IMG/VR virus record: IMGVR_UViG_3300046740_000705
Span: 1 to 50,938 of that record
DNA: 50,938 nt
Source of the DNA: a virus
Taxonomy: Duplodnaviria; Caudoviricetes
Strand: one strand, 5' to 3'
In this document: positions 1 through 50,938 of the stretch, piece after piece
Layout: each line of letters opens with the position of its first letter
Position numbering within the stretch: position 1 is the first letter of the stretch
The notes under the pieces: model-generated
The model's database searches: none
Told to the model about the DNA's origin: nothing
What the model saw: only the letters and a program-made list of their open reading frames with translations
Position numbers and translations under genes: made by a program

Positions 1-48
1 GCATACGCCCGATATTGATAACCACAACGCATCTTTGGAGCGGAGAAC

Positions 49-294
49 ATGAAAAGCAAAATGACCGGCGACGAATTGCGGGCGGAATTAAAAGCGCTCG
101 ACATGAATCAGTCGGACCTGGCGCGGCGCCTCGGGATGACCTTCGGCGCGGTTAATCGGATGGTAAACAGCCACAACCAGGTTCCCAACTATGTCCCGGC
201 TAGCCTCGAAATGCTCCGGGAAATCAAGGAACTGCGGGCGGTTGTCGCGGCCTTGGCGCGGGCGCCGGACTTGTTAACCCGGCGGGAGGCATGA
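49..294 (+). CDS. XRE/Cro-type HTH DNA-binding protein
   Basis: LRAELKALDMNQSDLARRLGMTFGAVNRM HTH pattern; GGAG SD upstream. Confidence 0.8.
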   Translation: MKSKMTGDELRAELKALDMNQSDLARRLGMTFGAVNRMVNSHNQVPNYVPASLEMLREIKELRAVVAALARAPDLLTRREA

Positions 295-521
295 AGATGA
301 AGAAAATTCCCTACTGCTACCGCTACACGATCAGCGACCCGGTGACCGGGGGCGACGTCGTTGCGCATTACGGCCGGCGCGAAGAGCCGCTAGCCGCCCT
401 GGTCGCGAACCTCAATCGGGCGATCGGCTACGATCGTTTCGTTGGCCGCACCTACCGCGACGACGACGGCCACCTCCACTGCGTCGACATGGTCCCCTGT
501 AGTGGCGTCACCCCCGTGTAG
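291..521 (+). CDS. hypothetical protein
   Basis: ATGA overlap with upstream gene, GGAGG SD. Confidence 0.6.
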   Translation: MKMKKIPYCYRYTISDPVTGGDVVAHYGRREEPLAALVANLNRAIGYDRFVGRTYRDDDGHLHCVDMVPCSGVTPV

Positions 522-561
522 TGGTGGCGGCCACCCGGCCGTCGAAATAGGAGCACGAGAC

Positions 562-831
562 ATGTTCGAGTTTATGGGGGTCGAGCACCCCACCCTGCCG
601 GCGATGCTAGACGCGATCGCCCGCGAGTGGCTCGCTGGTAATGACCAGCGCAGGATCAGCGACAGCGACGACCCCGAAGCGCTCGCCGCGGAGTGCATGC
701 GGGAGTGGAACCTCGACGACCGCGGCGACTTCGACGACCCGGACCAGCCGACGCACATGGACGCGCACGGCTATGACGTCCCCGACCTGGCCGCGGCCTT
801 TGCGCGGTTGCGGCCGCTGCGGCTGGTGTAG
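562..831 (+). CDS. hypothetical protein (MFEFMGVEHP...)
   Basis: AGGAG SD at 549-553, ATG at 562; acidic protein-like composition. Confidence 0.65.
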   Translation: MFEFMGVEHPTLPAMLDAIAREWLAGNDQRRISDSDDPEALAAECMREWNLDDRGDFDDPDQPTHMDAHGYDVPDLAAAFARLRPLRLV

Positions 832-874
832 TGGTGACAGCCCCTTGTAGCGGTGTGAAACAGGAGAACCTTTG

Positions 875-1174
875 ATGAAGAAATTGCTTTTCCTCGGCGG
901 CTTGGTTTTGGTCGCGCTGATATTGGGCAACCAACAGGGAGGATTGCTTCAGACGCCTGCGCCAAGTCCGCCGCAGGAGTGCCAACCTAAGGAATACGAA
1001 GTCCGCAATATGATGCAGACCTTGCGGACCCAGGGTTACTCGGGGCAAGAGCTAATCGACCTGACGGCGTCGCTATCAAAAGTCCCGTGCGACCTCGTGC
1101 GGGAGTCCCAACGACGCGCCAACCAGCCAAAGCAGCCACTGCCGCCAGAGCTGCAGGCCTTGATTAAGAAGTGA
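875..1174 (+). CDS. signal-peptide/membrane-anchored hypothetical protein
   Basis: MKKLLFLGGLVLVALILG hydrophobic N-terminus; AGGAG SD; lower GC. Confidence 0.7.
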   Translation: MKKLLFLGGLVLVALILGNQQGGLLQTPAPSPPQECQPKEYEVRNMMQTLRTQGYSGQELIDLTASLSKVPCDLVRESQRRANQPKQPLPPELQALIKK

Positions 1175-1628
1175 CCTCTTGTAGTGGTGACCCGTCACCC
1201 TCTGTAGTGGTGACGTCGGCCGGGATAAACGCCCCGGCCGTCGGCCGCAGCTGCAGGGTGCCGGGCACCGGCCAAGCGGCCGGCGGCTGGTCATAGCCCG
1301 GCGGCTTCTTGGCATAGAAGGACACGCCGCGCAGGGTGCCCTGCTCTTGCTTCCGCGGCGGGTCGGCCAGGTTGGGCGGCGGCAATGTGCCGGCGGCCTT
1401 GTGGCGCTGGTAGAGCGCCAGCAGCTGATCCAGATGCCTGGTGTGCCATTCGTTGCCCTCGGGCATGCGGTCGAGCCGTAGGGTATAGGCGAGCGCCGGC
1501 TGTTCGATCGGCTTCTTCTTGTCGTCGACCGGCAATTTCCGCGTCAGCCGTTCGGGCAGGAAATCGAAATACAGCGCCGGGAATTCGTCGCCGTGATGCC
1601 GCTGCATCACAAACCAAACCGCTGCCAT
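1164..1628 (-). CDS. hypothetical protein
   Basis: ATG at 1628 coupled to upstream stop (TGATG), GGAGG SD. Confidence 0.6.
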   Translation of the reverse strand: MAAVWFVMQRHHGDEFPALYFDFLPERLTRKLPVDDKKKPIEQPALAYTLRLDRMPEGNEWHTRHLDQLLALYQRHKAAGTLPPPNLADPPRKQEQGTLRGVSFYAKKPPGYDQPPAAWPVPGTLQLRPTAGAFIPADVTTTEGDGSPLQEVTS

Positions 1629-2050
1629 CAGACCTCCCGAAAGAAATCGCTCGGGCCGCAGGACCGAACCGGCTCGACACGGACAAAGGCGACATCGGCC
1701 AACGCCACCATAAAGGTCGTCACCGAGAAGGCGTTCTCGACTATCGGCACGACGTCGACCATCGATAGCGTCAGGACGGTGGGGCTTGCCGAAGCAGCCT
1801 GTTCCGGTCCCACTGACTGCGCGTTCCATTGCTCACGCAATCGCCTGATCTCGTCAGGGGTCAGAGCATCCCTGGTGGTGATGACCGGGAGCCGCACCGG
1901 CTGGAGCGTCAGCCGGTAGAACAACCGGATGACCGCGTGCGAGCAATCGTTGAACCCAACGGCGCGGACGGCCACGCTGGCGTGCTTTGGATTGTCGGAC
2001 TCGGCGAAGAGCATCGCCTCGATGCCGTCGCGGGTTTCCGTCCGGTTCAC
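1628..2050 (-). CDS. hypothetical protein
   Basis: GTG start overlapping upstream stop, in a tightly coupled operon. Confidence 0.5.
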   Translation of the reverse strand: MNRTETRDGIEAMLFAESDNPKHASVAVRAVGFNDCSHAVIRLFYRLTLQPVRLPVITTRDALTPDEIRRLREQWNAQSVGPEQAASASPTVLTLSMVDVVPIVENAFSVTTFMVALADVAFVRVEPVRSCGPSDFFREV

Positions 2051-2316
2051 CGGCCCTCTCCTGCAGTGGCGATAAACTCCTCGTCGCCATAAGCTATCGC
2101 GATCTGACACGGCGCCTGCAATTCCTCTTTGAGGCGTCGCCCATCCTTCGGTCCGGGCCCCTTATAGGTGAGGACCACCCGCCAACGCTCGCTCAACAGC
2201 GTGATCATGCGGTGGACGGGCGCGCCACAATTGCACCGTGCTTTGATAAAACCCGTCGCCGGCAGCTCTTGCGGGGGTTCGCCGGGGACGAGGACGATCA
2301 CGCGGCCTTCCATCAT
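2047..2316 (-). CDS. hypothetical protein
   Basis: ATGA coupling with neighbours. Confidence 0.55.
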   Translation of the reverse strand: MMEGRVIVLVPGEPPQELPATGFIKARCNCGAPVHRMITLLSERWRVVLTYKGPGPKDGRRLKEELQAPCQIAIAYGDEEFIATAGEGR

Positions 2317-2936
2317 GCTCGCCCCGACATTTCCGGTTGCCCCTGGAACCGCGCGATCATCTCCTTAAACAGGACGACAATGTCTTCGCGATCAGGTCCG
2401 TTGCTGATGTACCGGCAGCGCCCCTCGGCGAGGAATTCCGTCACCAGCAGGACCAAGGCGTACTTGCGACCAGGGCCACCGATCTGGTCGTTGAACATCT
2501 CGTCGAGGGCGGCTTCTGCCGCCACCATCTTGCGGAGCAATTCCTCCTCGGCGTCCTCTGGCTCGTTCGCCACCGCCGCCCGTTCGCGCTCAGCCATTTG
2601 CGCCGCTGCCGCCACAACCGAACCGGGCCGGCGTTTTTCGACCTCATCGTCGAAGGTCTTGCTGAACTCGTCGATCTCCCGCTGGATCGCGGCCATCATC
2701 GCCATGTCGGCAGCGGTGGGCTCATCTCCTTCAGAGACACCCTGGGTTATGACGTTGAAGATGGTAGTGGCCCCGCCGTAGAACGCCAGCCGCGTCTCGC
2801 GACGTTGGATTTCCGGCGCATCGGGCGGCAGCTCCATCCGATCGTAGGACCGCCACGCGGCGGCGATGCTGGGTGTCCCGTGCGGGACTGCCCCGCCGGG
2901 GCGGCCACCGGTATGAGGGCGGCGGCTGCGTTTCAT
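2313..2936 (-). CDS. hypothetical phage protein (QRRETRLAFYGGA motif)
   Basis: Coupled ORF with helical composition; motif type common in phage early proteins. Confidence 0.65.
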   Translation of the reverse strand: MKRSRRPHTGGRPGGAVPHGTPSIAAAWRSYDRMELPPDAPEIQRRETRLAFYGGATTIFNVITQGVSEGDEPTAADMAMMAAIQREIDEFSKTFDDEVEKRRPGSVVAAAAQMAERERAAVANEPEDAEEELLRKMVAAEAALDEMFNDQIGGPGRKYALVLLVTEFLAEGRCRYISNGPDREDIVVLFKEMIARFQGQPEMSGRA

Positions 2937-3064
2937 GGCCAGATCATAATGGTGATCTGCAGCCGGCGGTATTTGACCCACCAGCTGCGAGCGCGACAAA
3001 AGCCCCACGACAGCTTGCCCAGGTGGCGGGGCGGGTTGAGTAGCCGGGCTTCGCCTTTGCTCAT
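2933..3064 (-). CDS. small hypothetical protein (43 aa)
   Basis: Fills the gap exactly, overlapping start/stop at both ends (read manually). Confidence 0.35.
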   Translation of the reverse strand: MSKGEARLLNPPRHLGKLSWGFCRARSWWVKYRRLQITIMIWP

Positions 3065-3321
3065 CAGTGCTTCGCCCGACCGCGGCGGACCTCGTCGACT
3101 GTCGGCGTTGGCCCGACAATCGTCCTCCCGTGCTGATCAATATCGATCCCGACTTCGCTCAGCATCGCAATCAGATTGCTGACCGCCAGGCCTCGCTGCT
3201 CTTGGTCGAGCAAAAGCAGCATGCCGCAAAACGAACTGACCAACACCCCGGCCGAGTCCCAGGGATCGAGGCCTTCATCCTGCAGGTACTGCAGCAGGCT
3301 CACGTAGGTCCCGCGGCTCAT
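3064..3321 (-). CDS. hypothetical protein
   Basis: Coupled ORF. Confidence 0.55.
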   Translation of the reverse strand: MSRGTYVSLLQYLQDEGLDPWDSAGVLVSSFCGMLLLLDQEQRGLAVSNLIAMLSEVGIDIDQHGRTIVGPTPTVDEVRRGRAKH

Positions 3322-3911
3322 GACGGCCGGTTCCGCGAGCGCCAGTAGCGTTCGGCGAAATTCATCCTCATCTGGTTTTCTGGGGTCGGCGGGGTCGGCG
3401 GGCCCATCTGCAGTTCGCCATCCTGCCGCAGCAGTAGCCGCGACAAGGCCTGCCCGCTTTTGTCGGGCGCCATATCCCAGATCACGCCCATGCCGCCATC
3501 GATAATAGCGAGCACCAACGCCAGCACCGGCTGGCGGTTAAAATCCTCCTCGTGACCGGGCAATACCCACAGCCGCGTCACTGACAGTTCCTTGCCGTTG
3601 ACCCAGACCAGATCCTCCATCGGGTCGACGATAACACCGCAGCGGTCGGGCTTGAGATCAGCCTCCCAGTTGGCGACCAGCCAACCGCAACTCCACACCC
3701 GACACGAGGTGGGCCGCCGGGAATAAATCGAACAGCCGATATGGACCGATGGTAGGGCGTGTAGGTGCGGGCAACGCGTCCAGGCCTTCAGCCCGATCTC
3801 TTTCACCGGCACAGACGTGCAGCAGGCGGTGCAGCTGCCGCAGGTCTTGCCGGGGTGGGGGCGCAAATTATCCATGAGGTCGGCGACCTGGGCGAGGCGG
3901 ACGTCGTTCAC
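3318..3911 (-). CDS. CxxCxxCC (YkgJ-like) Fe-S/Zn cluster protein
   Basis: CGSCTACC...C..L...GCSIY..RP.SCR.W.CGWL motif. Confidence 0.75.
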   Translation of the reverse strand: MNDVRLAQVADLMDNLRPHPGKTCGSCTACCTSVPVKEIGLKAWTRCPHLHALPSVHIGCSIYSRRPTSCRVWSCGWLVANWEADLKPDRCGVIVDPMEDLVWVNGKELSVTRLWVLPGHEEDFNRQPVLALVLAIIDGGMGVIWDMAPDKSGQALSRLLLRQDGELQMGPPTPPTPENQMRMNFAERYWRSRNRPS

Positions 3912-4345
3912 GGGACACAGGCCTCGTCTAATTTTCGAACTAAATCCGCGAGCGCATTGCGGATGCGGACAACGCAATGGTTGTCCTCGCGGTCGATGTG
4001 GATTTTATCATCGGAACCGGTGCTGAGATCGATCGTCTGGTCAATAAGCTCGACCAATGAAAAGCTCCAGGCCGGTTCCTCGTCCTCGTCCTTACCCAGC
4101 GGCAATCGGACATAAATCGTCAGCGGGTCAGCGGGCGCCTTGCCGCGGATTCCGTCATGGTAGTCCCACTCGTGCGGCAACCACGCGTGAAGGTGGTGTT
4201 CGGTGGCAATCTGCACCACCTCGGCCAGCGCAGTGTCGGCCATTCCTTCGACGATGTCGCGCAGCGCTTCCTTTACCGGCAGCGCCCAGGTCGAAAAATC
4301 GATCGGCGGGCTGTGCGCGACCCGCGTCATCTTTGCTGATGCCAT
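3908..4345 (-). CDS. hypothetical protein
   Basis: GGAGG SD; coupled to next gene. Confidence 0.65.
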   Translation of the reverse strand: MASAKMTRVAHSPPIDFSTWALPVKEALRDIVEGMADTALAEVVQIATEHHLHAWLPHEWDYHDGIRGKAPADPLTIYVRLPLGKDEDEEPAWSFSLVELIDQTIDLSTGSDDKIHIDREDNHCVVRIRNALADLVRKLDEACVP

Positions 4346-4357
4346 AGCGGCCTCCGT

Positions 4358-4648
4358 TTACAGCGGGTCCATGCCGGCGTCGGTCGCCTCGTCGATCCAT
4401 GCCTGTATCGCCGCGAACGATGTCAAATAGTCGACCCGCCGCCGTAAATTGGTCAGCCAAGCGCGCTCATCCGGCGAAGCGTGGGGGTTCAGATCCCACA
4501 CCGGGGCCTCGATCCATTGTCGCAGGTAGGCGCGCATCGCCGCGATCTGTTCCGGTGACATGCTGCCGGCGAGGTAAGCCTCGACCGCCGGCCGCAGCAC
4601 GCCGGTCGTCTCATAAAGCCAATATCGAGGTTCGGTGCCGTAGGTCAC
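4358..4648 (-). CDS. hypothetical protein (MTYGTEPRYWLYE...)
   Basis: ORF track; protein-like composition. Confidence 0.65.
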   Translation of the reverse strand: MTYGTEPRYWLYETTGVLRPAVEAYLAGSMSPEQIAAMRAYLRQWIEAPVWDLNPHASPDERAWLTNLRRRVDYLTSFAAIQAWIDEATDAGMDPL

Positions 4649-4657
4649 CGGAGTCGG

Positions 4658-4807
4658 CTAGTCTTTTGGCGGCACAAACGGTTCTAGCGCGTGCTTTGTG
4701 TTCGCCGCGTTCAGGGCTGCTTGGGAAAATCTCAGGGCATCCTCTGATTTTTCGGCAGAGGCGGCCTTCTCGATCATCTTGGTTACTTGCTCTTTCAGGT
4801 CACTCAT
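4658..4807 (-). CDS. small helical hypothetical protein (MSDLKEQVTKMIEKAASAEKSEDALRFSQAALNAAN..., 49 aa)
   Basis: Read manually; GGAG SD upstream; not in ORF track. Confidence 0.55.
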   Translation of the reverse strand: MSDLKEQVTKMIEKAASAEKSEDALRFSQAALNAANTKHALEPFVPPKD

Positions 4808-4919
4808 CGGGTTCTAGCTCCGAATTAAGGTTGGCGCTTAGGCTTTTAGGCGGCGCGCCAACGTTCCACCGCCCGTCGTTCTCATAAAGCCAATAATGGG
4901 GCTCGGTGCCGTAGGTCAT
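4800..4919 (-). pseudogene. Truncated, frameshifted duplicate of the 5' end of gene 4358-4648
   Basis: MTYGTEPHYWLYE vs MTYGTEPRYWLYE; DNA similarity continues after a 1-nt insertion. Confidence 0.55.
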
Positions 4920-5242
4920 TGCGTCGGCTTTGGGTTGCGGATGTGGTTGGGATCGAGGAGGCGGGCGGCCTCGGGATCGTGCCACCAGCCCGGCATCGTC
5001 TGGCACATCGCGCAGACCGTCATCATCGGCCCGGCGATGACGATGATGTGGCGGCCGCATTCGGCGCAATCGAATTCCCGCACCGAATTAAGATCTTCGC
5101 CCATCGCCATGAACTCATGGAAAATATGGCAGCGTGGGCAATACCTCTGGCGCACGTCTTCGCCATGGTGGCTGGTCATGCCGCAGCGGCGACAGGTGAT
5201 CGACCGGCCATCGGCGCTAATGACGTAGGTGCGGCCGTTCAT
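4916..5242 (-). CDS. double zinc-ribbon protein
   Basis: CRRC...YCPRCH and CAEC...CAMC motifs. Confidence 0.65.
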   Translation of the reverse strand: MNGRTYVISADGRSITCRRCGMTSHHGEDVRQRYCPRCHIFHEFMAMGEDLNSVREFDCAECGRHIIVIAGPMMTVCAMCQTMPGWWHDPEAARLLDPNHIRNPKPTQ

Positions 5243-5436
5243 GCAGCGCTGCCCCGCGGCGCCAGCGACAGCAGCGTCTCCAGCACCGCCGACATCAGCG
5301 CGATCTCGCGATCGGCGGTCTGCTGCGACATCCGCCCGGCGCTCACTTGCCGCGGGTAGACCCGCCGGCGCATGCGGATTTCGCGATCGACGCAGGCGAT
5401 CTGATCGTCGAGGGTGGCGGGGAAGAGCCCGGTCAA
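5239..5436 (-). CDS. conserved-type small phage protein (REIxMRRRVYPR)
   Basis: Motif recognised from phage early genes; coupled ORF. Confidence 0.7.
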   Translation of the reverse strand: MTGLFPATLDDQIACVDREIRMRRRVYPRQVSAGRMSQQTADREIALMSAVLETLLSLAPRGSAA

Positions 5437-5684
5437 TGGACCTGCTCCGCCGTGCTCGTAAGCGTCGCCATGGTTTCAGCGGGAGAAAACCGCACCAGCT
5501 TGACCAGTGCATTTCTCATATCCGCCCACCGTTGCGCCGTCCGTCGGTAGCTTTCAGCCCCGTGTCGGTCGGTAAAGAGTAGCGGCTGGCTGCCATGCAC
5601 TGGGTGGTCGAAACCGACGATGTGCTCGCGGCCGTCGGGGTCGACCCAGACCCAGGCCCACAGTTCGGTGATTTGGGACGGCAT
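5433..5684 (-). CDS. hypothetical protein
   Basis: TGATG coupling at 5684. Confidence 0.6.
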   Translation of the reverse strand: MPSQITELWAWVWVDPDGREHIVGFDHPVHGSQPLLFTDRHGAESYRRTAQRWADMRNALVKLVRFSPAETMATLTSTAEQVH

Positions 5685-5896
5685 CAGGGGGCCACCTTTA
5701 TGGTGGCGATCGGCTTCTCGCAGACGTAGCAAACCACCTCGATGGCGCCCGTGGCCTTGACATAGCGCACCTCAAGCCCCCGTGCGCTATGGCAGCCGGC
5801 ATTCAGGTGGAGGACGGAGTGGTCGTGGCCGCAATTCGCGGTGCCGCAGCCGGCCTGGTCGAGTTGTTGGCGGGTCAGCAGCGCTGGCATAAACAT
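5684..5896 (-). CDS. small Cys/His zinc-binding protein
   Basis: C...CGH...CH...CYVC; GGAGG SD. Confidence 0.65.
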   Translation of the reverse strand: MFMPALLTRQQLDQAGCGTANCGHDHSVLHLNAGCHSARGLEVRYVKATGAIEVVCYVCEKPIATIKVAP

Positions 5897-5979
5897 AATC
5901 GAGCCTCCAAGCTAGGCGCGGCGGCAGGCCCGGTGGTGACGGGCTTGTCGGGCTGCAGACCCTAGCCGCCGCGGGTTGC

Positions 5980-6010
5980 ATCCTACCGCGCGGTTTGCGT
6001 TAGCCGCAAA
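5980..6010 (-). promoter_or_regulatory. Leftward sigma70-like promoter (TTGCGG-N18-TAGGAT) overlapped by a TTTGC-N7-GCAAA operator
   Basis: Operator TTTGCGTTAGCCGCAAA at 5994-6010; -10 at 5980-5985. Confidence 0.55.
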
Positions 6011-6082
6011 CGGAGTTGCCTGGGGCGGCAAATTTTTTTGCCCCGTCCAGACAGACTCCTCGCCATCGCGCGCGCGTATACA

Positions 6083-6563
6083 CAGTCCTGCAACGGTGGG
6101 ACTGCATTACCGCCGGTGCAGGCAGCGTTCTCACAACCGTCATGGCCCCGAAAGCATCGCACTGTCCCTCCTGACGCTGCCATGGCGGTGCGGCGGGCTT
6201 GACGGCCCGCCCGCCCACAGTGCCGAAGCCCTGACCTTGGAGGCTACAGGCGGCTGCAAGAAAGTACTCGTTGCCGGACTTCGCCGGCCTCGCCCTGGTA
6301 GAGTGCGCTCCGCCCTCGCGCACGACCGACCATGCCGCCAACCGCTAAGTCGCTGGCAACATTGATCGGACCCCGGCGGGACTGTTCACCCGCTCCGCCT
6401 GTTCCGCGAGCGACTGGCGAAGCCAGTGGGGCCGCGGTGGCTTGGACTATTTTCCGGGCGGTTTCGCGGTGTCGTCCCCTACTACCGGCCGGGTCGGGAT
6501 ATGCTCTGCGCTATGTGGCCGTGACGCGTCGGTGCCTTGCTGGCACCGTGGGCGGCACGGGTC
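6083..6563 (+). ncRNA. Candidate large structured non-coding RNA (or structured replication origin)
   Basis: Largest non-coding gap in the genome; many nested stems, G-U pairs favouring the + strand, one pseudoknot; TATACA at 6077-6082. Confidence 0.45.
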
Positions 6564-6566
6564 GCT

Positions 6567-7757
6567 CTATTTCACCTCGCCCGTTTTCGGTTGCATCAGG
6601 TCGAGCCACGGCTGCTCGCCCTCATAATAAAATTCCTTGGCCGGCCGCAGCATGCACTTGCCGCCGACCGACACCCGCACGACCCGGCCGCCGGCGATTA
6701 ATTCGGCCTGGGCGGCATAGAGGTCGTTGAGCGCAATTTTGTTGAGCATCGGGTCGGCGCTGCGCCGGGCCCGGTTCGGCATTGAGGCGGTGAGCATTTC
6801 ATCCGCCGGCACATTGGCACCATTGGCGCGCACGTTGCGCAGCCCTTGCAGCAGGCGGTACTCGAGGTCGGTGCGCTCGATATGCGTCAACGGCCCACGC
6901 TTTTTGGGAGCACTCGCAGCGTCATCGTCGACGATAAAGGCGCCGTGGTCGTAGCGCAGACGCTCGTTCTGGATGGCCGGCGAATAATTCGACTTCAAGC
7001 CGCGCAGGACGCGTTCGAAAGCGGGCTGGCCGGTTTCCTCGTCGTAATTTTTTGGTCTGCCGAGCGAGACACCCATCCGGCAGGACGCGAGCCAAGCACT
7101 CGACCCGGAATAACTGTTGGTGTTCCCGCGCGACGGGTGCGCGTTCAAGATGACGATGCAATTATTCATCACCGCCTGCGCCGTCAGGGCGCGCATGTAC
7201 GGGGTGACGTGGTTCCTAAAATTCTCGTTGCCGGCGAAGGTGACCGCCGCCGTGTCGATGCCGAGGACGCGAATTTCGTCGTCGCGCACTAATTCCCATA
7301 ATTGATACCAGAAGGGTGTGGGGGCGCCGATCTCGGTGCGGTTATCGACCTCCCACAAGGTGCTGTCGCTGGCCTCGCGGTCCTGCCAGGTGAACTCCAG
7401 TTCGAGGCTGGAGGGGTGGACCTCGTAGTGCTCGCAGAGCTGGATCTGGCGGCGGATTAATTGGTGGCGCGAGTCCTCGCAGAACAACGCGTGGCAACGC
7501 GCCTGGACGACGGCCTTACCGAGCCAAGGCTGGCCGAGCGCGATCGCGGTCATCAATTGTTGCAGCAGGAGCGACTTGCCGATGCCGGGTATGCCAGTCA
7601 GCAGGCAGACGGTGCCGGGCAACAGGAGCCCATCCACGGTCCACCTGGGCGCCGGCGGCGGGCCGTCGATCGTCGCTGGATAAAATACCTGGATCGGTTC
7701 CGGCTCGGCGCTGGTGAAGCCGCGTTGCGGGTATAGCGGAGTGACGTCGCCCTTCAT
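6567..7757 (-). CDS. AAA_25 / RepA-type SF4-like replicative helicase
   Basis: Walker A GIPGIGKS, CED, Walker B VLGIDT, ILNAHP, YSGSSAW, KSNY; start at ATG coupled to upstream gene. Confidence 0.88.
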   Translation of the reverse strand: MKGDVTPLYPQRGFTSAEPEPIQVFYPATIDGPPPAPRWTVDGLLLPGTVCLLTGIPGIGKSLLLQQLMTAIALGQPWLGKAVVQARCHALFCEDSRHQLIRRQIQLCEHYEVHPSSLELEFTWQDREASDSTLWEVDNRTEIGAPTPFWYQLWELVRDDEIRVLGIDTAAVTFAGNENFRNHVTPYMRALTAQAVMNNCIVILNAHPSRGNTNSYSGSSAWLASCRMGVSLGRPKNYDEETGQPAFERVLRGLKSNYSPAIQNERLRYDHGAFIVDDDAASAPKKRGPLTHIERTDLEYRLLQGLRNVRANGANVPADEMLTASMPNRARRSADPMLNKIALNDLYAAQAELIAGGRVVRVSVGGKCMLRPAKEFYYEGEQPWLDLMQPKTGEVK

Positions 7758-7987
7758 GCCGACTGCTCCCGCCGGATTTGGCGCAGCTTGAGGGCGAGTT
7801 GCCACTCGCCGCGGCGCTCGACCAGGTCATGCAGGCAGGCGGCCTCGATCCTGCGGCAATCGGCATCGGACAGGCCGAAATCCCCGCCGAATAAATACCA
7901 TTTGATTTCGTAGACGCGGCCGCTCGGTTCCGCGTAGGCCACCTCGAGGCGGCGCCGGTCGTCCAAGGTGACGGTGAGCCGCCGCAT
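7754..7987 (-). CDS. hypothetical protein
   Basis: Coupled between primase and helicase. Confidence 0.55.
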   Translation of the reverse strand: MRRLTVTLDDRRRLEVAYAEPSGRVYEIKWYLFGGDFGLSDADCRRIEAACLHDLVERRGEWQLALKLRQIRREQSA

Positions 7988-8937
7988 CAGTAGTGCTCCC
8001 CGCGCCGCGACAGCGCCAAGGCGCGTAATTCGTCGGCGAAATCGCCGTGGTCGCCGGCGGGGAATTTAATCCGGGTGGGTCGCCGGCGGCCGTGTATAGC
8101 GGCCGCTTTCTCGGCCCACTCCTCCCCAGCGGAGCCGCGGTCGGCAAATATCGTCAGACCCTGGACACCCTCGGGTACCCACACCGTCGGCAGGCGGCTG
8201 CTGCCGCACGTCGCCCACACCGGGATGCGGTAAATCTGCATCGCGCATAGCGCCGTCTCGACGCCCTCGGCGAGGCCCATATAGGGGCCCGCCGGCCCGA
8301 GCCGGACGCAACCATCGCGCATCTCCCCTCTGGTTTTTTTTGCCGCGCCGTCGACCCGCGACCCCTTGGTATTGGTCGGGTCGTAGCGGTCCTCGAGCCA
8401 GATGCGCTGGATGGCGGAGACGATCCCGGCGCTGTCCTTAAATGCAGCAACCAGGGCCGGGATCTCGCGGCGCCGCTCGGTACAGAAGAGGCCTGGGTGC
8501 TGCCGAATCGTAGGCGGCACTGCCCGGCGTAAATAGCGCGAGCGAAAATAAAGCTCGACATGCGGCCGGTGCTCGGCTGACGCGGCGGCCCAGATGGCGC
8601 GGGCGGCGGCGACGTCGTCGGGTCGCTCTTCGGGGGACCGCGTAACTTTTTTCGTTAACACTTGAGGGGCGCGCGGGGTCGTGCCGAGGATGGCCCGGAC
8701 CGCCTCCAAAAAATCGACATGCCGCCGCTGCATGACGTAGTCGATCGCAGTGCCGTGCGCCCCGCAGCCGAAACAATGAAAGAAGCCGAGGTCCGGCCGC
8801 ACCGTGAAGCTGGGCGACTTTTCCTTATGAAAAGGGCACAGCCCGGTGAGTTCGCGGCCGACGCGTTTGAGGCCGACATCCGCGGCAATGACATCGAAGC
8901 GGGTGCGGGCTGTGGCGATGTCGGAGTCCGCGATCAT
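7987..8937 (-). CDS. DNA primase (CHC2 zinc finger + Toprim)
   Basis: CPFHKEKSPSF...FHCFGCG; AEGVETAL; IFADRG Toprim motifs. Confidence 0.92.
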   Translation of the reverse strand: MIADSDIATARTRFDVIAADVGLKRVGRELTGLCPFHKEKSPSFTVRPDLGFFHCFGCGAHGTAIDYVMQRRHVDFLEAVRAILGTTPRAPQVLTKKVTRSPEERPDDVAAARAIWAAASAEHRPHVELYFRSRYLRRAVPPTIRQHPGLFCTERRREIPALVAAFKDSAGIVSAIQRIWLEDRYDPTNTKGSRVDGAAKKTRGEMRDGCVRLGPAGPYMGLAEGVETALCAMQIYRIPVWATCGSSRLPTVWVPEGVQGLTIFADRGSAGEEWAEKAAAIHGRRRPTRIKFPAGDHGDFADELRALALSRRGEHY

Positions 8938-9176
8938 TGGCGCAGCTTCCGCTGCTTGGGGAATCGGCCGCGCCCCTTGGCGTCAATCCACAGGATCTTG
9001 GGCATGGCGCAGCACTCCCGGCACACGCCGTCGCTGCTGAAGCACGGTGGCCCGTGCAGCACCCAGCACTTGTCACCGCTGGTGCAATAATCCGGCTTGG
9101 CGAAGAGGCGCTCGTTGGCGTACTGGGCAAAGAACGCCAGGTCGGCCTCGCAATAGCTGCGGTGGCGCTGGCTCAT
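8934..9176 (-). CDS. Cys-rich hypothetical protein
   Basis: ATGA coupling; several Cys residues. Confidence 0.5.
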   Translation of the reverse strand: MSQRHRSYCEADLAFFAQYANERLFAKPDYCTSGDKCWVLHGPPCFSSDGVCRECCAMPKILWIDAKGRGRFPKQRKLRQ

Positions 9177-9442
9177 GTCGCGACCCGCGACAGCATCGCG
9201 CGCCACACGCAGCGAGCCAGGTCGCGCTTGTAGCGCTTGTCGCAGCCGGGCGGCAGCGCATGTTGAAACTCGGCGATGCCGGCTTCGAGCATCTCCGCGT
9301 CGGGGTCTTGCAAGAGCGCGAGCAGGCCGCTGACAACGTCCCCCGCCACAACGAGCGTCGCCATTTCGGAGCCATGCTCCAGCCCCATCGCGATCCGGCG
9401 CACCGCCTCGTGGCCTAGGGTGTTTGGGGCGATGCGGGTCAT
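9173..9442 (-). CDS. hypothetical protein (paralog of 9439-9717)
   Basis: PDxxMLxAG...RYKxDLARxVWRAML motif. Confidence 0.7.
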   Translation of the reverse strand: MTRIAPNTLGHEAVRRIAMGLEHGSEMATLVVAGDVVSGLLALLQDPDAEMLEAGIAEFQHALPPGCDKRYKRDLARCVWRAMLSRVAT

Positions 9443-9717
9443 TGCGGCACCCGCGCCAGCATCGCCCGCCAGACGTCGCGGGCTAGGTCTTTTTTGTAGC
9501 GGTTGCTGCTGTCGGCTAGGGCTCGGTCCAGTTCGGCGGTGCCGGCGTCGAGCATTGCCCAGTCGGGCTCGTCGAGTTCCTCGATGATCGCCTCGAACAC
9601 TTCGGCGTAGAGGTTGGGGGCCGGCTCGGGGTCACCCAGCCGCAGCAGCAGCTGGCGGGCGGCGGTGTGGCAGGCCGGCGGGACGACGCGCTTGGGGGTG
9701 GGAACCGGGCGGCTCAT
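9439..9717 (-). CDS. hypothetical protein (paralog of 9173-9442)
   Basis: Same motif. Confidence 0.7.
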   Translation of the reverse strand: MSRPVPTPKRVVPPACHTAARQLLLRLGDPEPAPNLYAEVFEAIIEELDEPDWAMLDAGTAELDRALADSSNRYKKDLARDVWRAMLARVPQ

Positions 9718-9801
9718 GGCTTCGCCCCCGGCCGGCGGGGAAAATTATTAGCGGCGAGGCGTTTTAAGAGCCGCCCGATCGGCTGTGAAATATGCTGCCA
9801 T

Positions 9802-10473
9802 TTATCCGGGCGCGACTTGCCTGCGGATTTTTTCTTGCGTAACGGTTGATCGTTTATTAAATGAGTCGTTGGCATTTTGATTTTCCGGACTAAAGGCCAA
9901 ACCTACCGAACGCCCCGGAGTTGCGACCTCCGGGGTGTTCACATTTTTGGCTGCGGGTTTACCGATCATGAGGGGACCAATCCCCCGCAGCCCGGCAATG
10001 TCGGGCGCGATCGTCGCCTCGGCGTACAGCCACAGACTGATCGCATCAGCGATATTGTCGTCGTCGACCTCAAACCCGTATTGCGCGCAGGTTTCAATGG
10101 TGGCGGCCTTTTTGCCGGCGCGTCCGAGCGGTCTGTAGCGGCCCAAGAAGAACCGCGAGATTTCCATCGCCGAGGCCTCGCGGCACTGCAGCTTTAATTC
10201 GTAGGTGACGGCCTCGATGGTGCCGGCCAGGGCCAATAGGCGGCGCAGCACGACCGCGCTCGCCATGCGTGGCACGTAGGGCGCTTCAAAGACGACCAAG
10301 GTTGGATTGATGGCCCGGCACACTCCCCACAGCCACTGCCGAAACCCTGAGACGATCTCGCCGTTGGTGCGGCCGCGCCCGCCGAAATCTTTAATGCCCC
10401 AGGAGGGATTGTCGCCCGGCGCCCCGAAACAAAAACCAGTGCGAGTTGCTTGGTCTAAGGCCAGGATCATCAC
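9802..10473 (-). CDS. RuvC-like Holliday junction resolvase
   Basis: ILALDQATRTG, VVFEAP, K..., DDNIADA catalytic pattern. Confidence 0.8.
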   Translation of the reverse strand: MMILALDQATRTGFCFGAPGDNPSWGIKDFGGRGRTNGEIVSGFRQWLWGVCRAINPTLVVFEAPYVPRMASAVVLRRLLALAGTIEAVTYELKLQCREASAMEISRFFLGRYRPLGRAGKKAATIETCAQYGFEVDDDNIADAISLWLYAEATIAPDIAGLRGIGPLMIGKPAAKNVNTPEVATPGRSVGLAFSPENQNANDSFNKRSTVTQEKIRRQVAPG

Positions 10474-10985
10474 GCAGTCCCGACCGGGTAGAGACGGTCG
10501 ATCGACCGCAAGTCCGCGACCGGCACTTCGATGACCGGCTCGATATCGCTGTGGCTTTTGACCAGCCTGTTGCAGCCGGCGATGCGAACCTGGTTGGGGT
10601 CAATCGCCGACAGGGGCACCCAGCGGAGCTGGTCGGTAAAGCGCACGACAAACAGCGCCGGCACCCCGAGCCCGACCCGAGCCAGGGTCAGGGCGAGCCA
10701 CTTGCGCACGTTAAGAAAGACCGTCGGGTAACGATCGAGGGCGTGGCTGCGGCTCTTTAATTCGAGCACGCCGATCAATCTGCCGTGGCGCTCCGCGTAC
10801 CAATCGACCGCCGAGAGGGCGCCGAACAGCCTGATCGAGCACGCCCAATGCGAGGCAATCAATGCCGCGACCTCGGCCTCATGGCGGCGGTCTTCCTCGG
10901 TGGCAAAGATCGGCGTGCCATCGAGGTGCACCGCACCCTGGCGGCCGTAATAGCCCTCGAGCGGGATGACCTTGCCGTCGGCCAT
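10470..10985 (-). CDS. PD-(D/E)XK nuclease-like protein
   Basis: E....VDW........LELKSR motif. Confidence 0.65.
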   Translation of the reverse strand: MADGKVIPLEGYYGRQGAVHLDGTPIFATEEDRRHEAEVAALIASHWACSIRLFGALSAVDWYAERHGRLIGVLELKSRSHALDRYPTVFLNVRKWLALTLARVGLGVPALFVVRFTDQLRWVPLSAIDPNQVRIAGCNRLVKSHSDIEPVIEVPVADLRSIDRLYPVGTA

Positions 10986-11593
10986 TAATGCAACGCCTCG
11001 CCGCCGGCCTCCTCAACCGACTCGGGCGCCTTGCGTGGCCGCCCACGGCCGCGGCGTGGTGCCGGGTCGGCAGCGCCGTTGCCCTCGCCCTCGGGGCCCA
11101 ACGCCCTGGCCATCTCGGTTTGGGCCCGCACATAGGCGGTGTCCCAGAGCTGGAAGGCCTCCTCGCCGGGGGTGTGCGGGTTGTCGCGGCGGTTGTGGCC
11201 GGCGCGCCCCGCAGCGTAGCCGGCGCTGTCGATCGTCTTTAGTTCGGCGGTGTTGAGCTTCCGCAACCCCGGATCCTCGGTCTGCATGTCGAACGCAGGC
11301 TGGAACCCCGCCGGCTTGGCCATGAAGTCCATCAGTTGGGCGCGTTCACGCGCCTCGCGCTCTCGTTGGTCTTGCGGCTTTTGCAGATCGGCGCGGACTA
11401 TATCGAACACTTCCAGCGTGATGCCGGCGGTTTCGATCTCCTTGCGCAGCCGCTTGCGCACCGAGATGGCGGCCGATTTGACCGAGGCTGCCTCCGAGAC
11501 GGCCGCCTCCGCCTCGTCGTAGCGCATCATGAATTCGATGACGGTGGCTTGGCTAATATTGCTGGGGCGGGCGGCGGAGAGCGGTTCGGCCAT
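10985..11593 (-). CDS. GapR(DUF2312)-like coiled-coil + Rmf-like motif + AT-hook protein
   Basis: KEIETAGITLEVF...R GapR-like segment; AGYAAGRAG...NPH...W..AY; RRGRGRPRK. Confidence 0.55.
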   Translation of the reverse strand: MAEPLSAARPSNISQATVIEFMMRYDEAEAAVSEAASVKSAAISVRKRLRKEIETAGITLEVFDIVRADLQKPQDQREREARERAQLMDFMAKPAGFQPAFDMQTEDPGLRKLNTAELKTIDSAGYAAGRAGHNRRDNPHTPGEEAFQLWDTAYVRAQTEMARALGPEGEGNGAADPAPRRGRGRPRKAPESVEEAGGEALH

Positions 11594-11626
11594 TGGGGGC
11601 TGCCTTGGGCGAGGGGTCGCGGGGGA

Positions 11627-11974
11627 TCAGGCTGGGGGGGAAGCCGCTTTCTGAGGGGGAGGCGGCGGCGGTGCGGCGGCGGCTCTGGCGCCGCGCATCG
11701 GCTTGGTGCCGGCGACCGGCTCACGGCCGGTGGCGAATTCGAAGTGCCAGCGGAAGATGTCGAGTTCGCCGACCTCATATTTGGTGGCGGCGGCGAACGC
11801 CATGATGGCGAGGCAGCCGGGCAGTTCAGTGGCGCCGCCTTCGATCCGCGAGAGCCCGGCGGCGCTCATGCCGACGCGGGCGGCGAGGTCAGACAGGCGC
11901 AGATTATGCCGGTCGCGATACTGTCGGAGCGGGTGGGGCGGCAGGCCGTGGGGCAAGGCGGCGGGCTCGGGCAT
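11627..11974 (-). CDS. Cro-like HTH regulator
   Basis: HPLRQYR...LSDLAARVGMSAAGLSRIEGG; divergent from repressor; first gene of replication arm. Confidence 0.8.
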   Translation of the reverse strand: MPEPAALPHGLPPHPLRQYRDRHNLRLSDLAARVGMSAAGLSRIEGGATELPGCLAIMAFAAATKYEVGELDIFRWHFEFATGREPVAGTKPMRGARAAAAPPPPPPQKAASPPA

Positions 11975-12191
11975 GGCCTATGGTTGGCCCCGGCTTGCCC
12001 GTGCGTCAAGCGCCAGATGCGGCAAATTTGCCTGCCAGGGAGTGTGACGTTTGCCGGTTACGCAAGTTAATTTCACTCAGTGCCGCGGTGTCCTTACAGC
12101 TTCCTTACGGCTTGGTAAAATTCACTTGCCCTCGTTTGCCGAATAAGCAAAACATGACCCCACCGGCAAAGGCCACGAAATCAGGGGACGG
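11975..12191. promoter_or_regulatory. Lysis/lysogeny switch with TTGC-N7-GCAA operators
   Basis: Operators at 12050-12066 and 12135-12151, degenerate copy at 11994-12010 overlapping a leftward TTGACG. Confidence 0.7.
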
Positions 12192-12725
12192 ATGCCCAAG
12201 CGCTTTATCGACGCCGCGTCGGATCGGCCGGTGCTTTTCCGGGAATGGCGGGCCTACCGCGGCATGACCCAAGGCCAGGTCGAAGGGCTGCTGGAATGGC
12301 GGTCGAGCCGCTTGTCAAAGCTGGAATCGGGCACCCACGCCTGGACCGGCGATGTCCTGACGGCGCTGGCGCGGGTTTACGCTTGTGAGGTCGAGGATCT
12401 GTTCGAGTTGCCGCCGCAGCTGCCGCAACCCTTCGCGCCCCCGGTCGTCGCCGAGATCGTGCGCGGCGGCGGCATCGCCGGGATCGCCGAAATGCACCGT
12501 TTGATCACCCGGCTGCAATTCGAGATCGCCGATTTGAAAAAGAGCTTCATCCCCCGATTGCAGACCCTCGAGGACCGCTTGGCGGAAGCCGGCGCCATCT
12601 CGGAAAGCGCGGTCAAGGACGCTGAAGAGCTGGCAAGGTTGTTTGCCCGGTTTGCCTCAAAATTGCCAGCCCCGACGGCAAGGCGCCGCTCACGCAAAAC
12701 CGCTGCCGGCAAAATTTCCGCTTGA
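12192..12725 (+). CDS. CI-like XRE repressor with coiled-coil C-terminus (no S24 peptidase domain)
   Basis: FREWRAYRGMTQGQV...SRLSKLESG...L..LA.VY HTH; divergent from Cro-like gene. Confidence 0.78.
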   Translation: MPKRFIDAASDRPVLFREWRAYRGMTQGQVEGLLEWRSSRLSKLESGTHAWTGDVLTALARVYACEVEDLFELPPQLPQPFAPPVVAEIVRGGGIAGIAEMHRLITRLQFEIADLKKSFIPRLQTLEDRLAEAGAISESAVKDAEELARLFARFASKLPAPTARRRSRKTAAGKISA

Positions 12726-12773
12726 GCCAGCCCCGGCCGGCGCTCATCCTTATTTGCTTAGAGCGCAACCGGG
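12706..12773 (+). promoter_or_regulatory. Promoter-operator module, copy 1 (TTGAGC-N17-CATCCT + TTTGC-N7-GCAAC)
   Basis: -35 at 12722-12727, -10 at 12745-12750, operator at 12753-12769; near-duplicate at 15385-15450. Confidence 0.65.
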
Positions 12774-12940
12774 AAGCGTCGGCAAGGCGCGGCCGGCGCG
12801 GCGGGAGGGTCGGAAAATTCTTATTGACGACTTTTTGCGGGCGGGCCTAACCTTACCTCACCGGCAATCACGTCGGACAAATCGGCCACCGCTTCCCGCC
12901 TCCAGAAGGCAATCGAAGCAACTGGCCAGGGAGAAGTACT

Positions 12941-13945
12941 ATGGTTGACGAAACCACTGCGTCCGCGTCCGTTCAGGACAATTTGGACGCTCCCAGCAAA
13001 AAGATGCAGGAACTAAAGCACCGGCTGCAAAAGATCGCGGCCTGTGCGACCAACGAAGATCACGCCATCGTCGCCGATTTTATCCGCAAGGGCGCAGGCT
13101 CGCGGCGGATGAAGCTTACCCCATCGGCTTGCGCGATCATCGTCCTGTATCACAATCCGCTTAACCGCAAGGTTTCTCTTGCCAAGGTGGAGAACCTTGA
13201 GGCAGCGATCACCCGTGGCGACTGGCGTGGCTCGCATCATCAGGGGGCCGCTGTCACCAGCGACGGTCATCTCGGCGATGCCCAGCACCGCTTGATCGCC
13301 GGGGCCCTCTCGGGCCATGCGATCGAGATGCTGGTAACGGCGGATGTACCGATGGACGACATCCTCGATGTCGTCGATCAGACTGCGACCCGCACGCCGG
13401 GGCAGGCGTTGCGGATGCGTGGCATGGACCGGGGCGAGGATATCGGCCCGATCGCCGCCAAGCTCGCCTCCTACGTCCACGAACGCCAGCATGGGGTTAA
13501 GCCCAGTCTGTCGGGGCTGGAAATCCAGCGTTTTGCCGTCGCCAACAAGCAGGTTCTCGCCGACGCCTTGGACATCGGCGAGAAATCGGTAAAGAGCGTC
13601 ACCGGCCCTTGCCTGCAAAAGAACGAGGCGGCGCAGGTGGCGGCAATCTGCATGTTCGACGGTTGGGATTATACCCAGACCGCCGGCTTTCTCGCCTTGG
13701 TGCAGCAGGGCATCGCACCTTATGAGAAGTGTCCGATCCTGGTACTGGAAACGCTGTTGTCAAAGGCCAACCACGCCGACAGCGCCAAAGAGCGGTTGCG
13801 GCCGGAGGCGCGTGTCGCCTTGACGGTCAAGACCGCGAATATGTTCCAGTTGAAGCAGGGCTCGAACAAGCTCGAATGGAACCAGAAGAAAGAGGGGCTG
13901 CCGACTGTGCGGCAGAACCAGTCGGTCGGCCTCGCGGCTGAGTAA
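12941..13945 (+). CDS. DGQHR-like (ParB/Srx superfamily) protein
   Basis: N..NR.V....V......I.RGDW....QG.....G.LGDAQHRL.A motif. Confidence 0.7.
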   Translation: MVDETTASASVQDNLDAPSKKMQELKHRLQKIAACATNEDHAIVADFIRKGAGSRRMKLTPSACAIIVLYHNPLNRKVSLAKVENLEAAITRGDWRGSHHQGAAVTSDGHLGDAQHRLIAGALSGHAIEMLVTADVPMDDILDVVDQTATRTPGQALRMRGMDRGEDIGPIAAKLASYVHERQHGVKPSLSGLEIQRFAVANKQVLADALDIGEKSVKSVTGPCLQKNEAAQVAAICMFDGWDYTQTAGFLALVQQGIAPYEKCPILVLETLLSKANHADSAKERLRPEARVALTVKTANMFQLKQGSNKLEWNQKKEGLPTVRQNQSVGLAAE

Positions 13946-13960
13946 CTCCGGCTTGTAACT

Positions 13961-14000
13961 CGGACCGGGCGGCGCCCCCAATGGCCGCCCGGTCCGTTTT
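13961..14000 (+). terminator. Intrinsic terminator
   Basis: 13-bp perfect stem CGGACCGGGCGGC/GCCGCCCGGTCCG followed by TTTT. Confidence 0.7.
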
Positions 14001-14027
14001 CCCCCTCTCGGTTTCGGACATTTCATC

Positions 14028-15299
14028 ATGGAAAATAACGTCATCGTTCTGGCAAACGCTTTGCCCGATCCCGACACCTTGCCCGAACTGGCCAAGGCGC
14101 TGCGCCTTACCCTCGATCGCGACAGCGAAGTGCGCGCTGAGTGGATCGACATCAAACTGGAGTTAATCAAACTGCTGGTGCGGGCCCGCCGGAAGTTCCC
14201 GGTGGGTGCTAACATCGATTTCAGCGACTGGCTCGCCCGCAACGATCTTGGCGAGAAGCGCCTCAACAAGAACGAGCGCGCTGCCGCGATCAATCTTGGC
14301 CAAGATCTTGCGCTGGCCCGGCAAGTGTTGGAGGAGAGCAACAGCTGGTCGTTGCGGTACATCTGGGAAGACAACCAGGGACGCTATAATGATGATCTGG
14401 CTGTTCCCTACGTAGGGAACAGCAAAACGCAAGAAACAGCGGGCCAAGGTCACAATAACCCGCCCACAACCAAGCCTGAAACCGAGCGTTTGCCGGATTT
14501 AGTCAAGAAGTTCGGCGAGAAGATCGGTCGGGTTATTTACGATCACTTTGGCCGCAATACCCGGACGACGCAGCGTCTGTGCAATAAACTGCGCAAACCG
14601 CAGGCGGCAACCCTGGCCGAGTTCCTGCGGTCGACGCCGGATCTGCCGACCCCTGCCAACAGCGATCAGCGTTTGGACCTCAACACCTTATGGCGTGAAG
14701 CGCCAAAGGCCTTGGGCGAACCCGCCTACACGATCGGGCTGGCCGAGGGCGAGGCGCTGTTGAAGGTGATCGCCGATTGGCCGACCAAGATCGCCCCGGT
14801 GATCGCCGCCTGGCGCGAGGCGGGCAAGCCGGCGGATGTGACACGCTGGTACTCGCGCCAGGTGCCGCAGCAGCAGGCCGCCCCGACCAGCGCCGCGACG
14901 GTGATGTTGCCGCTGTCGGCGACGATGATGGACAGGATCGCTGCCAATGCCGAAGCGGCGGCAACACCGCGCCCGGACCCGACTTGCCGGGCCTCGCATC
15001 AGGGACCGATCCGGCATCACGGCGTCGATATTTGGCCGGTGGAGAATGTGAAATACAGCTTTGCCGAGGCGTGGGCGGCGATGACCATCTGGCGGACCAT
15101 TGATGCCGCTTTGCGCGTCCACCAAGCTAGCCCAAAGACCCGCGCCGCCGGGTTCTTCAAACCGTTTATTGGCTGCTTCCGCAATCTCAACCCGGCGGCC
15201 GGCGCGGCATTGGACAAGATCCTGCACGCCCAATATGCCCACCCCGAGGCGACCGGCCCAGAGGACAACCAATGCCCGCCTTACGATGTGATCCAATAG
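14028..15299 (+). CDS. hypothetical protein, N-terminus DUF3102-like
   Basis: 423-aa ORF; L..AR..F.....F..WL pattern. Confidence 0.7.
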   Translation: MENNVIVLANALPDPDTLPELAKALRLTLDRDSEVRAEWIDIKLELIKLLVRARRKFPVGANIDFSDWLARNDLGEKRLNKNERAAAINLGQDLALARQVLEESNSWSLRYIWEDNQGRYNDDLAVPYVGNSKTQETAGQGHNNPPTTKPETERLPDLVKKFGEKIGRVIYDHFGRNTRTTQRLCNKLRKPQAATLAEFLRSTPDLPTPANSDQRLDLNTLWREAPKALGEPAYTIGLAEGEALLKVIADWPTKIAPVIAAWREAGKPADVTRWYSRQVPQQQAAPTSAATVMLPLSATMMDRIAANAEAAATPRPDPTCRASHQGPIRHHGVDIWPVENVKYSFAEAWAAMTIWRTIDAALRVHQASPKTRAAGFFKPFIGCFRNLNPAAGAALDKILHAQYAHPEATGPEDNQCPPYDVIQ

Positions 15300-15384
15300 G
15301 CGGGGTCGCAGAATTATTTGCCCTTAGCTGCCTCTAAAATTGCCGGCTAAGGGAAATCCAGGCGGCGCGTCGGCAAGACCCGGC

Positions 15385-15450
15385 CCGGCAAATTTCTGCT
15401 TGAGCCGGTGCCGGCCAGTGCGCATCCTGTTTGCTTAGAGCGTAACCGGG
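15385..15450 (+). promoter_or_regulatory. Promoter-operator module, copy 2
   Basis: TTGAGC at 15400-15405, CATCCT at 15423-15428, operator TTTGCTTAGAGCGTAAC at 15430-15446. Confidence 0.65.
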
Positions 15451-15503
15451 TTTCCCCGGAAAGCGGCGGGTTTCCTCAAAAAACCAAATTGGGGGAGAAC
15501 GGG

Positions 15504-15668
15504 ATGGCTGATTGTTCGCTCACCGATCTTGCCCAAACCGTGGCAGCCATGGAGCGCCAGGCCCACTGTTTGGCCGAGTATTTGCGCCGCGGCGATTTCG
15601 AATTGGCGATCCGGCTGGTCAAGCAACTGGCCGAGGCGTTGGCCGACATCCCCCCGCAACCGCGCTAG
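15504..15668 (+). CDS. small helical hypothetical protein
   Basis: GGGAG SD; directly downstream of promoter copy 2. Confidence 0.55.
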   Translation: MADCSLTDLAQTVAAMERQAHCLAEYLRRGDFELAIRLVKQLAEALADIPPQPR

Positions 15669-15673
15669 CCCAG

Positions 15674-15726
15674 TTTGCGGATACCGCAAATTAGACTTGC
15701 GACGAGACGCCAACGCTCGCCATACT
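15674..15726 (+). promoter_or_regulatory. Operator TTTGCGGATACCGCAAA and candidate xis/int promoter (TTGCGA-N18-CATACT)
   Basis: Palindrome at 15674-15690. Confidence 0.55.
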
Positions 15727-15793
15727 TACCGCTGGTGATCGGCCCCAATAAGGAGTCACCGATGGCTGCCCCCACAGCAAACCGCCCCCCAAG

Positions 15794-16213
15794 ATGAGCG
15801 AGCGTCTGCAATTGCTCGCCGAGGTTGCCGAGCATTTTCAGATCAGCCCGCGCCATCTGCGCCGGATGATCCGCGACTATAATATTCCGGTGTTGCGCGC
15901 CTCACAGCGGACCGTCCGCTTCGACGCCCTCGCCCTTCGCACGTTGGAGGAAGCCTTACGATGCCCGCCAAATCCCGACCCGCCAAACCCGCCCGCCGCC
16001 AGCGCCAGCACTGCCTCTACGTCACGATCCGGCCCGACACCGGGGCGCTCCAGATCACCGGCTACATCAAGGGGTACGGACGGGTACGACAAAATGCTTC
16101 AACTGCTGACCCCCGCCTCGCCGACGAAGAAGCCAAAGCGCTTCAACTCCAACTCCTGCGCGGCCAATGGCACGGCGAACGTCGTGGTGTTAGGCCCCTC
16201 TCGGACGCGGTGA
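15794..16213 (+). CDS. Excisionase-like winged-HTH protein overlapping the integrase
   Basis: LAEVAEHFQISPRHLRRMIR...IPV......VRF Xis/MerR-like motif immediately upstream of int. Confidence 0.7.
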   Translation: MSERLQLLAEVAEHFQISPRHLRRMIRDYNIPVLRASQRTVRFDALALRTLEEALRCPPNPDPPNPPAASASTASTSRSGPTPGRSRSPATSRGTDGYDKMLQLLTPASPTKKPKRFNSNSCAANGTANVVVLGPSRTR

Positions 16214-17070
16214 CATCCTATCTCAAGGCTGACGAGCGCAACGAGAGGACCAAGTCGTTCCTGATGCGGATCGCGCGGGCCTTGGGTGATCCGCCGCTGG
16301 CGTCGATCAACCAGCAGACCATCAACCAGCTTCGCGACACCGTGATGCGGCCCGGCGTGAAGGGATCGTCGGTCAGCCGCACCCTGATCGCGCCGTTGCG
16401 CGCCGTCCTGATCCACGCCAATGCGCAGGGCTGGTGCGACGTCCCCAAATTTGTCATGCCTCGCCAAACGCAGGGCCGCACCAAGTTTGTCCGCCCCGAC
16501 CAGATGGAGCTGCTGATCGCCGCCGCCGCGCGGCACCTACAGCCGCTATTGTCCTTTCTGGTGACCACCGGGGCGCGGATGTCGGAGGCGATCGAACTCG
16601 ACTGGGACGATCTCGATCTCCAGGCCAAGCGGGTCAATTTCTGGAAGACCAAGAGCAACAAGCCGCGCCTCGACCTCGAACTGCCGATGCGCGCCGTCCT
16701 CGCCTTGGCGGCGCTGCCGCACCGCCAGGGGGCGGTGTTTCTGACCGATCGGGACCTGCCGTATGCCGATAAGGGTCGCAACGGCGGCGGCCAGATCAAG
16801 GGCGGGTTTCAAGGGGCGCTAGACCGCGCCAACCAGAACGGGGCCGGGATCGATCCCGACCTGACGCCCCACGATCTGCGTCACACCTGGGCCTCGTGGC
16901 ACTACGCGGTGCACAAGGATTTGCTGCTGTTGAAGCGCGACGGCGGCTGGTCATCGGTCTTGTTGGTCGAACGCTACGCCCACCTGATGAAGACCGGCCA
17001 ACAGGCGGCGATCGAGGCATTTAGGAACGGTTTAGACACGAGCCGTGACTGGAACCGCGCAAATGGTTGA
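15961..17070 (+). CDS. int: Tyrosine integrase
   Basis: TGARMSE, KTKS, HDLRHTWAS, GGW, RYAH catalytic motifs. Confidence 0.95.
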   Translation: MPAKSRPAKPARRQRQHCLYVTIRPDTGALQITGYIKGYGRVRQNASTADPRLADEEAKALQLQLLRGQWHGERRGVRPLSDAVTSYLKADERNERTKSFLMRIARALGDPPLASINQQTINQLRDTVMRPGVKGSSVSRTLIAPLRAVLIHANAQGWCDVPKFVMPRQTQGRTKFVRPDQMELLIAAAARHLQPLLSFLVTTGARMSEAIELDWDDLDLQAKRVNFWKTKSNKPRLDLELPMRAVLALAALPHRQGAVFLTDRDLPYADKGRNGGGQIKGGFQGALDRANQNGAGIDPDLTPHDLRHTWASWHYAVHKDLLLLKRDGGWSSVLLVERYAHLMKTGQQAAIEAFRNGLDTSRDWNRANG

Positions 17071-17261
17071 CAGATATGGGGAAACACGCGTCCCGGCATT
17101 TCATCAACAAGGAAGTGCTGGCCGGTTTTGTTTCTGCCGGGAACGCCTTAAAACCCTAGCGTTTCTGCCGGTTTGCGGGCGGTCCGAGCCGCCCCAAACC
17201 AACCCCACGCGGCAGAACAAAGCCGCAATCTACCCAATCTTTAGACACGGTTTAGACACGG
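17021..17261. other. Probable intact attP
   Basis: TTTAGACACG arm-type repeats at 17031, 17240, 17251 flanking inverted core CCGGCATTTC-N9-GAAGTGCTGG (17093-17121). Confidence 0.7.
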
Positions 17262-17310
17262 CCGCTTCGCCGGGGTTAGCGATTCGTTCTCTTGCCCAGG
17301 GGAGGTCGGC

Positions 17311-17613
17311 ATGCCGGAACTCAACACAGTAATCACCGGGAGCAATTTCAAAGGGAAGGCTGCGGTCGCCGCAGTCGCGCGATTGCGAGCCGGCGACCCG
17401 GTCACCGTCTACCGCGAGCCGCAGAACCGGCACGACGCCAACGCGGTCGCCGTCACCGCCTTCGACCTGCCGATCGGCTACATCCCGCGGGTCTGCAACG
17501 CGGCGCTGGCCGCGGCCCTAGACGAAGGCCTCGAGGCGACCGCGGTGGTGACCGAGCCGGCCTTGATCGCCGGCAAGGTCATCCGCGAACCCAAGCTCTT
17601 GGTGTCGTGGTGA
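17311..17613 (+). CDS. HIRAN domain protein
   Basis: ITGSNF...LRAGDPV..YREPQNRHDANAVAV......IGYIPR. Confidence 0.9.
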   Translation: MPELNTVITGSNFKGKAAVAAVARLRAGDPVTVYREPQNRHDANAVAVTAFDLPIGYIPRVCNAALAAALDEGLEATAVVTEPALIAGKVIREPKLLVSW

Positions 17614-17885
17614 CCCGCGCCTTGGCCCTGGGCGCGCTGCTGCTAGCGCCGCACCTGGCGTTGCCGGCGGAGGCGGTCGACCCGCACAAGCTGATCATCG
17701 AGTGGCCGCACGGCATCGAGGTCGTGGCCGCAACCACCCCGGAGATTTGCCGTCTCTCCGCCGCCGCCCTGCAGACCGGAAAGTGGCAGCCGATCGGCGA
17801 ACCCGACCCACCGGTATCGACGACCTGCGTCCCCGGCTCCGCCTTCGCGCCGGGCTGGGACAAGATTGCCGGCGGTCCGCGATGA
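17610..17885 (+). CDS. exported hypothetical protein
   Basis: GTG start overlapping stop; signal-peptide-like N-terminus ending AEA. Confidence 0.55.
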   Translation: MTRALALGALLLAPHLALPAEAVDPHKLIIEWPHGIEVVAATTPEICRLSAAALQTGKWQPIGEPDPPVSTTCVPGSAFAPGWDKIAGGPR

Positions 17886-18049
17886 ACCCGGCCCGGCTGG
17901 TCGCCGGCGGCTCGCTGGTGGACGGGCCGCCCAGGGTCTACCTGCGGCGGCCGCGGCGATGGCGACGGTGTCTGCCGTCGGCCTGGCTGGCCGCTGCCGC
18001 GGCGCTGGTCGGGACGTTGCTCGGGGCGCTGGCCAAGGGGGTGTTGTGA
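17882..18049 (+). CDS. small membrane protein
   Basis: ATGA coupling; C-terminal hydrophobic helix. Confidence 0.45.
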   Translation: MNPARLVAGGSLVDGPPRVYLRRPRRWRRCLPSAWLAAAAALVGTLLGALAKGVL

Positions 18050-18249
18050 TGCCTGCGGTCGCAACACAAGAACCCGAAGACCTCGACCTGACCATCCCTG
18101 GCCCGATACGGCGATGGCTGGCCGAGGTCCTGTGGCAAGAGGCCCGCCGCCTCGACGCCGATGCCAGAAGCGCCGGCAAGGTGCGCGCCCGCAACCTGCG
18201 GCACCGCGCCGAAGAGTTGCGCCTGATGGGCAGCGAGATCGTCCCGTGA
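18049..18249 (+). CDS. hypothetical protein
   Basis: TGATG coupling. Confidence 0.55.
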   Translation: MPAVATQEPEDLDLTIPGPIRRWLAEVLWQEARRLDADARSAGKVRARNLRHRAEELRLMGSEIVP

Positions 18250-18431
18250 CCGCGCACGCCCGCCCCGACGATTGGCCGCTGCTTGAGCGTGCCGAGGCGT
18301 TGGGCGTTTCCGTCATCGGCGACGACCTTGAGAGCCTGCTCGACTCCATCCAGCAGCGTGAAACCGAATTAATGCTTCTGCGCCACGCCGTCACCCGCCG
18401 GCTGGCAGGGCTACCGGACCCGGCGCCGTGA
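18246..18431 (+). CDS. hypothetical protein
   Basis: GTGA coupling. Confidence 0.5.
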   Translation: MTAHARPDDWPLLERAEALGVSVIGDDLESLLDSIQQRETELMLLRHAVTRRLAGLPDPAP

Positions 18432-18592
18432 GCGAGTGGATCAAATGGTTTGCTTGGTATCCCGTTCGCGTCGGGGGCTACAGCGAGGGATCTATGTGGC
18501 ACGGGAGGCGATGGGTCTGGCTACGCCAAGTCGAGTGGACCGAAGGCCACATGATCGGAGAGTGGCTTTATCGAGAGGCTGTGGGACGATGA
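18428..18592 (+). CDS. small Trp-rich phage protein (WFAWYPV motif, 54 aa)
   Basis: Read manually; coupled at both ends; not in ORF track. Confidence 0.6.
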   Translation: MSEWIKWFAWYPVRVGGYSEGSMWHGRRWVWLRQVEWTEGHMIGEWLYREAVGR

Positions 18593-19047
18593 CCGTGCCG
18601 CCGCCCCGGCATTACCTGATCCGGCTGCGCCGCGATGGGCCGCTGGTGCCGGCCCGTCTGCGTTGGCTCGATCACGAGCCCGGCGAGCCCGACAACAAGC
18701 TCGACCGCGGCCACCTGGTGCCATTCCCGGCGGTCGATATCGCCGGCAAGGACGCCCTGCCCGAGGTGCTGATCGAACGCGTGATCCTGCAGCCGAACCG
18801 GCGCGGCGACATGTTGAAACAGCCGGCGGCGCTGTTGGCGGACTTCCTCGCCCAACCCGGTGGGTCCGTACCGCTGACGCATTGGCGATACGCCCAGCCG
18901 ATCAGCGAGGCGGAGTACCGGCACCACCTGACCAAGCGGAGCTGGGCGGCGATCCACCGGCCGAGGCACCCGGTGCTGCAGCCGCGCCAGCGGGTCGACC
19001 CCCAGCAATTGCCGATCCCGGATTTCTCGAGGGAGCATGAAGCATGA
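18589..19047 (+). CDS. hypothetical phage protein
   Basis: ATGA coupling; RL.R.GP.VPA.. and PISEAEY motifs. Confidence 0.65.
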   Translation: MTVPPPRHYLIRLRRDGPLVPARLRWLDHEPGEPDNKLDRGHLVPFPAVDIAGKDALPEVLIERVILQPNRRGDMLKQPAALLADFLAQPGGSVPLTHWRYAQPISEAEYRHHLTKRSWAAIHRPRHPVLQPRQRVDPQQLPIPDFSREHEA

Positions 19048-19250
19048 ACGCCCCCAAGCCCGACGAGCGGTGGCGGCACAAGCGGAGCGACCGAGTCTAC
19101 GTGGTCCTCCACATCGGGACGCTGCAGACCTCGGCGGCGCCGGACCTCGATGACGAGCTATGCGTCGTCTACCAGAACGAGACGCATTACGCGATCTGGG
19201 TGCGGCCCCTCGACGAGTTCATGGACGGCCGCTTTGAGAGGGTCGAATGA
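19044..19250 (+). CDS. DUF1653-like protein
   Basis: WRHK....Y.V......VVYQ.....WVRPLDEFMDGRF. Confidence 0.8.
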   Translation: MNAPKPDERWRHKRSDRVYVVLHIGTLQTSAAPDLDDELCVVYQNETHYAIWVRPLDEFMDGRFERVE

Positions 19251-19594
19251 TGGAGATCGAAGTCACCGTCGAGGACGCGCGGCGCTGTAATCGGCTGCGC
19301 GGTCTGCCGGTCGCGACATGTTCCTGCCGCCTCGGGGACTACGGCTGGCAGCAATGCCCGCCGGGCGCGCACCTGGCGGTGATCGGCATGGACGTGGTGC
19401 GCGACGTCAATGCGTGGCTCGCCAGCTTTCCGGGCCTCGCCGATACAACACACTTTACACGGTCGCACCCTGTAAAGGGTCCGCCGCTGATGACCGGCGA
19501 GTTCTGCCGCGAGCCCGGCTGCGGTGGGTTCATGGTCCGAACCGGCAGCTGCATGACGTGTCAATCGTGTGGATTCAATGAGGGGTGCGGCTGA
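19247..19594 (+). CDS. protein ending in an NrdJ-type C-terminal zinc ribbon
   Basis: C...GCGGFMVRTGSCMTCQSCGFNEGCG-stop. Confidence 0.55.
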   Translation: MMEIEVTVEDARRCNRLRGLPVATCSCRLGDYGWQQCPPGAHLAVIGMDVVRDVNAWLASFPGLADTTHFTRSHPVKGPPLMTGEFCREPGCGGFMVRTGSCMTCQSCGFNEGCG

Positions 19595-20418
19595 TGGCCC
19601 AAGAGCAGCTGGCGCTTGATGCGACCAACGATCCCCGCCTGCAAATTGGCGCCAACCAGCCGCCGCTCTCGGAGCGCATCGCGGAAGAAATCGCGCCGCT
19701 ATTGGCGACCCGCGACCAACTGCTGGCCTCGGCAGAGTCCGCCCTGATCATCGACGGCGAGAGCGCCGCGAAGGTGGTCGACCTGGCCAAGCAGATGTCG
19801 AACCTCGAGGACATGGCCGACCTCGTGCGCGAGGAAATGATCCGCCCGCATCTGCTGGCTCAGCGCGAGATCAACAGCAGTTTCGGGACGGTGACGAACC
19901 AGCTCAAGCTGGCCCGGCAGGGCGCCGACGGCCGCGGTGGCCTGCGGCTGATGCTGACCCAGTGGCAAAGGAAACTCGAAGTCGCCGCGCAAGCGGAGCG
20001 CGATCGCCTGGCCGCAGCGCAGCGCTTGCGCGAAGCCGAGGCGGAAGCAGCACGACGCGCAGCTGAGGAAAAGAAGGCGGCCGGCAGCACCGGGGTCGCC
20101 GATGAACTGACCGCCATGCAAGCGGAGGAAGCGGCGCAGCGGCTGGCACGGCAGGCCGAGGCGATCCGACCGGAGCCGGTGCGCTCGCACCTCGGCATGG
20201 CCGGCACCCGCCGGGAGATCGTCTTCGAGATTACCGACGTGCGGAAATTACTCGGGTGGCTGTTGAAGTCGCCGCTGCGGGTCCAGGTCGAGGCGGCCGT
20301 CACCGGGCTGATGCGCCCCTACCTGCGCAATGCCATCGGGGTCGACGGGGTCGAGAAGGGGGTCGAGATCCCCGGCCTCACCGCGCGGATCGAACGGGTC
20401 GCGCAAATCCGATCATAA
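19594..20418 (+). CDS. coiled-coil phage early/recombination-region protein
   Basis: IGANQPP motif, long helical body. Confidence 0.7.
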   Translation: MAQEQLALDATNDPRLQIGANQPPLSERIAEEIAPLLATRDQLLASAESALIIDGESAAKVVDLAKQMSNLEDMADLVREEMIRPHLLAQREINSSFGTVTNQLKLARQGADGRGGLRLMLTQWQRKLEVAAQAERDRLAAAQRLREAEAEAARRAAEEKKAAGSTGVADELTAMQAEEAAQRLARQAEAIRPEPVRSHLGMAGTRREIVFEITDVRKLLGWLLKSPLRVQVEAAVTGLMRPYLRNAIGVDGVEKGVEIPGLTARIERVAQIRS

Positions 20419-20429
20419 CGGAGGCGGAC

Positions 20430-20804
20430 ATGAAGACCAGGCTGGTGCCGACAAAACTGGCACTGATGCTGCCGGGCGAGGGCGGGCAGGAGTTCCAGGT
20501 CGATCTGCCGGAGCGGCCATCGATTACCGAATTGCACGCGGTGATCGACCCGCTGCTCAACACCGCCGCCTGGGAGCACGTCGTAGTGTACGTCGGGCTT
20601 GAGGCATGGCTCGGGGCTAGCCAGTACCGCGATATGTTCGTTGACGAAACCGGCCAATTGAAGGGATTGCCGCGAAACGAAGAGGCGACGTTCCTCTACC
20701 GGCGCAATTACCTCATGCACGAAACCGATCCCGGCGACGCTGAGAGCCTGCATTTTATCGCCGGGCCAGCGGCATTCTTTCCGGAAAGAAAGGTGTGGTC
20801 ATGA
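20430..20804 (+). CDS. DUF3846-like protein
   Basis: MFVDETGQLKGLPRNEEAT...IAGPA; GGAGG SD. Confidence 0.7.
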   Translation: MKTRLVPTKLALMLPGEGGQEFQVDLPERPSITELHAVIDPLLNTAAWEHVVVYVGLEAWLGASQYRDMFVDETGQLKGLPRNEEATFLYRRNYLMHETDPGDAESLHFIAGPAAFFPERKVWS

Positions 20805-22531
20805 AGAGCGGCAACGGCATCGTCCCGGCGAGCGGTCGCCGGCCCAACATGATCAAGGGCCTGGTGCCCTCATTACCGGAGCGGGGCAAGATCAAGATCG
20901 GCATCAAAGGCGCGACGATCCGGTCGCGCCGCGGGGTCGACTTTCAGCCGCCGCAGAAGCTGGACCATTTTGTCGTCACCACGCTGGAGCGCGGCAAGGA
21001 CGGAAATTTCCTGCCCGATGCGGCGCTGATGGAGCGCCTCGGCGACAAGCCGACCGAGATCCCGGTCAGGTTGCTCTATGACGACCCGACGCTTAATTTC
21101 CCCACCCGGCTGGCGTGCTTTGTCGGGCGGACTCTCTGGTGCGCCGGCGACGGGGAAACCGCGACGCGCCTCACCGAATTGCCAGCGCAGGTCGAGGGCG
21201 ATCGGGTCGAACTGAAACCGCACCAGGTCAGCTGCCCCTGCCACCGGCAAGACCCAGCCTATACCGGCCGCGACAAGTGCAAGATGAACGGCGCCCTAAA
21301 CGTCCTGATCGACGGCGCCGGCGGGCTCGGCGGGGTGTGGAAGTTCCGCACGACGTCATACAACTCGATCGTCGGCATCTTGTCGTCTCTGGCGTTCCTG
21401 CGAAACATCACGGGCGGCGTCCTCGCCAACATCCCGTTGAAGCTGCAGATCCAGCCGAAGCAGGCAACCTCGCCCACCGACGGCGGCCAGTTGACGATCT
21501 ACGTGGTCAACCTGACATTCGACGGGGAGACGGAGCAACTGCAGGAGATCGGCCACCAGATCGCCTTGCGGCGGGCCACCACGCACGTTTCGATCGAGCA
21601 TATCGAGGATGAGGCGCGGCGGGCGCTGGCGCTGATGCCGCCCTCTAACGTGGCGTTGCCGGGCGACGATACCGACGATGTCATCGAGGAGTTCTACCCC
21701 GAGCAGGTCAACGTGCCAGAGCCGGAGCGAGCGCCCGGTGACGGCCGGGCGCTCCACCAAGAAGAGGAGCAGCTGGAGCCCGAATTCGCCGTAGTCGACA
21801 ACGATGGCAACGAATTCGACTTCGGCCGCGAGCGCGCGATCAAGGCGATCAACGCGATCTTCACCGACGCCGGGCGCTATGACATGGCTCGGCTGCAGGG
21901 CGCCTGGGAAAGCAACAAGGTGACTATCGAGCGGCTGACCCAGGAGGGAGCCGGCGCTGAGGCGGCAGCCCTCACCGCCTACTATAATGAGTTGCGCGAT
22001 CTGATGCCGGTGCCCGCCCGCACAGCGGGCCCGCAGGGGAGGGAAGCAGCGGCAGGGCCTACCGATACCCCGGTGGCCGAACCCCCAGCTCAGCGCCCCG
22101 CGGCGCGGCCTGTTAGCCCTGCGCAGGATCTGCCAGCCGATAGGCCCCGAGCGGCGGACATGTTCCCCGGTGACCTGCCGGCGGGCGAGCGCCTGGTGCC
22201 CCGAGGCGTAGGCGCACCCGTGCCGGTAGACCCCGACCATGTAACCCCGCCGCCCCGGCCGCGTCGTGAACCACCCGGACCGCCGAAGGACTCGTACCTG
22301 ATCGAACCTGTGCTGCGCGCCGGCAAGGTCGACTGGCGGACCTGGGTCAACGTCAAGTTCCTGCCGCAATTGCGCCAGGAAACCCACTACCTCGAGTTCT
22401 TCCTCGGTGACAATACCGAGAACAAAGAAAAGGCCGAGGCCGTGTTGTCGCCGGCGGAGCGCAAGGATCTGCAGGCCGCCATCGATGCGCAGTGGGCCGC
22501 CATCAAGAAGCTCGACGAGGACCCGGCATGA
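20801..22531 (+). CDS. phiC31 Gp3-like (recombination directionality factor-like) replication/recombination protein
   Basis: LPERGKIKIG...PQKLDHF...C.GDG...CPC...CK..G.L.V....GGVW.F.T.SYNS; Pro-rich linker. Confidence 0.7.
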   Translation: MKSGNGIVPASGRRPNMIKGLVPSLPERGKIKIGIKGATIRSRRGVDFQPPQKLDHFVVTTLERGKDGNFLPDAALMERLGDKPTEIPVRLLYDDPTLNFPTRLACFVGRTLWCAGDGETATRLTELPAQVEGDRVELKPHQVSCPCHRQDPAYTGRDKCKMNGALNVLIDGAGGLGGVWKFRTTSYNSIVGILSSLAFLRNITGGVLANIPLKLQIQPKQATSPTDGGQLTIYVVNLTFDGETEQLQEIGHQIALRRATTHVSIEHIEDEARRALALMPPSNVALPGDDTDDVIEEFYPEQVNVPEPERAPGDGRALHQEEEQLEPEFAVVDNDGNEFDFGRERAIKAINAIFTDAGRYDMARLQGAWESNKVTIERLTQEGAGAEAAALTAYYNELRDLMPVPARTAGPQGREAAAGPTDTPVAEPPAQRPAARPVSPAQDLPADRPRAADMFPGDLPAGERLVPRGVGAPVPVDPDHVTPPPRPRREPPGPPKDSYLIEPVLRAGKVDWRTWVNVKFLPQLRQETHYLEFFLGDNTENKEKAEAVLSPAERKDLQAAIDAQWAAIKKLDEDPA

Positions 22532-22758
22532 GGTGCGAGGAATGCCATGGCGAAGGCACGGTTCCGGCAAACTTCATCCAAACTGATCGCGCGCTAACCC
22601 CCGAGCAAATCCAAGCGTTGCGACGGAAATGGGAACAGGTAAGTCGAGGTCTGGTCCCTCGGGCCTCTGCCGAAGTATTTCGCATCCCCTGCCCCGAGTG
22701 CGGCGGCTGCGGCTTTGCCCATTGCTGTGAGGGGGAGCGACCGGAGGGCGCGCGATGA
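22528..22758 (+). CDS. DnaJ-type CxxCxGxG zinc-finger protein
   Basis: CEECHGEG...CPECGGCG..HCCEG. Confidence 0.65.
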   Translation: MRCEECHGEGTVPANFIQTDRALTPEQIQALRRKWEQVSRGLVPRASAEVFRIPCPECGGCGFAHCCEGERPEGAR

Positions 22759-23285
22759 GCGCCGCTGACTACACCGGGCAGGTCATCAACGGCATCACGT
22801 TTGTCGAGCGGATCATCAAGACCTACGACAGCGGCCGCCGAACCTATAGCAACTGGCGGGTGATCTGCCGTTGTGGCGGTGAGTTCAAGGCGACGGCCTA
22901 TCAGATCAAGCAAGGCCGGGGCTGCGGTTTCTGCCACGCCGTCCGCCGCACCGCTGCGCGGGGCGCTTTGGCGACTGTCGAGAACGAGGCGTTGCTGGAG
23001 CTGGTCAAGACCGGCGGCAGTCGCAGCGATGTCGCCAAGGCCCTGTCAGCCCAGCTGGGGTCCGCCGTGACCAAGAACATGGTCACGGGCCGGCTGTGGC
23101 GTATGGGGGCGACCGTTCCCAAGCCGTTGCCGAAAAGGCCGGTGCCGTGGTTGCCAGCCGGCGCGTGCGCCTTTCCGCTGGGCCACCCCACCGAAGACGA
23201 CTTTCGCTATTGCTGTGATGTGGTCGCGCCAGGGCGGGTCTACTGCGAGAGGCACCACAAGCTAACCCATCTGCGGGAGAGCTGA
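22755..23285 (+). CDS. gcrA: GcrA-like cell-cycle regulator with extra N-terminal zinc domain
   Basis: GGSRSDVA..L...VTKNMVTGRLWRMG HTH and CAFPLGHP....FRYC.......YCERH C-terminal GcrA motif. Confidence 0.78.
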   Translation: MSAADYTGQVINGITFVERIIKTYDSGRRTYSNWRVICRCGGEFKATAYQIKQGRGCGFCHAVRRTAARGALATVENEALLELVKTGGSRSDVAKALSAQLGSAVTKNMVTGRLWRMGATVPKPLPKRPVPWLPAGACAFPLGHPTEDDFRYCCDVVAPGRVYCERHHKLTHLRES

Positions 23286-23555
23286 ATGACCAATGTGATT
23301 ACCTACGACATAGACGATCCGGCAGACGCCCGGATTTACGTGAAAAGCTTCGCGCCGAGGCTCCTGGGCAAGAAGGCGACCTATGTGCAGACCAACCGGC
23401 GCACCATCCACTTCGATGCCATGACGGATGAGGACGCCTGCTGGGTGGCGCGGCAATTGTGGGCGATGGAACAGAAAGCGGTGAAAAGAGGCCTACGCGA
23501 AAACGAACCACAGCAGGACGGCCAACGTGATCGGGATGATGGCGTCGATCATTAG
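23286..23555 (+). CDS. hypothetical protein
   Basis: Follows GcrA-like gene; last gene of rightward arm. Confidence 0.6.
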   Translation: MTNVITYDIDDPADARIYVKSFAPRLLGKKATYVQTNRRTIHFDAMTDEDACWVARQLWAMEQKAVKRGLRENEPQQDGQRDRDDGVDH

Positions 23556-23563
23556 GTCGCGGA

Positions 23564-23938
23564 TCACGCCTCGCTGCCCTCGATGATCTGGAACTGATCG
23601 CCGTCGTTGACTCGGCGCCCAGAGCCGCCCCGAAACCGGATCACCCGCTGCGCCACCGGGTGGCCGGTCCATTGGTCCCAAACCAGCAAACCGTCCGCGA
23701 CCTCCGCGATGAAGATCGCGGCGTGACTGCGGCCGTCGGTGTGATTGCCGTAGCTGCCATCGCGGTCGAACGTGGCGATCGCCGTCCCCGGCTCGATCCC
23801 GTTGCCGCGCACCGGAGCGCCCGGCTGCCAGCGCGACGTGTGCGGCACCCCGGCGCAAATCTGAACGTAGCGAACGCATTGCCCGTTATCGACCACGCTG
23901 CCGGCGAACTCGTCGGGATTGTCGGCGATCCAAGACAT
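23564..23938 (-). CDS. BPSL0067/Tae-like CHAP-fold cysteine amidase, probable endolysin
   Basis: GQCV.YVQ...W.PG..V.....GTAIATF...G.Y....HAAIF......VWDQW; last gene of late operon. Confidence 0.8.
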   Translation of the reverse strand: MSWIADNPDEFAGSVVDNGQCVRYVQICAGVPHTSRWQPGAPVRGNGIEPGTAIATFDRDGSYGNHTDGRSHAAIFIAEVADGLLVWDQWTGHPVAQRVIRFRGGSGRRVNDGDQFQIIEGSEA

Positions 23939-23948
23939 GAGAGCCTCC

Positions 23949-24215
23949 TCAGAACCCGAACGGACCTAAAGCCTCGCGGCGATCGAGCCGCCCCCGCAGG
24001 ATCATATATTGCTCGGGATGCTTCGGGTCGGGTTGCGGTATCCCCATCGCAGTGCCGCGGATCAATAACCACGGCGAGCGCCGCTTCATCTCCCAGATTA
24101 CGTCGGCAAGCGGCATCCAGGCCGGGAACTCGGTCATCCGGCCTTGTGGCACCCCGTCGCCTTCGGTCAAGGCGTGCCAGCGGTTCTCGACAACGGCGAG
24201 GCGAAGCAACTCCAC
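23949..24215 (-). CDS. hypothetical protein
   Basis: GTG start just after the DUF3309-like stop. Confidence 0.45.
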   Translation of the reverse strand: MELLRLAVVENRWHALTEGDGVPQGRMTEFPAWMPLADVIWEMKRRSPWLLIRGTAMGIPQPDPKHPEQYMILRGRLDRREALGPFGF

Positions 24216-24217
24216 GG

Positions 24218-24379
24218 TCAGAGCCTCCCGAGCAGCAGCAGGATCAAGACGACCAAGAGGACGACGCCGAGTAGGCCGCTCGGGAAGTAGCCGTAGGTCT
24301 GCCAGCCCGCGTTGTAGGGCGCAGGGAACGCGCCCAGGAGCAGCAAGATCAGGATGATGATTAGGACGGTCCCGAGCAT
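24218..24379 (-). CDS. DUF3309-like two-TM membrane protein (possible holin/lysis accessory)
   Basis: MLGTVLIIILILLLLGAFP...GYFPSGLLGVVLLVVLILLLLGRL (read manually). Confidence 0.75.
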   Translation of the reverse strand: MLGTVLIIILILLLLGAFPAPYNAGWQTYGYFPSGLLGVVLLVVLILLLLGRL

Positions 24380-24505
24380 TTAACGTCCTTCCGGTTCGGG
24401 CTCGAAGCCCGTGCCTTTGCAAGCGGCGCAGGGCACGACCAGCCCGGCAATCAAGTTAAAGCCGTCGCCCTGGCAGGCCTCACACTTGGCGCGCTCAGCG
24501 GTCAC
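24380..24505 (-). CDS. small CxxCxGxG zinc-finger protein (41 aa)
   Basis: CEACQGDG...CAACKGTG (read manually). Confidence 0.5.
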   Translation of the reverse strand: MTAERAKCEACQGDGFNLIAGLVVPCAACKGTGFEPEPEGR

Positions 24506-25137
24506 CGGGTCGATAGCTTGCCCGCGATTTCGCGCGCCGCTTGCAGTGCAACGTCCTCGGCGCTTTCGTCAACACGGGTCACCCAAGACATATAGATGAT
24601 GCCGACAAACGCTTCGGGACCGGGCGGGATTGGTACGACACAAGCCCGCTTCATACCTCGGTTCACAAGCCGCTCGATAACTGGCGAGTGTAATTTGTCC
24701 GAGATATCGCCGCAGGCCGGGTGCCCGCCCAGGACATCGACCAAGACCTTCATGTCGGAGCGCGCGGTGATGACCGGCAGTCGGCGCGGTTCTGGGATGA
24801 CCGGGCGTTGACCGTCCTGCCGGCGCGCGCCGATGAACCGCTGGACGTTGGCGCCGAGGTCGATTTCCCAAATCTGGACAAGGTCGGCTCCGGTCACCTC
24901 GACCAGCTTTTCGAGCGCTGCGGGCACGTCGTCCGTCCTGAGCGCGACCGAGGATGGCGTCAGCCACGCTTCGAGGAGCTGCTCGCGCTTGTCGTAAAGC
25001 ACCCACCCGACGCCCCCGACGACAAAGAGGACGACGACCGCCCCCAGCTTCCACGGCGAGTCGATATAGGCGAGGACGCTCGCGATATATCCGGCGAGGC
25101 CGGTCGGCGCCGGTTGCTTCGGCGCCGGGTCGGTCAC
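24502..25137 (-). CDS. single-TM protein with GAF-like periplasmic domain, possible T4 T-type holin
   Basis: One N-terminal TM helix; C...ACVVPIPP...FVGIIYMSW GAF-like end; position between fibre and lysin. Confidence 0.5.
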   Translation of the reverse strand: MTDPAPKQPAPTGLAGYIASVLAYIDSPWKLGAVVVLFVVGGVGWVLYDKREQLLEAWLTPSSVALRTDDVPAALEKLVEVTGADLVQIWEIDLGANVQRFIGARRQDGQRPVIPEPRRLPVITARSDMKVLVDVLGGHPACGDISDKLHSPVIERLVNRGMKRACVVPIPPGPEAFVGIIYMSWVTRVDESAEDVALQAAREIAGKLSTR

Positions 25138-27176
25138 TTCTTTGATCTCGTCGGTCGCGCCTCGACCGGCACCGGCCCGCCGGCGGGGATCGCTTCCTGC
25201 GGAGGTGCCGCCGCGCGCGCCGCCGCGATGGCTTCTGTAATCGGAACTTGCCGCCGCGGTGTCGCGGCTAGCATCGGGACTTGCTCGCGTGCCGTCGGGG
25301 CCGGCTGGCCGGCTTTCATCGCTTCGATTTCGGCTTTTAGTTCCTTGAACGCATTGATGAACGTGTAGATCAGGTTGCCGCTTTCGAGGGTGGCAAGCTC
25401 GACCCCTTCCTGTTTGCCCACCGTCCCCGTAGTGGTCCCGACAATTTCCGGAACGTGCGGTTTCACGTCACCGGCAATCAACCCAAAGCGCGGTGGCGAG
25501 GGTTCATCCGCTGACGCTGCTCCAAACGTTCCCGGCCGATAGCGGAACTGTACCGGGTTGAGTGCTAAGACTGCGTCGAGCCCCCGCGTGTATGGAGTCA
25601 CGTCCTGCTTGATCGAAGCATCGGAGAATGTCGTCCACACGCCTGTCAGGTTAAGGCAATTGCCCGCACCATTAAACCGGACGGTTTCGTACAGTCCGCT
25701 ATTGTAGTTGAAAAAACTTTGGCCGATCTGCGAGTTACTGTCAGTGCCGTTCTTGTGGATGCCGGTGATGACCGCCCCGGTCGATTCGAAAAAATGCAAC
25801 TCGACCGATTGGCCCGCCGTCCCGAGATTGGTTCCGGCCCGCAACCGCAACACGGCCGGGTTGGCTCCCCACCCTTGAAGTTCCAGCGTCGTATTGGGGT
25901 TCACGCACCCGATCCCGACGTTGCCCTGCACGATCATCCCGCTGGCTGGCGGCGCGCTGCCGCTAGAATAGTTCGCGCCGATCGACACGCCACTGTTCGG
26001 GTTGAACGTCAAGACCGAGGCTAACACTGCGTTAGCACTCGCGCCGCCAGTTCCGCTTGGTGCGGCATAAACCGATAGTCCTTGTGCTTGCAGGCCGATT
26101 GTCGCGGCGCCGACGCCTGTTGTCTCGTAGACCCACCCGCCCGAATAATACATGTTCATGGAGAGGCCGTTGGTGTCGGCTAACTGTATGCCCCCCTTAA
26201 CCGCCAGTCCCGCATGGGGCGCCGTCGTCCCGATGCCGACGAAGCCGTTCTGTAGCAGCACCATTTTCGGCGTTGTCGGTGCATTCCACGTATCGTTCGT
26301 ATGAAAATAAGTCCCGGCAAAACCGCCGATTGATAACGCCGCTGGGCTGTCACGATTACGACCGACGTAAATCCCCGCCGCCGTGGCGAGGCCACCGCTA
26401 CCAAAGCCAATCACACCGTCATTCGAGGTAGAGCCGAGCTTGATATTCCCGCTCACGTCCAGCTTGTCAGCCGGCGCCGTCGTCCCGATCCCGACGTTGC
26501 CGCTAGCAGAACACAAATACACGTTCGCATTGGCACTGATCGCCACCGGCACCCACGCGTTCGCCGCGTCGTTCAGCGCCGCCACACCAGGCGCCGGGCC
26601 TTGATTGGTGAACCCGATATTGCCATCGACCCCCAGCCGCGCCGTGAGCGTCATCGATGGCGTCGTCGTCGCGACCCCGAGAAAGCCGTTGTGGTCGATG
26701 CGGAGGCGCTCGACGGACACCGTGGAATTTTTCGGCGTCGTATCGAAACGCAGATAGGCACCCTGCGCCGAGGCCGTCCAGTTCTCCGAGGCGGCGGAAA
26801 TGATCCGCGAACCGCCAGCGCCGTACCCTGACACCGCGTAGCCTTCGAAAGAAAGCATGCCGAGGTAGTTGTCAGTACCGATCGGAGCCGGTGCCGCTGC
26901 CGACCCGGTCGCGCAACGCAACGACACGATCGGAGCGCAGGCGCCGAAAGCGTCGATAACCTGTCTTGTGAAAACGCCGTCCGCAGCGGCCAACTCCAAT
27001 AGCGTCCCGGCCGGTACCGCCGGCAATGTCGGCGCGGTGTTGGTCTTGATCACGACCGGCCCGGTAACGGTGCCGCCGGCCGCGGGCAGCGGCGGGTTCA
27101 TCAGCGACACGAGCCCGTCGTTGGCGACGGTGAAATGCGTCGGGCTGAGATTGCCCGGTCCGGATAGGACTGGCAT
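25134..27176 (-). CDS. Tail fibre/spike with C-terminal intramolecular chaperone (peptidase S74)
   Basis: GNVGIGTTAP repeats; SDASIK...L.PV.FRY...FGLIA..V..HVPE.V...AFKELKAEIE. Confidence 0.9.
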   Translation of the reverse strand: MPVLSGPGNLSPTHFTVANDGLVSLMNPPLPAAGGTVTGPVVIKTNTAPTLPAVPAGTLLELAAADGVFTRQVIDAFGACAPIVSLRCATGSAAAPAPIGTDNYLGMLSFEGYAVSGYGAGGSRIISAASENWTASAQGAYLRFDTTPKNSTVSVERLRIDHNGFLGVATTTPSMTLTARLGVDGNIGFTNQGPAPGVAALNDAANAWVPVAISANANVYLCSASGNVGIGTTAPADKLDVSGNIKLGSTSNDGVIGFGSGGLATAAGIYVGRNRDSPAALSIGGFAGTYFHTNDTWNAPTTPKMVLLQNGFVGIGTTAPHAGLAVKGGIQLADTNGLSMNMYYSGGWVYETTGVGAATIGLQAQGLSVYAAPSGTGGASANAVLASVLTFNPNSGVSIGANYSSGSAPPASGMIVQGNVGIGCVNPNTTLELQGWGANPAVLRLRAGTNLGTAGQSVELHFFESTGAVITGIHKNGTDSNSQIGQSFFNYNSGLYETVRFNGAGNCLNLTGVWTTFSDASIKQDVTPYTRGLDAVLALNPVQFRYRPGTFGAASADEPSPPRFGLIAGDVKPHVPEIVGTTTGTVGKQEGVELATLESGNLIYTFINAFKELKAEIEAMKAGQPAPTAREQVPMLAATPRRQVPITEAIAAARAAAPPQEAIPAGGPVPVEARPTRSKK

Positions 27177-27188
27177 CGGTGTTCCTCT

Positions 27189-27392
27189 CTAATCGGCGGC
27201 GGGCGTCGGCGACACCAGCGTCGGCCGCCCCGCGGCTGATTGTTGTCCTATCTCCGCCGCCTCGGCCGGATGCTGGGCGATCTCGACCAAGAGCTGACAG
27301 CAGCGGAGATACTCGCTCGACTCGCGAGTGCCGGTGACGCTGACGCGCTCGAGGAAGGCGAGGATGTTCTGGGCGTCGAGTTGTTTAAGCAT
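27189..27392 (-). CDS. small tail-region protein
   Basis: GGAGG SD; position. Confidence 0.6.
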   Translation of the reverse strand: MLKQLDAQNILAFLERVSVTGTRESSEYLRCCQLLVEIAQHPAEAAEIGQQSAAGRPTLVSPTPAAD

Positions 27393-27407
27393 GGCGGGTC
27401 CTCCGTG

Positions 27408-27851
27408 TTAAAAGCGGCGATACCAAGTCGTGTCGGACGTGTTGTAACGCCAGGACATGCCGCCGCCCGCGGTTAGCATTTGGCCGCTGCCTCGAACGGG
27501 TACCGCGGCCGGCGCGGTAATGTTTACGGTCGCAATCGTCTGGTTGGTCGATATCTCGAATATCTGACCGTTTCCGGGCGTCGGCGGCAGGACGATGTTT
27601 AGCGTCGCGATGGGCCCGGCCGGCTGGATCAGGAAAGCACCGAGGCCGGTAGGCGCGGTCAAAGTCGCCCCGGTCAACGGACGCTGAAACTGGAACGTGA
27701 AACCGAACGAGCCGCCGACCAGCGCGTTGATGACGACCATGAGGTCAGATACCATCGGCAACAAATGCTGACGATGCCCGCCGTTCTGCATATCGTTTGG
27801 CGTGCTGCCGTCGTCGCTGTAAACGTTGCCGTTCACCAGTACTTGCGTCAT
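27408..27851 (-). CDS. tail tip / fibre-adaptor protein
   Basis: Beta-rich; LP.TP.NGQ motif; position. Confidence 0.6.
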   Translation of the reverse strand: MTQVLVNGNVYSDDGSTPNDMQNGGHRQHLLPMVSDLMVVINALVGGSFGFTFQFQRPLTGATLTAPTGLGAFLIQPAGPIATLNIVLPPTPGNGQIFEISTNQTIATVNITAPAAVPVRGSGQMLTAGGGMSWRYNTSDTTWYRRF

Positions 27852-28711
27852 CCGATTATTTCCTCAAGGAAGATCGGCACCTCATCGAGGTCAGTCGCGT
27901 AGTAACTGAACATGCCGGGGTCTTGGAACTGCGCCAGCATCGCGGTGCGCAACCAGTGGATTTTCTCGTCGGGGTTCGGCAGCCAGATCACCGGCTGGTA
28001 GAGATCGCGCTGGCGCAGCATCTCGAACTGCTTGCCCATCGCCTCGTCATGCGGTGACTTGAAACTGCCCTTGAAGACGCGCGGCTTGTTGCGGCTGTCA
28101 AAGTATTTGGCCCCGCCGAGGGCTTCGCTGGAGACGGTGCGAAACCGAAAGCCGTACTGCGCGCCGTACTGGAAATTGTAGGCGACGGCGTATTGACCGG
28201 CGATCTCCAGATACCCGGCCTGGACGTAGCCGTCGAGGTTTTCGGGGTCGGAAATATCAAGCCGGACTGTGGTCGCCATGTAGTCGACGCCGGCCCACCA
28301 CAGCCACAGCCACGTCGTGCCGGCCAGTTCGTCGGGGTGGTACTTCCCGGTCCAGTAGGCGTCGGACTCCCACTCAAGGATGTCGTAGGGGTAGACCGAG
28401 GGCCAGACGTCTTGCACGCCGCTGTCGTGCAGCAGGATGGTCGCTGCCGCGTCCTGATAGATCCGCACCCGGATCGTCGCCTTGATGGAGAGGTTGTGCC
28501 GGGCGAAGGCGATCAGCCCGACCTGGCGGGTAGTGTCGGCGGTGGCGACGATCACCGTGTCGATCGGGTTTAGGCTGATCGTCCGGGCCACCTTCGACAG
28601 CGGCAATTTTTGCAGGTTGGCGCGCGGGTAGGTCGTGACCCAGTTGCCCCCGGACAAAACAAAATACTGGGATACGCTTGGCCAGCCCAGGACCGCGGAG
28701 GTGTTCGGCAT
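27848..28711 (-). CDS. tail tip (distal tail-like) protein
   Basis: Position downstream of TMP; aromatic beta-rich. Confidence 0.65.
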   Translation of the reverse strand: MPNTSAVLGWPSVSQYFVLSGGNWVTTYPRANLQKLPLSKVARTISLNPIDTVIVATADTTRQVGLIAFARHNLSIKATIRVRIYQDAAATILLHDSGVQDVWPSVYPYDILEWESDAYWTGKYHPDELAGTTWLWLWWAGVDYMATTVRLDISDPENLDGYVQAGYLEIAGQYAVAYNFQYGAQYGFRFRTVSSEALGGAKYFDSRNKPRVFKGSFKSPHDEAMGKQFEMLRQRDLYQPVIWLPNPDEKIHWLRTAMLAQFQDPGMFSYYATDLDEVPIFLEEIIG

Positions 28712-28714
28712 AGC

Positions 28715-30271
28715 TCAGCCCCACAACGCCAGGATCAGGATGTTGCGCACGCTGTTGTACTCCATCCCGGTGATGATCATCGGGCGCCCGCCGTCATAGC
28801 CGAAGCGCGGGATCACAACCGAAACCGTCTGGCCGAGTTCGAGCGCCTGTAGGGCCTCGGGCGCCAACGGTGTGTCGACCTCGATGAAATCGCGTCGGAC
28901 CTTATAGAGCGCCAGAACCCGATCGGCCTCGGCCTGGGCGTCGGCCTGATTGACCAAGAGCGTGGTGACTTCCTTCTGGACCGCGAGCGGGTTCGGGGTT
29001 TGCACGGTTAGGTCGGTCGCGACCACGGTGCGGTTTTCGATCGCGAAATAGGCCCGCGCGTCATCAGCAACCGACCCGACCAGGCTGGTGCCGCTCATGA
29101 CCGTGTAATTGTGCATCCAGGCCAGCGACACCCGGAACGTCGGCACGCCTTTGTCGGGGTCGTTCGTCGACAAAAAACGGATGTCAACGATGTCGAGGTC
29201 GCCGGTCTGCGCGTCGGTGCCGAGGCCAAACATGCGCAGGGTAGTGACCGGCGTGCTGGGCGCTTCAACCCGGCGCACCCGAAACTTGCCGACCGCGTCG
29301 AACCCGTACCACGCCCCGACCGAGCCGAAGATCAGATCGAGCGGGGCGGCGAAGGTGGACTCGGCATCAATCCAGATCCCGAGCACGGCATGGTTTGCCG
29401 CGTCCAGGGCGACAAAGTCGCCGTCCACGATGTCGCTGACCGGGATGCCGCCGGGCCGGGTAACGAGCGCCTTCGCGACCTGGGCGGCGGTGCTCGATGC
29501 GGCGTTCGGTGCCTGGATGATATCCGCAGTCACGGTGCCGATGGGGCTGCGACCGAGCCGGAAATAGCCGCCGGCTTTCCAGACCCGGTAAAAGCCCGGC
29601 GTCGGTTCGTTGGCTTCCATGTCGGCCCGGCTGGTGTAATCGGCCTGTTGACCCAGCACCGCGCCGGCATCGCGGACCTTGGGCACATCGAGCACCGGGC
29701 CATCGTTGATCTGATACTCAAGCCGGGTGGTGTTGACGCAGGGCGGCGTGACGTTCGAGGGCACGGTGCCGGCGGCGATCGGTAGCGGCTTGCCCTTGAG
29801 GTCGTCCAGCCCGCCGAGCCCGTCCGGCAAGACGTTGTCGCCGGGGTACTTGTTCGCCTGAACCGGTTGCTGCAGGTCTTGCAACCGGTCCTTGAGCTTC
29901 ACCCGGACTTCGTTCAAATCGAACAGGGCCTGCTCGACCCGCCCGACGATAAACGGCACGAAGCTCGCGTAGGGTTCTTCGTCCTCGCCGAGAAGGATGG
30001 TACAGGCCTGCCCGGCCAGCCCGAAATCGCGCAAATTGTCGAGTTCCCCGTCAGGGTTGGCGATGGTCAGGTCGCCCTGCGACACCGCCCCGGCACCGCC
30101 GGTCGTGTTCTTGCCAAAGATGTCGCGGCGAAAGGTCGGCAAGTCTCGGATCCGGTTGTCATACGCACCGGGCGCGCTCGGGTGCAGGTACGGCTGCGAC
30201 GAGAAGCGGAGCGTGGTGAGCGCCGCTGCAGTCGTGTCGTAGGCAGAGATCTCGATCAAGTAGGTCAGCAT
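28715..30271 (-). CDS. tail tip hub-like protein
   Basis: Follows TMP; GDL.I.N.DGELD, G.P.PIA.G motifs. Confidence 0.7.
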   Translation of the reverse strand: MLTYLIEISAYDTTAAALTTLRFSSQPYLHPSAPGAYDNRIRDLPTFRRDIFGKNTTGGAGAVSQGDLTIANPDGELDNLRDFGLAGQACTILLGEDEEPYASFVPFIVGRVEQALFDLNEVRVKLKDRLQDLQQPVQANKYPGDNVLPDGLGGLDDLKGKPLPIAAGTVPSNVTPPCVNTTRLEYQINDGPVLDVPKVRDAGAVLGQQADYTSRADMEANEPTPGFYRVWKAGGYFRLGRSPIGTVTADIIQAPNAASSTAAQVAKALVTRPGGIPVSDIVDGDFVALDAANHAVLGIWIDAESTFAAPLDLIFGSVGAWYGFDAVGKFRVRRVEAPSTPVTTLRMFGLGTDAQTGDLDIVDIRFLSTNDPDKGVPTFRVSLAWMHNYTVMSGTSLVGSVADDARAYFAIENRTVVATDLTVQTPNPLAVQKEVTTLLVNQADAQAEADRVLALYKVRRDFIEVDTPLAPEALQALELGQTVSVVIPRFGYDGGRPMIITGMEYNSVRNILILALWG

Positions 30272-30307
30272 TCCATCTGAAGGGACAGGTGCGCTTCACA
30301 GCGGACC
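30272..30307 (-). promoter_or_regulatory. Late-gene leader element, copy A
   Basis: GGU-C-CGCU-GUGA-AGCG-C-ACC ... UCCC...GAUGGA. Confidence 0.65.
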
Positions 30308-30318
30308 GGGTGGAGGAC

Positions 30319-33300
30319 TTAACCGAAGGCGTTCCGGCGGAGGTTGGTTTCGATGTCCACCAATGCGTCGTGCTGAGCATCGGTCTTCGCGGCCATCCAG
30401 ATGTCGAACTGGATCGTGACCTCAGTCAGCAGGTTGATGTATTCGCGGATGACCCAGGTGTTATCGGCAATCTTGCTGAGGTAGACATTCAGCGTGTAGT
30501 GCATGTCGTTGAGCTTGTTCCAAAGGTTCTGGCTCCAGGCCACCTCGTTGTCGTTCACATTGCCGACCCGGTTGTAGACATTGCTCAACCACCACGTCAC
30601 GTCCCGGCTCATGTCGTAGACCGCATTTCGCGTCGCCCACGGGTCGGGTGCTCCGGCCGCGACCTGGGCGACGATGCTATTCGCGGCGCCGTAGGTGGCG
30701 GCGATGTTGCCGACCGACATCGAGCCGATCGCGCCGATGATGGCGTTGCCGTTGGCGAAGGTCGCGCCGATCTCGTTCGAGGACGAGCCGTAGATTGCCC
30801 CGACGGTGATATTATCGGCGGCGAAGATGCTGTTGGTGATGCTGTTGCTGACCTGCGCCAGCATGCTGACGATGCTGTTCGCCGCCCAGGCCTGATAGTT
30901 GACGTCGGCCTGCCCCCAGTAATTGAGCGTGCCGATATTCGCGTTTCCCCACGCGGCGACGGTGCCGACAGTGGCATTGCCCCACGCGTCAACGGTCATC
31001 GTATTCCACGCGCCGTAGGCCGCGATCTGCTGGTAGATCGCATTACTCCACGCAGCGTTGTCGCCGACGATCCAGCCGCCGACGTTGTAGAGGGCAGTGA
31101 TCACCTGCACGTCGCCGACACTGACCCCCGCAAGCGCCTGGATTGCCGCGATCTGCTCGTTGGTTTTGGCCAGGACCGCATTGGTGCCGGCTTGTGTGGT
31201 CGCCGCGACGCCGGCCGAGGCGGCCTCGGTTCGCGCCCCCAGTTCCGAGGAGGTCGCGTGTGCCGTCCACGCGAGCGCTGCGGTGTTGTCGTTTGCGGTG
31301 GTCCTGACCGCTTCGCTGTTGCGGGTCGCGGTGTCGATGATCGAGGCCGCGGAAGTGTTGTTGCCGGCTACGATCGACTGCGCCGTGGCGTTGGTGGTCG
31401 ACACTACCGCCGCCGCGTTGCGGATATTCTGGTCAACCAGTGCGGCGCTCTGCTGCGCATTGGCCGCGAGGAGCGCGTTGGCGTTGCCCTCCTGCTGGGC
31501 GAGGAGATTCTCGGTGTCCTCTTTCGACCCGGCGATCAGCGTCCTCGAGTTCGCTTCGTTCGAGGCCAGCAGGGCCAGGGTGCCGCCCTTGGATACGTCG
31601 GTGCCGTAGGTGACCGCTTCGGCGGTGCTGTTGGCAGCATTAGCGACCAGCAGGGTCGCGCCCGAAACCAGCTCCGCGCCCGAGGTGGTGGCTCCGGTGA
31701 TCCGGGCTGACCCGTCGATCGCATTGCGCACGATGTCGTTCGACGTGTCGATCGCCACCGAGACGATCCGCGTCGAGCTAGCTCCCGTCTCGGCGACGAT
31801 ATCCCTCGCGGTCGCCCTGGCATTGTCGACGATCGCCTGATTGGTAGCAATGGTCGTGCCGATGATCGACTGCGCGCTCGCCGCCGTCGCTTCCGCCACG
31901 CCGGTCACGGTCGCGGTGCTGGCCTCGGTGATGGCATCGACAATTGCGTTGGTCTGCGTCTGCTGGGCGTCCGGCACCCCCGGCAATGAGGCCAGGGCGG
32001 CCTTGACGTCCTCCCACTCCTGCGCCCCCGGCGCCGCGCTGGCGAAGTAGCCCTGCAGGGCCGACTTCAACGCATCGGCGATGCCGGTGATCCCCTGCAG
32101 CGCATTGACATCGCCGCCCCTGGCCAAGCCCAACTGGGTCTGGAACTGGCTGCGCGCGGCCTGCAGACGGCTGGTCGGGCTGGTGAAATCCTGCCCGGTT
32201 TCCTGGGCGTTGAGGTACTGCCGAATCTGCAGCCCGGCCTGCAGGATGGCGTTGTGCCGCTGGTCCGCGTCGGCCTGCTTTTGGGTCGCGTCGGCCGCGT
32301 CCTTGGATGCCTGGATCAGACCGTAGGCCTCATCGACCCATGTCGCGAAAGCCGGGTTCAGTTCCGCCAGCGTCTTGCGGGCCAGCTCCAGCTGATCGTT
32401 GGTGAGGCCCTGCAGGATCGTCAGCGCCGCCTTGTGCTCTGTCTCCTGGATCACTCCGGACCTGGTATCACCCAGGTCGAGCGAGGCGGCATTGGCCTGG
32501 GCGGCCTTGCGGGCCTTGTCCAGGTCGCGCAGCTGGGCCAAGAACTGCTGCCCGGCGGCGGTATCGAAATCTTGCTGGATCTGGTAGGCCGCAGCCTGGC
32601 GATCCAACTCGCGCGTCAGCGCGGTCGCCGCTTCCGCCGCCGCCTTCGCTGCCCGCGCCAAATCCGGTAGACCGTTGGTCAGATCGCCGAACTTGCTGAT
32701 CACCTCGTCAAGCTGCGGCCCCGACAGGCTTTCGAAGATGGTGTTCAGTTCGGCGTTGAAGGTTGCGCCCAGCTTGTCGTGGATGCTGCGGTCGGCGCCG
32801 ATGGCAGAGGCGTCCCGCGCCATCTGCTCATAGCCGTCAATCACCCCCTGGACATTGGTCAGGAAGTCACGGCCGGTCGCTGCGTTAAAGGCAGTATCGA
32901 CCGCTTTCGAGAAATCGTTGTTGAGGCGTTTGGTGGCTTCCTCGAGCGCCTTGTTCACCGGCTCGACGGCAAGGCCGAATTGTTCTGCCTGTTGCGCCAT
33001 ACCAGCAAAGACAGCGTCGATCTGCTGCTTCACCAGTTCGAACGGACCCGTTTTCGCCGCTGTTTCAACGTCCTTGAAGGCGTTATCTACCGATGCCGCC
33101 AGCTTGTCGTAGGCATCGGCAAAGGCTAACGCGCCTTCGATCTGGGCCGGGTCGCCAATGCTATGGATGACCTTTTGGACGGTATCCGACACCCCGGTCA
33201 GGTTATCTCTCAGCGCGTTCAACCCGGCAGCGATGGCCTCTTCAGCCGATTGGAAGCGGTGCTCCTGCCCCGCAAACGACAGCTTGATGCCGTCGCGGCT

Positions 33301-36300
33301 CCCGGCCTGGATCGCCACCGCACCACCCGGCAATTTGGCACCGGGGATCGCCAACGCCCGCGTCAGTGCTGCCGACAGAACCGTACCGATCCGCGAGGCA
33401 GTCGCGTCGTTCTCGGCGTTACCGCCGGATTGAACATTGGTGATTTGCCCGGTGCCGAGATTGAGGACGCCACCACTGGCCGCATCCGGCTTCTTGTTGC
33501 CGCCGAACATGCCGCCCAACAGACCGCCGCCGGCACCGCCGATCAGACCACCAAGAAACGGCATGCCGACAAGCGAGCCGATTGCGGTTCCCGCCAATGC
33601 GCCGACACCCGAGCCGATCGTGCCGGTGGTCTTGTTACCGCCCGCCAGCATGTTGGCGATGCTGCCAGCCCCGAAACCCAGCCCGACGCCACCGGCAAAG
33701 CCGCCAAGTGTGGTCGAGCCAAATATCGAACCTGGCGCACTGGTGACGGGACCGACGCCAGCGGCGATGTCGGCTCCGGTCGGCGCGTGCGCGAAAATCC
33801 CGCCAAGACCGCCGGAGAAGAAATCACCGACACCAGAAAGCGAACCGCCAGTACCGAAGATCCCTTCGCTTCCACTACCTCCCAACCCCAACTCACCAAG
33901 CAAGCCGCCACCGGATTTAACCGTACTGGCGGCTGAGGTAAGGGTGCCGACGACCTCGCCCTTGGCGTTCTTCTGGACGAATTCCGTAGGAGTGCTACTG
34001 CCGCCGCCGCCAAACAAACCACCGCCGCCGCCGCCAACAACGCTGCTGAGCGCCGAGAAGGTGCCGCCGATCGAGCCGAAATCCGCCCCGACCTTGCCAA
34101 AGCCAGCGGCACTTAGAGCCGTTCCGATGATCGGTTTGATGAACAGCCCGCTGATCAACTGCTTCGTGATATCGTTGATCGTGGACTTTACCGTCGAGCC
34201 CCAATCTTTGACCTTCTGCCCGCTAAATGCGCCCGCCAAAGAGTCAGTGAGTGTGGTATCGATGGTCGTGGCCACTCCTTTGATGGCGTCGTTTATCGCC
34301 CCTGCGGCGCGCTGGGATTCCGCAAGCGCGATATTCTGTTGGCCGAGCGCATCGACGTTCGCCAAGGTCTTCTGATAGATCGCATCGGCAGTGGTCAGTC
34401 CGCGTGCTTCCAGATCCTGCTTCGCCTGCAACAGCGATACCTGGCGCTGCATTTCCTCCGATGTCTGAAACTGCAACCCGGCCTGGAGTTTCAGAACCTC
34501 GATCTGGTTGGTGCGCTGGTTGTTTTGCTGCTCAAGCTGGTAGGTCTGCTGCAGGACGTCGTTACGTTTGATCAATTCAGACGTGCTTTTGGTGATCGCC
34601 TCCGCCTGCGCGATCAGCGCGGGGTTACCTGAGGCGACCGCCTTCGCCAGCGCGTCATGGGTGGCGGTGACAACCTGGTTTGCCAGTACCTGCTCGTGTT
34701 CTGCGGCGGTCCCCTTCTCTGTCGCTGTTACCAGCCGCTGGCTTGCCGCGATCTGCAGCCCGAGCACCGGAACATTCTTGGCACCGGCCTCCGCCGCCTC
34801 GACCGCACTGGCGGTCAGCAACATCTGGGCGGTGGTTGTTCGCCCGGCCCGCTGCTCAAGCACGGCCGCCGCCTCCGCCGCCGCCTTCAACCCCGCAACC
34901 TCGCCTCCCTCTCCCAGGTAGGCGGCGGTGGTCGCCTGGACCCCGGCGACCCGAATCCGCTCCGTCTCATTGAGCACGGCATTTGCCTTGTCGTGCTTCT
35001 GTAGGGCTAGGGCGACCTCGTTCTGGACATAGGCGTCCTTCTGCGCCTGCGTCGCTTGCATGGTCAGAGTTGCGGTCAGCGCCGCGGCCCTGGCATCAGC
35101 GGCCACTGCCTCCCGGCCGACCTTACCGAACGAGTCCGCCAGGATCGCATTACGCGCCGCCTGGTCGTCCAGGATGATCTTGCCCTTGGCCGCTTGATCA
35201 GCGCGCGGATCGGCGGCAGTGGTGGGGACCGCCGGCAGACCGATCGACGCGCTGGGGGCACCACTGCCGGCCCCGCGCGACCCCATCATCTCGATATGCC
35301 ACGGCTCGAACGGATGCTTGTTCGGGTCGTTCATGGGGAAGTAAGCGCCGTATTTCGCGGCGTTGGCCGCCGCCCAGGCTAAAGCGGCTGGGTCGCGGGT
35401 GAGATCCGCAGCCATCCCCTTCTCGTGGATCGAGGTGCCGGGGGCCGCCACCATCCCCGAGGCCATGCCGCCGTGTTTCGCGATGTCGGCGTTGTAAAGC
35501 GCCAGCTGCTGCTCATAGGTGCGGAAGCCGCTGCTGATCCCAAGGTTGATCCCCTGCGATGCGGCGTCGGCGATCATCTTCTGCAGCTGTTCAGCGAATT
35601 CCGGCTTCAACCCGGTCAGGGAGCCGTGCGGCATGCTGAGGTCGGTGCCGCCGCGCGCCCCCGCCGCCTGTGCCTTGGCCGCGTCTTGCCAGCCGGTGCC
35701 CTGCGGGTCGCTGGCTTGCGGCAGTTTACTCTTGATCCAATCGTAGGCTTGGCCGAGCAGCTCGATTTCGTGCTTGGTGTTTTTGATGAACTGGTTGAAC
35801 TCTTTGAAGAAGTCTCTGATGATCGCCAGGGCTGGCGGGCCCATTTCATCAAGGAACTCGTTCCAGGTTTTCTTGAGGTCGTCGATGGTCTTCTGGAAAT
35901 CCGACTTGTTTTTTGCGTTGGCCTCAGCATAGGTCCGCTGCAGGGCTTGATACTCAATCCCATGCTGTTTCTGTTCGTCCCTCGCCAGTTTGCTCGCGCT
36001 GATGGCCTTGTTTTCAGCGTCGGTGTATTTGACCCCCAGTTCCTCGTTGAACCGCTCCAGGTCTGTGGCAGTGCCGGAAACGGCTTTGCCCAGCGCTGTC
36101 GCCTGCGCCACCAGATCGGTGCCGCGCGACCCGGAAATATTGAGGGCCAGCTGTGCCAGCCCCGTGCTGCCCCCGATGCCGGCCGGGCTAATCCCCGGCG
36201 TCTGGGCCAGTGCATTGATCGCCTGGGCGGCCTTCGCGGCTTCGACCCCCTGGTCACGCAACGACCTCGTGACAGCCTCAAGCCCCTCGGCAGTCTGCTC

Positions 36301-37773
36301 GCTTTTTGTCCCCATGATGTCGAGTGAGACGTTGTATTGCCGGATGCGGGCCTCGACGTCGGCCTGGCGCAGGGCCAGTAAGATGACCGACCCAACCAGC
36401 CCCACCACGGCCCCGGCCGCTAAGGTGGTCGGGGTGATCAGTTTGGTGATTGATTCTCCAAATCCCTTGAGGACCGCGCCGGCACCGCCGCCCTGCGAGA
36501 ACGCTTGCGCTATTTGCCCGCCCTGCTGGGCCAGGATGGTGAAGGGTGACTGCCCGCTCAGTAGACCAGTGGCAACGTCGTTGACCTGAAAGCCCAGGTT
36601 CGTCACGGCGGCATTAAATTGCCCGGTGCCTTTAGTAGCGGCCGCGGTCTTCTTCTCGGCGTCTGTCAGGGCCTTGTTGTGGGTGTCTGTTGCAGTGGCC
36701 GCGCCTCTTATCTTCACAATCTCTGTGGTGTAAGCGTCCTCTGCTTTGTTAAGCGCGGTACGGTGGATATCGACCCCGATCGCGCCTACCTTGAGGGCGC
36801 GGTTGATCTCCTCCTGTGCCGCTTCAAAGCGCTTCTGGGCCGCGAATAACGGGTCGTACTTCGCCTGGAGCTGATCCAGTTCGTTGCCATAGGCTTCAAT
36901 GTCGGCAGTCCGCGTCGCGGCGTCGGAACCGCCTGAGACGCCCGTCGTAGCATTGATCCGTTGCTGGATAGCCGTAGGTGCAGCCCGCTCCGCCGCTCTC
37001 TGAGCGTCGAGGGCGGCTTTCGACGCGTTTATCGCGGTGATCTGTTTTTGGTAGGCCCTGGTTTCTTTGTCGACCGCCTCAGCGTGTTCGTTCACATCGA
37101 TCGCGCCGAGCCTCAAGACCCGGTTTATCTCTGCCAGTTCCTCCTTGTGCGCCTGCTCCGCCGCGAACAGCGGGTTGTACTTGGCCCGCAGAGCGTCCAG
37201 GGATTGGCCGTAGGCCTGGATATCCTCGGCGCGTAGATCAGTCGGCGTCTTCGCCGGCGGCGGTGTCGGCCCAGCTGGCCCGCGGGTGACCCCGGTGACC
37301 CGGTTGATGCGCTCCTGCACCGCAAGGTTATCAACCAGGGCTCGGGTGTTCTCGACGGTCGCGGTGGTGCTTTTATTGAGCAGCGCCAGTCCGTCCTGCA
37401 GCTTCTTATTGACCAGCTCCAGGGCAAACGCCCGCTCGGTCGCGGTGCCGGTTTGCTCCTCCTCCATCCGGGTCAGGCGCTCGACGTCGTTGCGGTACTG
37501 CAACTGCAGCTTCGAGGCCTTGTCCATCCGCGCTATCCACCGCTCCAGCTCATTGGTGGTGGTGCGCTTGGCTTTGGTGACCCGGTCGTCGGTGGCGGCC
37601 GCGGCCACGTTGGAGGCCGCGGCTTCCTTGTTCGCGGCGGCGTTCTGTTGCGCCACCCCGGTCTGCTTCTCCATCTCAGCCGACAGCCGATTGATCGCAG
37701 ACTGCAGCTTGCCCGCGGCGTCTTCGCCTTGGACCTGCAACCTGGCAATAAAGGTGTCGACTAAGTCGGCCAC
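30319..37773 (-). CDS. Tape measure protein with embedded M15 (VanY-like) peptidase
   Basis: 2484 aa, Ala-rich helical; NLGFQVNDV..GL.SGQSPF..L.QQGGQI motif; SGFRTYEQQ...PGTSIHEKG.AADL...EPWHIE. Confidence 0.92.
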   Translation of the reverse strand: MADLVDTFIARLQVQGEDAAGKLQSAINRLSAEMEKQTGVAQQNAAANKEAAASNVAAAATDDRVTKAKRTTTNELERWIARMDKASKLQLQYRNDVERLTRMEEEQTGTATERAFALELVNKKLQDGLALLNKSTTATVENTRALVDNLAVQERINRVTGVTRGPAGPTPPPAKTPTDLRAEDIQAYGQSLDALRAKYNPLFAAEQAHKEELAEINRVLRLGAIDVNEHAEAVDKETRAYQKQITAINASKAALDAQRAAERAAPTAIQQRINATTGVSGGSDAATRTADIEAYGNELDQLQAKYDPLFAAQKRFEAAQEEINRALKVGAIGVDIHRTALNKAEDAYTTEIVKIRGAATATDTHNKALTDAEKKTAAATKGTGQFNAAVTNLGFQVNDVATGLLSGQSPFTILAQQGGQIAQAFSQGGGAGAVLKGFGESITKLITPTTLAAGAVVGLVGSVILLALRQADVEARIRQYNVSLDIMGTKSEQTAEGLEAVTRSLRDQGVEAAKAAQAINALAQTPGISPAGIGGSTGLAQLALNISGSRGTDLVAQATALGKAVSGTATDLERFNEELGVKYTDAENKAISASKLARDEQKQHGIEYQALQRTYAEANAKNKSDFQKTIDDLKKTWNEFLDEMGPPALAIIRDFFKEFNQFIKNTKHEIELLGQAYDWIKSKLPQASDPQGTGWQDAAKAQAAGARGGTDLSMPHGSLTGLKPEFAEQLQKMIADAASQGINLGISSGFRTYEQQLALYNADIAKHGGMASGMVAAPGTSIHEKGMAADLTRDPAALAWAAANAAKYGAYFPMNDPNKHPFEPWHIEMMGSRGAGSGAPSASIGLPAVPTTAADPRADQAAKGKIILDDQAARNAILADSFGKVGREAVAADARAAALTATLTMQATQAQKDAYVQNEVALALQKHDKANAVLNETERIRVAGVQATTAAYLGEGGEVAGLKAAAEAAAVLEQRAGRTTTAQMLLTASAVEAAEAGAKNVPVLGLQIAASQRLVTATEKGTAAEHEQVLANQVVTATHDALAKAVASGNPALIAQAEAITKSTSELIKRNDVLQQTYQLEQQNNQRTNQIEVLKLQAGLQFQTSEEMQRQVSLLQAKQDLEARGLTTADAIYQKTLANVDALGQQNIALAESQRAAGAINDAIKGVATTIDTTLTDSLAGAFSGQKVKDWGSTVKSTINDITKQLISGLFIKPIIGTALSAAGFGKVGADFGSIGGTFSALSSVVGGGGGGLFGGGGSSTPTEFVQKNAKGEVVGTLTSAASTVKSGGGLLGELGLGGSGSEGIFGTGGSLSGVGDFFSGGLGGIFAHAPTGADIAAGVGPVTSAPGSIFGSTTLGGFAGGVGLGFGAGSIANMLAGGNKTTGTIGSGVGALAGTAIGSLVGMPFLGGLIGGAGGGLLGGMFGGNKKPDAASGGVLNLGTGQITNVQSGGNAENDATASRIGTVLSAALTRALAIPGAKLPGGAVAIQAGSRDGIKLSFAGQEHRFQSAEEAIAAGLNALRDNLTGVSDTVQKVIHSIGDPAQIEGALAFADAYDKLAASVDNAFKDVETAAKTGPFELVKQQIDAVFAGMAQQAEQFGLAVEPVNKALEEATKRLNNDFSKAVDTAFNAATGRDFLTNVQGVIDGYEQMARDASAIGADRSIHDKLGATFNAELNTIFESLSGPQLDEVISKFGDLTNGLPDLARAAKAAAEAATALTRELDRQAAAYQIQQDFDTAAGQQFLAQLRDLDKARKAAQANAASLDLGDTRSGVIQETEHKAALTILQGLTNDQLELARKTLAELNPAFATWVDEAYGLIQASKDAADATQKQADADQRHNAILQAGLQIRQYLNAQETGQDFTSPTSRLQAARSQFQTQLGLARGGDVNALQGITGIADALKSALQGYFASAAPGAQEWEDVKAALASLPGVPDAQQTQTNAIVDAITEASTATVTGVAEATAASAQSIIGTTIATNQAIVDNARATARDIVAETGASSTRIVSVAIDTSNDIVRNAIDGSARITGATTSGAELVSGATLLVANAANSTAEAVTYGTDVSKGGTLALLASNEANSRTLIAGSKEDTENLLAQQEGNANALLAANAQQSAALVDQNIRNAAAVVSTTNATAQSIVAGNNTSAASIIDTATRNSEAVRTTANDNTAALAWTAHATSSELGARTEAASAGVAATTQAGTNAVLAKTNEQIAAIQALAGVSVGDVQVITALYNVGGWIVGDNAAWSNAIYQQIAAYGAWNTMTVDAWGNATVGTVAAWGNANIGTLNYWGQADVNYQAWAANSIVSMLAQVSNSITNSIFAADNITVGAIYGSSSNEIGATFANGNAIIGAIGSMSVGNIAATYGAANSIVAQVAAGAPDPWATRNAVYDMSRDVTWWLSNVYNRVGNVNDNEVAWSQNLWNKLNDMHYTLNVYLSKIADNTWVIREYINLLTEVTIQFDIWMAAKTDAQHDALVDIETNLRRNAFG

Positions 37774-37785
37774 AAAGCCCTCATG

Positions 37786-38306
37786 TCAGCGGCGCCGCGC
37801 CGCGGATGGTGGTGGGGAGACGGCCCGGCGGGAGAAGGCGCCGCCGATCGTCGGTGGATGGGATGGCAGGGCCTGCTGTCGCTGGGTTTCCGAATTGCTC
37901 TTCTCGCTGAGCACCGAAGCCCGCAGCATCCCCAGCTGCACTAGGGTGCGGGCCTCCCACGGCTCGATCGTCCCGACATCCATGATGACCTGCCAGGTCC
38001 GCAACGCCTCCCAGGTAAGGACCGGCGGGGCGAAACCGCTGGGCGACAGCCCCAGGCTGATTTCCTGGAACCAGGCCCACAGGTAATCGAGGACATCGGG
38101 AAATTCCGGGGCGTTGGCGTCGATCACCGTCGGCATTCGCACCGGCTGTGCCCGCCGATTGGCAGGCCGCAGCGCCGCGGGGATTTTCGCCCACTGCGCG
38201 GCGCCGGATTCCTCGTGCTCGCGCTCGGTCGAGCCGTCTACCGTTTTGCGGGAGCTTCTAAACTCGGCTTCTGCCCATTCGAGGAGATCTGCAACGAGGC
38301 CGGCGT
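37786..38306 (-). CDS. Tail assembly chaperone, -1 frame extension (gpT-like part)
   Basis: Open -1 frame from the slippery site runs into ORF 37786-38142 (YLWAWF.EI...L+W motif). Confidence 0.75.
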
Positions 38307-38711
38307 AAAATTTCCGCGGTCGACACAGAATTCGTCGACCTGGTCGCGTATCCAGCGTACCCCATCGTAGATACGGCGGGCGTTTTCCGAGTTGAAGGGC
38401 AGCTCAATCGGGAACCCGTCTAGGTCCAACAGGAACCAATTTGCCGTCAACGCGACCAGTAGATCGGTGCCCTCCGCTTCGAGTTCCTCAGGGGTGATGC
38501 GGACCCGGTTCCTGGTGTTGAGACGCCGCCGCTGAGTTTCGCGGTCGTGCCGCCGTTTGATTTCGGAGTCGGCCGAATAGAGGTCGATCCAGGCCTCTTT
38601 GCCAGTGGCGTCGCGCAGCGGCTGCAGGGTCTGGTAGTGCAACAGGGTCATCCGGGCGGGTTTTTCGACCGCAAGTGAAAGGCGCGCAAGGGCGCTATCA
38701 ACATCAGCCAT
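38238..38711 (-). CDS. Tail assembly chaperone (gpG-like)
   Basis: Between tail tube and TMP; WI..QVDEF...RGNF ending. Confidence 0.8.
   Translation of the reverse strand: MADVDSALARLSLAVEKPARMTLLHYQTLQPLRDATGKEAWIDLYSADSEIKRRHDRETQRRRLNTRNRVRITPEELEAEGTDLLVALTANWFLLDLDGFPIELPFNSENARRIYDGVRWIRDQVDEFCVDRGNFTPASLQISSNGQKPSLEAPAKR
38307..38313 (-). other. -1 programmed ribosomal frameshift heptamer A AAT TTT
   Basis: In-frame XXXYYYZ at ...GGA AAT TTT ACG. Confidence 0.78.
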
Positions 38712-38716
38712 AAAAG

Positions 38717-38753
38717 CTCCATCTCAGGGAAATGGCGCGCCTCGCGGCGGGCC
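38717..38753 (-). promoter_or_regulatory. Late-gene leader element, copy B
   Basis: GGC-C-CGCC-GCGA-GGCG-C-GCC ... UCCC...GAUGGAG. Confidence 0.7.
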
Positions 38754-38764
38754 AAGTGGCGGGT

Positions 38765-38802
38765 AAAAGAGGGGCGCGCCACCCGCCAGCGACGCGCCCC
38801 TC
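38765..38802 (-). terminator. Intrinsic terminator-like hairpin after tail tube gene
   Basis: 10-bp stem GAGGGGCGCG/CGCGCCCCTC followed by TTTT on the - strand. Confidence 0.55.
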
Positions 38803-38860
38803 GGCAGCGCTACCGTCCGCCTGCGCGGACGTCGATCCCGTGGCGGCGGGATCTGGTGGG

Positions 38861-40123
38861 TTAGACCGCCGCAGTGTCGGAGAAAGCGATCGTGGTCTGC
38901 GGCACGCCTGGCGCCGAGCCGATGTATTTGAGCGCGGTGAACGGGATGGTCAGGGTCTGGCTGGCCAACCCCTGCACCGCGACATCGGCATCCGAAAACT
39001 TGACCCGCGGCAGGTAGATTGAAGTGGCGGGGCTACCGGGCGCGTTGGTGGTCGTGAGGAACGCCAGGATGTCCACCTCATCCTCGTCGAGGAAGTTGCG
39101 GATCAAGTCGGCGTCCTCGAGCATGGCGGTCATCTGGCCCGTCACCGCGGCCGTGCCGAGGAACACCTCAGGCACGAAGTCCTGGCCCACGACCGCGTCC
39201 GAGGCCGGGGTCAGGTCCATGCTGATGTTCAACCCGGTGACGACCCCGACGACCGAGCCCGCCACCCGCAGCATGCCATTGACCGCGGCGAAAATGCCGG
39301 TAGTGGTTTCTGGGTCTGGTGTGGTGAAGAACGGGGCGTTGGTGGGCGTCGTGGAATCGTAGATCTCCATGTCCCGGCCCATCATGGGAAATTCCACGGT
39401 GGCCAGGCCCGAGGCGGGCAAGGTCAAGGTGAAGCCGCCGATCCTGCATTCCGTGAATAGCCGCGAGATGCCGATGTCCTCGTGGAACGTCTCGAGGGCG
39501 AACTTGCGGCTGACGAACCCCGTCGAGGGGATGATCAGATCGGCCCCGCTAGTGTTGAGCGTGAAGGCGAGTTCCGCGGCCATGGTCACCGGAGCCGGGA
39601 ACACGGTCACGGTTGAGTGGGTCACCCCACCAAAGGCGACGGCAATAAAATTGGTGCCGTTGTTGACCGTGCCAGGACCGGTCAGCCCGGTAAGGTGGAA
39701 GACGCTGCCGACCCGCAGCCCCAGCGCCACCGGGTCGCCGCTACCGAAGGTGAGCGTCGACGTTGCGGCGTCACCCGTGACACTGGTCAATGCCGTTGCG
39801 GTGAGCGACAGGGGTGCGCTCTTGGTGCCGCGGGTCGAGGCCTCGAAGAAGTCGAAGTAGGTGCCCGGCGAGAACTCGCCAGAAATCGACCCGGTCACCC
39901 GGCGCGTACCGTGCCGAAAGTCCACGGTTTGGCGGTCAGATCGGATTTCCGTCGCCGCATACGTATCTTTAGCGAGCTTTAGCGAGCTGCTGACCCGGCG
40001 CAGTACTTGCGCACCACTGGGACCGGGATCAGTGGAAGACACCGGCTGGCTGTTGGTCGCCATTGCGCCAGTTGCATACGCCTTGTAGCTGACTCGTGCG
40101 CTTACGCCCTCTGCGAGAGACAT
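38861..40123 (-). CDS. Major tail tube protein
   Basis: EIRSDRQ..D.RHG...V.GSI.GE.S motif; position before TAC. Confidence 0.85.
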   Translation of the reverse strand: MSLAEGVSARVSYKAYATGAMATNSQPVSSTDPGPSGAQVLRRVSSSLKLAKDTYAATEIRSDRQTVDFRHGTRRVTGSISGEFSPGTYFDFFEASTRGTKSAPLSLTATALTSVTGDAATSTLTFGSGDPVALGLRVGSVFHLTGLTGPGTVNNGTNFIAVAFGGVTHSTVTVFPAPVTMAAELAFTLNTSGADLIIPSTGFVSRKFALETFHEDIGISRLFTECRIGGFTLTLPASGLATVEFPMMGRDMEIYDSTTPTNAPFFTTPDPETTTGIFAAVNGMLRVAGSVVGVVTGLNISMDLTPASDAVVGQDFVPEVFLGTAAVTGQMTAMLEDADLIRNFLDEDEVDILAFLTTTNAPGSPATSIYLPRVKFSDADVAVQGLASQTLTIPFTALKYIGSAPGVPQTTIAFSDTAAV

Positions 40124-40130
40124 AGTTGGG

Positions 40131-40166
40131 CTCCATCGATGGGATTGGCGCGTCTCACGACGGGCC
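40131..40166 (-). promoter_or_regulatory. Late-gene leader element, copy C
   Basis: GGC-C-CGUC-GUGA-GACG-C-GCC ... UCCCAUCGAUGGAG. Confidence 0.7.
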
Positions 40167-40227
40167 GGGCGCCTTGCCCAAGGGCGGTTTGGCTAACCTC
40201 GCGCGGGCTTCACGCGAGGGATTGGGT

Positions 40228-40689
40228 TCAGCCGATTTGGTCGAAAAACAACTCCACCTCGACGGCGGCCCACCAGTAGTTGGTGACCTCTGAGGGCAGC
40301 CCTGGCGGCTTTAGTGCGGCCCCATCACCGCCGGGGAAGACGGTGGAGGCAAAGCAACTGACCTTGTCGTCCCGGTAGCTCCGATAGAGCGCGGCAGCCG
40401 TCTCGGCGATATCGGTGGCGTGGGTGACGCCCCAGCCTTTCGGGATGAAGACGAAGATGTCGAGCCGCGCCGGGTTGCGGTACCGGTTCTGGCCGCGTCC
40501 GCCGCCAAAGGCGACCATCTCACCCGGCTCGGTATCGAATTCGGTAAGGAGGAACGGCGCCGGCGTGTCGGGCAATGCCACCGCACCCAAGGAGTCCTCG
40601 TCCTCGTTTTGCCACCGCAGCGGTGGCAGGGAGGGTTCCGCCTCGAGCAGCGCCCGCAGGGCGCGGTATGCTTCGGACGTCGTCGTCAT
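40228..40689 (-). CDS. Tail terminator protein
   Basis: Size and position; W.NE...P.F...IFVF.P...G pattern. Confidence 0.7.
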   Translation of the reverse strand: MTTTSEAYRALRALLEAEPSLPPLRWQNEDEDSLGAVALPDTPAPFLLTEFDTEPGEMVAFGGGRGQNRYRNPARLDIFVFIPKGWGVTHATDIAETAAALYRSYRDDKVSCFASTVFPGGDGAALKPPGLPSEVTNYWWAAVEVELFFDQIG

Positions 40690-41348
40690 AGGTTATCGAA
40701 GAAGATCGCTGGCGCTCGCACTGGGTTGCCGATTTCCGGCCGGCGCTTGCGCAGCTTACCCATGCCGATCGAGTAATGGCTCGGAAGCTTGCCTTTGATG
40801 ATGTACGCCTGCGGCATGGTCACGTAGCCGAAGGTCAGTTTGACGGCGTTGCGGTAGCGCTCGCCGAATTGCCGGCTGACCCGTTCGTAGATCCGGTTCG
40901 GCTTGCTGACCAGGAAGTCGCGGCCGGAGGTTGTCTTGCCGACTTCGAGTCGCCGCGCATACACCAGCGGGTTGGCGATCATGATCTCTTGGCCCCGGCG
41001 GATCGGGGTGTTGAGCGGCACCGGGCGGCCGTCCAGGTAGAGCTGGTGGCCCTTCTTGTACCGGCCGCTGTCGACCGGCGAGGCGTCCTGCAGCGCCTTT
41101 AGCACGAGCCGGATGACCTCGAGGTCGTACCGGTATTTGTAGACGATCAGCCGCTGCGCTTGTTCGACCGGCCGTCCCTTAGTATCGCCGAACCCCTCCC
41201 ATTTGGGCATGTAGCCCGACCGGCGGAATTCGTTTTGCAGGATAGAGTTGTGCTCGGCTTGGGCGGCCTTGACGAACCGCCGGCGAGCCTCCTCGGTCGC
41301 TCGCGGCACGAAGAACGGCAGTTCGCGGCGGATGGCGTTCAGTGCCAC
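40686..41348 (-). CDS. Neck/tail-completion protein (HK97 gp10-like)
   Basis: SPVDSGRY...N...YARRLE.G; basic. Confidence 0.7.
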   Translation of the reverse strand: MALNAIRRELPFFVPRATEEARRRFVKAAQAEHNSILQNEFRRSGYMPKWEGFGDTKGRPVEQAQRLIVYKYRYDLEVIRLVLKALQDASPVDSGRYKKGHQLYLDGRPVPLNTPIRRGQEIMIANPLVYARRLEVGKTTSGRDFLVSKPNRIYERVSRQFGERYRNAVKLTFGYVTMPQAYIIKGKLPSHYSIGMGKLRKRRPEIGNPVRAPAIFFDNL

Positions 41349-41351
41349 GGT

Positions 41352-41705
41352 TCAGCCCTTCGCGTGCACCACGTAGGCGATCAAGTCGGGACCGACCGCC
41401 CGCGTGGCATTATCCGGGAAATTAATCGCCAGTTCGCGGGTCCCGAAGATCAGCTTGTCGCCCGTCGTGATCGGCAGGGTAAAGCCACCCGCCACCAGGT
41501 CTTCGACCAGGATCACCGCCAGGAAGTCGAAGGTCATGACATCGCCGATCAGAGCGCCTGCGGCCGCTCCCCGCACCCGTGCGCGACAGGGGGTGTCGGC
41601 AAATGTCCGGTTCGGACCCGCCGGGCCGGTGAAGCGACGGATCGCCACCTGGTGCGTCAGGTTGCGGCGATAGGTCGACCGCGCCTGCTCTGCGGTGATC
41701 GTCAT
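41352..41705 (-). CDS. Head closure protein
   Basis: Position after connector; ATGA coupling. Confidence 0.65.
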   Translation of the reverse strand: MTITAEQARSTYRRNLTHQVAIRRFTGPAGPNRTFADTPCRARVRGAAAGALIGDVMTFDFLAVILVEDLVAGGFTLPITTGDKLIFGTRELAINFPDNATRAVGPDLIAYVVHAKG

Positions 41706-42355
41706 AGGAACCACAGCCGATAGGATTGCAGCCAGAAGCAGATTTCGGGCGGCGGCCGGCTGTCGCTGTAGCTGCTGCCGCTCGAGGCACTGTCGTTCTG
41801 GTACACAACCGAAATGACGTCGGGGATCGTCTCGCTGCGCAGTGCCGGGTCGCGGCCTTTGGCCATCCAGCGCGTGTTGAGCCACTGCAAGGCCCCGGCC
41901 TTAACATCCGCCGGTATCGGCTCGAACCCGCCCGTGTAGTCGAACAGCACCAAATTGCCGCCCCAGGCCGCGATCATGTTGGTTTGCAGCCGGTAGATGG
42001 CGCCGTTCTCGGCGTCGACCTCGTATTGATCAGCCCCGAGGACAACCCCGTCTTCGGTTACCACCAGCGTGTCGGTATCGATCGGCGGTTGCCGGACCCG
42101 CAGCGGTTGGCCAGGGTTCAGCCAGCTGGAGAGCTGTCGACCTTGATCTTGGTAGACCTGCTGCGGGAAGATCCGATTGCAGTAATTGTTGATGGCAGCG
42201 CTGATCGCGTTGATCTGGGCGGTTAGAGCGACGTCGCTGCTAGTGTCGGCCGGATCGATGCCCAAGGCCGCCTTGACTTCTTCCAAGGTCACCAGGGCCA
42301 TGTCGGTGGCCGGCGTGACGACCCGCGTGATCCGATAATTGGGGTTGGTCGCCAT
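41702..42355 (-). CDS. Head-tail connector (gp6-like)
   Basis: LVTLEEVKAALGI...D..L...I.A.S..I.NYCNR...YTGGF..IPADV..G. Confidence 0.85.
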   Translation of the reverse strand: MATNPNYRITRVVTPATDMALVTLEEVKAALGIDPADTSSDVALTAQINAISAAINNYCNRIFPQQVYQDQGRQLSSWLNPGQPLRVRQPPIDTDTLVVTEDGVVLGADQYEVDAENGAIYRLQTNMIAAWGGNLVLFDYTGGFEPIPADVKAGALQWLNTRWMAKGRDPALRSETIPDVISVVYQNDSASSGSSYSDSRPPPEICFWLQSYRLWFL

Positions 42356-43434
42356 TAGGCGCGCTCAAGGTGGTACTGCTCGAACAACTGCCGCAGGTCG
42401 AGCGGTGGCCCGAGGCTGCCATCCGACATGATCGGCAGGGCGCGAAAATCGTCCGTGGTGGCCCAGTCGACGATCGAGAGGGTCGCCGGCCCCGGCGGGC
42501 CGCGCTCGCCCTTTTCGCCGGCCTTGCCGCGGCTGCCGCGGACGGCCGCCATCGCCCACCCCGCACCCGGAATCGCGCCGGGGTCATCTTCCTTGGCGCG
42601 CCACTCGGAGCCGTTGAAGGTCACGATATCGAATTTCCGGTAGAGCTGATCCGCCCGGTATAGACCGCAGACCTCACCGACATATGGCGCGTCACCCGGT
42701 GGCCCCGGCGGGCCGGGGGGACCAACATCCCCTGGTTCGCCGGGTGGGCCAGTAATGGCCTCCCCTGGGGCACCCCGTTCCCCAGGTTCACCGGGCGGCC
42801 CTGGTGGCGCGGGAGGAATTAACGCCACCGCGGCCTCGATCAGTCGGGCAATCACAGCGTCGTCGGGTGGCGGGCCCGGCGGTCCGGTAATGCTGTCACC
42901 GGGAGGTCCCGGTGGGCCGGGCGGACCGGGCTCCGCCGGCGGCATCAGGGAGGGCAGCAGTCTCAGCACCGCATCCGCGGCGATCCGGTCAATAACGGCG
43001 TTATCGGGCGTCGGTCCTGGGGGCCCTGGCGGGCCTTCGATAGCTTCCCCTGGCGGCCCCGGCGGGCCCGGCTCCGGCGCCGGCAATTGCGCCATGGCAT
43101 AGTCGAGAAACTGCAGCAAGGTTGCCGCGTCGGGCGCCGGTCCGGGTGGGCCTGGCGGCCCCTCGATGCTGTCGCCGGGCGGTCCTGGCGGACCGACGAC
43201 GCTGTCGCCGGGCGGCCCCGGTGGGCCCGGTGGGCCGTTCTCCAGGGCGGCCAGCCGGGTATTGATCAGGCGTTCGTAGTACAGCTGGATTTCGGCGTGC
43301 TTGGCCCGATACTCCGCCCGCATTTCAGCGACGGCGGACGTATACGCACGTTCCAGATCGCGCTCGATGCGAGCGACGATCAAGCCAAGCTCTTCTGCTG
43401 CTGCTATCTCAAGCGGCGAAACGGTGGCGGTCAT
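42355..43434 (-). CDS. Collagen-like (GPP repeat) virion protein with C-terminal aromatic beta module
   Basis: Multiple (GPP)n tracts; [16 protein letters not shown]; start at ATG 43434. Confidence 0.8.
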
Positions 43435-44797
43435 AGCTCGATCGGATCGTGGAGCGGAAAGCGGCCGTGCCGCCGTCGGCCGGGGCCGGGGGCGGCGCGT
43501 CGGGGGCCGGGGGCGCCGGGGTATTCGGTGGCGCTTTGTCCCAGGCACTAAGCGGGACGACCTGCTGCTGCACGCGGGGTTCGTCGCCGAACTTAACGGC
43601 CGAGTACTCTTCGCGGGCGCGGGCCTCGTTGGGGCTGAAGATGCCACCTTGGACCCCTCTGACGAGGCCCTCGATCCTGTCCTTAAAATTGGCGCGCAAC
43701 AGCGCCTCGAGGTCGAGTTCGAGGTAGTCATCAGGCCAGCCGGCGAGGGCGAAGAGCCGGCCGAAACCATCTTCGATATGGTTGGCGGAAAAGCCCAAAC
43801 CGGTGCTGACCCAGAATTCCATATGGCTCTGCGTGGCGCCCTGCGGGGCCGCACCGTCCATCAGCGACAGGAGGGGCAATGGCACCCGATACGCGGTGGC
43901 GATGCGCTGGTCAGATATCCGCAGCACCTCTGCCAGTTGCGCGTCGCGGCTGGTGACGGCCGACGCAACCCACTTGAGGCCCTGCGACAGAACCGGTGTC
44001 CCGCCGGCATTGACGCCTTGGGTCTGCTTGTTCCACTGGGCGCGGATTTGCTCGGCGGCCTCTTCGTTGAATTCCTGATCGCCGTGGATGACGCCGCTCG
44101 GTCGCCCCTGGTTCTTCGCGTACGCCAGAGCCTGCCCGATCAACTCCCGCGACACCGCCTCCTCGAGCAAGGCCGACTCCAACGGCGGTACGCCGATTAG
44201 CGGGTTGCGCTTGTCCGGTAGCCGGATATGCAGGACATCGCGTGCCGGCACTGCGTTGAGCGCGGACGGATTGCCGGCGAACAGTCGCTCGACGATCTGA
44301 TTGCCACCGAGCGTGTAGAATAGCTCACCGCTCTGGGCGACCCGCGGCCAACTGCGGCGCGGATCCATCAGGTGAATTTCGGATATCTCGAAGCGGGCAT
44401 TGCGCAGCGCCAGGCCAAAGGCCTCGCCCTCGCCATAGAGACAGTCGGTCAGGTAGAGGAAGAAGTCGGAGGGGGATTGGTAGGTGTTGGGCTTGCGCAG
44501 GATGCGCGACAGCGCCGAGGTCGACACCCGGACGCGGCCGCCCCTCCCGTCGGATTGCCAGTGGGTGCCTGGGCACATGGCGATCGTCTGCGCATAGGCG
44601 GCGCGGCAGGCGTAGACGACGGCAGACCCGCCGTAAGGGAGCGGGTCGTAGCCGTGCTGCCAATAATTGATCGGCCAGCTGGTCGGGATCAGGCCGCCAC
44701 CCAGGGCCAGCTGGTAGGCCGACTGTTTGGCGACCGGACGGAAGACGCGATTAACCGCGCCGACCGCCCGCCGGACCAGAGAGGTTGATGCCGGCAC
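43409..44797 (-). CDS. Portal protein (HK97 family)
   Basis: AVVYAC...L..PN.YQS..DF...L..GEAF...DVLHIR...GVPPL...IA.AYRVP...SPNEARARE. Confidence 0.93.
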
Positions 44798-44803
44798 CGG
44801 GGG

Positions 44804-45367
44804 TTACGACCGGCCCCGGCGCGCCCCGATGGGGTTGATCGTAATGGCGTTCGATGCCGGCGCCGCGGTTGTACCAAGCGTGTTGGTGGCGCTTACGATG
44901 CAGGTAATGCTCTTCCCGACATCTTCCGCCTCGACAATGTAGGTATCCCCGCCAGTGTCAGCCTTGACGTTTTCTCCGTCGGCTTGCCACTGGTAGGCGT
45001 AGTTCGCCACGTCTTGCTGCATGCCGCTCCAATTGCCCTTGGTGCAGGTCAATGTCTCGCCCACCGTGCCGCTGCCTTGAAGGTGGGGCACATCTTTGTT
45101 TTCTGGCGCCCCTGGCTGGGGCAGTGCCGGGCCCCCATCAACATGCGGTTCCGCTCTCTTCAGCAGTACGTTTTGGGCGCGGGTCGACGGCATCTCCGGG
45201 ACATCCGGATTGGCCTTATCGTCGACGTGCATTAGCCCGTGACGCATCAGATCTAGTTCTTCTTGGGTTGGCACCGGCACGCTTAGGGCCGTTACCCTTA
45301 GGGTCTGGTCCGTCAATTGTTGCCGCGCCTCTTGTTCGGCCCGGTATTCTGCCTCCGTCATCGCCAT
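44804..45367 (-). CDS. Head-associated protein with C-terminal Ig-like domain
   Basis: P.L.G...VGETLTC..G.W....YAYQW..DG......TY....DVG..ITC.V.ATN..G. Confidence 0.7.
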   Translation of the reverse strand: MAMTEAEYRAEQEARQQLTDQTLRVTALSVPVPTQEELDLMRHGLMHVDDKANPDVPEMPSTRAQNVLLKRAEPHVDGGPALPQPGAPENKDVPHLQGSGTVGETLTCTKGNWSGMQQDVANYAYQWQADGENVKADTGGDTYIVEAEDVGKSITCIVSATNTLGTTAAPASNAITINPIGARRGRS

Positions 45368-45385
45368 CGCCCTCTCCCTTTGTAA

Positions 45386-45417
45386 CAAGCCCGCCGAGGG
45401 TTTCCTCAGCGGGCTTG
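45386..45417 (-). terminator. Strong hairpin downstream of capsid gene (terminator or stabiliser; weak U-tract)
   Basis: 14-bp stem CAAGCCCGCTGAGG/CCTCGGCGGGCTTG with one G-U pair on the - strand. Confidence 0.5.
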
Positions 45418-45444
45418 CGCCAGGTGTATCGTCGCTTCAAATCA

Positions 45445-47451
45445 TCACCAGGTTACGGCTTGCGTCCAAGCGATGACGCCAGTGCGGCGCATGCCCCAGT
45501 TCATCGGCAAGATCATGCGCAGTGCCAGGCTATCGGTCTGGAACATTGACCGAACCGGCGCTGCCACGACCGGCGGTGTGCCGGCAGTGCCGATCTGCAG
45601 CGGGGTGGTGTCCTCGAAGTGCAATGTCGCCTGGTCGGAAACATCAAACCTGGGGTCGTCGCCGGTCACCGACATGAAATCGGCGGCGTCGAGCAGGATC
45701 AGCATCCCCGCCGGCACCGTCGAGGAGACGATCACCGGATAGCCCTGCAACGTCTGGCCGTTGATTTCAGCCTTGAAGGGGAAATCCCCACCCGCGTTTT
45801 GGGTCAAGCTGATGGCAACCGCCTGCACCGGGTTCATGATCCACACTGGCACCCGCAGTGAATTCGCGGCCGCCAGTACCCCGATCAGGGCTTTGATGTC
45901 GCCAACCAAGGCGTTGAACCCGCCGCCGGCGGTCGCCGCGGTGACGCTCACACCGTTGCGCAACCCAGGCGGGCGGATGCCTGACGCCGGATTGGCATCG
46001 ATCAGGATGGTGTCGACCGCGATCGACGTATCCTCCTGGATCAATTCCCGGATGATCTGCTCCGCTTGCGGGGTGCTGTGTTCGGCGATCTCCCTGGTGT
46101 AGGAGACGATGACGGCCATCTTTTTGAGGCCGAGGGTGACCGCCACGAACGCTGCTTGCCGCACCGGGATTGGCGCGCCTTCCGCAACGAACGACCCTGC
46201 CACTTGCGGCGACAATTGCCGGGTCGGCATCGAGATCTGGGCATAGCGGCCCAAGGTCGCGCGGAAGCCCCTCGACGACAGCGGACCATAGATACCGCCC
46301 GGCAACAGCGCGGCGAAATACTCGCCGTACTGGGTTTGGGCGAGTTCCGCGGCCCAGCCGACGGTGGTGGTGGTGGCCGGGGCGGTCGCGGCGCGGATGA
46401 ACCAGTCGTGCACGCCCTTGGTCTGCTCGAAGTCGCCATATTGACCGTAGCGCTCCGTCATCACCTCTGCCGGTGACCTCCGGGTGACATGCGCGATAGC
46501 CATGCAGACGCAGTGGCGGATCCACAGATAGCCGGGCTCTTCCTCCTTGCGCTTGGGGTGAGCCCACGTCGGCTTGGACGGCTGGCTGCGGGTCGCCGGC
46601 AGACCACCGCCGGGTGGGAACACTGTGGTCCGCCCGGCCGGCACTTCGACCGCCTGACTGTCATTCCCCAGGGCCCGTTCGGCGCGCACCAAGAGGGTCA
46701 GGTTTTCCTTAACCTCTTCGATACGCTCGGTAAGCTCACGCTGCTTAGTTTTGTCGTCGCCTTCCATGACGCTGACAAATTGTTCGCCCAACGACACTAG
46801 TTCGCTCTGGGCGACCTCAATCTTTTCGGAGAGCAACATTGGTTTCGACCTTAGGATGAGATCCTTTCCGGCTGGCTCGCCATGAAGCCCGCGACGCAAC
46901 AGCAGCGGTCGATCGCCATCGGCAGGCTCGCCAAAGATCAATCGCTGCGCTTCGCGGGGGATGCCTAGTTCTGCTGCCTTGCGTAGGGCATTGGCGTTGG
47001 CCGGTACGGTGACCAGCGAACACTCGACCAGCTCCTGCTCGAGGAAGCGGTAGCCGCCGACCTCAGAGTCCGGGAGCGGCTCATATTTCTTCGGGTGGAA
47101 GCCGACCGAGACGGCCCGCAGCATGCCGGCCTTGACCGCCGTCACGATGTGGAGCAGCTCCGGCGTCACCGCCTCCATCAGGTCGAGGGTGCCGACCATC
47201 TGGCCTTTTTGGATTGAAACGTCGCGCCAATTGCCGACGATGAACCTGGAGTTGTGCGCCCACAGCGCGACCGGGTTCTTATAGAAGGCCTCGAGATCCC
47301 ACCCGTCGGGCTCGATGACGTCGCCCATGCGGTCGACGCTGCCGTCACTCATGACGAAGGTCAGCGGGTCGCCGCTAGGCGACGGGGCCGCGACACTCTT
47401 ACGGATCGGCCCTTTACCGATCCTGCGGATCAGGTCCACGGCAGGCTCCAT
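45445..47451 (-). CDS. Prohead protease-major capsid protein fusion (HK97 fold); true start may be GTG at 47439
   Basis: DRMGDVI...NPV.LWAH...AVSVGF...LVECSLVTVPAN protease, then FVAEG..IP...WIMNP...LQGYPVIVS capsid motifs. Confidence 0.93.
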   Translation of the reverse strand: MEPAVDLIRRIGKGPIRKSVAAPSPSGDPLTFVMSDGSVDRMGDVIEPDGWDLEAFYKNPVALWAHNSRFIVGNWRDVSIQKGQMVGTLDLMEAVTPELLHIVTAVKAGMLRAVSVGFHPKKYEPLPDSEVGGYRFLEQELVECSLVTVPANANALRKAAELGIPREAQRLIFGEPADGDRPLLLRRGLHGEPAGKDLILRSKPMLLSEKIEVAQSELVSLGEQFVSVMEGDDKTKQRELTERIEEVKENLTLLVRAERALGNDSQAVEVPAGRTTVFPPGGGLPATRSQPSKPTWAHPKRKEEEPGYLWIRHCVCMAIAHVTRRSPAEVMTERYGQYGDFEQTKGVHDWFIRAATAPATTTTVGWAAELAQTQYGEYFAALLPGGIYGPLSSRGFRATLGRYAQISMPTRQLSPQVAGSFVAEGAPIPVRQAAFVAVTLGLKKMAVIVSYTREIAEHSTPQAEQIIRELIQEDTSIAVDTILIDANPASGIRPPGLRNGVSVTAATAGGGFNALVGDIKALIGVLAAANSLRVPVWIMNPVQAVAISLTQNAGGDFPFKAEINGQTLQGYPVIVSSTVPAGMLILLDAADFMSVTGDDPRFDVSDQATLHFEDTTPLQIGTAGTPPVVAAPVRSMFQTDSLALRMILPMNWGMRRTGVIAWTQAVTW

Positions 47452-47481
47452 CGATGGGATACGCGCGCTTCACAGCGGGCG
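47446..47481 (-). promoter_or_regulatory. Late-gene leader element, copy D
   Basis: CGC-C-CGCU-GUGA-AGCG-C-GCG ... UCCCAUCGAUGGAG. Confidence 0.7.
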
Positions 47482-47496
47482 AGGGGAGAGGATCGC

Positions 47497-47667
47497 TTAG
47501 TGGATCGGCTGCCCGAAGACACCCCAGCCGAGCAGGCCGATCAGGACGAAGAATATGAGACTGAATGGTCCGTATGGTTGGAGAGCAACCTGGTTACGCC
47601 AGTACCAGCCGCCGCCAAAAACCAGAGAGATGACATAGAGTATCCAGAACCAGACGCCTGCGCTCAT
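47497..47667 (-). CDS. small two-TM membrane protein (56 aa)
   Basis: MSAGVWFWILYVISLVFGGGWYWR...LIFFVLIGLLGWGVFGQPIH (read manually). Confidence 0.7.
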   Translation of the reverse strand: MSAGVWFWILYVISLVFGGGWYWRNQVALQPYGPFSLIFFVLIGLLGWGVFGQPIH

Positions 47668-47888
47668 GATGGTAGCCCCGCCAGTGGTGCCGCGATGCTG
47701 GCCCGCACCGCAGCGTCCTTAGCCTCCAGCAATTTGCGCAAGGCGACGGTGCGCTCCGGGTGTCGCGGCAGGGTAGTGACGAGCCGTTCCGCAAGCTCGC
47801 CAAACGGCTGGCTGATCGCCGCCAATTCCGGCGGCAGATGTGCGGTGGAGAAAAATTGCATAATCGGCTCTACCGAGGGCGTCGCCAT
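47664..47888 (-). CDS. small helical-hairpin phage protein (HLP...ALRKLLEAKDAAVRA)
   Basis: GGAGG SD; recognisable phage family motif. Confidence 0.75.
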   Translation of the reverse strand: MATPSVEPIMQFFSTAHLPPELAAISQPFGELAERLVTTLPRHPERTVALRKLLEAKDAAVRASIAAPLAGLPS

Positions 47889-47900
47889 TTACTCGCCTCC

Positions 47901-49430
47901 TCAGAAGATCATGGTTGCGACATTGGCCGGACGTTTGTGGGTGACGGCCGCGGCCCGCGCCATCGTCAACGACAGCATGCCGTCAATGCGGCCAGTCGAT
48001 CGTCCCTTGTCCAGCTTCCTATTGCCGGCGGGATCCTTCATCACCACGGCGTTCGCGGCGCACATCTTCAGCACCGGATGATTGCCGTGCGCCACCAGAC
48101 CGTTGAGCAGGTCCGATTCCAAGTCCCGGAGCGCCGGCGACATCGACTGCATGCCCTGGCCGAATTCGCAGAACCGAGTTTCGAGCTGGTGCTCGGTGAA
48201 GCCGGCCTTGACCAGCCAGGGCCGCAGGTGCACCCAACCCCAGCGGTCGAACGCTAATTTGCGGATGTCATATCGGCGAAATGCGTCTTGGAGATACGCA
48301 GCGACGAATTCATATTCGACCGACCGACCGGGCGCTGCCTGTAAGTAGCCCTGGCGATGCCACAGATCGTAGGGCACCCGGTCGGCCCTCGACTTATCGG
48401 CCAAGCCCGTGCCCGGCAGCCAGAAGGTCGGGTGGACCTGCCAGACCCGGTCGACCTCGCCGATCAACACCAACGCGGTCAGGTCCGACACTGCGCTGAG
48501 GTCCAGGCCGGCGAACACGGGCATGCCGTCGATCGGCTTCGGCTCGGCGCCGCACGACGCCCACACACTGGTCGAGACGAAGGGCGAGCTGGCTTCGACG
48601 CGCTGGTTGAGGACGAGGTTGCGATACTCGGCCTCGCGGCTGGGCATGCGCCGGGCGTCCTCGGCCATGGCCAACACTTCGTCGGCATTTTGGAATTCAC
48701 CAAATGCCGGGTTGGCCAAGCGGATGGTGGCCTCTTCGAACGGATCAGCCTCTTCCGGCGCGCTGTAGAGCGCCACGATCACTCGATCGTCGTAGCCCGC
48801 GAGTGCATCGTCGAGGAGGACCGAGAGCAGGTCGTTGTCGCGTGGCGCCTGTGTCGAAATAATGATGGTCAGGGGATTAGCTTGCGCCGCGGTGGCGGTT
48901 TCCATGGCTTCATAGAGTTGCGACCTGGGTCCACGAACCTGACCTAATTCGTCGTGCACCACCAGGACGGGCGACAGCCCGAACGCCGTCTTAGCTTCGG
49001 CCGAGAGTGCTCGGTAGACGGTGCCCATCTCCGGGCAGACCAGCTCCTTTTTGGTTTCATGGATCGCGATCGCTTCGTACAACTCCGGCGACATACGGAC
49101 GATCTTGGCGGCCAGGTCGAACAGGATCCCTGCCTGCTGCCGCGACTGCGCGGTCGAGTAAATCTGCGAATTGTACCGCGCCTCGGGGCCGCACAAATGC
49201 AGCAGCATGATGCAGGCGGCGAGTGCGGTTTTGCCGTTCTTGCGCCCGAAGCTGAGGAGGGCCCGACGCGTCCCGGCCGGATTGTCGTAGATCCGCAGCA
49301 GTTCGTGCTGTTGCCAGTCCTTCAGCTTAATCGGTCGACCGGCGAACTGGCCCTCGGGGACAAAGCAGAGGTGCTCGATCCACCAAATATTGTGAGCCCC
49401 GCGGCTCACATGTTTGGCTACATTTCCCAC
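47901..49430 (-). CDS. terL: Terminase large subunit
   Basis: GRKNGKT Walker A, VVHDEL Walker B, IIISTQ, GLDLS..DLTA, RIDG nuclease motifs. Confidence 0.96.
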   Translation of the reverse strand: MGNVAKHVSRGAHNIWWIEHLCFVPEGQFAGRPIKLKDWQQHELLRIYDNPAGTRRALLSFGRKNGKTALAACIMLLHLCGPEARYNSQIYSTAQSRQQAGILFDLAAKIVRMSPELYEAIAIHETKKELVCPEMGTVYRALSAEAKTAFGLSPVLVVHDELGQVRGPRSQLYEAMETATAAQANPLTIIISTQAPRDNDLLSVLLDDALAGYDDRVIVALYSAPEEADPFEEATIRLANPAFGEFQNADEVLAMAEDARRMPSREAEYRNLVLNQRVEASSPFVSTSVWASCGAEPKPIDGMPVFAGLDLSAVSDLTALVLIGEVDRVWQVHPTFWLPGTGLADKSRADRVPYDLWHRQGYLQAAPGRSVEYEFVAAYLQDAFRRYDIRKLAFDRWGWVHLRPWLVKAGFTEHQLETRFCEFGQGMQSMSPALRDLESDLLNGLVAHGNHPVLKMCAANAVVMKDPAGNRKLDKGRSTGRIDGMLSLTMARAAAVTHKRPANVATMIF

Positions 49431-49855
49431 GGCTTCAATTTTTGCGAGGCTTTGCGGGCGGCGCTGCCGGCGTTATCAGGGGTCAGCCGCGATTGATTAG
49501 TGAGGCGCAGTTTTGTCGCCAGCGAGATCGAGGCGCGGGTTTCGGCCTCTCGGATGATCAGGAGAGTTTTATACCGGGCCAATCCATCGTTCTGCCGCAG
49601 CCACTCGTGGTCGAACCCGTCGACCATCTCATTGACTTTGGCGATCGCCTCGCGATGCCGGCAGAAATCCGCCAAGAGGCTGCGCAACACCGCCGTGGCG
49701 AAGAAATTGGGGTCCTCAGACGCGACAATTTCGCGCCAGATTTCAGCTTGGCATTCATTAAATTCCGCCGGGGGCTCGGGCCGCTGACCGAGCCCGCCGT
49801 TAATTAATACCGGCGCGGCCTTGGCGGCGGCCGAGTTGCGTCCTCTGGTCCTCAT
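49418..49855 (-). CDS. terS: Terminase small subunit
   Basis: RGR N-terminus, P.PP......IW..IV, LATKLRLT.QSR; upstream of TerL. Confidence 0.85.
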   Translation of the reverse strand: MRTRGRNSAAAKAAPVLINGGLGQRPEPPAEFNECQAEIWREIVASEDPNFFATAVLRSLLADFCRHREAIAKVNEMVDGFDHEWLRQNDGLARYKTLLIIREAETRASISLATKLRLTNQSRLTPDNAGSAARKASQKLKPWEM

Positions 49856-50178
49856 TTACGGTTCCAGTGGTGGTTGGGATCGATCGGCGTGCCGTCGGGG
49901 CGCCAGCCGCGGATCACAAACCGCTCTTCCCGCTGGCCGGTTTTGACGACACGCTTTTTTTCGCGATGCGCCTGGTTGTCACAACGCCCGCATAGGGTCC
50001 GCAGGTTGGCCAGGGTCAACTTAAGATGCGGATGCGTGCTGCGCGGCTGGATGTGGTCGACCCGCGCCTCGCCCCGGCCGCGTACACTCACCCCGCAGTT
50101 AACGCAGCGGAATCCATCACGTTTTAGGGCTAAACCGCGGACAGCACGCCAGGCCGGAGATTGGAGAAAATTAGGCAT
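49852..50178 (-). CDS. HNH endonuclease (HK97 gp74-like packaging accessory)
   Basis: W...R...L.RD..RC..CG...VDHI.P......NL.TLC..C; DG.P.DP.H.W tail. Confidence 0.9.
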   Translation of the reverse strand: MPNFLQSPAWRAVRGLALKRDGFRCVNCGVSVRGRGEARVDHIQPRSTHPHLKLTLANLRTLCGRCDNQAHREKKRVVKTGQREERFVIRGWRPDGTPIDPNHHWNRK

Positions 50179-50211
50179 TCCTCATGCCCTGCTGACGGCA
50201 CACCCGGTCTT

Positions 50212-50223
50212 TACGCTACCGAG
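50212..50223 (-). promoter_or_regulatory. ops-like element CTCGGTAGCGTA in late leader
   Basis: 9 contiguous nt match RfaH ops GGCGGTAGCGTG; lies in a hairpin. Confidence 0.4.
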
Positions 50224-50240
50224 TTCCCGTCCTGCGAAGC

Positions 50241-50270
50241 GCTGTACCGTATATAGAACAAGGCTGTCAA
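50241..50270 (-). promoter_or_regulatory. Candidate late promoter TTGACA-N18-TACAGC
   Basis: Perfect -35 at 50265-50270 in an AT-rich gap upstream of HNH. Confidence 0.55.
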
Positions 50271-50278
50271 CGTAACCG

Positions 50279-50803
50279 CTACATATGTCCGTAGACTTTG
50301 TTGAGCGTATTCGCGTTAGGAACCTCCACCCGAACAATCCGATCGAAAATCACTGACCAAATTATTGCCTTCCCGCCTGGAGTAAGCTCGGCCAGAACCC
50401 CCATAATTTTTTGCCCTTCGATTTCGACTTCATCACCAACCTTTATGTCCTGCCGGGCGCCGCTGCCGCGCGGCACCGCCATGTCGAACTCGCCGGATCG
50501 TTCGCGTTGCTGGATTAGTTCAATATCCGTATCCGCTAGCTTCGCGATACCGGGACGCGACTTCATTAATCCAATTGCGCCTGTAATCGAGACGTCCGCG
50601 GGCCAGCCGCGCCAATCCTGGCAGAAGACCAGCCGGGCAAATAACGGCCGCATTATGATAATCGGGCGTCTATGCCGACCGTGAGGCAATAACAGCCGGC
50701 GATACCGCGGCAAGTAGGCGCGATACCCCGCTTGCAGTAATTGCCGCTCGGCGACTTCCTCGGCCGAGGTTTTGGTTTCGACGATGACCCAGGGCGGCAG
50801 CAT
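50279..50803 (-). CDS. NusG/RfaH-family transcription antiterminator (NGN + KOW)
   Basis: W.IV.T....E..A...L...GY.AYLP...PLF...VF; IKVGDEVEI KOW; IFDR..RVEV. Confidence 0.85.
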   Translation of the reverse strand: MLPPWVIVETKTSAEEVAERQLLQAGYRAYLPRYRRLLLPHGRHRRPIIIMRPLFARLVFCQDWRGWPADVSITGAIGLMKSRPGIAKLADTDIELIQQRERSGEFDMAVPRGSGARQDIKVGDEVEIEGQKIMGVLAELTPGGKAIIWSVIFDRIVRVEVPNANTLNKVYGHM

Positions 50804-50938
50804 GGCGGCACAATATACGGCGTTTCGGTCAGTTCGGGTACGCTGTCGGTTGTTTCTGGTCGGTGGGGGATTTTTTCGGCTCGCGGTATAATCCGCAGGG
50901 GGTCCGGTCGGGTTTAAGGGCGATTAGCGGAGATTCCC

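Follow-up and report, generated by a model that had tools for sequence, protein, structure and literature searches.

A covarying hairpin leader upstream of late structural genes in phages of Alphaproteobacteria

Four copies in one phage genome

The window that we analysed is the whole of IMG/VR record IMGVR_UViG_3300046740_000705, 50,938 nt of DNA from a virus of the Caudoviricetes. It holds four copies (A to D) of a short element, all on the minus strand and each directly 5′ of the start of a late gene (Table 1). The order of parts is the same in all four: a 20-nt hairpin, then UCCC, then GAUGGA(G); the hairpin is made up of 3 bp, a C-C mismatch, 4 bp and a GNGA loop. The first-pass annotation had given the four locations and the hairpin sequences exactly, and its claim that the stem differences among the copies are compensatory holds for every one of them. 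It had also named the gene behind copy D a tail hub; the sole match of this gene is to a family of unknown function, and a distal tail or hub role is suggested by the gene order, in which it follows the 2484-aa tape measure.

Table 1. Copies of the element and the genes that they precede (positions in the window)
Feature	Position	Strand	Hairpin	UCCC	GAUGGA(G)	Start codon	Matches
Copy A, before protease-capsid fusion gene	47446-47481	minus	47462-47481, CGC-C-CGCU-GUGA-AGCG-C-GCG	47456-47459	47446-47452	GTG 47437-47439 (conserved)	
Copy B, before tail tube gene	40131-40166	minus	40147-40166, GGC-C-CGUC-GUGA-GACG-C-GCC	40141-40144	40131-40137	ATG 40121-40123	
Copy C, before tail assembly chaperone gene	38717-38753	minus	38734-38753, GGC-C-CGCC-GCGA-GGCG-C-GCC	38727-38730	38717-38723	ATG 38709-38711	
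Copy D, before post-tape-measure gene	30272-30307	minus	30288-30307, GGU-C-CGCU-GUGA-AGCG-C-ACC	30282-30285	30272-30277 (GAUGGA)	ATG 30269-30271 (abutting)	
Protease-major capsid fusion gene (copy A)	45445-47439	minus					phrog_617 major head protein, 5.2e-83; phrog_80 protease
Tail tube gene (copy B)	38861-40123	minus					phrog_290, 1e-42; Pfam PF18906 (Phage_tube_2), 2.3e-24
Tail assembly chaperone gene (copy C)	38238-38711	minus					phrog_313, 2.7e-08
518-aa gene after tape measure (copy D)	28715-30271	minus					phrog_8917 (unknown function), 1.4e-110

At copy A the first ATG falls within GAUGGA and is out of frame in one relative; the start kept in relatives is a GTG, 6 nt past GGAG. It is in copy D, and not in copy A as had been reported, that the GGA abuts the ATG; lacking a spacer between the two, copy D is a poor Shine-Dalgarno (SD) arrangement.

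The tail pattern TCCC-N2-6-GATGGA was matched four times in the window against 0.60 expected, and 1 of 100 shuffles reached four. The combined pattern of hairpin and tail is matched at four places in the genome, each of them on the minus strand, and nowhere in the reversed control. A covariance model, which the first-pass annotation had proposed, was built and run over the window with filters off: copies A, B, C and D scored 58.0, 58.7, 53.4 and 54.6 bits, while the runner-up, a match to the hairpin only at 15895-15912, scored 12.8 bits.

Pairing, conserved positions and distribution

Among the nine seed copies 98.4% of cells pair, four of the seven pairs vary on both sides, and the covariation score was reached by none of 500 shuffles. 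For 100 distinct copies the figures are similar: 98.8% of 691 cells pair, against 10-65% in slid controls, and changes on both sides are seen in 82 cells against a shuffle mean of 20.2 (0/500 shuffles reach the observed value). The covariation of the stems shows that the hairpin forms in the single strand. The comparison of copies supports a structured element that is specific to one strand and tied to starts, and it supports the view that the hairpin, together with its link to the SD, is a feature of RNA.

The alignment A4 was derived by pattern and fitted to the model, and its column conservation arises partly by construction; only the complementarity of the stems, and the state of mismatch and loop in a relaxed pattern search, escape this bias. 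This exhaustive search, in which mismatch and loop were left free, returned 71 distinct matches, with C/C at the mismatch in 68, a GNGA loop in 65 and complementary bases at the variable pairs in 69. The UCCC and the GA preceding GGA (GA-W-GGA) are invariant only in samples where the pattern had fixed them. The tail consensus of the 100 distinct copies is UCCC-N2-4-GA(U/A)GGA(G), with an A/U-rich, single-stranded spacer between UCCC and GA; in about 19 of the 100 the loop has 5 nt, GNGA with an added U or C, and GCC follows GGA in only ~55-63% of copies. No conserved block beyond hairpin, UCCC and SD was found in the 100 distinct copies, and none upstream in 113 copies. An invariant G-A stands immediately 5′ of the SD. 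The 3′ region of the host 16S rRNA lets the GA before GGAG lengthen the SD pairing, but SD extension fails to explain the conserved GA, since the majority U of GAUGGA makes a U-U mismatch with the 16S tail.

The element is widespread in unrelated phages of Alphaproteobacteria and is not private to one phage. The hairpin stem is formed in 124 of 128 pattern matches in IMG/VR; in a scan of bacterial genomes ~13 of 120 matches form it, 11 of these 13 in Alphaproteobacteria and the other two on short contigs of metagenome-assembled genomes labelled Planctomycetaceae and Hydrogenedentes. None of 400 other sampled alphaproteobacterial genomes had the element (0/400). Its carriers are unrelated siphovirus-, myovirus- and podovirus-like genomes, each with one to four copies internal to an operon and before individual cistrons. 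In 87 of 104 distinct copies with an ORF downstream, this ORF codes for a major head, scaffolding, sheath, tube or major tail protein. The marked genes belong to many unrelated PHROG families. The orientation always matches that of the downstream gene, and GGA lies at a distance of 7-10 nt from the start in 82 of the 104 copies. On podovirus-like contigs the element lies before the scaffold gene and again before the next gene.

Relatives of the phage differ in which sites are occupied. The site orthologous to that of copy B is occupied in several (L002 and others, L016 and L020), and orthologues of copy C are found in L002, L007 and L014, some with the 5-nt loop GCGAU. Upstream of the tube gene, close relatives L010-L012 are missing a clean 22-nt hairpin; upstream of the chaperone gene, 32 nt with the hairpin and UCCC are missing and the SD is retained. 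Copy D is missing from G016, a relative that is complete; there the stop codon of the tape measure and the same ATG stand 4 nt apart. Copy D is thus an insertion or deletion difference of ~47 nt.

Possible readers and effects on expression

That the element exists, how it folds, where it stands and in which phages it occurs are shown by the data, and so is the want of a phage partner common to its carriers; an effect on expression and the identity of a reader are what we infer. No phage protein is common to all 18 near-complete carriers, the largest cluster covering 10 of them. The NusG paralog, put forward as a candidate reader in the first-pass annotation, finds no support: 8 of 30 carrier records encode the NusG-like protein phrog_6386, and of the 16 that are at least 90% complete 4 do. 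A recruitment site of NusG/RfaH/LoaP type was rejected on this count and on the position of the copies, which are internal to operons, before single cistrons, and not at the operon head. Antitermination, suggested at the same time, does not fit a fixed start spacing of 6-9 nt with one to four copies before individual cistrons. We infer that the invariant mismatch, loop, UCCC and GA would reflect recognition by a specific partner. As the carriers have no phage protein in common, this partner most likely comes from the host and could be the ribosome or bS1, or else an RNA-binding protein or RNase of the host.

On balance, we lean towards the element being a portable high-expression leader, which would act on translation and/or mRNA stability and be read by a host component. 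Such a module would be carried within the late polycistronic mRNA and would have three parts: a stable 7-bp hairpin with the GNGA tetraloop and the conserved C-C mismatch; the conserved single-stranded UCCC; and an extended SD, GA(U/A)GGA(G), with the start codon 6-9 nt on. Phages of Alphaproteobacteria would place this cassette by short indels before the genes of products made in the highest numbers (major capsid, scaffold, sheath, tube and major tail), and it would raise the yield of the marked cistrons relative to their neighbours. The element could insulate the ribosome-binding site and serve as a docking (standby) site for the 30S subunit; as a 5′ barrier, it could also shield the downstream mRNA segment after cleavage. 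The earlier suggestion that the element sets virion protein stoichiometry agrees with the marking of genes for high-copy proteins.

A bolder form of the high-expression leader, possible though doubtful, is a 'ribosome-capture' cassette that would spread horizontally and be peculiar to Alphaproteobacteria, and in which a conserved host component would read the hairpin (C-C, GNGA) and UCCC directly. The reader could be the 30S subunit, through a contact of tetraloop and mismatch on its platform, or a host RNA-binding protein with no known link to translation so far. If this is true, any phage could boost one cistron by inserting ~30-47 nt before its SD; the element would then be a portable enhancer of translation found in nature, whose RNA meets the ribosome or a protein at a defined interface, and it would be an expression tool for Alphaproteobacteria.

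The label 'enhancer' may hide a specific operator, because a generic insulator or stabiliser needs no invariant C-C or GNGA. At such an operator an RNA-binding protein, of the host or a very small phage peptide, would time or limit translation as a repressor or an activator; we regard this as unlikely. Both the C-C mismatch and the G-N-G-A loop are kept where the search left them free, and the 5-nt loops recall the GNRA-like pentaloops that are read by peptides. boxB hairpins are read by arginine-rich peptides, and a small arginine-rich peptide could be too short and too diverse for BLAST to link. An operator is harder to reconcile with the sharing of proteins described above (at most 10/18 for a cluster, 4/16 for the NusG-like protein), with the span of carriers over siphovirus-, myovirus- and podovirus-like genomes, and with the link to the highest-copy proteins, which suits an enhancing role better than a repressing one. 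The many unrelated families of the downstream proteins make autogenous control unlikely.

It seems improbable that the element is an RNA processing signal, where an endonuclease such as RNase E would cut beside the hairpin and leave segments of different stability. The A/U-rich single-stranded spacer between UCCC and GA adjoins a stable hairpin as such a signal might, and there is alphaproteobacterial precedent in the puf operon, where hairpins give segmental stability to polycistronic mRNA. Still, the position is fixed to the downstream start and not to the upstream stop codon, from which the window copies are separated by gaps of 11 to 107 nt, and a cut between hairpin and SD would strip the hairpin from the gene it marks. 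The processing reading overlaps the stability half of the high-expression leader.

Action at the level of DNA, where the element would be a late promoter or would bind a protein before highly expressed genes, is in our view quite improbable. In T7-type phages promoters sit before scaffold and capsid genes, a layout resembled by the scaffold and capsid placement on podovirus-like contigs, and the invariant G-A right before the SD could belong to a DNA site. Against this, the compensatory changes keep pairing and not base identity, the C/C breaks dyad symmetry, a transcript begun past the element would be without its SD, and the start spacing is 6-9 nt. The region shows no enrichment of sigma-70-like sites, and the T7-type RNA polymerase domain PF00940 was found in 0/18 near-complete carriers by a search run without a positive control.

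We consider it very improbable that the element is a two-state switch, similar to a thermometer or riboswitch, in which the 5′ arm or UCC would alternatively pair with the SD region and hide it. The 5′ arm is complementary to GAWGG-A-GCC in the consensus, with 75% of cells pairable against 17-42% when slid, and this alternative helix is the predicted minimum free energy (MFE) structure for copy B; for copy A the hairpin itself is the MFE structure. Folding in context predicts pairing of the SD bases with a mean probability of 0.70, which at 64% GC is weak evidence either way. The pairing observed for the 5′-arm helix, whose positions are nearly invariant, was however reached by 87/500 column shuffles, and that of a second SD-sequestering candidate by 169/500; no covariation is seen in either. 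The GCC is absent from many copies, and the local hairpin would fold first and is far more stable. Pairing of UCC with the GGA of the SD, as first proposed, also lacks covariation, which cannot reveal it since both sides are nearly invariant, and has a mean predicted probability of 0.15 over 113 copies.

A neutral or selfish palindromic mini-repeat, spreading through phage intergenic regions without function, would account for the clean indels and the variable presence between close relatives, but is hardly credible for an element with a fixed start spacing, always in the orientation of the downstream gene, enriched before major virion genes (87/104) and conserved at unpaired positions while its stems covary.

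Comparison with known systems

Stable stem-loops 5′ of a strong ribosome-binding site are known in highly expressed mRNAs, in the T7 major capsid leader and the ompA leader, and hairpins of this type are credited with mRNA protection and efficient initiation. Those leaders are single cases, each defined by its promoter or through RNase III processing, and not a portable conserved motif; the element described here has an invariant mismatch, loop and UCCC across unrelated phages.

The boxB of lambdoid nut sites is likewise a short G+C-rich stem with a GNRA-type loop, sometimes with a fifth base, and is read in nascent RNA. Nut sites, however, come after early promoters, are paired with boxA and act on RNA polymerase, whereas the element lies 6-9 nt before late structural starts and has the SD as part of the motif. 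A lambdoid nut site was rejected on this placement and because no conserved block in the 100-copy consensus resembles boxA.

An intrinsic terminator was rejected too, as the hairpin is followed by NN-UCCC with no U run. None of the four 20-nt hairpins was called in a terminator scan, whose sole call touching an element was a short stem in the tail of copy C (38719-38735).

The search of Rfam 15 at gathering thresholds over the whole window returned only int-alpA (5904-5972), and at E<=10 over 38650-40250 no hit overlapped copies B or C. This agrees with the first-pass view that the element belongs to no named Rfam family, copies A and D having been covered at gathering thresholds only. The element appears to be an undescribed expression signal. 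It may already figure, unnamed, in a 2023 catalogue mined from the same kind of data, the intergenic regions of IMG/VR (version 3.0), whose main text reports 8495 unnamed candidate structured RNAs, 879 of them at most 25 bp upstream of genes, five of which typically precede a major capsid domain (PMC10690425). By that text none of the 8495 is functionally characterised, and it gives no sequence or structure for them (PMC10690425).

The closest likeness in placement is to SAS, the 13-nt GGGATAGGAGCCC described from the non-structural right arm only of actinobacteriophages of one cluster, Cluster K (2011, PMC3203893), and recognised by this consensus with at most two deviations, 3-7 bp before a start (PMC3203893, PMC12699233). 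SAS too is a short, conserved, asymmetric sequence of one orientation with an SD core inside, a few bases before the starts of some phage genes; an inverted repeat often lies upstream, and it is nearly absent from hosts and conserved across gene families. Its function still awaits experimental test (PMC12699233). Cluster K SAS/ESAS was rejected as an identity for the element, as the likeness of the tail consensus to SAS is limited to the SD core with its flanks. The element differs further in being found in phages of Alphaproteobacteria, before major structural genes and in many unrelated carriers. In the published account of the 17-bp imperfect inverted repeats upstream of SAS, departures from symmetry lend no support to RNA pairing, and its authors incline to DNA binding (PMC3203893); the hairpin of the element, in contrast, covaries as RNA, with compensatory changes in its stem.

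Hairpin, tail and covariation

The first-pass annotation had described a hairpin with a short downstream tail just before four late structural genes, and, read on the minus strand, the four sites (copies A to D in the table) are letter for letter as it gave them. Each 20-nt hairpin has three base pairs, a C opposite C, four base pairs and a loop GUGA or GCGA; on its 3′ side follow 2–3 nt, UCCC, 3–4 nt and GAUGGA(G). A whole-genome search with the combined hairpin and tail pattern produced four matches, all on the minus strand, against none for the reversed control, and a covariance model built from nine copies gave the four sites 53–59 bits, with the next site at 12.8 bits. By both measures the four copies are well clear of chance. 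Folded in isolation, the hairpin is the minimum-energy structure in three of the four copies, while copy B favours an alternative helix. In copies B and C, GGAG is the Shine–Dalgarno sequence (SD) and the ATG starts 5–8 nt further downstream; in copy D the GGA directly touches the ATG. The conserved start behind copy A is a GTG at 47437–47439, which is retained by relatives, and in one relative the ATG within GAUGGA of the capsid copy is out of frame.

We applied the model to 100 of 118 IMG/VR loci, leaving aside the window's near relatives and the seven final loci, and found 130 copies, 100 of them distinct in sequence. In the alignment of distinct copies 98.8% of 691 cells were paired, and in four of the seven pairs both sides varied, each such pair occurring in as many as four types. 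Cells with double changes numbered 82, compared with 20.2 in shuffles (none of 500 reached 82); controls with a slid register were 10–65% paired. Part of the column conservation in this alignment is circular, since the model shaped the alignment and a pattern served to collect the loci. This bias was removed with an exhaustive relaxed pattern that placed no constraint on the loop, the variable pairs or either mismatch position. Of the 71 distinct matches to it, C was opposite C in 68, the variable pairs were complementary in 69 and the loop was G-N-G-A in 65 (GUGA 49, GCGA 10, GAGA 6); three otherwise intact copies had other loops. Several stem versions occur inside single gene families (capsid, scaffold); therefore, the compensations are repeated events.

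Hairpins resembling that of the motif were also seen outside this setting. The window has one in its early region (15894–15913), with the C/C position, a GUGA loop and one non-pairing stem cell, which lacks the UCCC and SD tail; a relative, G001, has a similar tail-less hairpin beside an apparent divergent gene start. In the tube-chaperone gap of a relative with 59% identity (L042 in record G014) there is a hairpin with the motif's outer stem, the C/C position (plus one bulged A) and a GUGA loop, located upstream of a terminator-like structure, far from any SD and with no UCCC/GAUGGA tail. Thus, as in L042, the motif hairpin may also exist as a free-standing unit.

Distribution, downstream genes and turnover

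The exact pattern of hairpin core and tail matched at least 118 stretches in IMG/VR. It demanded no pairing at the variable positions; a perfect 4-bp inner stem with two or more outer pairs was present in 124 of the 128 matches listed. The same pattern gave at least 120 matches in 596 Gb of bacterial genomes, most of those listed being stemless; about 13 of them appear genuine, with a start codon after them. Of these 13, 11 are from Alphaproteobacteria (Rhodospirillales, Rhodobacterales, Paracoccaceae, Hansschlegelia, Caulobacteraceae, Caulobacter, Pseudolabrys, Methylocystaceae, Rhodopila and two unnamed MAGs) and the other two sit on short contigs from MAGs with different labels; one genuine match (L211) is a prophage related to the window phage. 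Prophage copies in cultured strains were seen in Hansschlegelia sp. KR7-227 (L207) and Caulobacter sp. B11 (L288). The exact pattern was absent from 400 further sampled alphaproteobacterial genomes, and the covariance model added one weak match in 150. Absence from hosts is judged by the exact pattern, because the covariance scan scored only 43 candidates per genome. Given the abundance in IMG/VR and near-absence in bacterial genomes, the motif is a phage feature and not a host leader. These scans upheld the original observation and showed it to be far broader than a reader of one sequence could see.

GenBank phages gave no match to positions 28000–48000 by megablast, and only chance or partial matches to two copies of 45–49 nt by blastn; no cultured relative came up in tblastn with one scaffold protein linked to the motif. 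Whole-genome model scans of three cultured alphaproteobacterial phages, reached by the short-copy blastn or by capsid similarity (phiKM1, RHph_X2_26 and PhiJL001), showed no motif, with best scores of 15–16 bits.

The genes behind the motif were considered for 104 distinct copies, among the matches listed, with an ORF starting at most 16 nt away (four being doubtful matches from non-alphaproteobacterial genomes). In 82 of these the GGA lies 7–10 nt from the start. According to annotations made on cluster representatives, 87 precede a gene for a major head protein (PHROGs 617/10, 283, 1005, 29, 264), head scaffolding protein (3927, 673), tail sheath (165), tail tube (185, 290/Phage_tube_2) or major tail protein (158, 807, 1407, 13196); a chaperone gene follows one further copy, a tail-fibre-like gene another, and the other 15 genes are of unknown function or unannotated. 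Podovirus-like contigs have the motif before the scaffold gene and again before the next gene. Near-complete carrier genomes contain one to four copies, the window having the most. At one locus (L129, 4258–4352, plus strand) tandem copies 57 nt apart serve one capsid gene, the first with no ORF of its own.

Related phages do have the element at late-gene starts, patchily: in many of 25 IMG/VR loci with tube proteins 50–82% identical to that of the window it occupies orthologous sites ahead of the genes for capsid, tube and chaperone; the stems there differ by compensatory changes, and the loop is sometimes 5 nt long. In three loci with 74% identity (L010–L012) exactly the 22-nt hairpin is missing before the tube gene, and 32 nt (hairpin and UCCC) are missing before the chaperone gene, with the SD retained. 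In the complete relative G016 there are three copies, the post-tape-measure gene being without one; the sequence at that gene is a stop codon, 4 nt and the same ATG, so that copy D corresponds to an indel of ∼47 nt. Given its patchy presence, the clean absences and this indel, the element behaves like a module gained and lost.

The late gene block and other RNA structures

The window is a complete virus record of 50,938 bp in IMG/VR. Its late genes are in the table in their order on the minus strand, followed by RNA structures.

Late genes, motif copies and RNA structures of the window
Feature	Coordinates	Strand	Remarks
NusG-like protein	50279–50803	-	head of late gene block; phrog_6386, 3.9e-8; Pfam NusG 21.5 bits, slightly below the 22.2 cut-off
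HNH endonuclease		-	
Small and large terminase		-	
Two small ORFs		-	one encodes a 56-aa hydrophobic peptide
Copy A	47446–47481	-	
Protease-capsid fusion	45445–47451	-	
Ig-like protein		-	
Portal, then connector proteins		-	
Copy B	40131–40166	-	
Tail tube	38861–40123	-	
Copy C	38717–38753	-	
Chaperone	38238–38711	-	
Tape measure		-	2484 aa
Copy D	30272–30307	-	
Post-tape-measure protein	28715–30271	-	518 aa; PHROG family of unknown function
Two hairpins	40167–40227	-	tail-terminator gene to copy B
Terminator-like hairpin	38757–38802	-	tube stop to copy C; 10-bp G+C stem, then T run
Hairpin-only motif relative	15894–15913	-	12.8 bits
int-alpA RNA	5904–5972	-	49.1 bits (gathering score 35.8), E 3.1e-07; sole Rfam match above gathering

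The order of head genes (43409–49430) is unusual, with the portal only after the large terminase, two small ORFs, the protease-capsid fusion and the Ig-like protein. The two hairpins upstream of copy B are kept in relatives, and in L010–L012 the second takes the place of the motif hairpin, adjoining the UCCC-SD tail.

The loop (UGGCGGGU) of the terminator-like hairpin after the tube gene is complementary to ACCCGCCA directly 3′ of the T run; the loop GGCGG and the downstream CCGCC, right before the chaperone SD, also occur in relatives with 50–59% identity in the tube gene (L019, L022, L023, L025). The hairpin could form a pseudoknot or a terminator/anti-terminator; Rfam gives it just a weak asX1 match (29.3 bits versus a gathering score of 70). 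Together with the NusG-like gene, this hairpin suggests that the late operon undergoes processive antitermination without involvement of the motif.

Possible role and relation to known systems

Strictly gene-matched orientation, fixed start spacing, a built-in SD, placement mainly before genes for the most abundant virion proteins in unrelated phages, and modular gain and loss argue for a cis signal acting at the RNA level to raise output of particular cistrons. The earlier proposal of a new cis-regulatory RNA is supported in kind; its suggested pairing and its suggested reader are not supported. Judging from sequence patterns, we lean towards a high-expression leader: it would dock the ribosome or insulate the start region, and/or shield the 5′ side of the downstream mRNA segment. 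A host component would specifically read the C–C mismatch, GNGA and UCCC; the invariance of the first two, with the conserved UCCC, is taken as a sign of such a reader.

That the element is instead an operator for a specific protein is possible, with a clearly smaller chance. The phage NusG paralog, proposed as reader, is present in eight of 30 carrier records and in four of the 16 that are at least 90% complete, and so is not a general partner. When six-frame ORFs from 18 near-complete carriers were compared all against all by BLASTP, no protein cluster was present in every carrier (the comparison would miss very small or rapidly evolving proteins); the most widespread clusters, those of capsid and portal, reach 10 carriers, and the carriers split into at least two unrelated groups. 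A T7-type RNA polymerase domain was found in none of the 18, in a search with no positive control.

A processing site we regard as unlikely, and a DNA-level site as slightly less likely again. The 30 nt upstream of the motif contain no conserved promoter-like block (T runs in eight of 113 copies), and a terminator and promoter scan of 30000–49900 stayed at chance level.

A switch in which the SD is hidden by pairing is improbable. Context folding of 113 copies gave the UCC:GGA pairing put forward in the first-pass annotation a mean predicted probability of 0.15. Two alternative SD-hiding helices had 75–76% of cells pairable in the consensus, but this was reached in 87 and 169 of 500 shuffles, and, unsupported by covariation, both were set aside. 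The tail is best treated, on these predictions, as a conserved single strand. In four host genomes with prophage copies the 16S 3′ region reads ...GGATCACCTCCTT then TCT or TCA; therefore, the conserved G-A before GGAG could extend SD pairing. SD strength alone does not explain the conservation, because the commonest form, GAUGGAG, sets U opposite U. A neutral repeat is the least credible reading and has very little probability.

Returning to the high-expression leader, to our knowledge the setting of very unequal protein amounts from one late transcript is understood in only a few model tailed phages. In the present case, a single compact RNA signal marks the high-copy virion genes in unrelated phages across a whole bacterial class; its covariation is clear, it keeps an unusual C–C mismatch, and there is evidence of its modular insertion and loss. 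If it boosts expression, it would offer a general rule for reading phage genomes, flagging the major structural genes in alphaproteobacterial viromes; it would give access to a host factor or ribosome feature peculiar to these bacteria; and it would be a ready part for expressing genes in Caulobacter, rhizobia, Rhodobacter and relatives.

Possible functional analogues are the leader of the T7 capsid gene, 5′ stabiliser hairpins, boxB and the puf operon. The element, which had not been recognized as a named family, indeed has no match in Rfam 15, and a full-text literature search found no description of it. A survey published in 2023 mined the intergenic regions of IMG/VR and predicted 8495 structured RNAs, all unnamed, of which five lie before a capsid domain (PMC10690425); as far as the available portion of that source goes, the motif may already be among these candidates, with no name or function attached. 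The nearest described system is the start-associated sequence (SAS) in Cluster K mycobacteriophages, which comes with extended inverted repeats (PMC3203893, PMC12699233). According to the accessible parts of these papers, the SAS is likewise SD-containing, start-proximal, phage-specific and unexplained, but the sequence, host and gene class are different, and its repeats are described there as lacking RNA covariation. The motif is also a tractable counterpart of these mycobacteriophage sequences.
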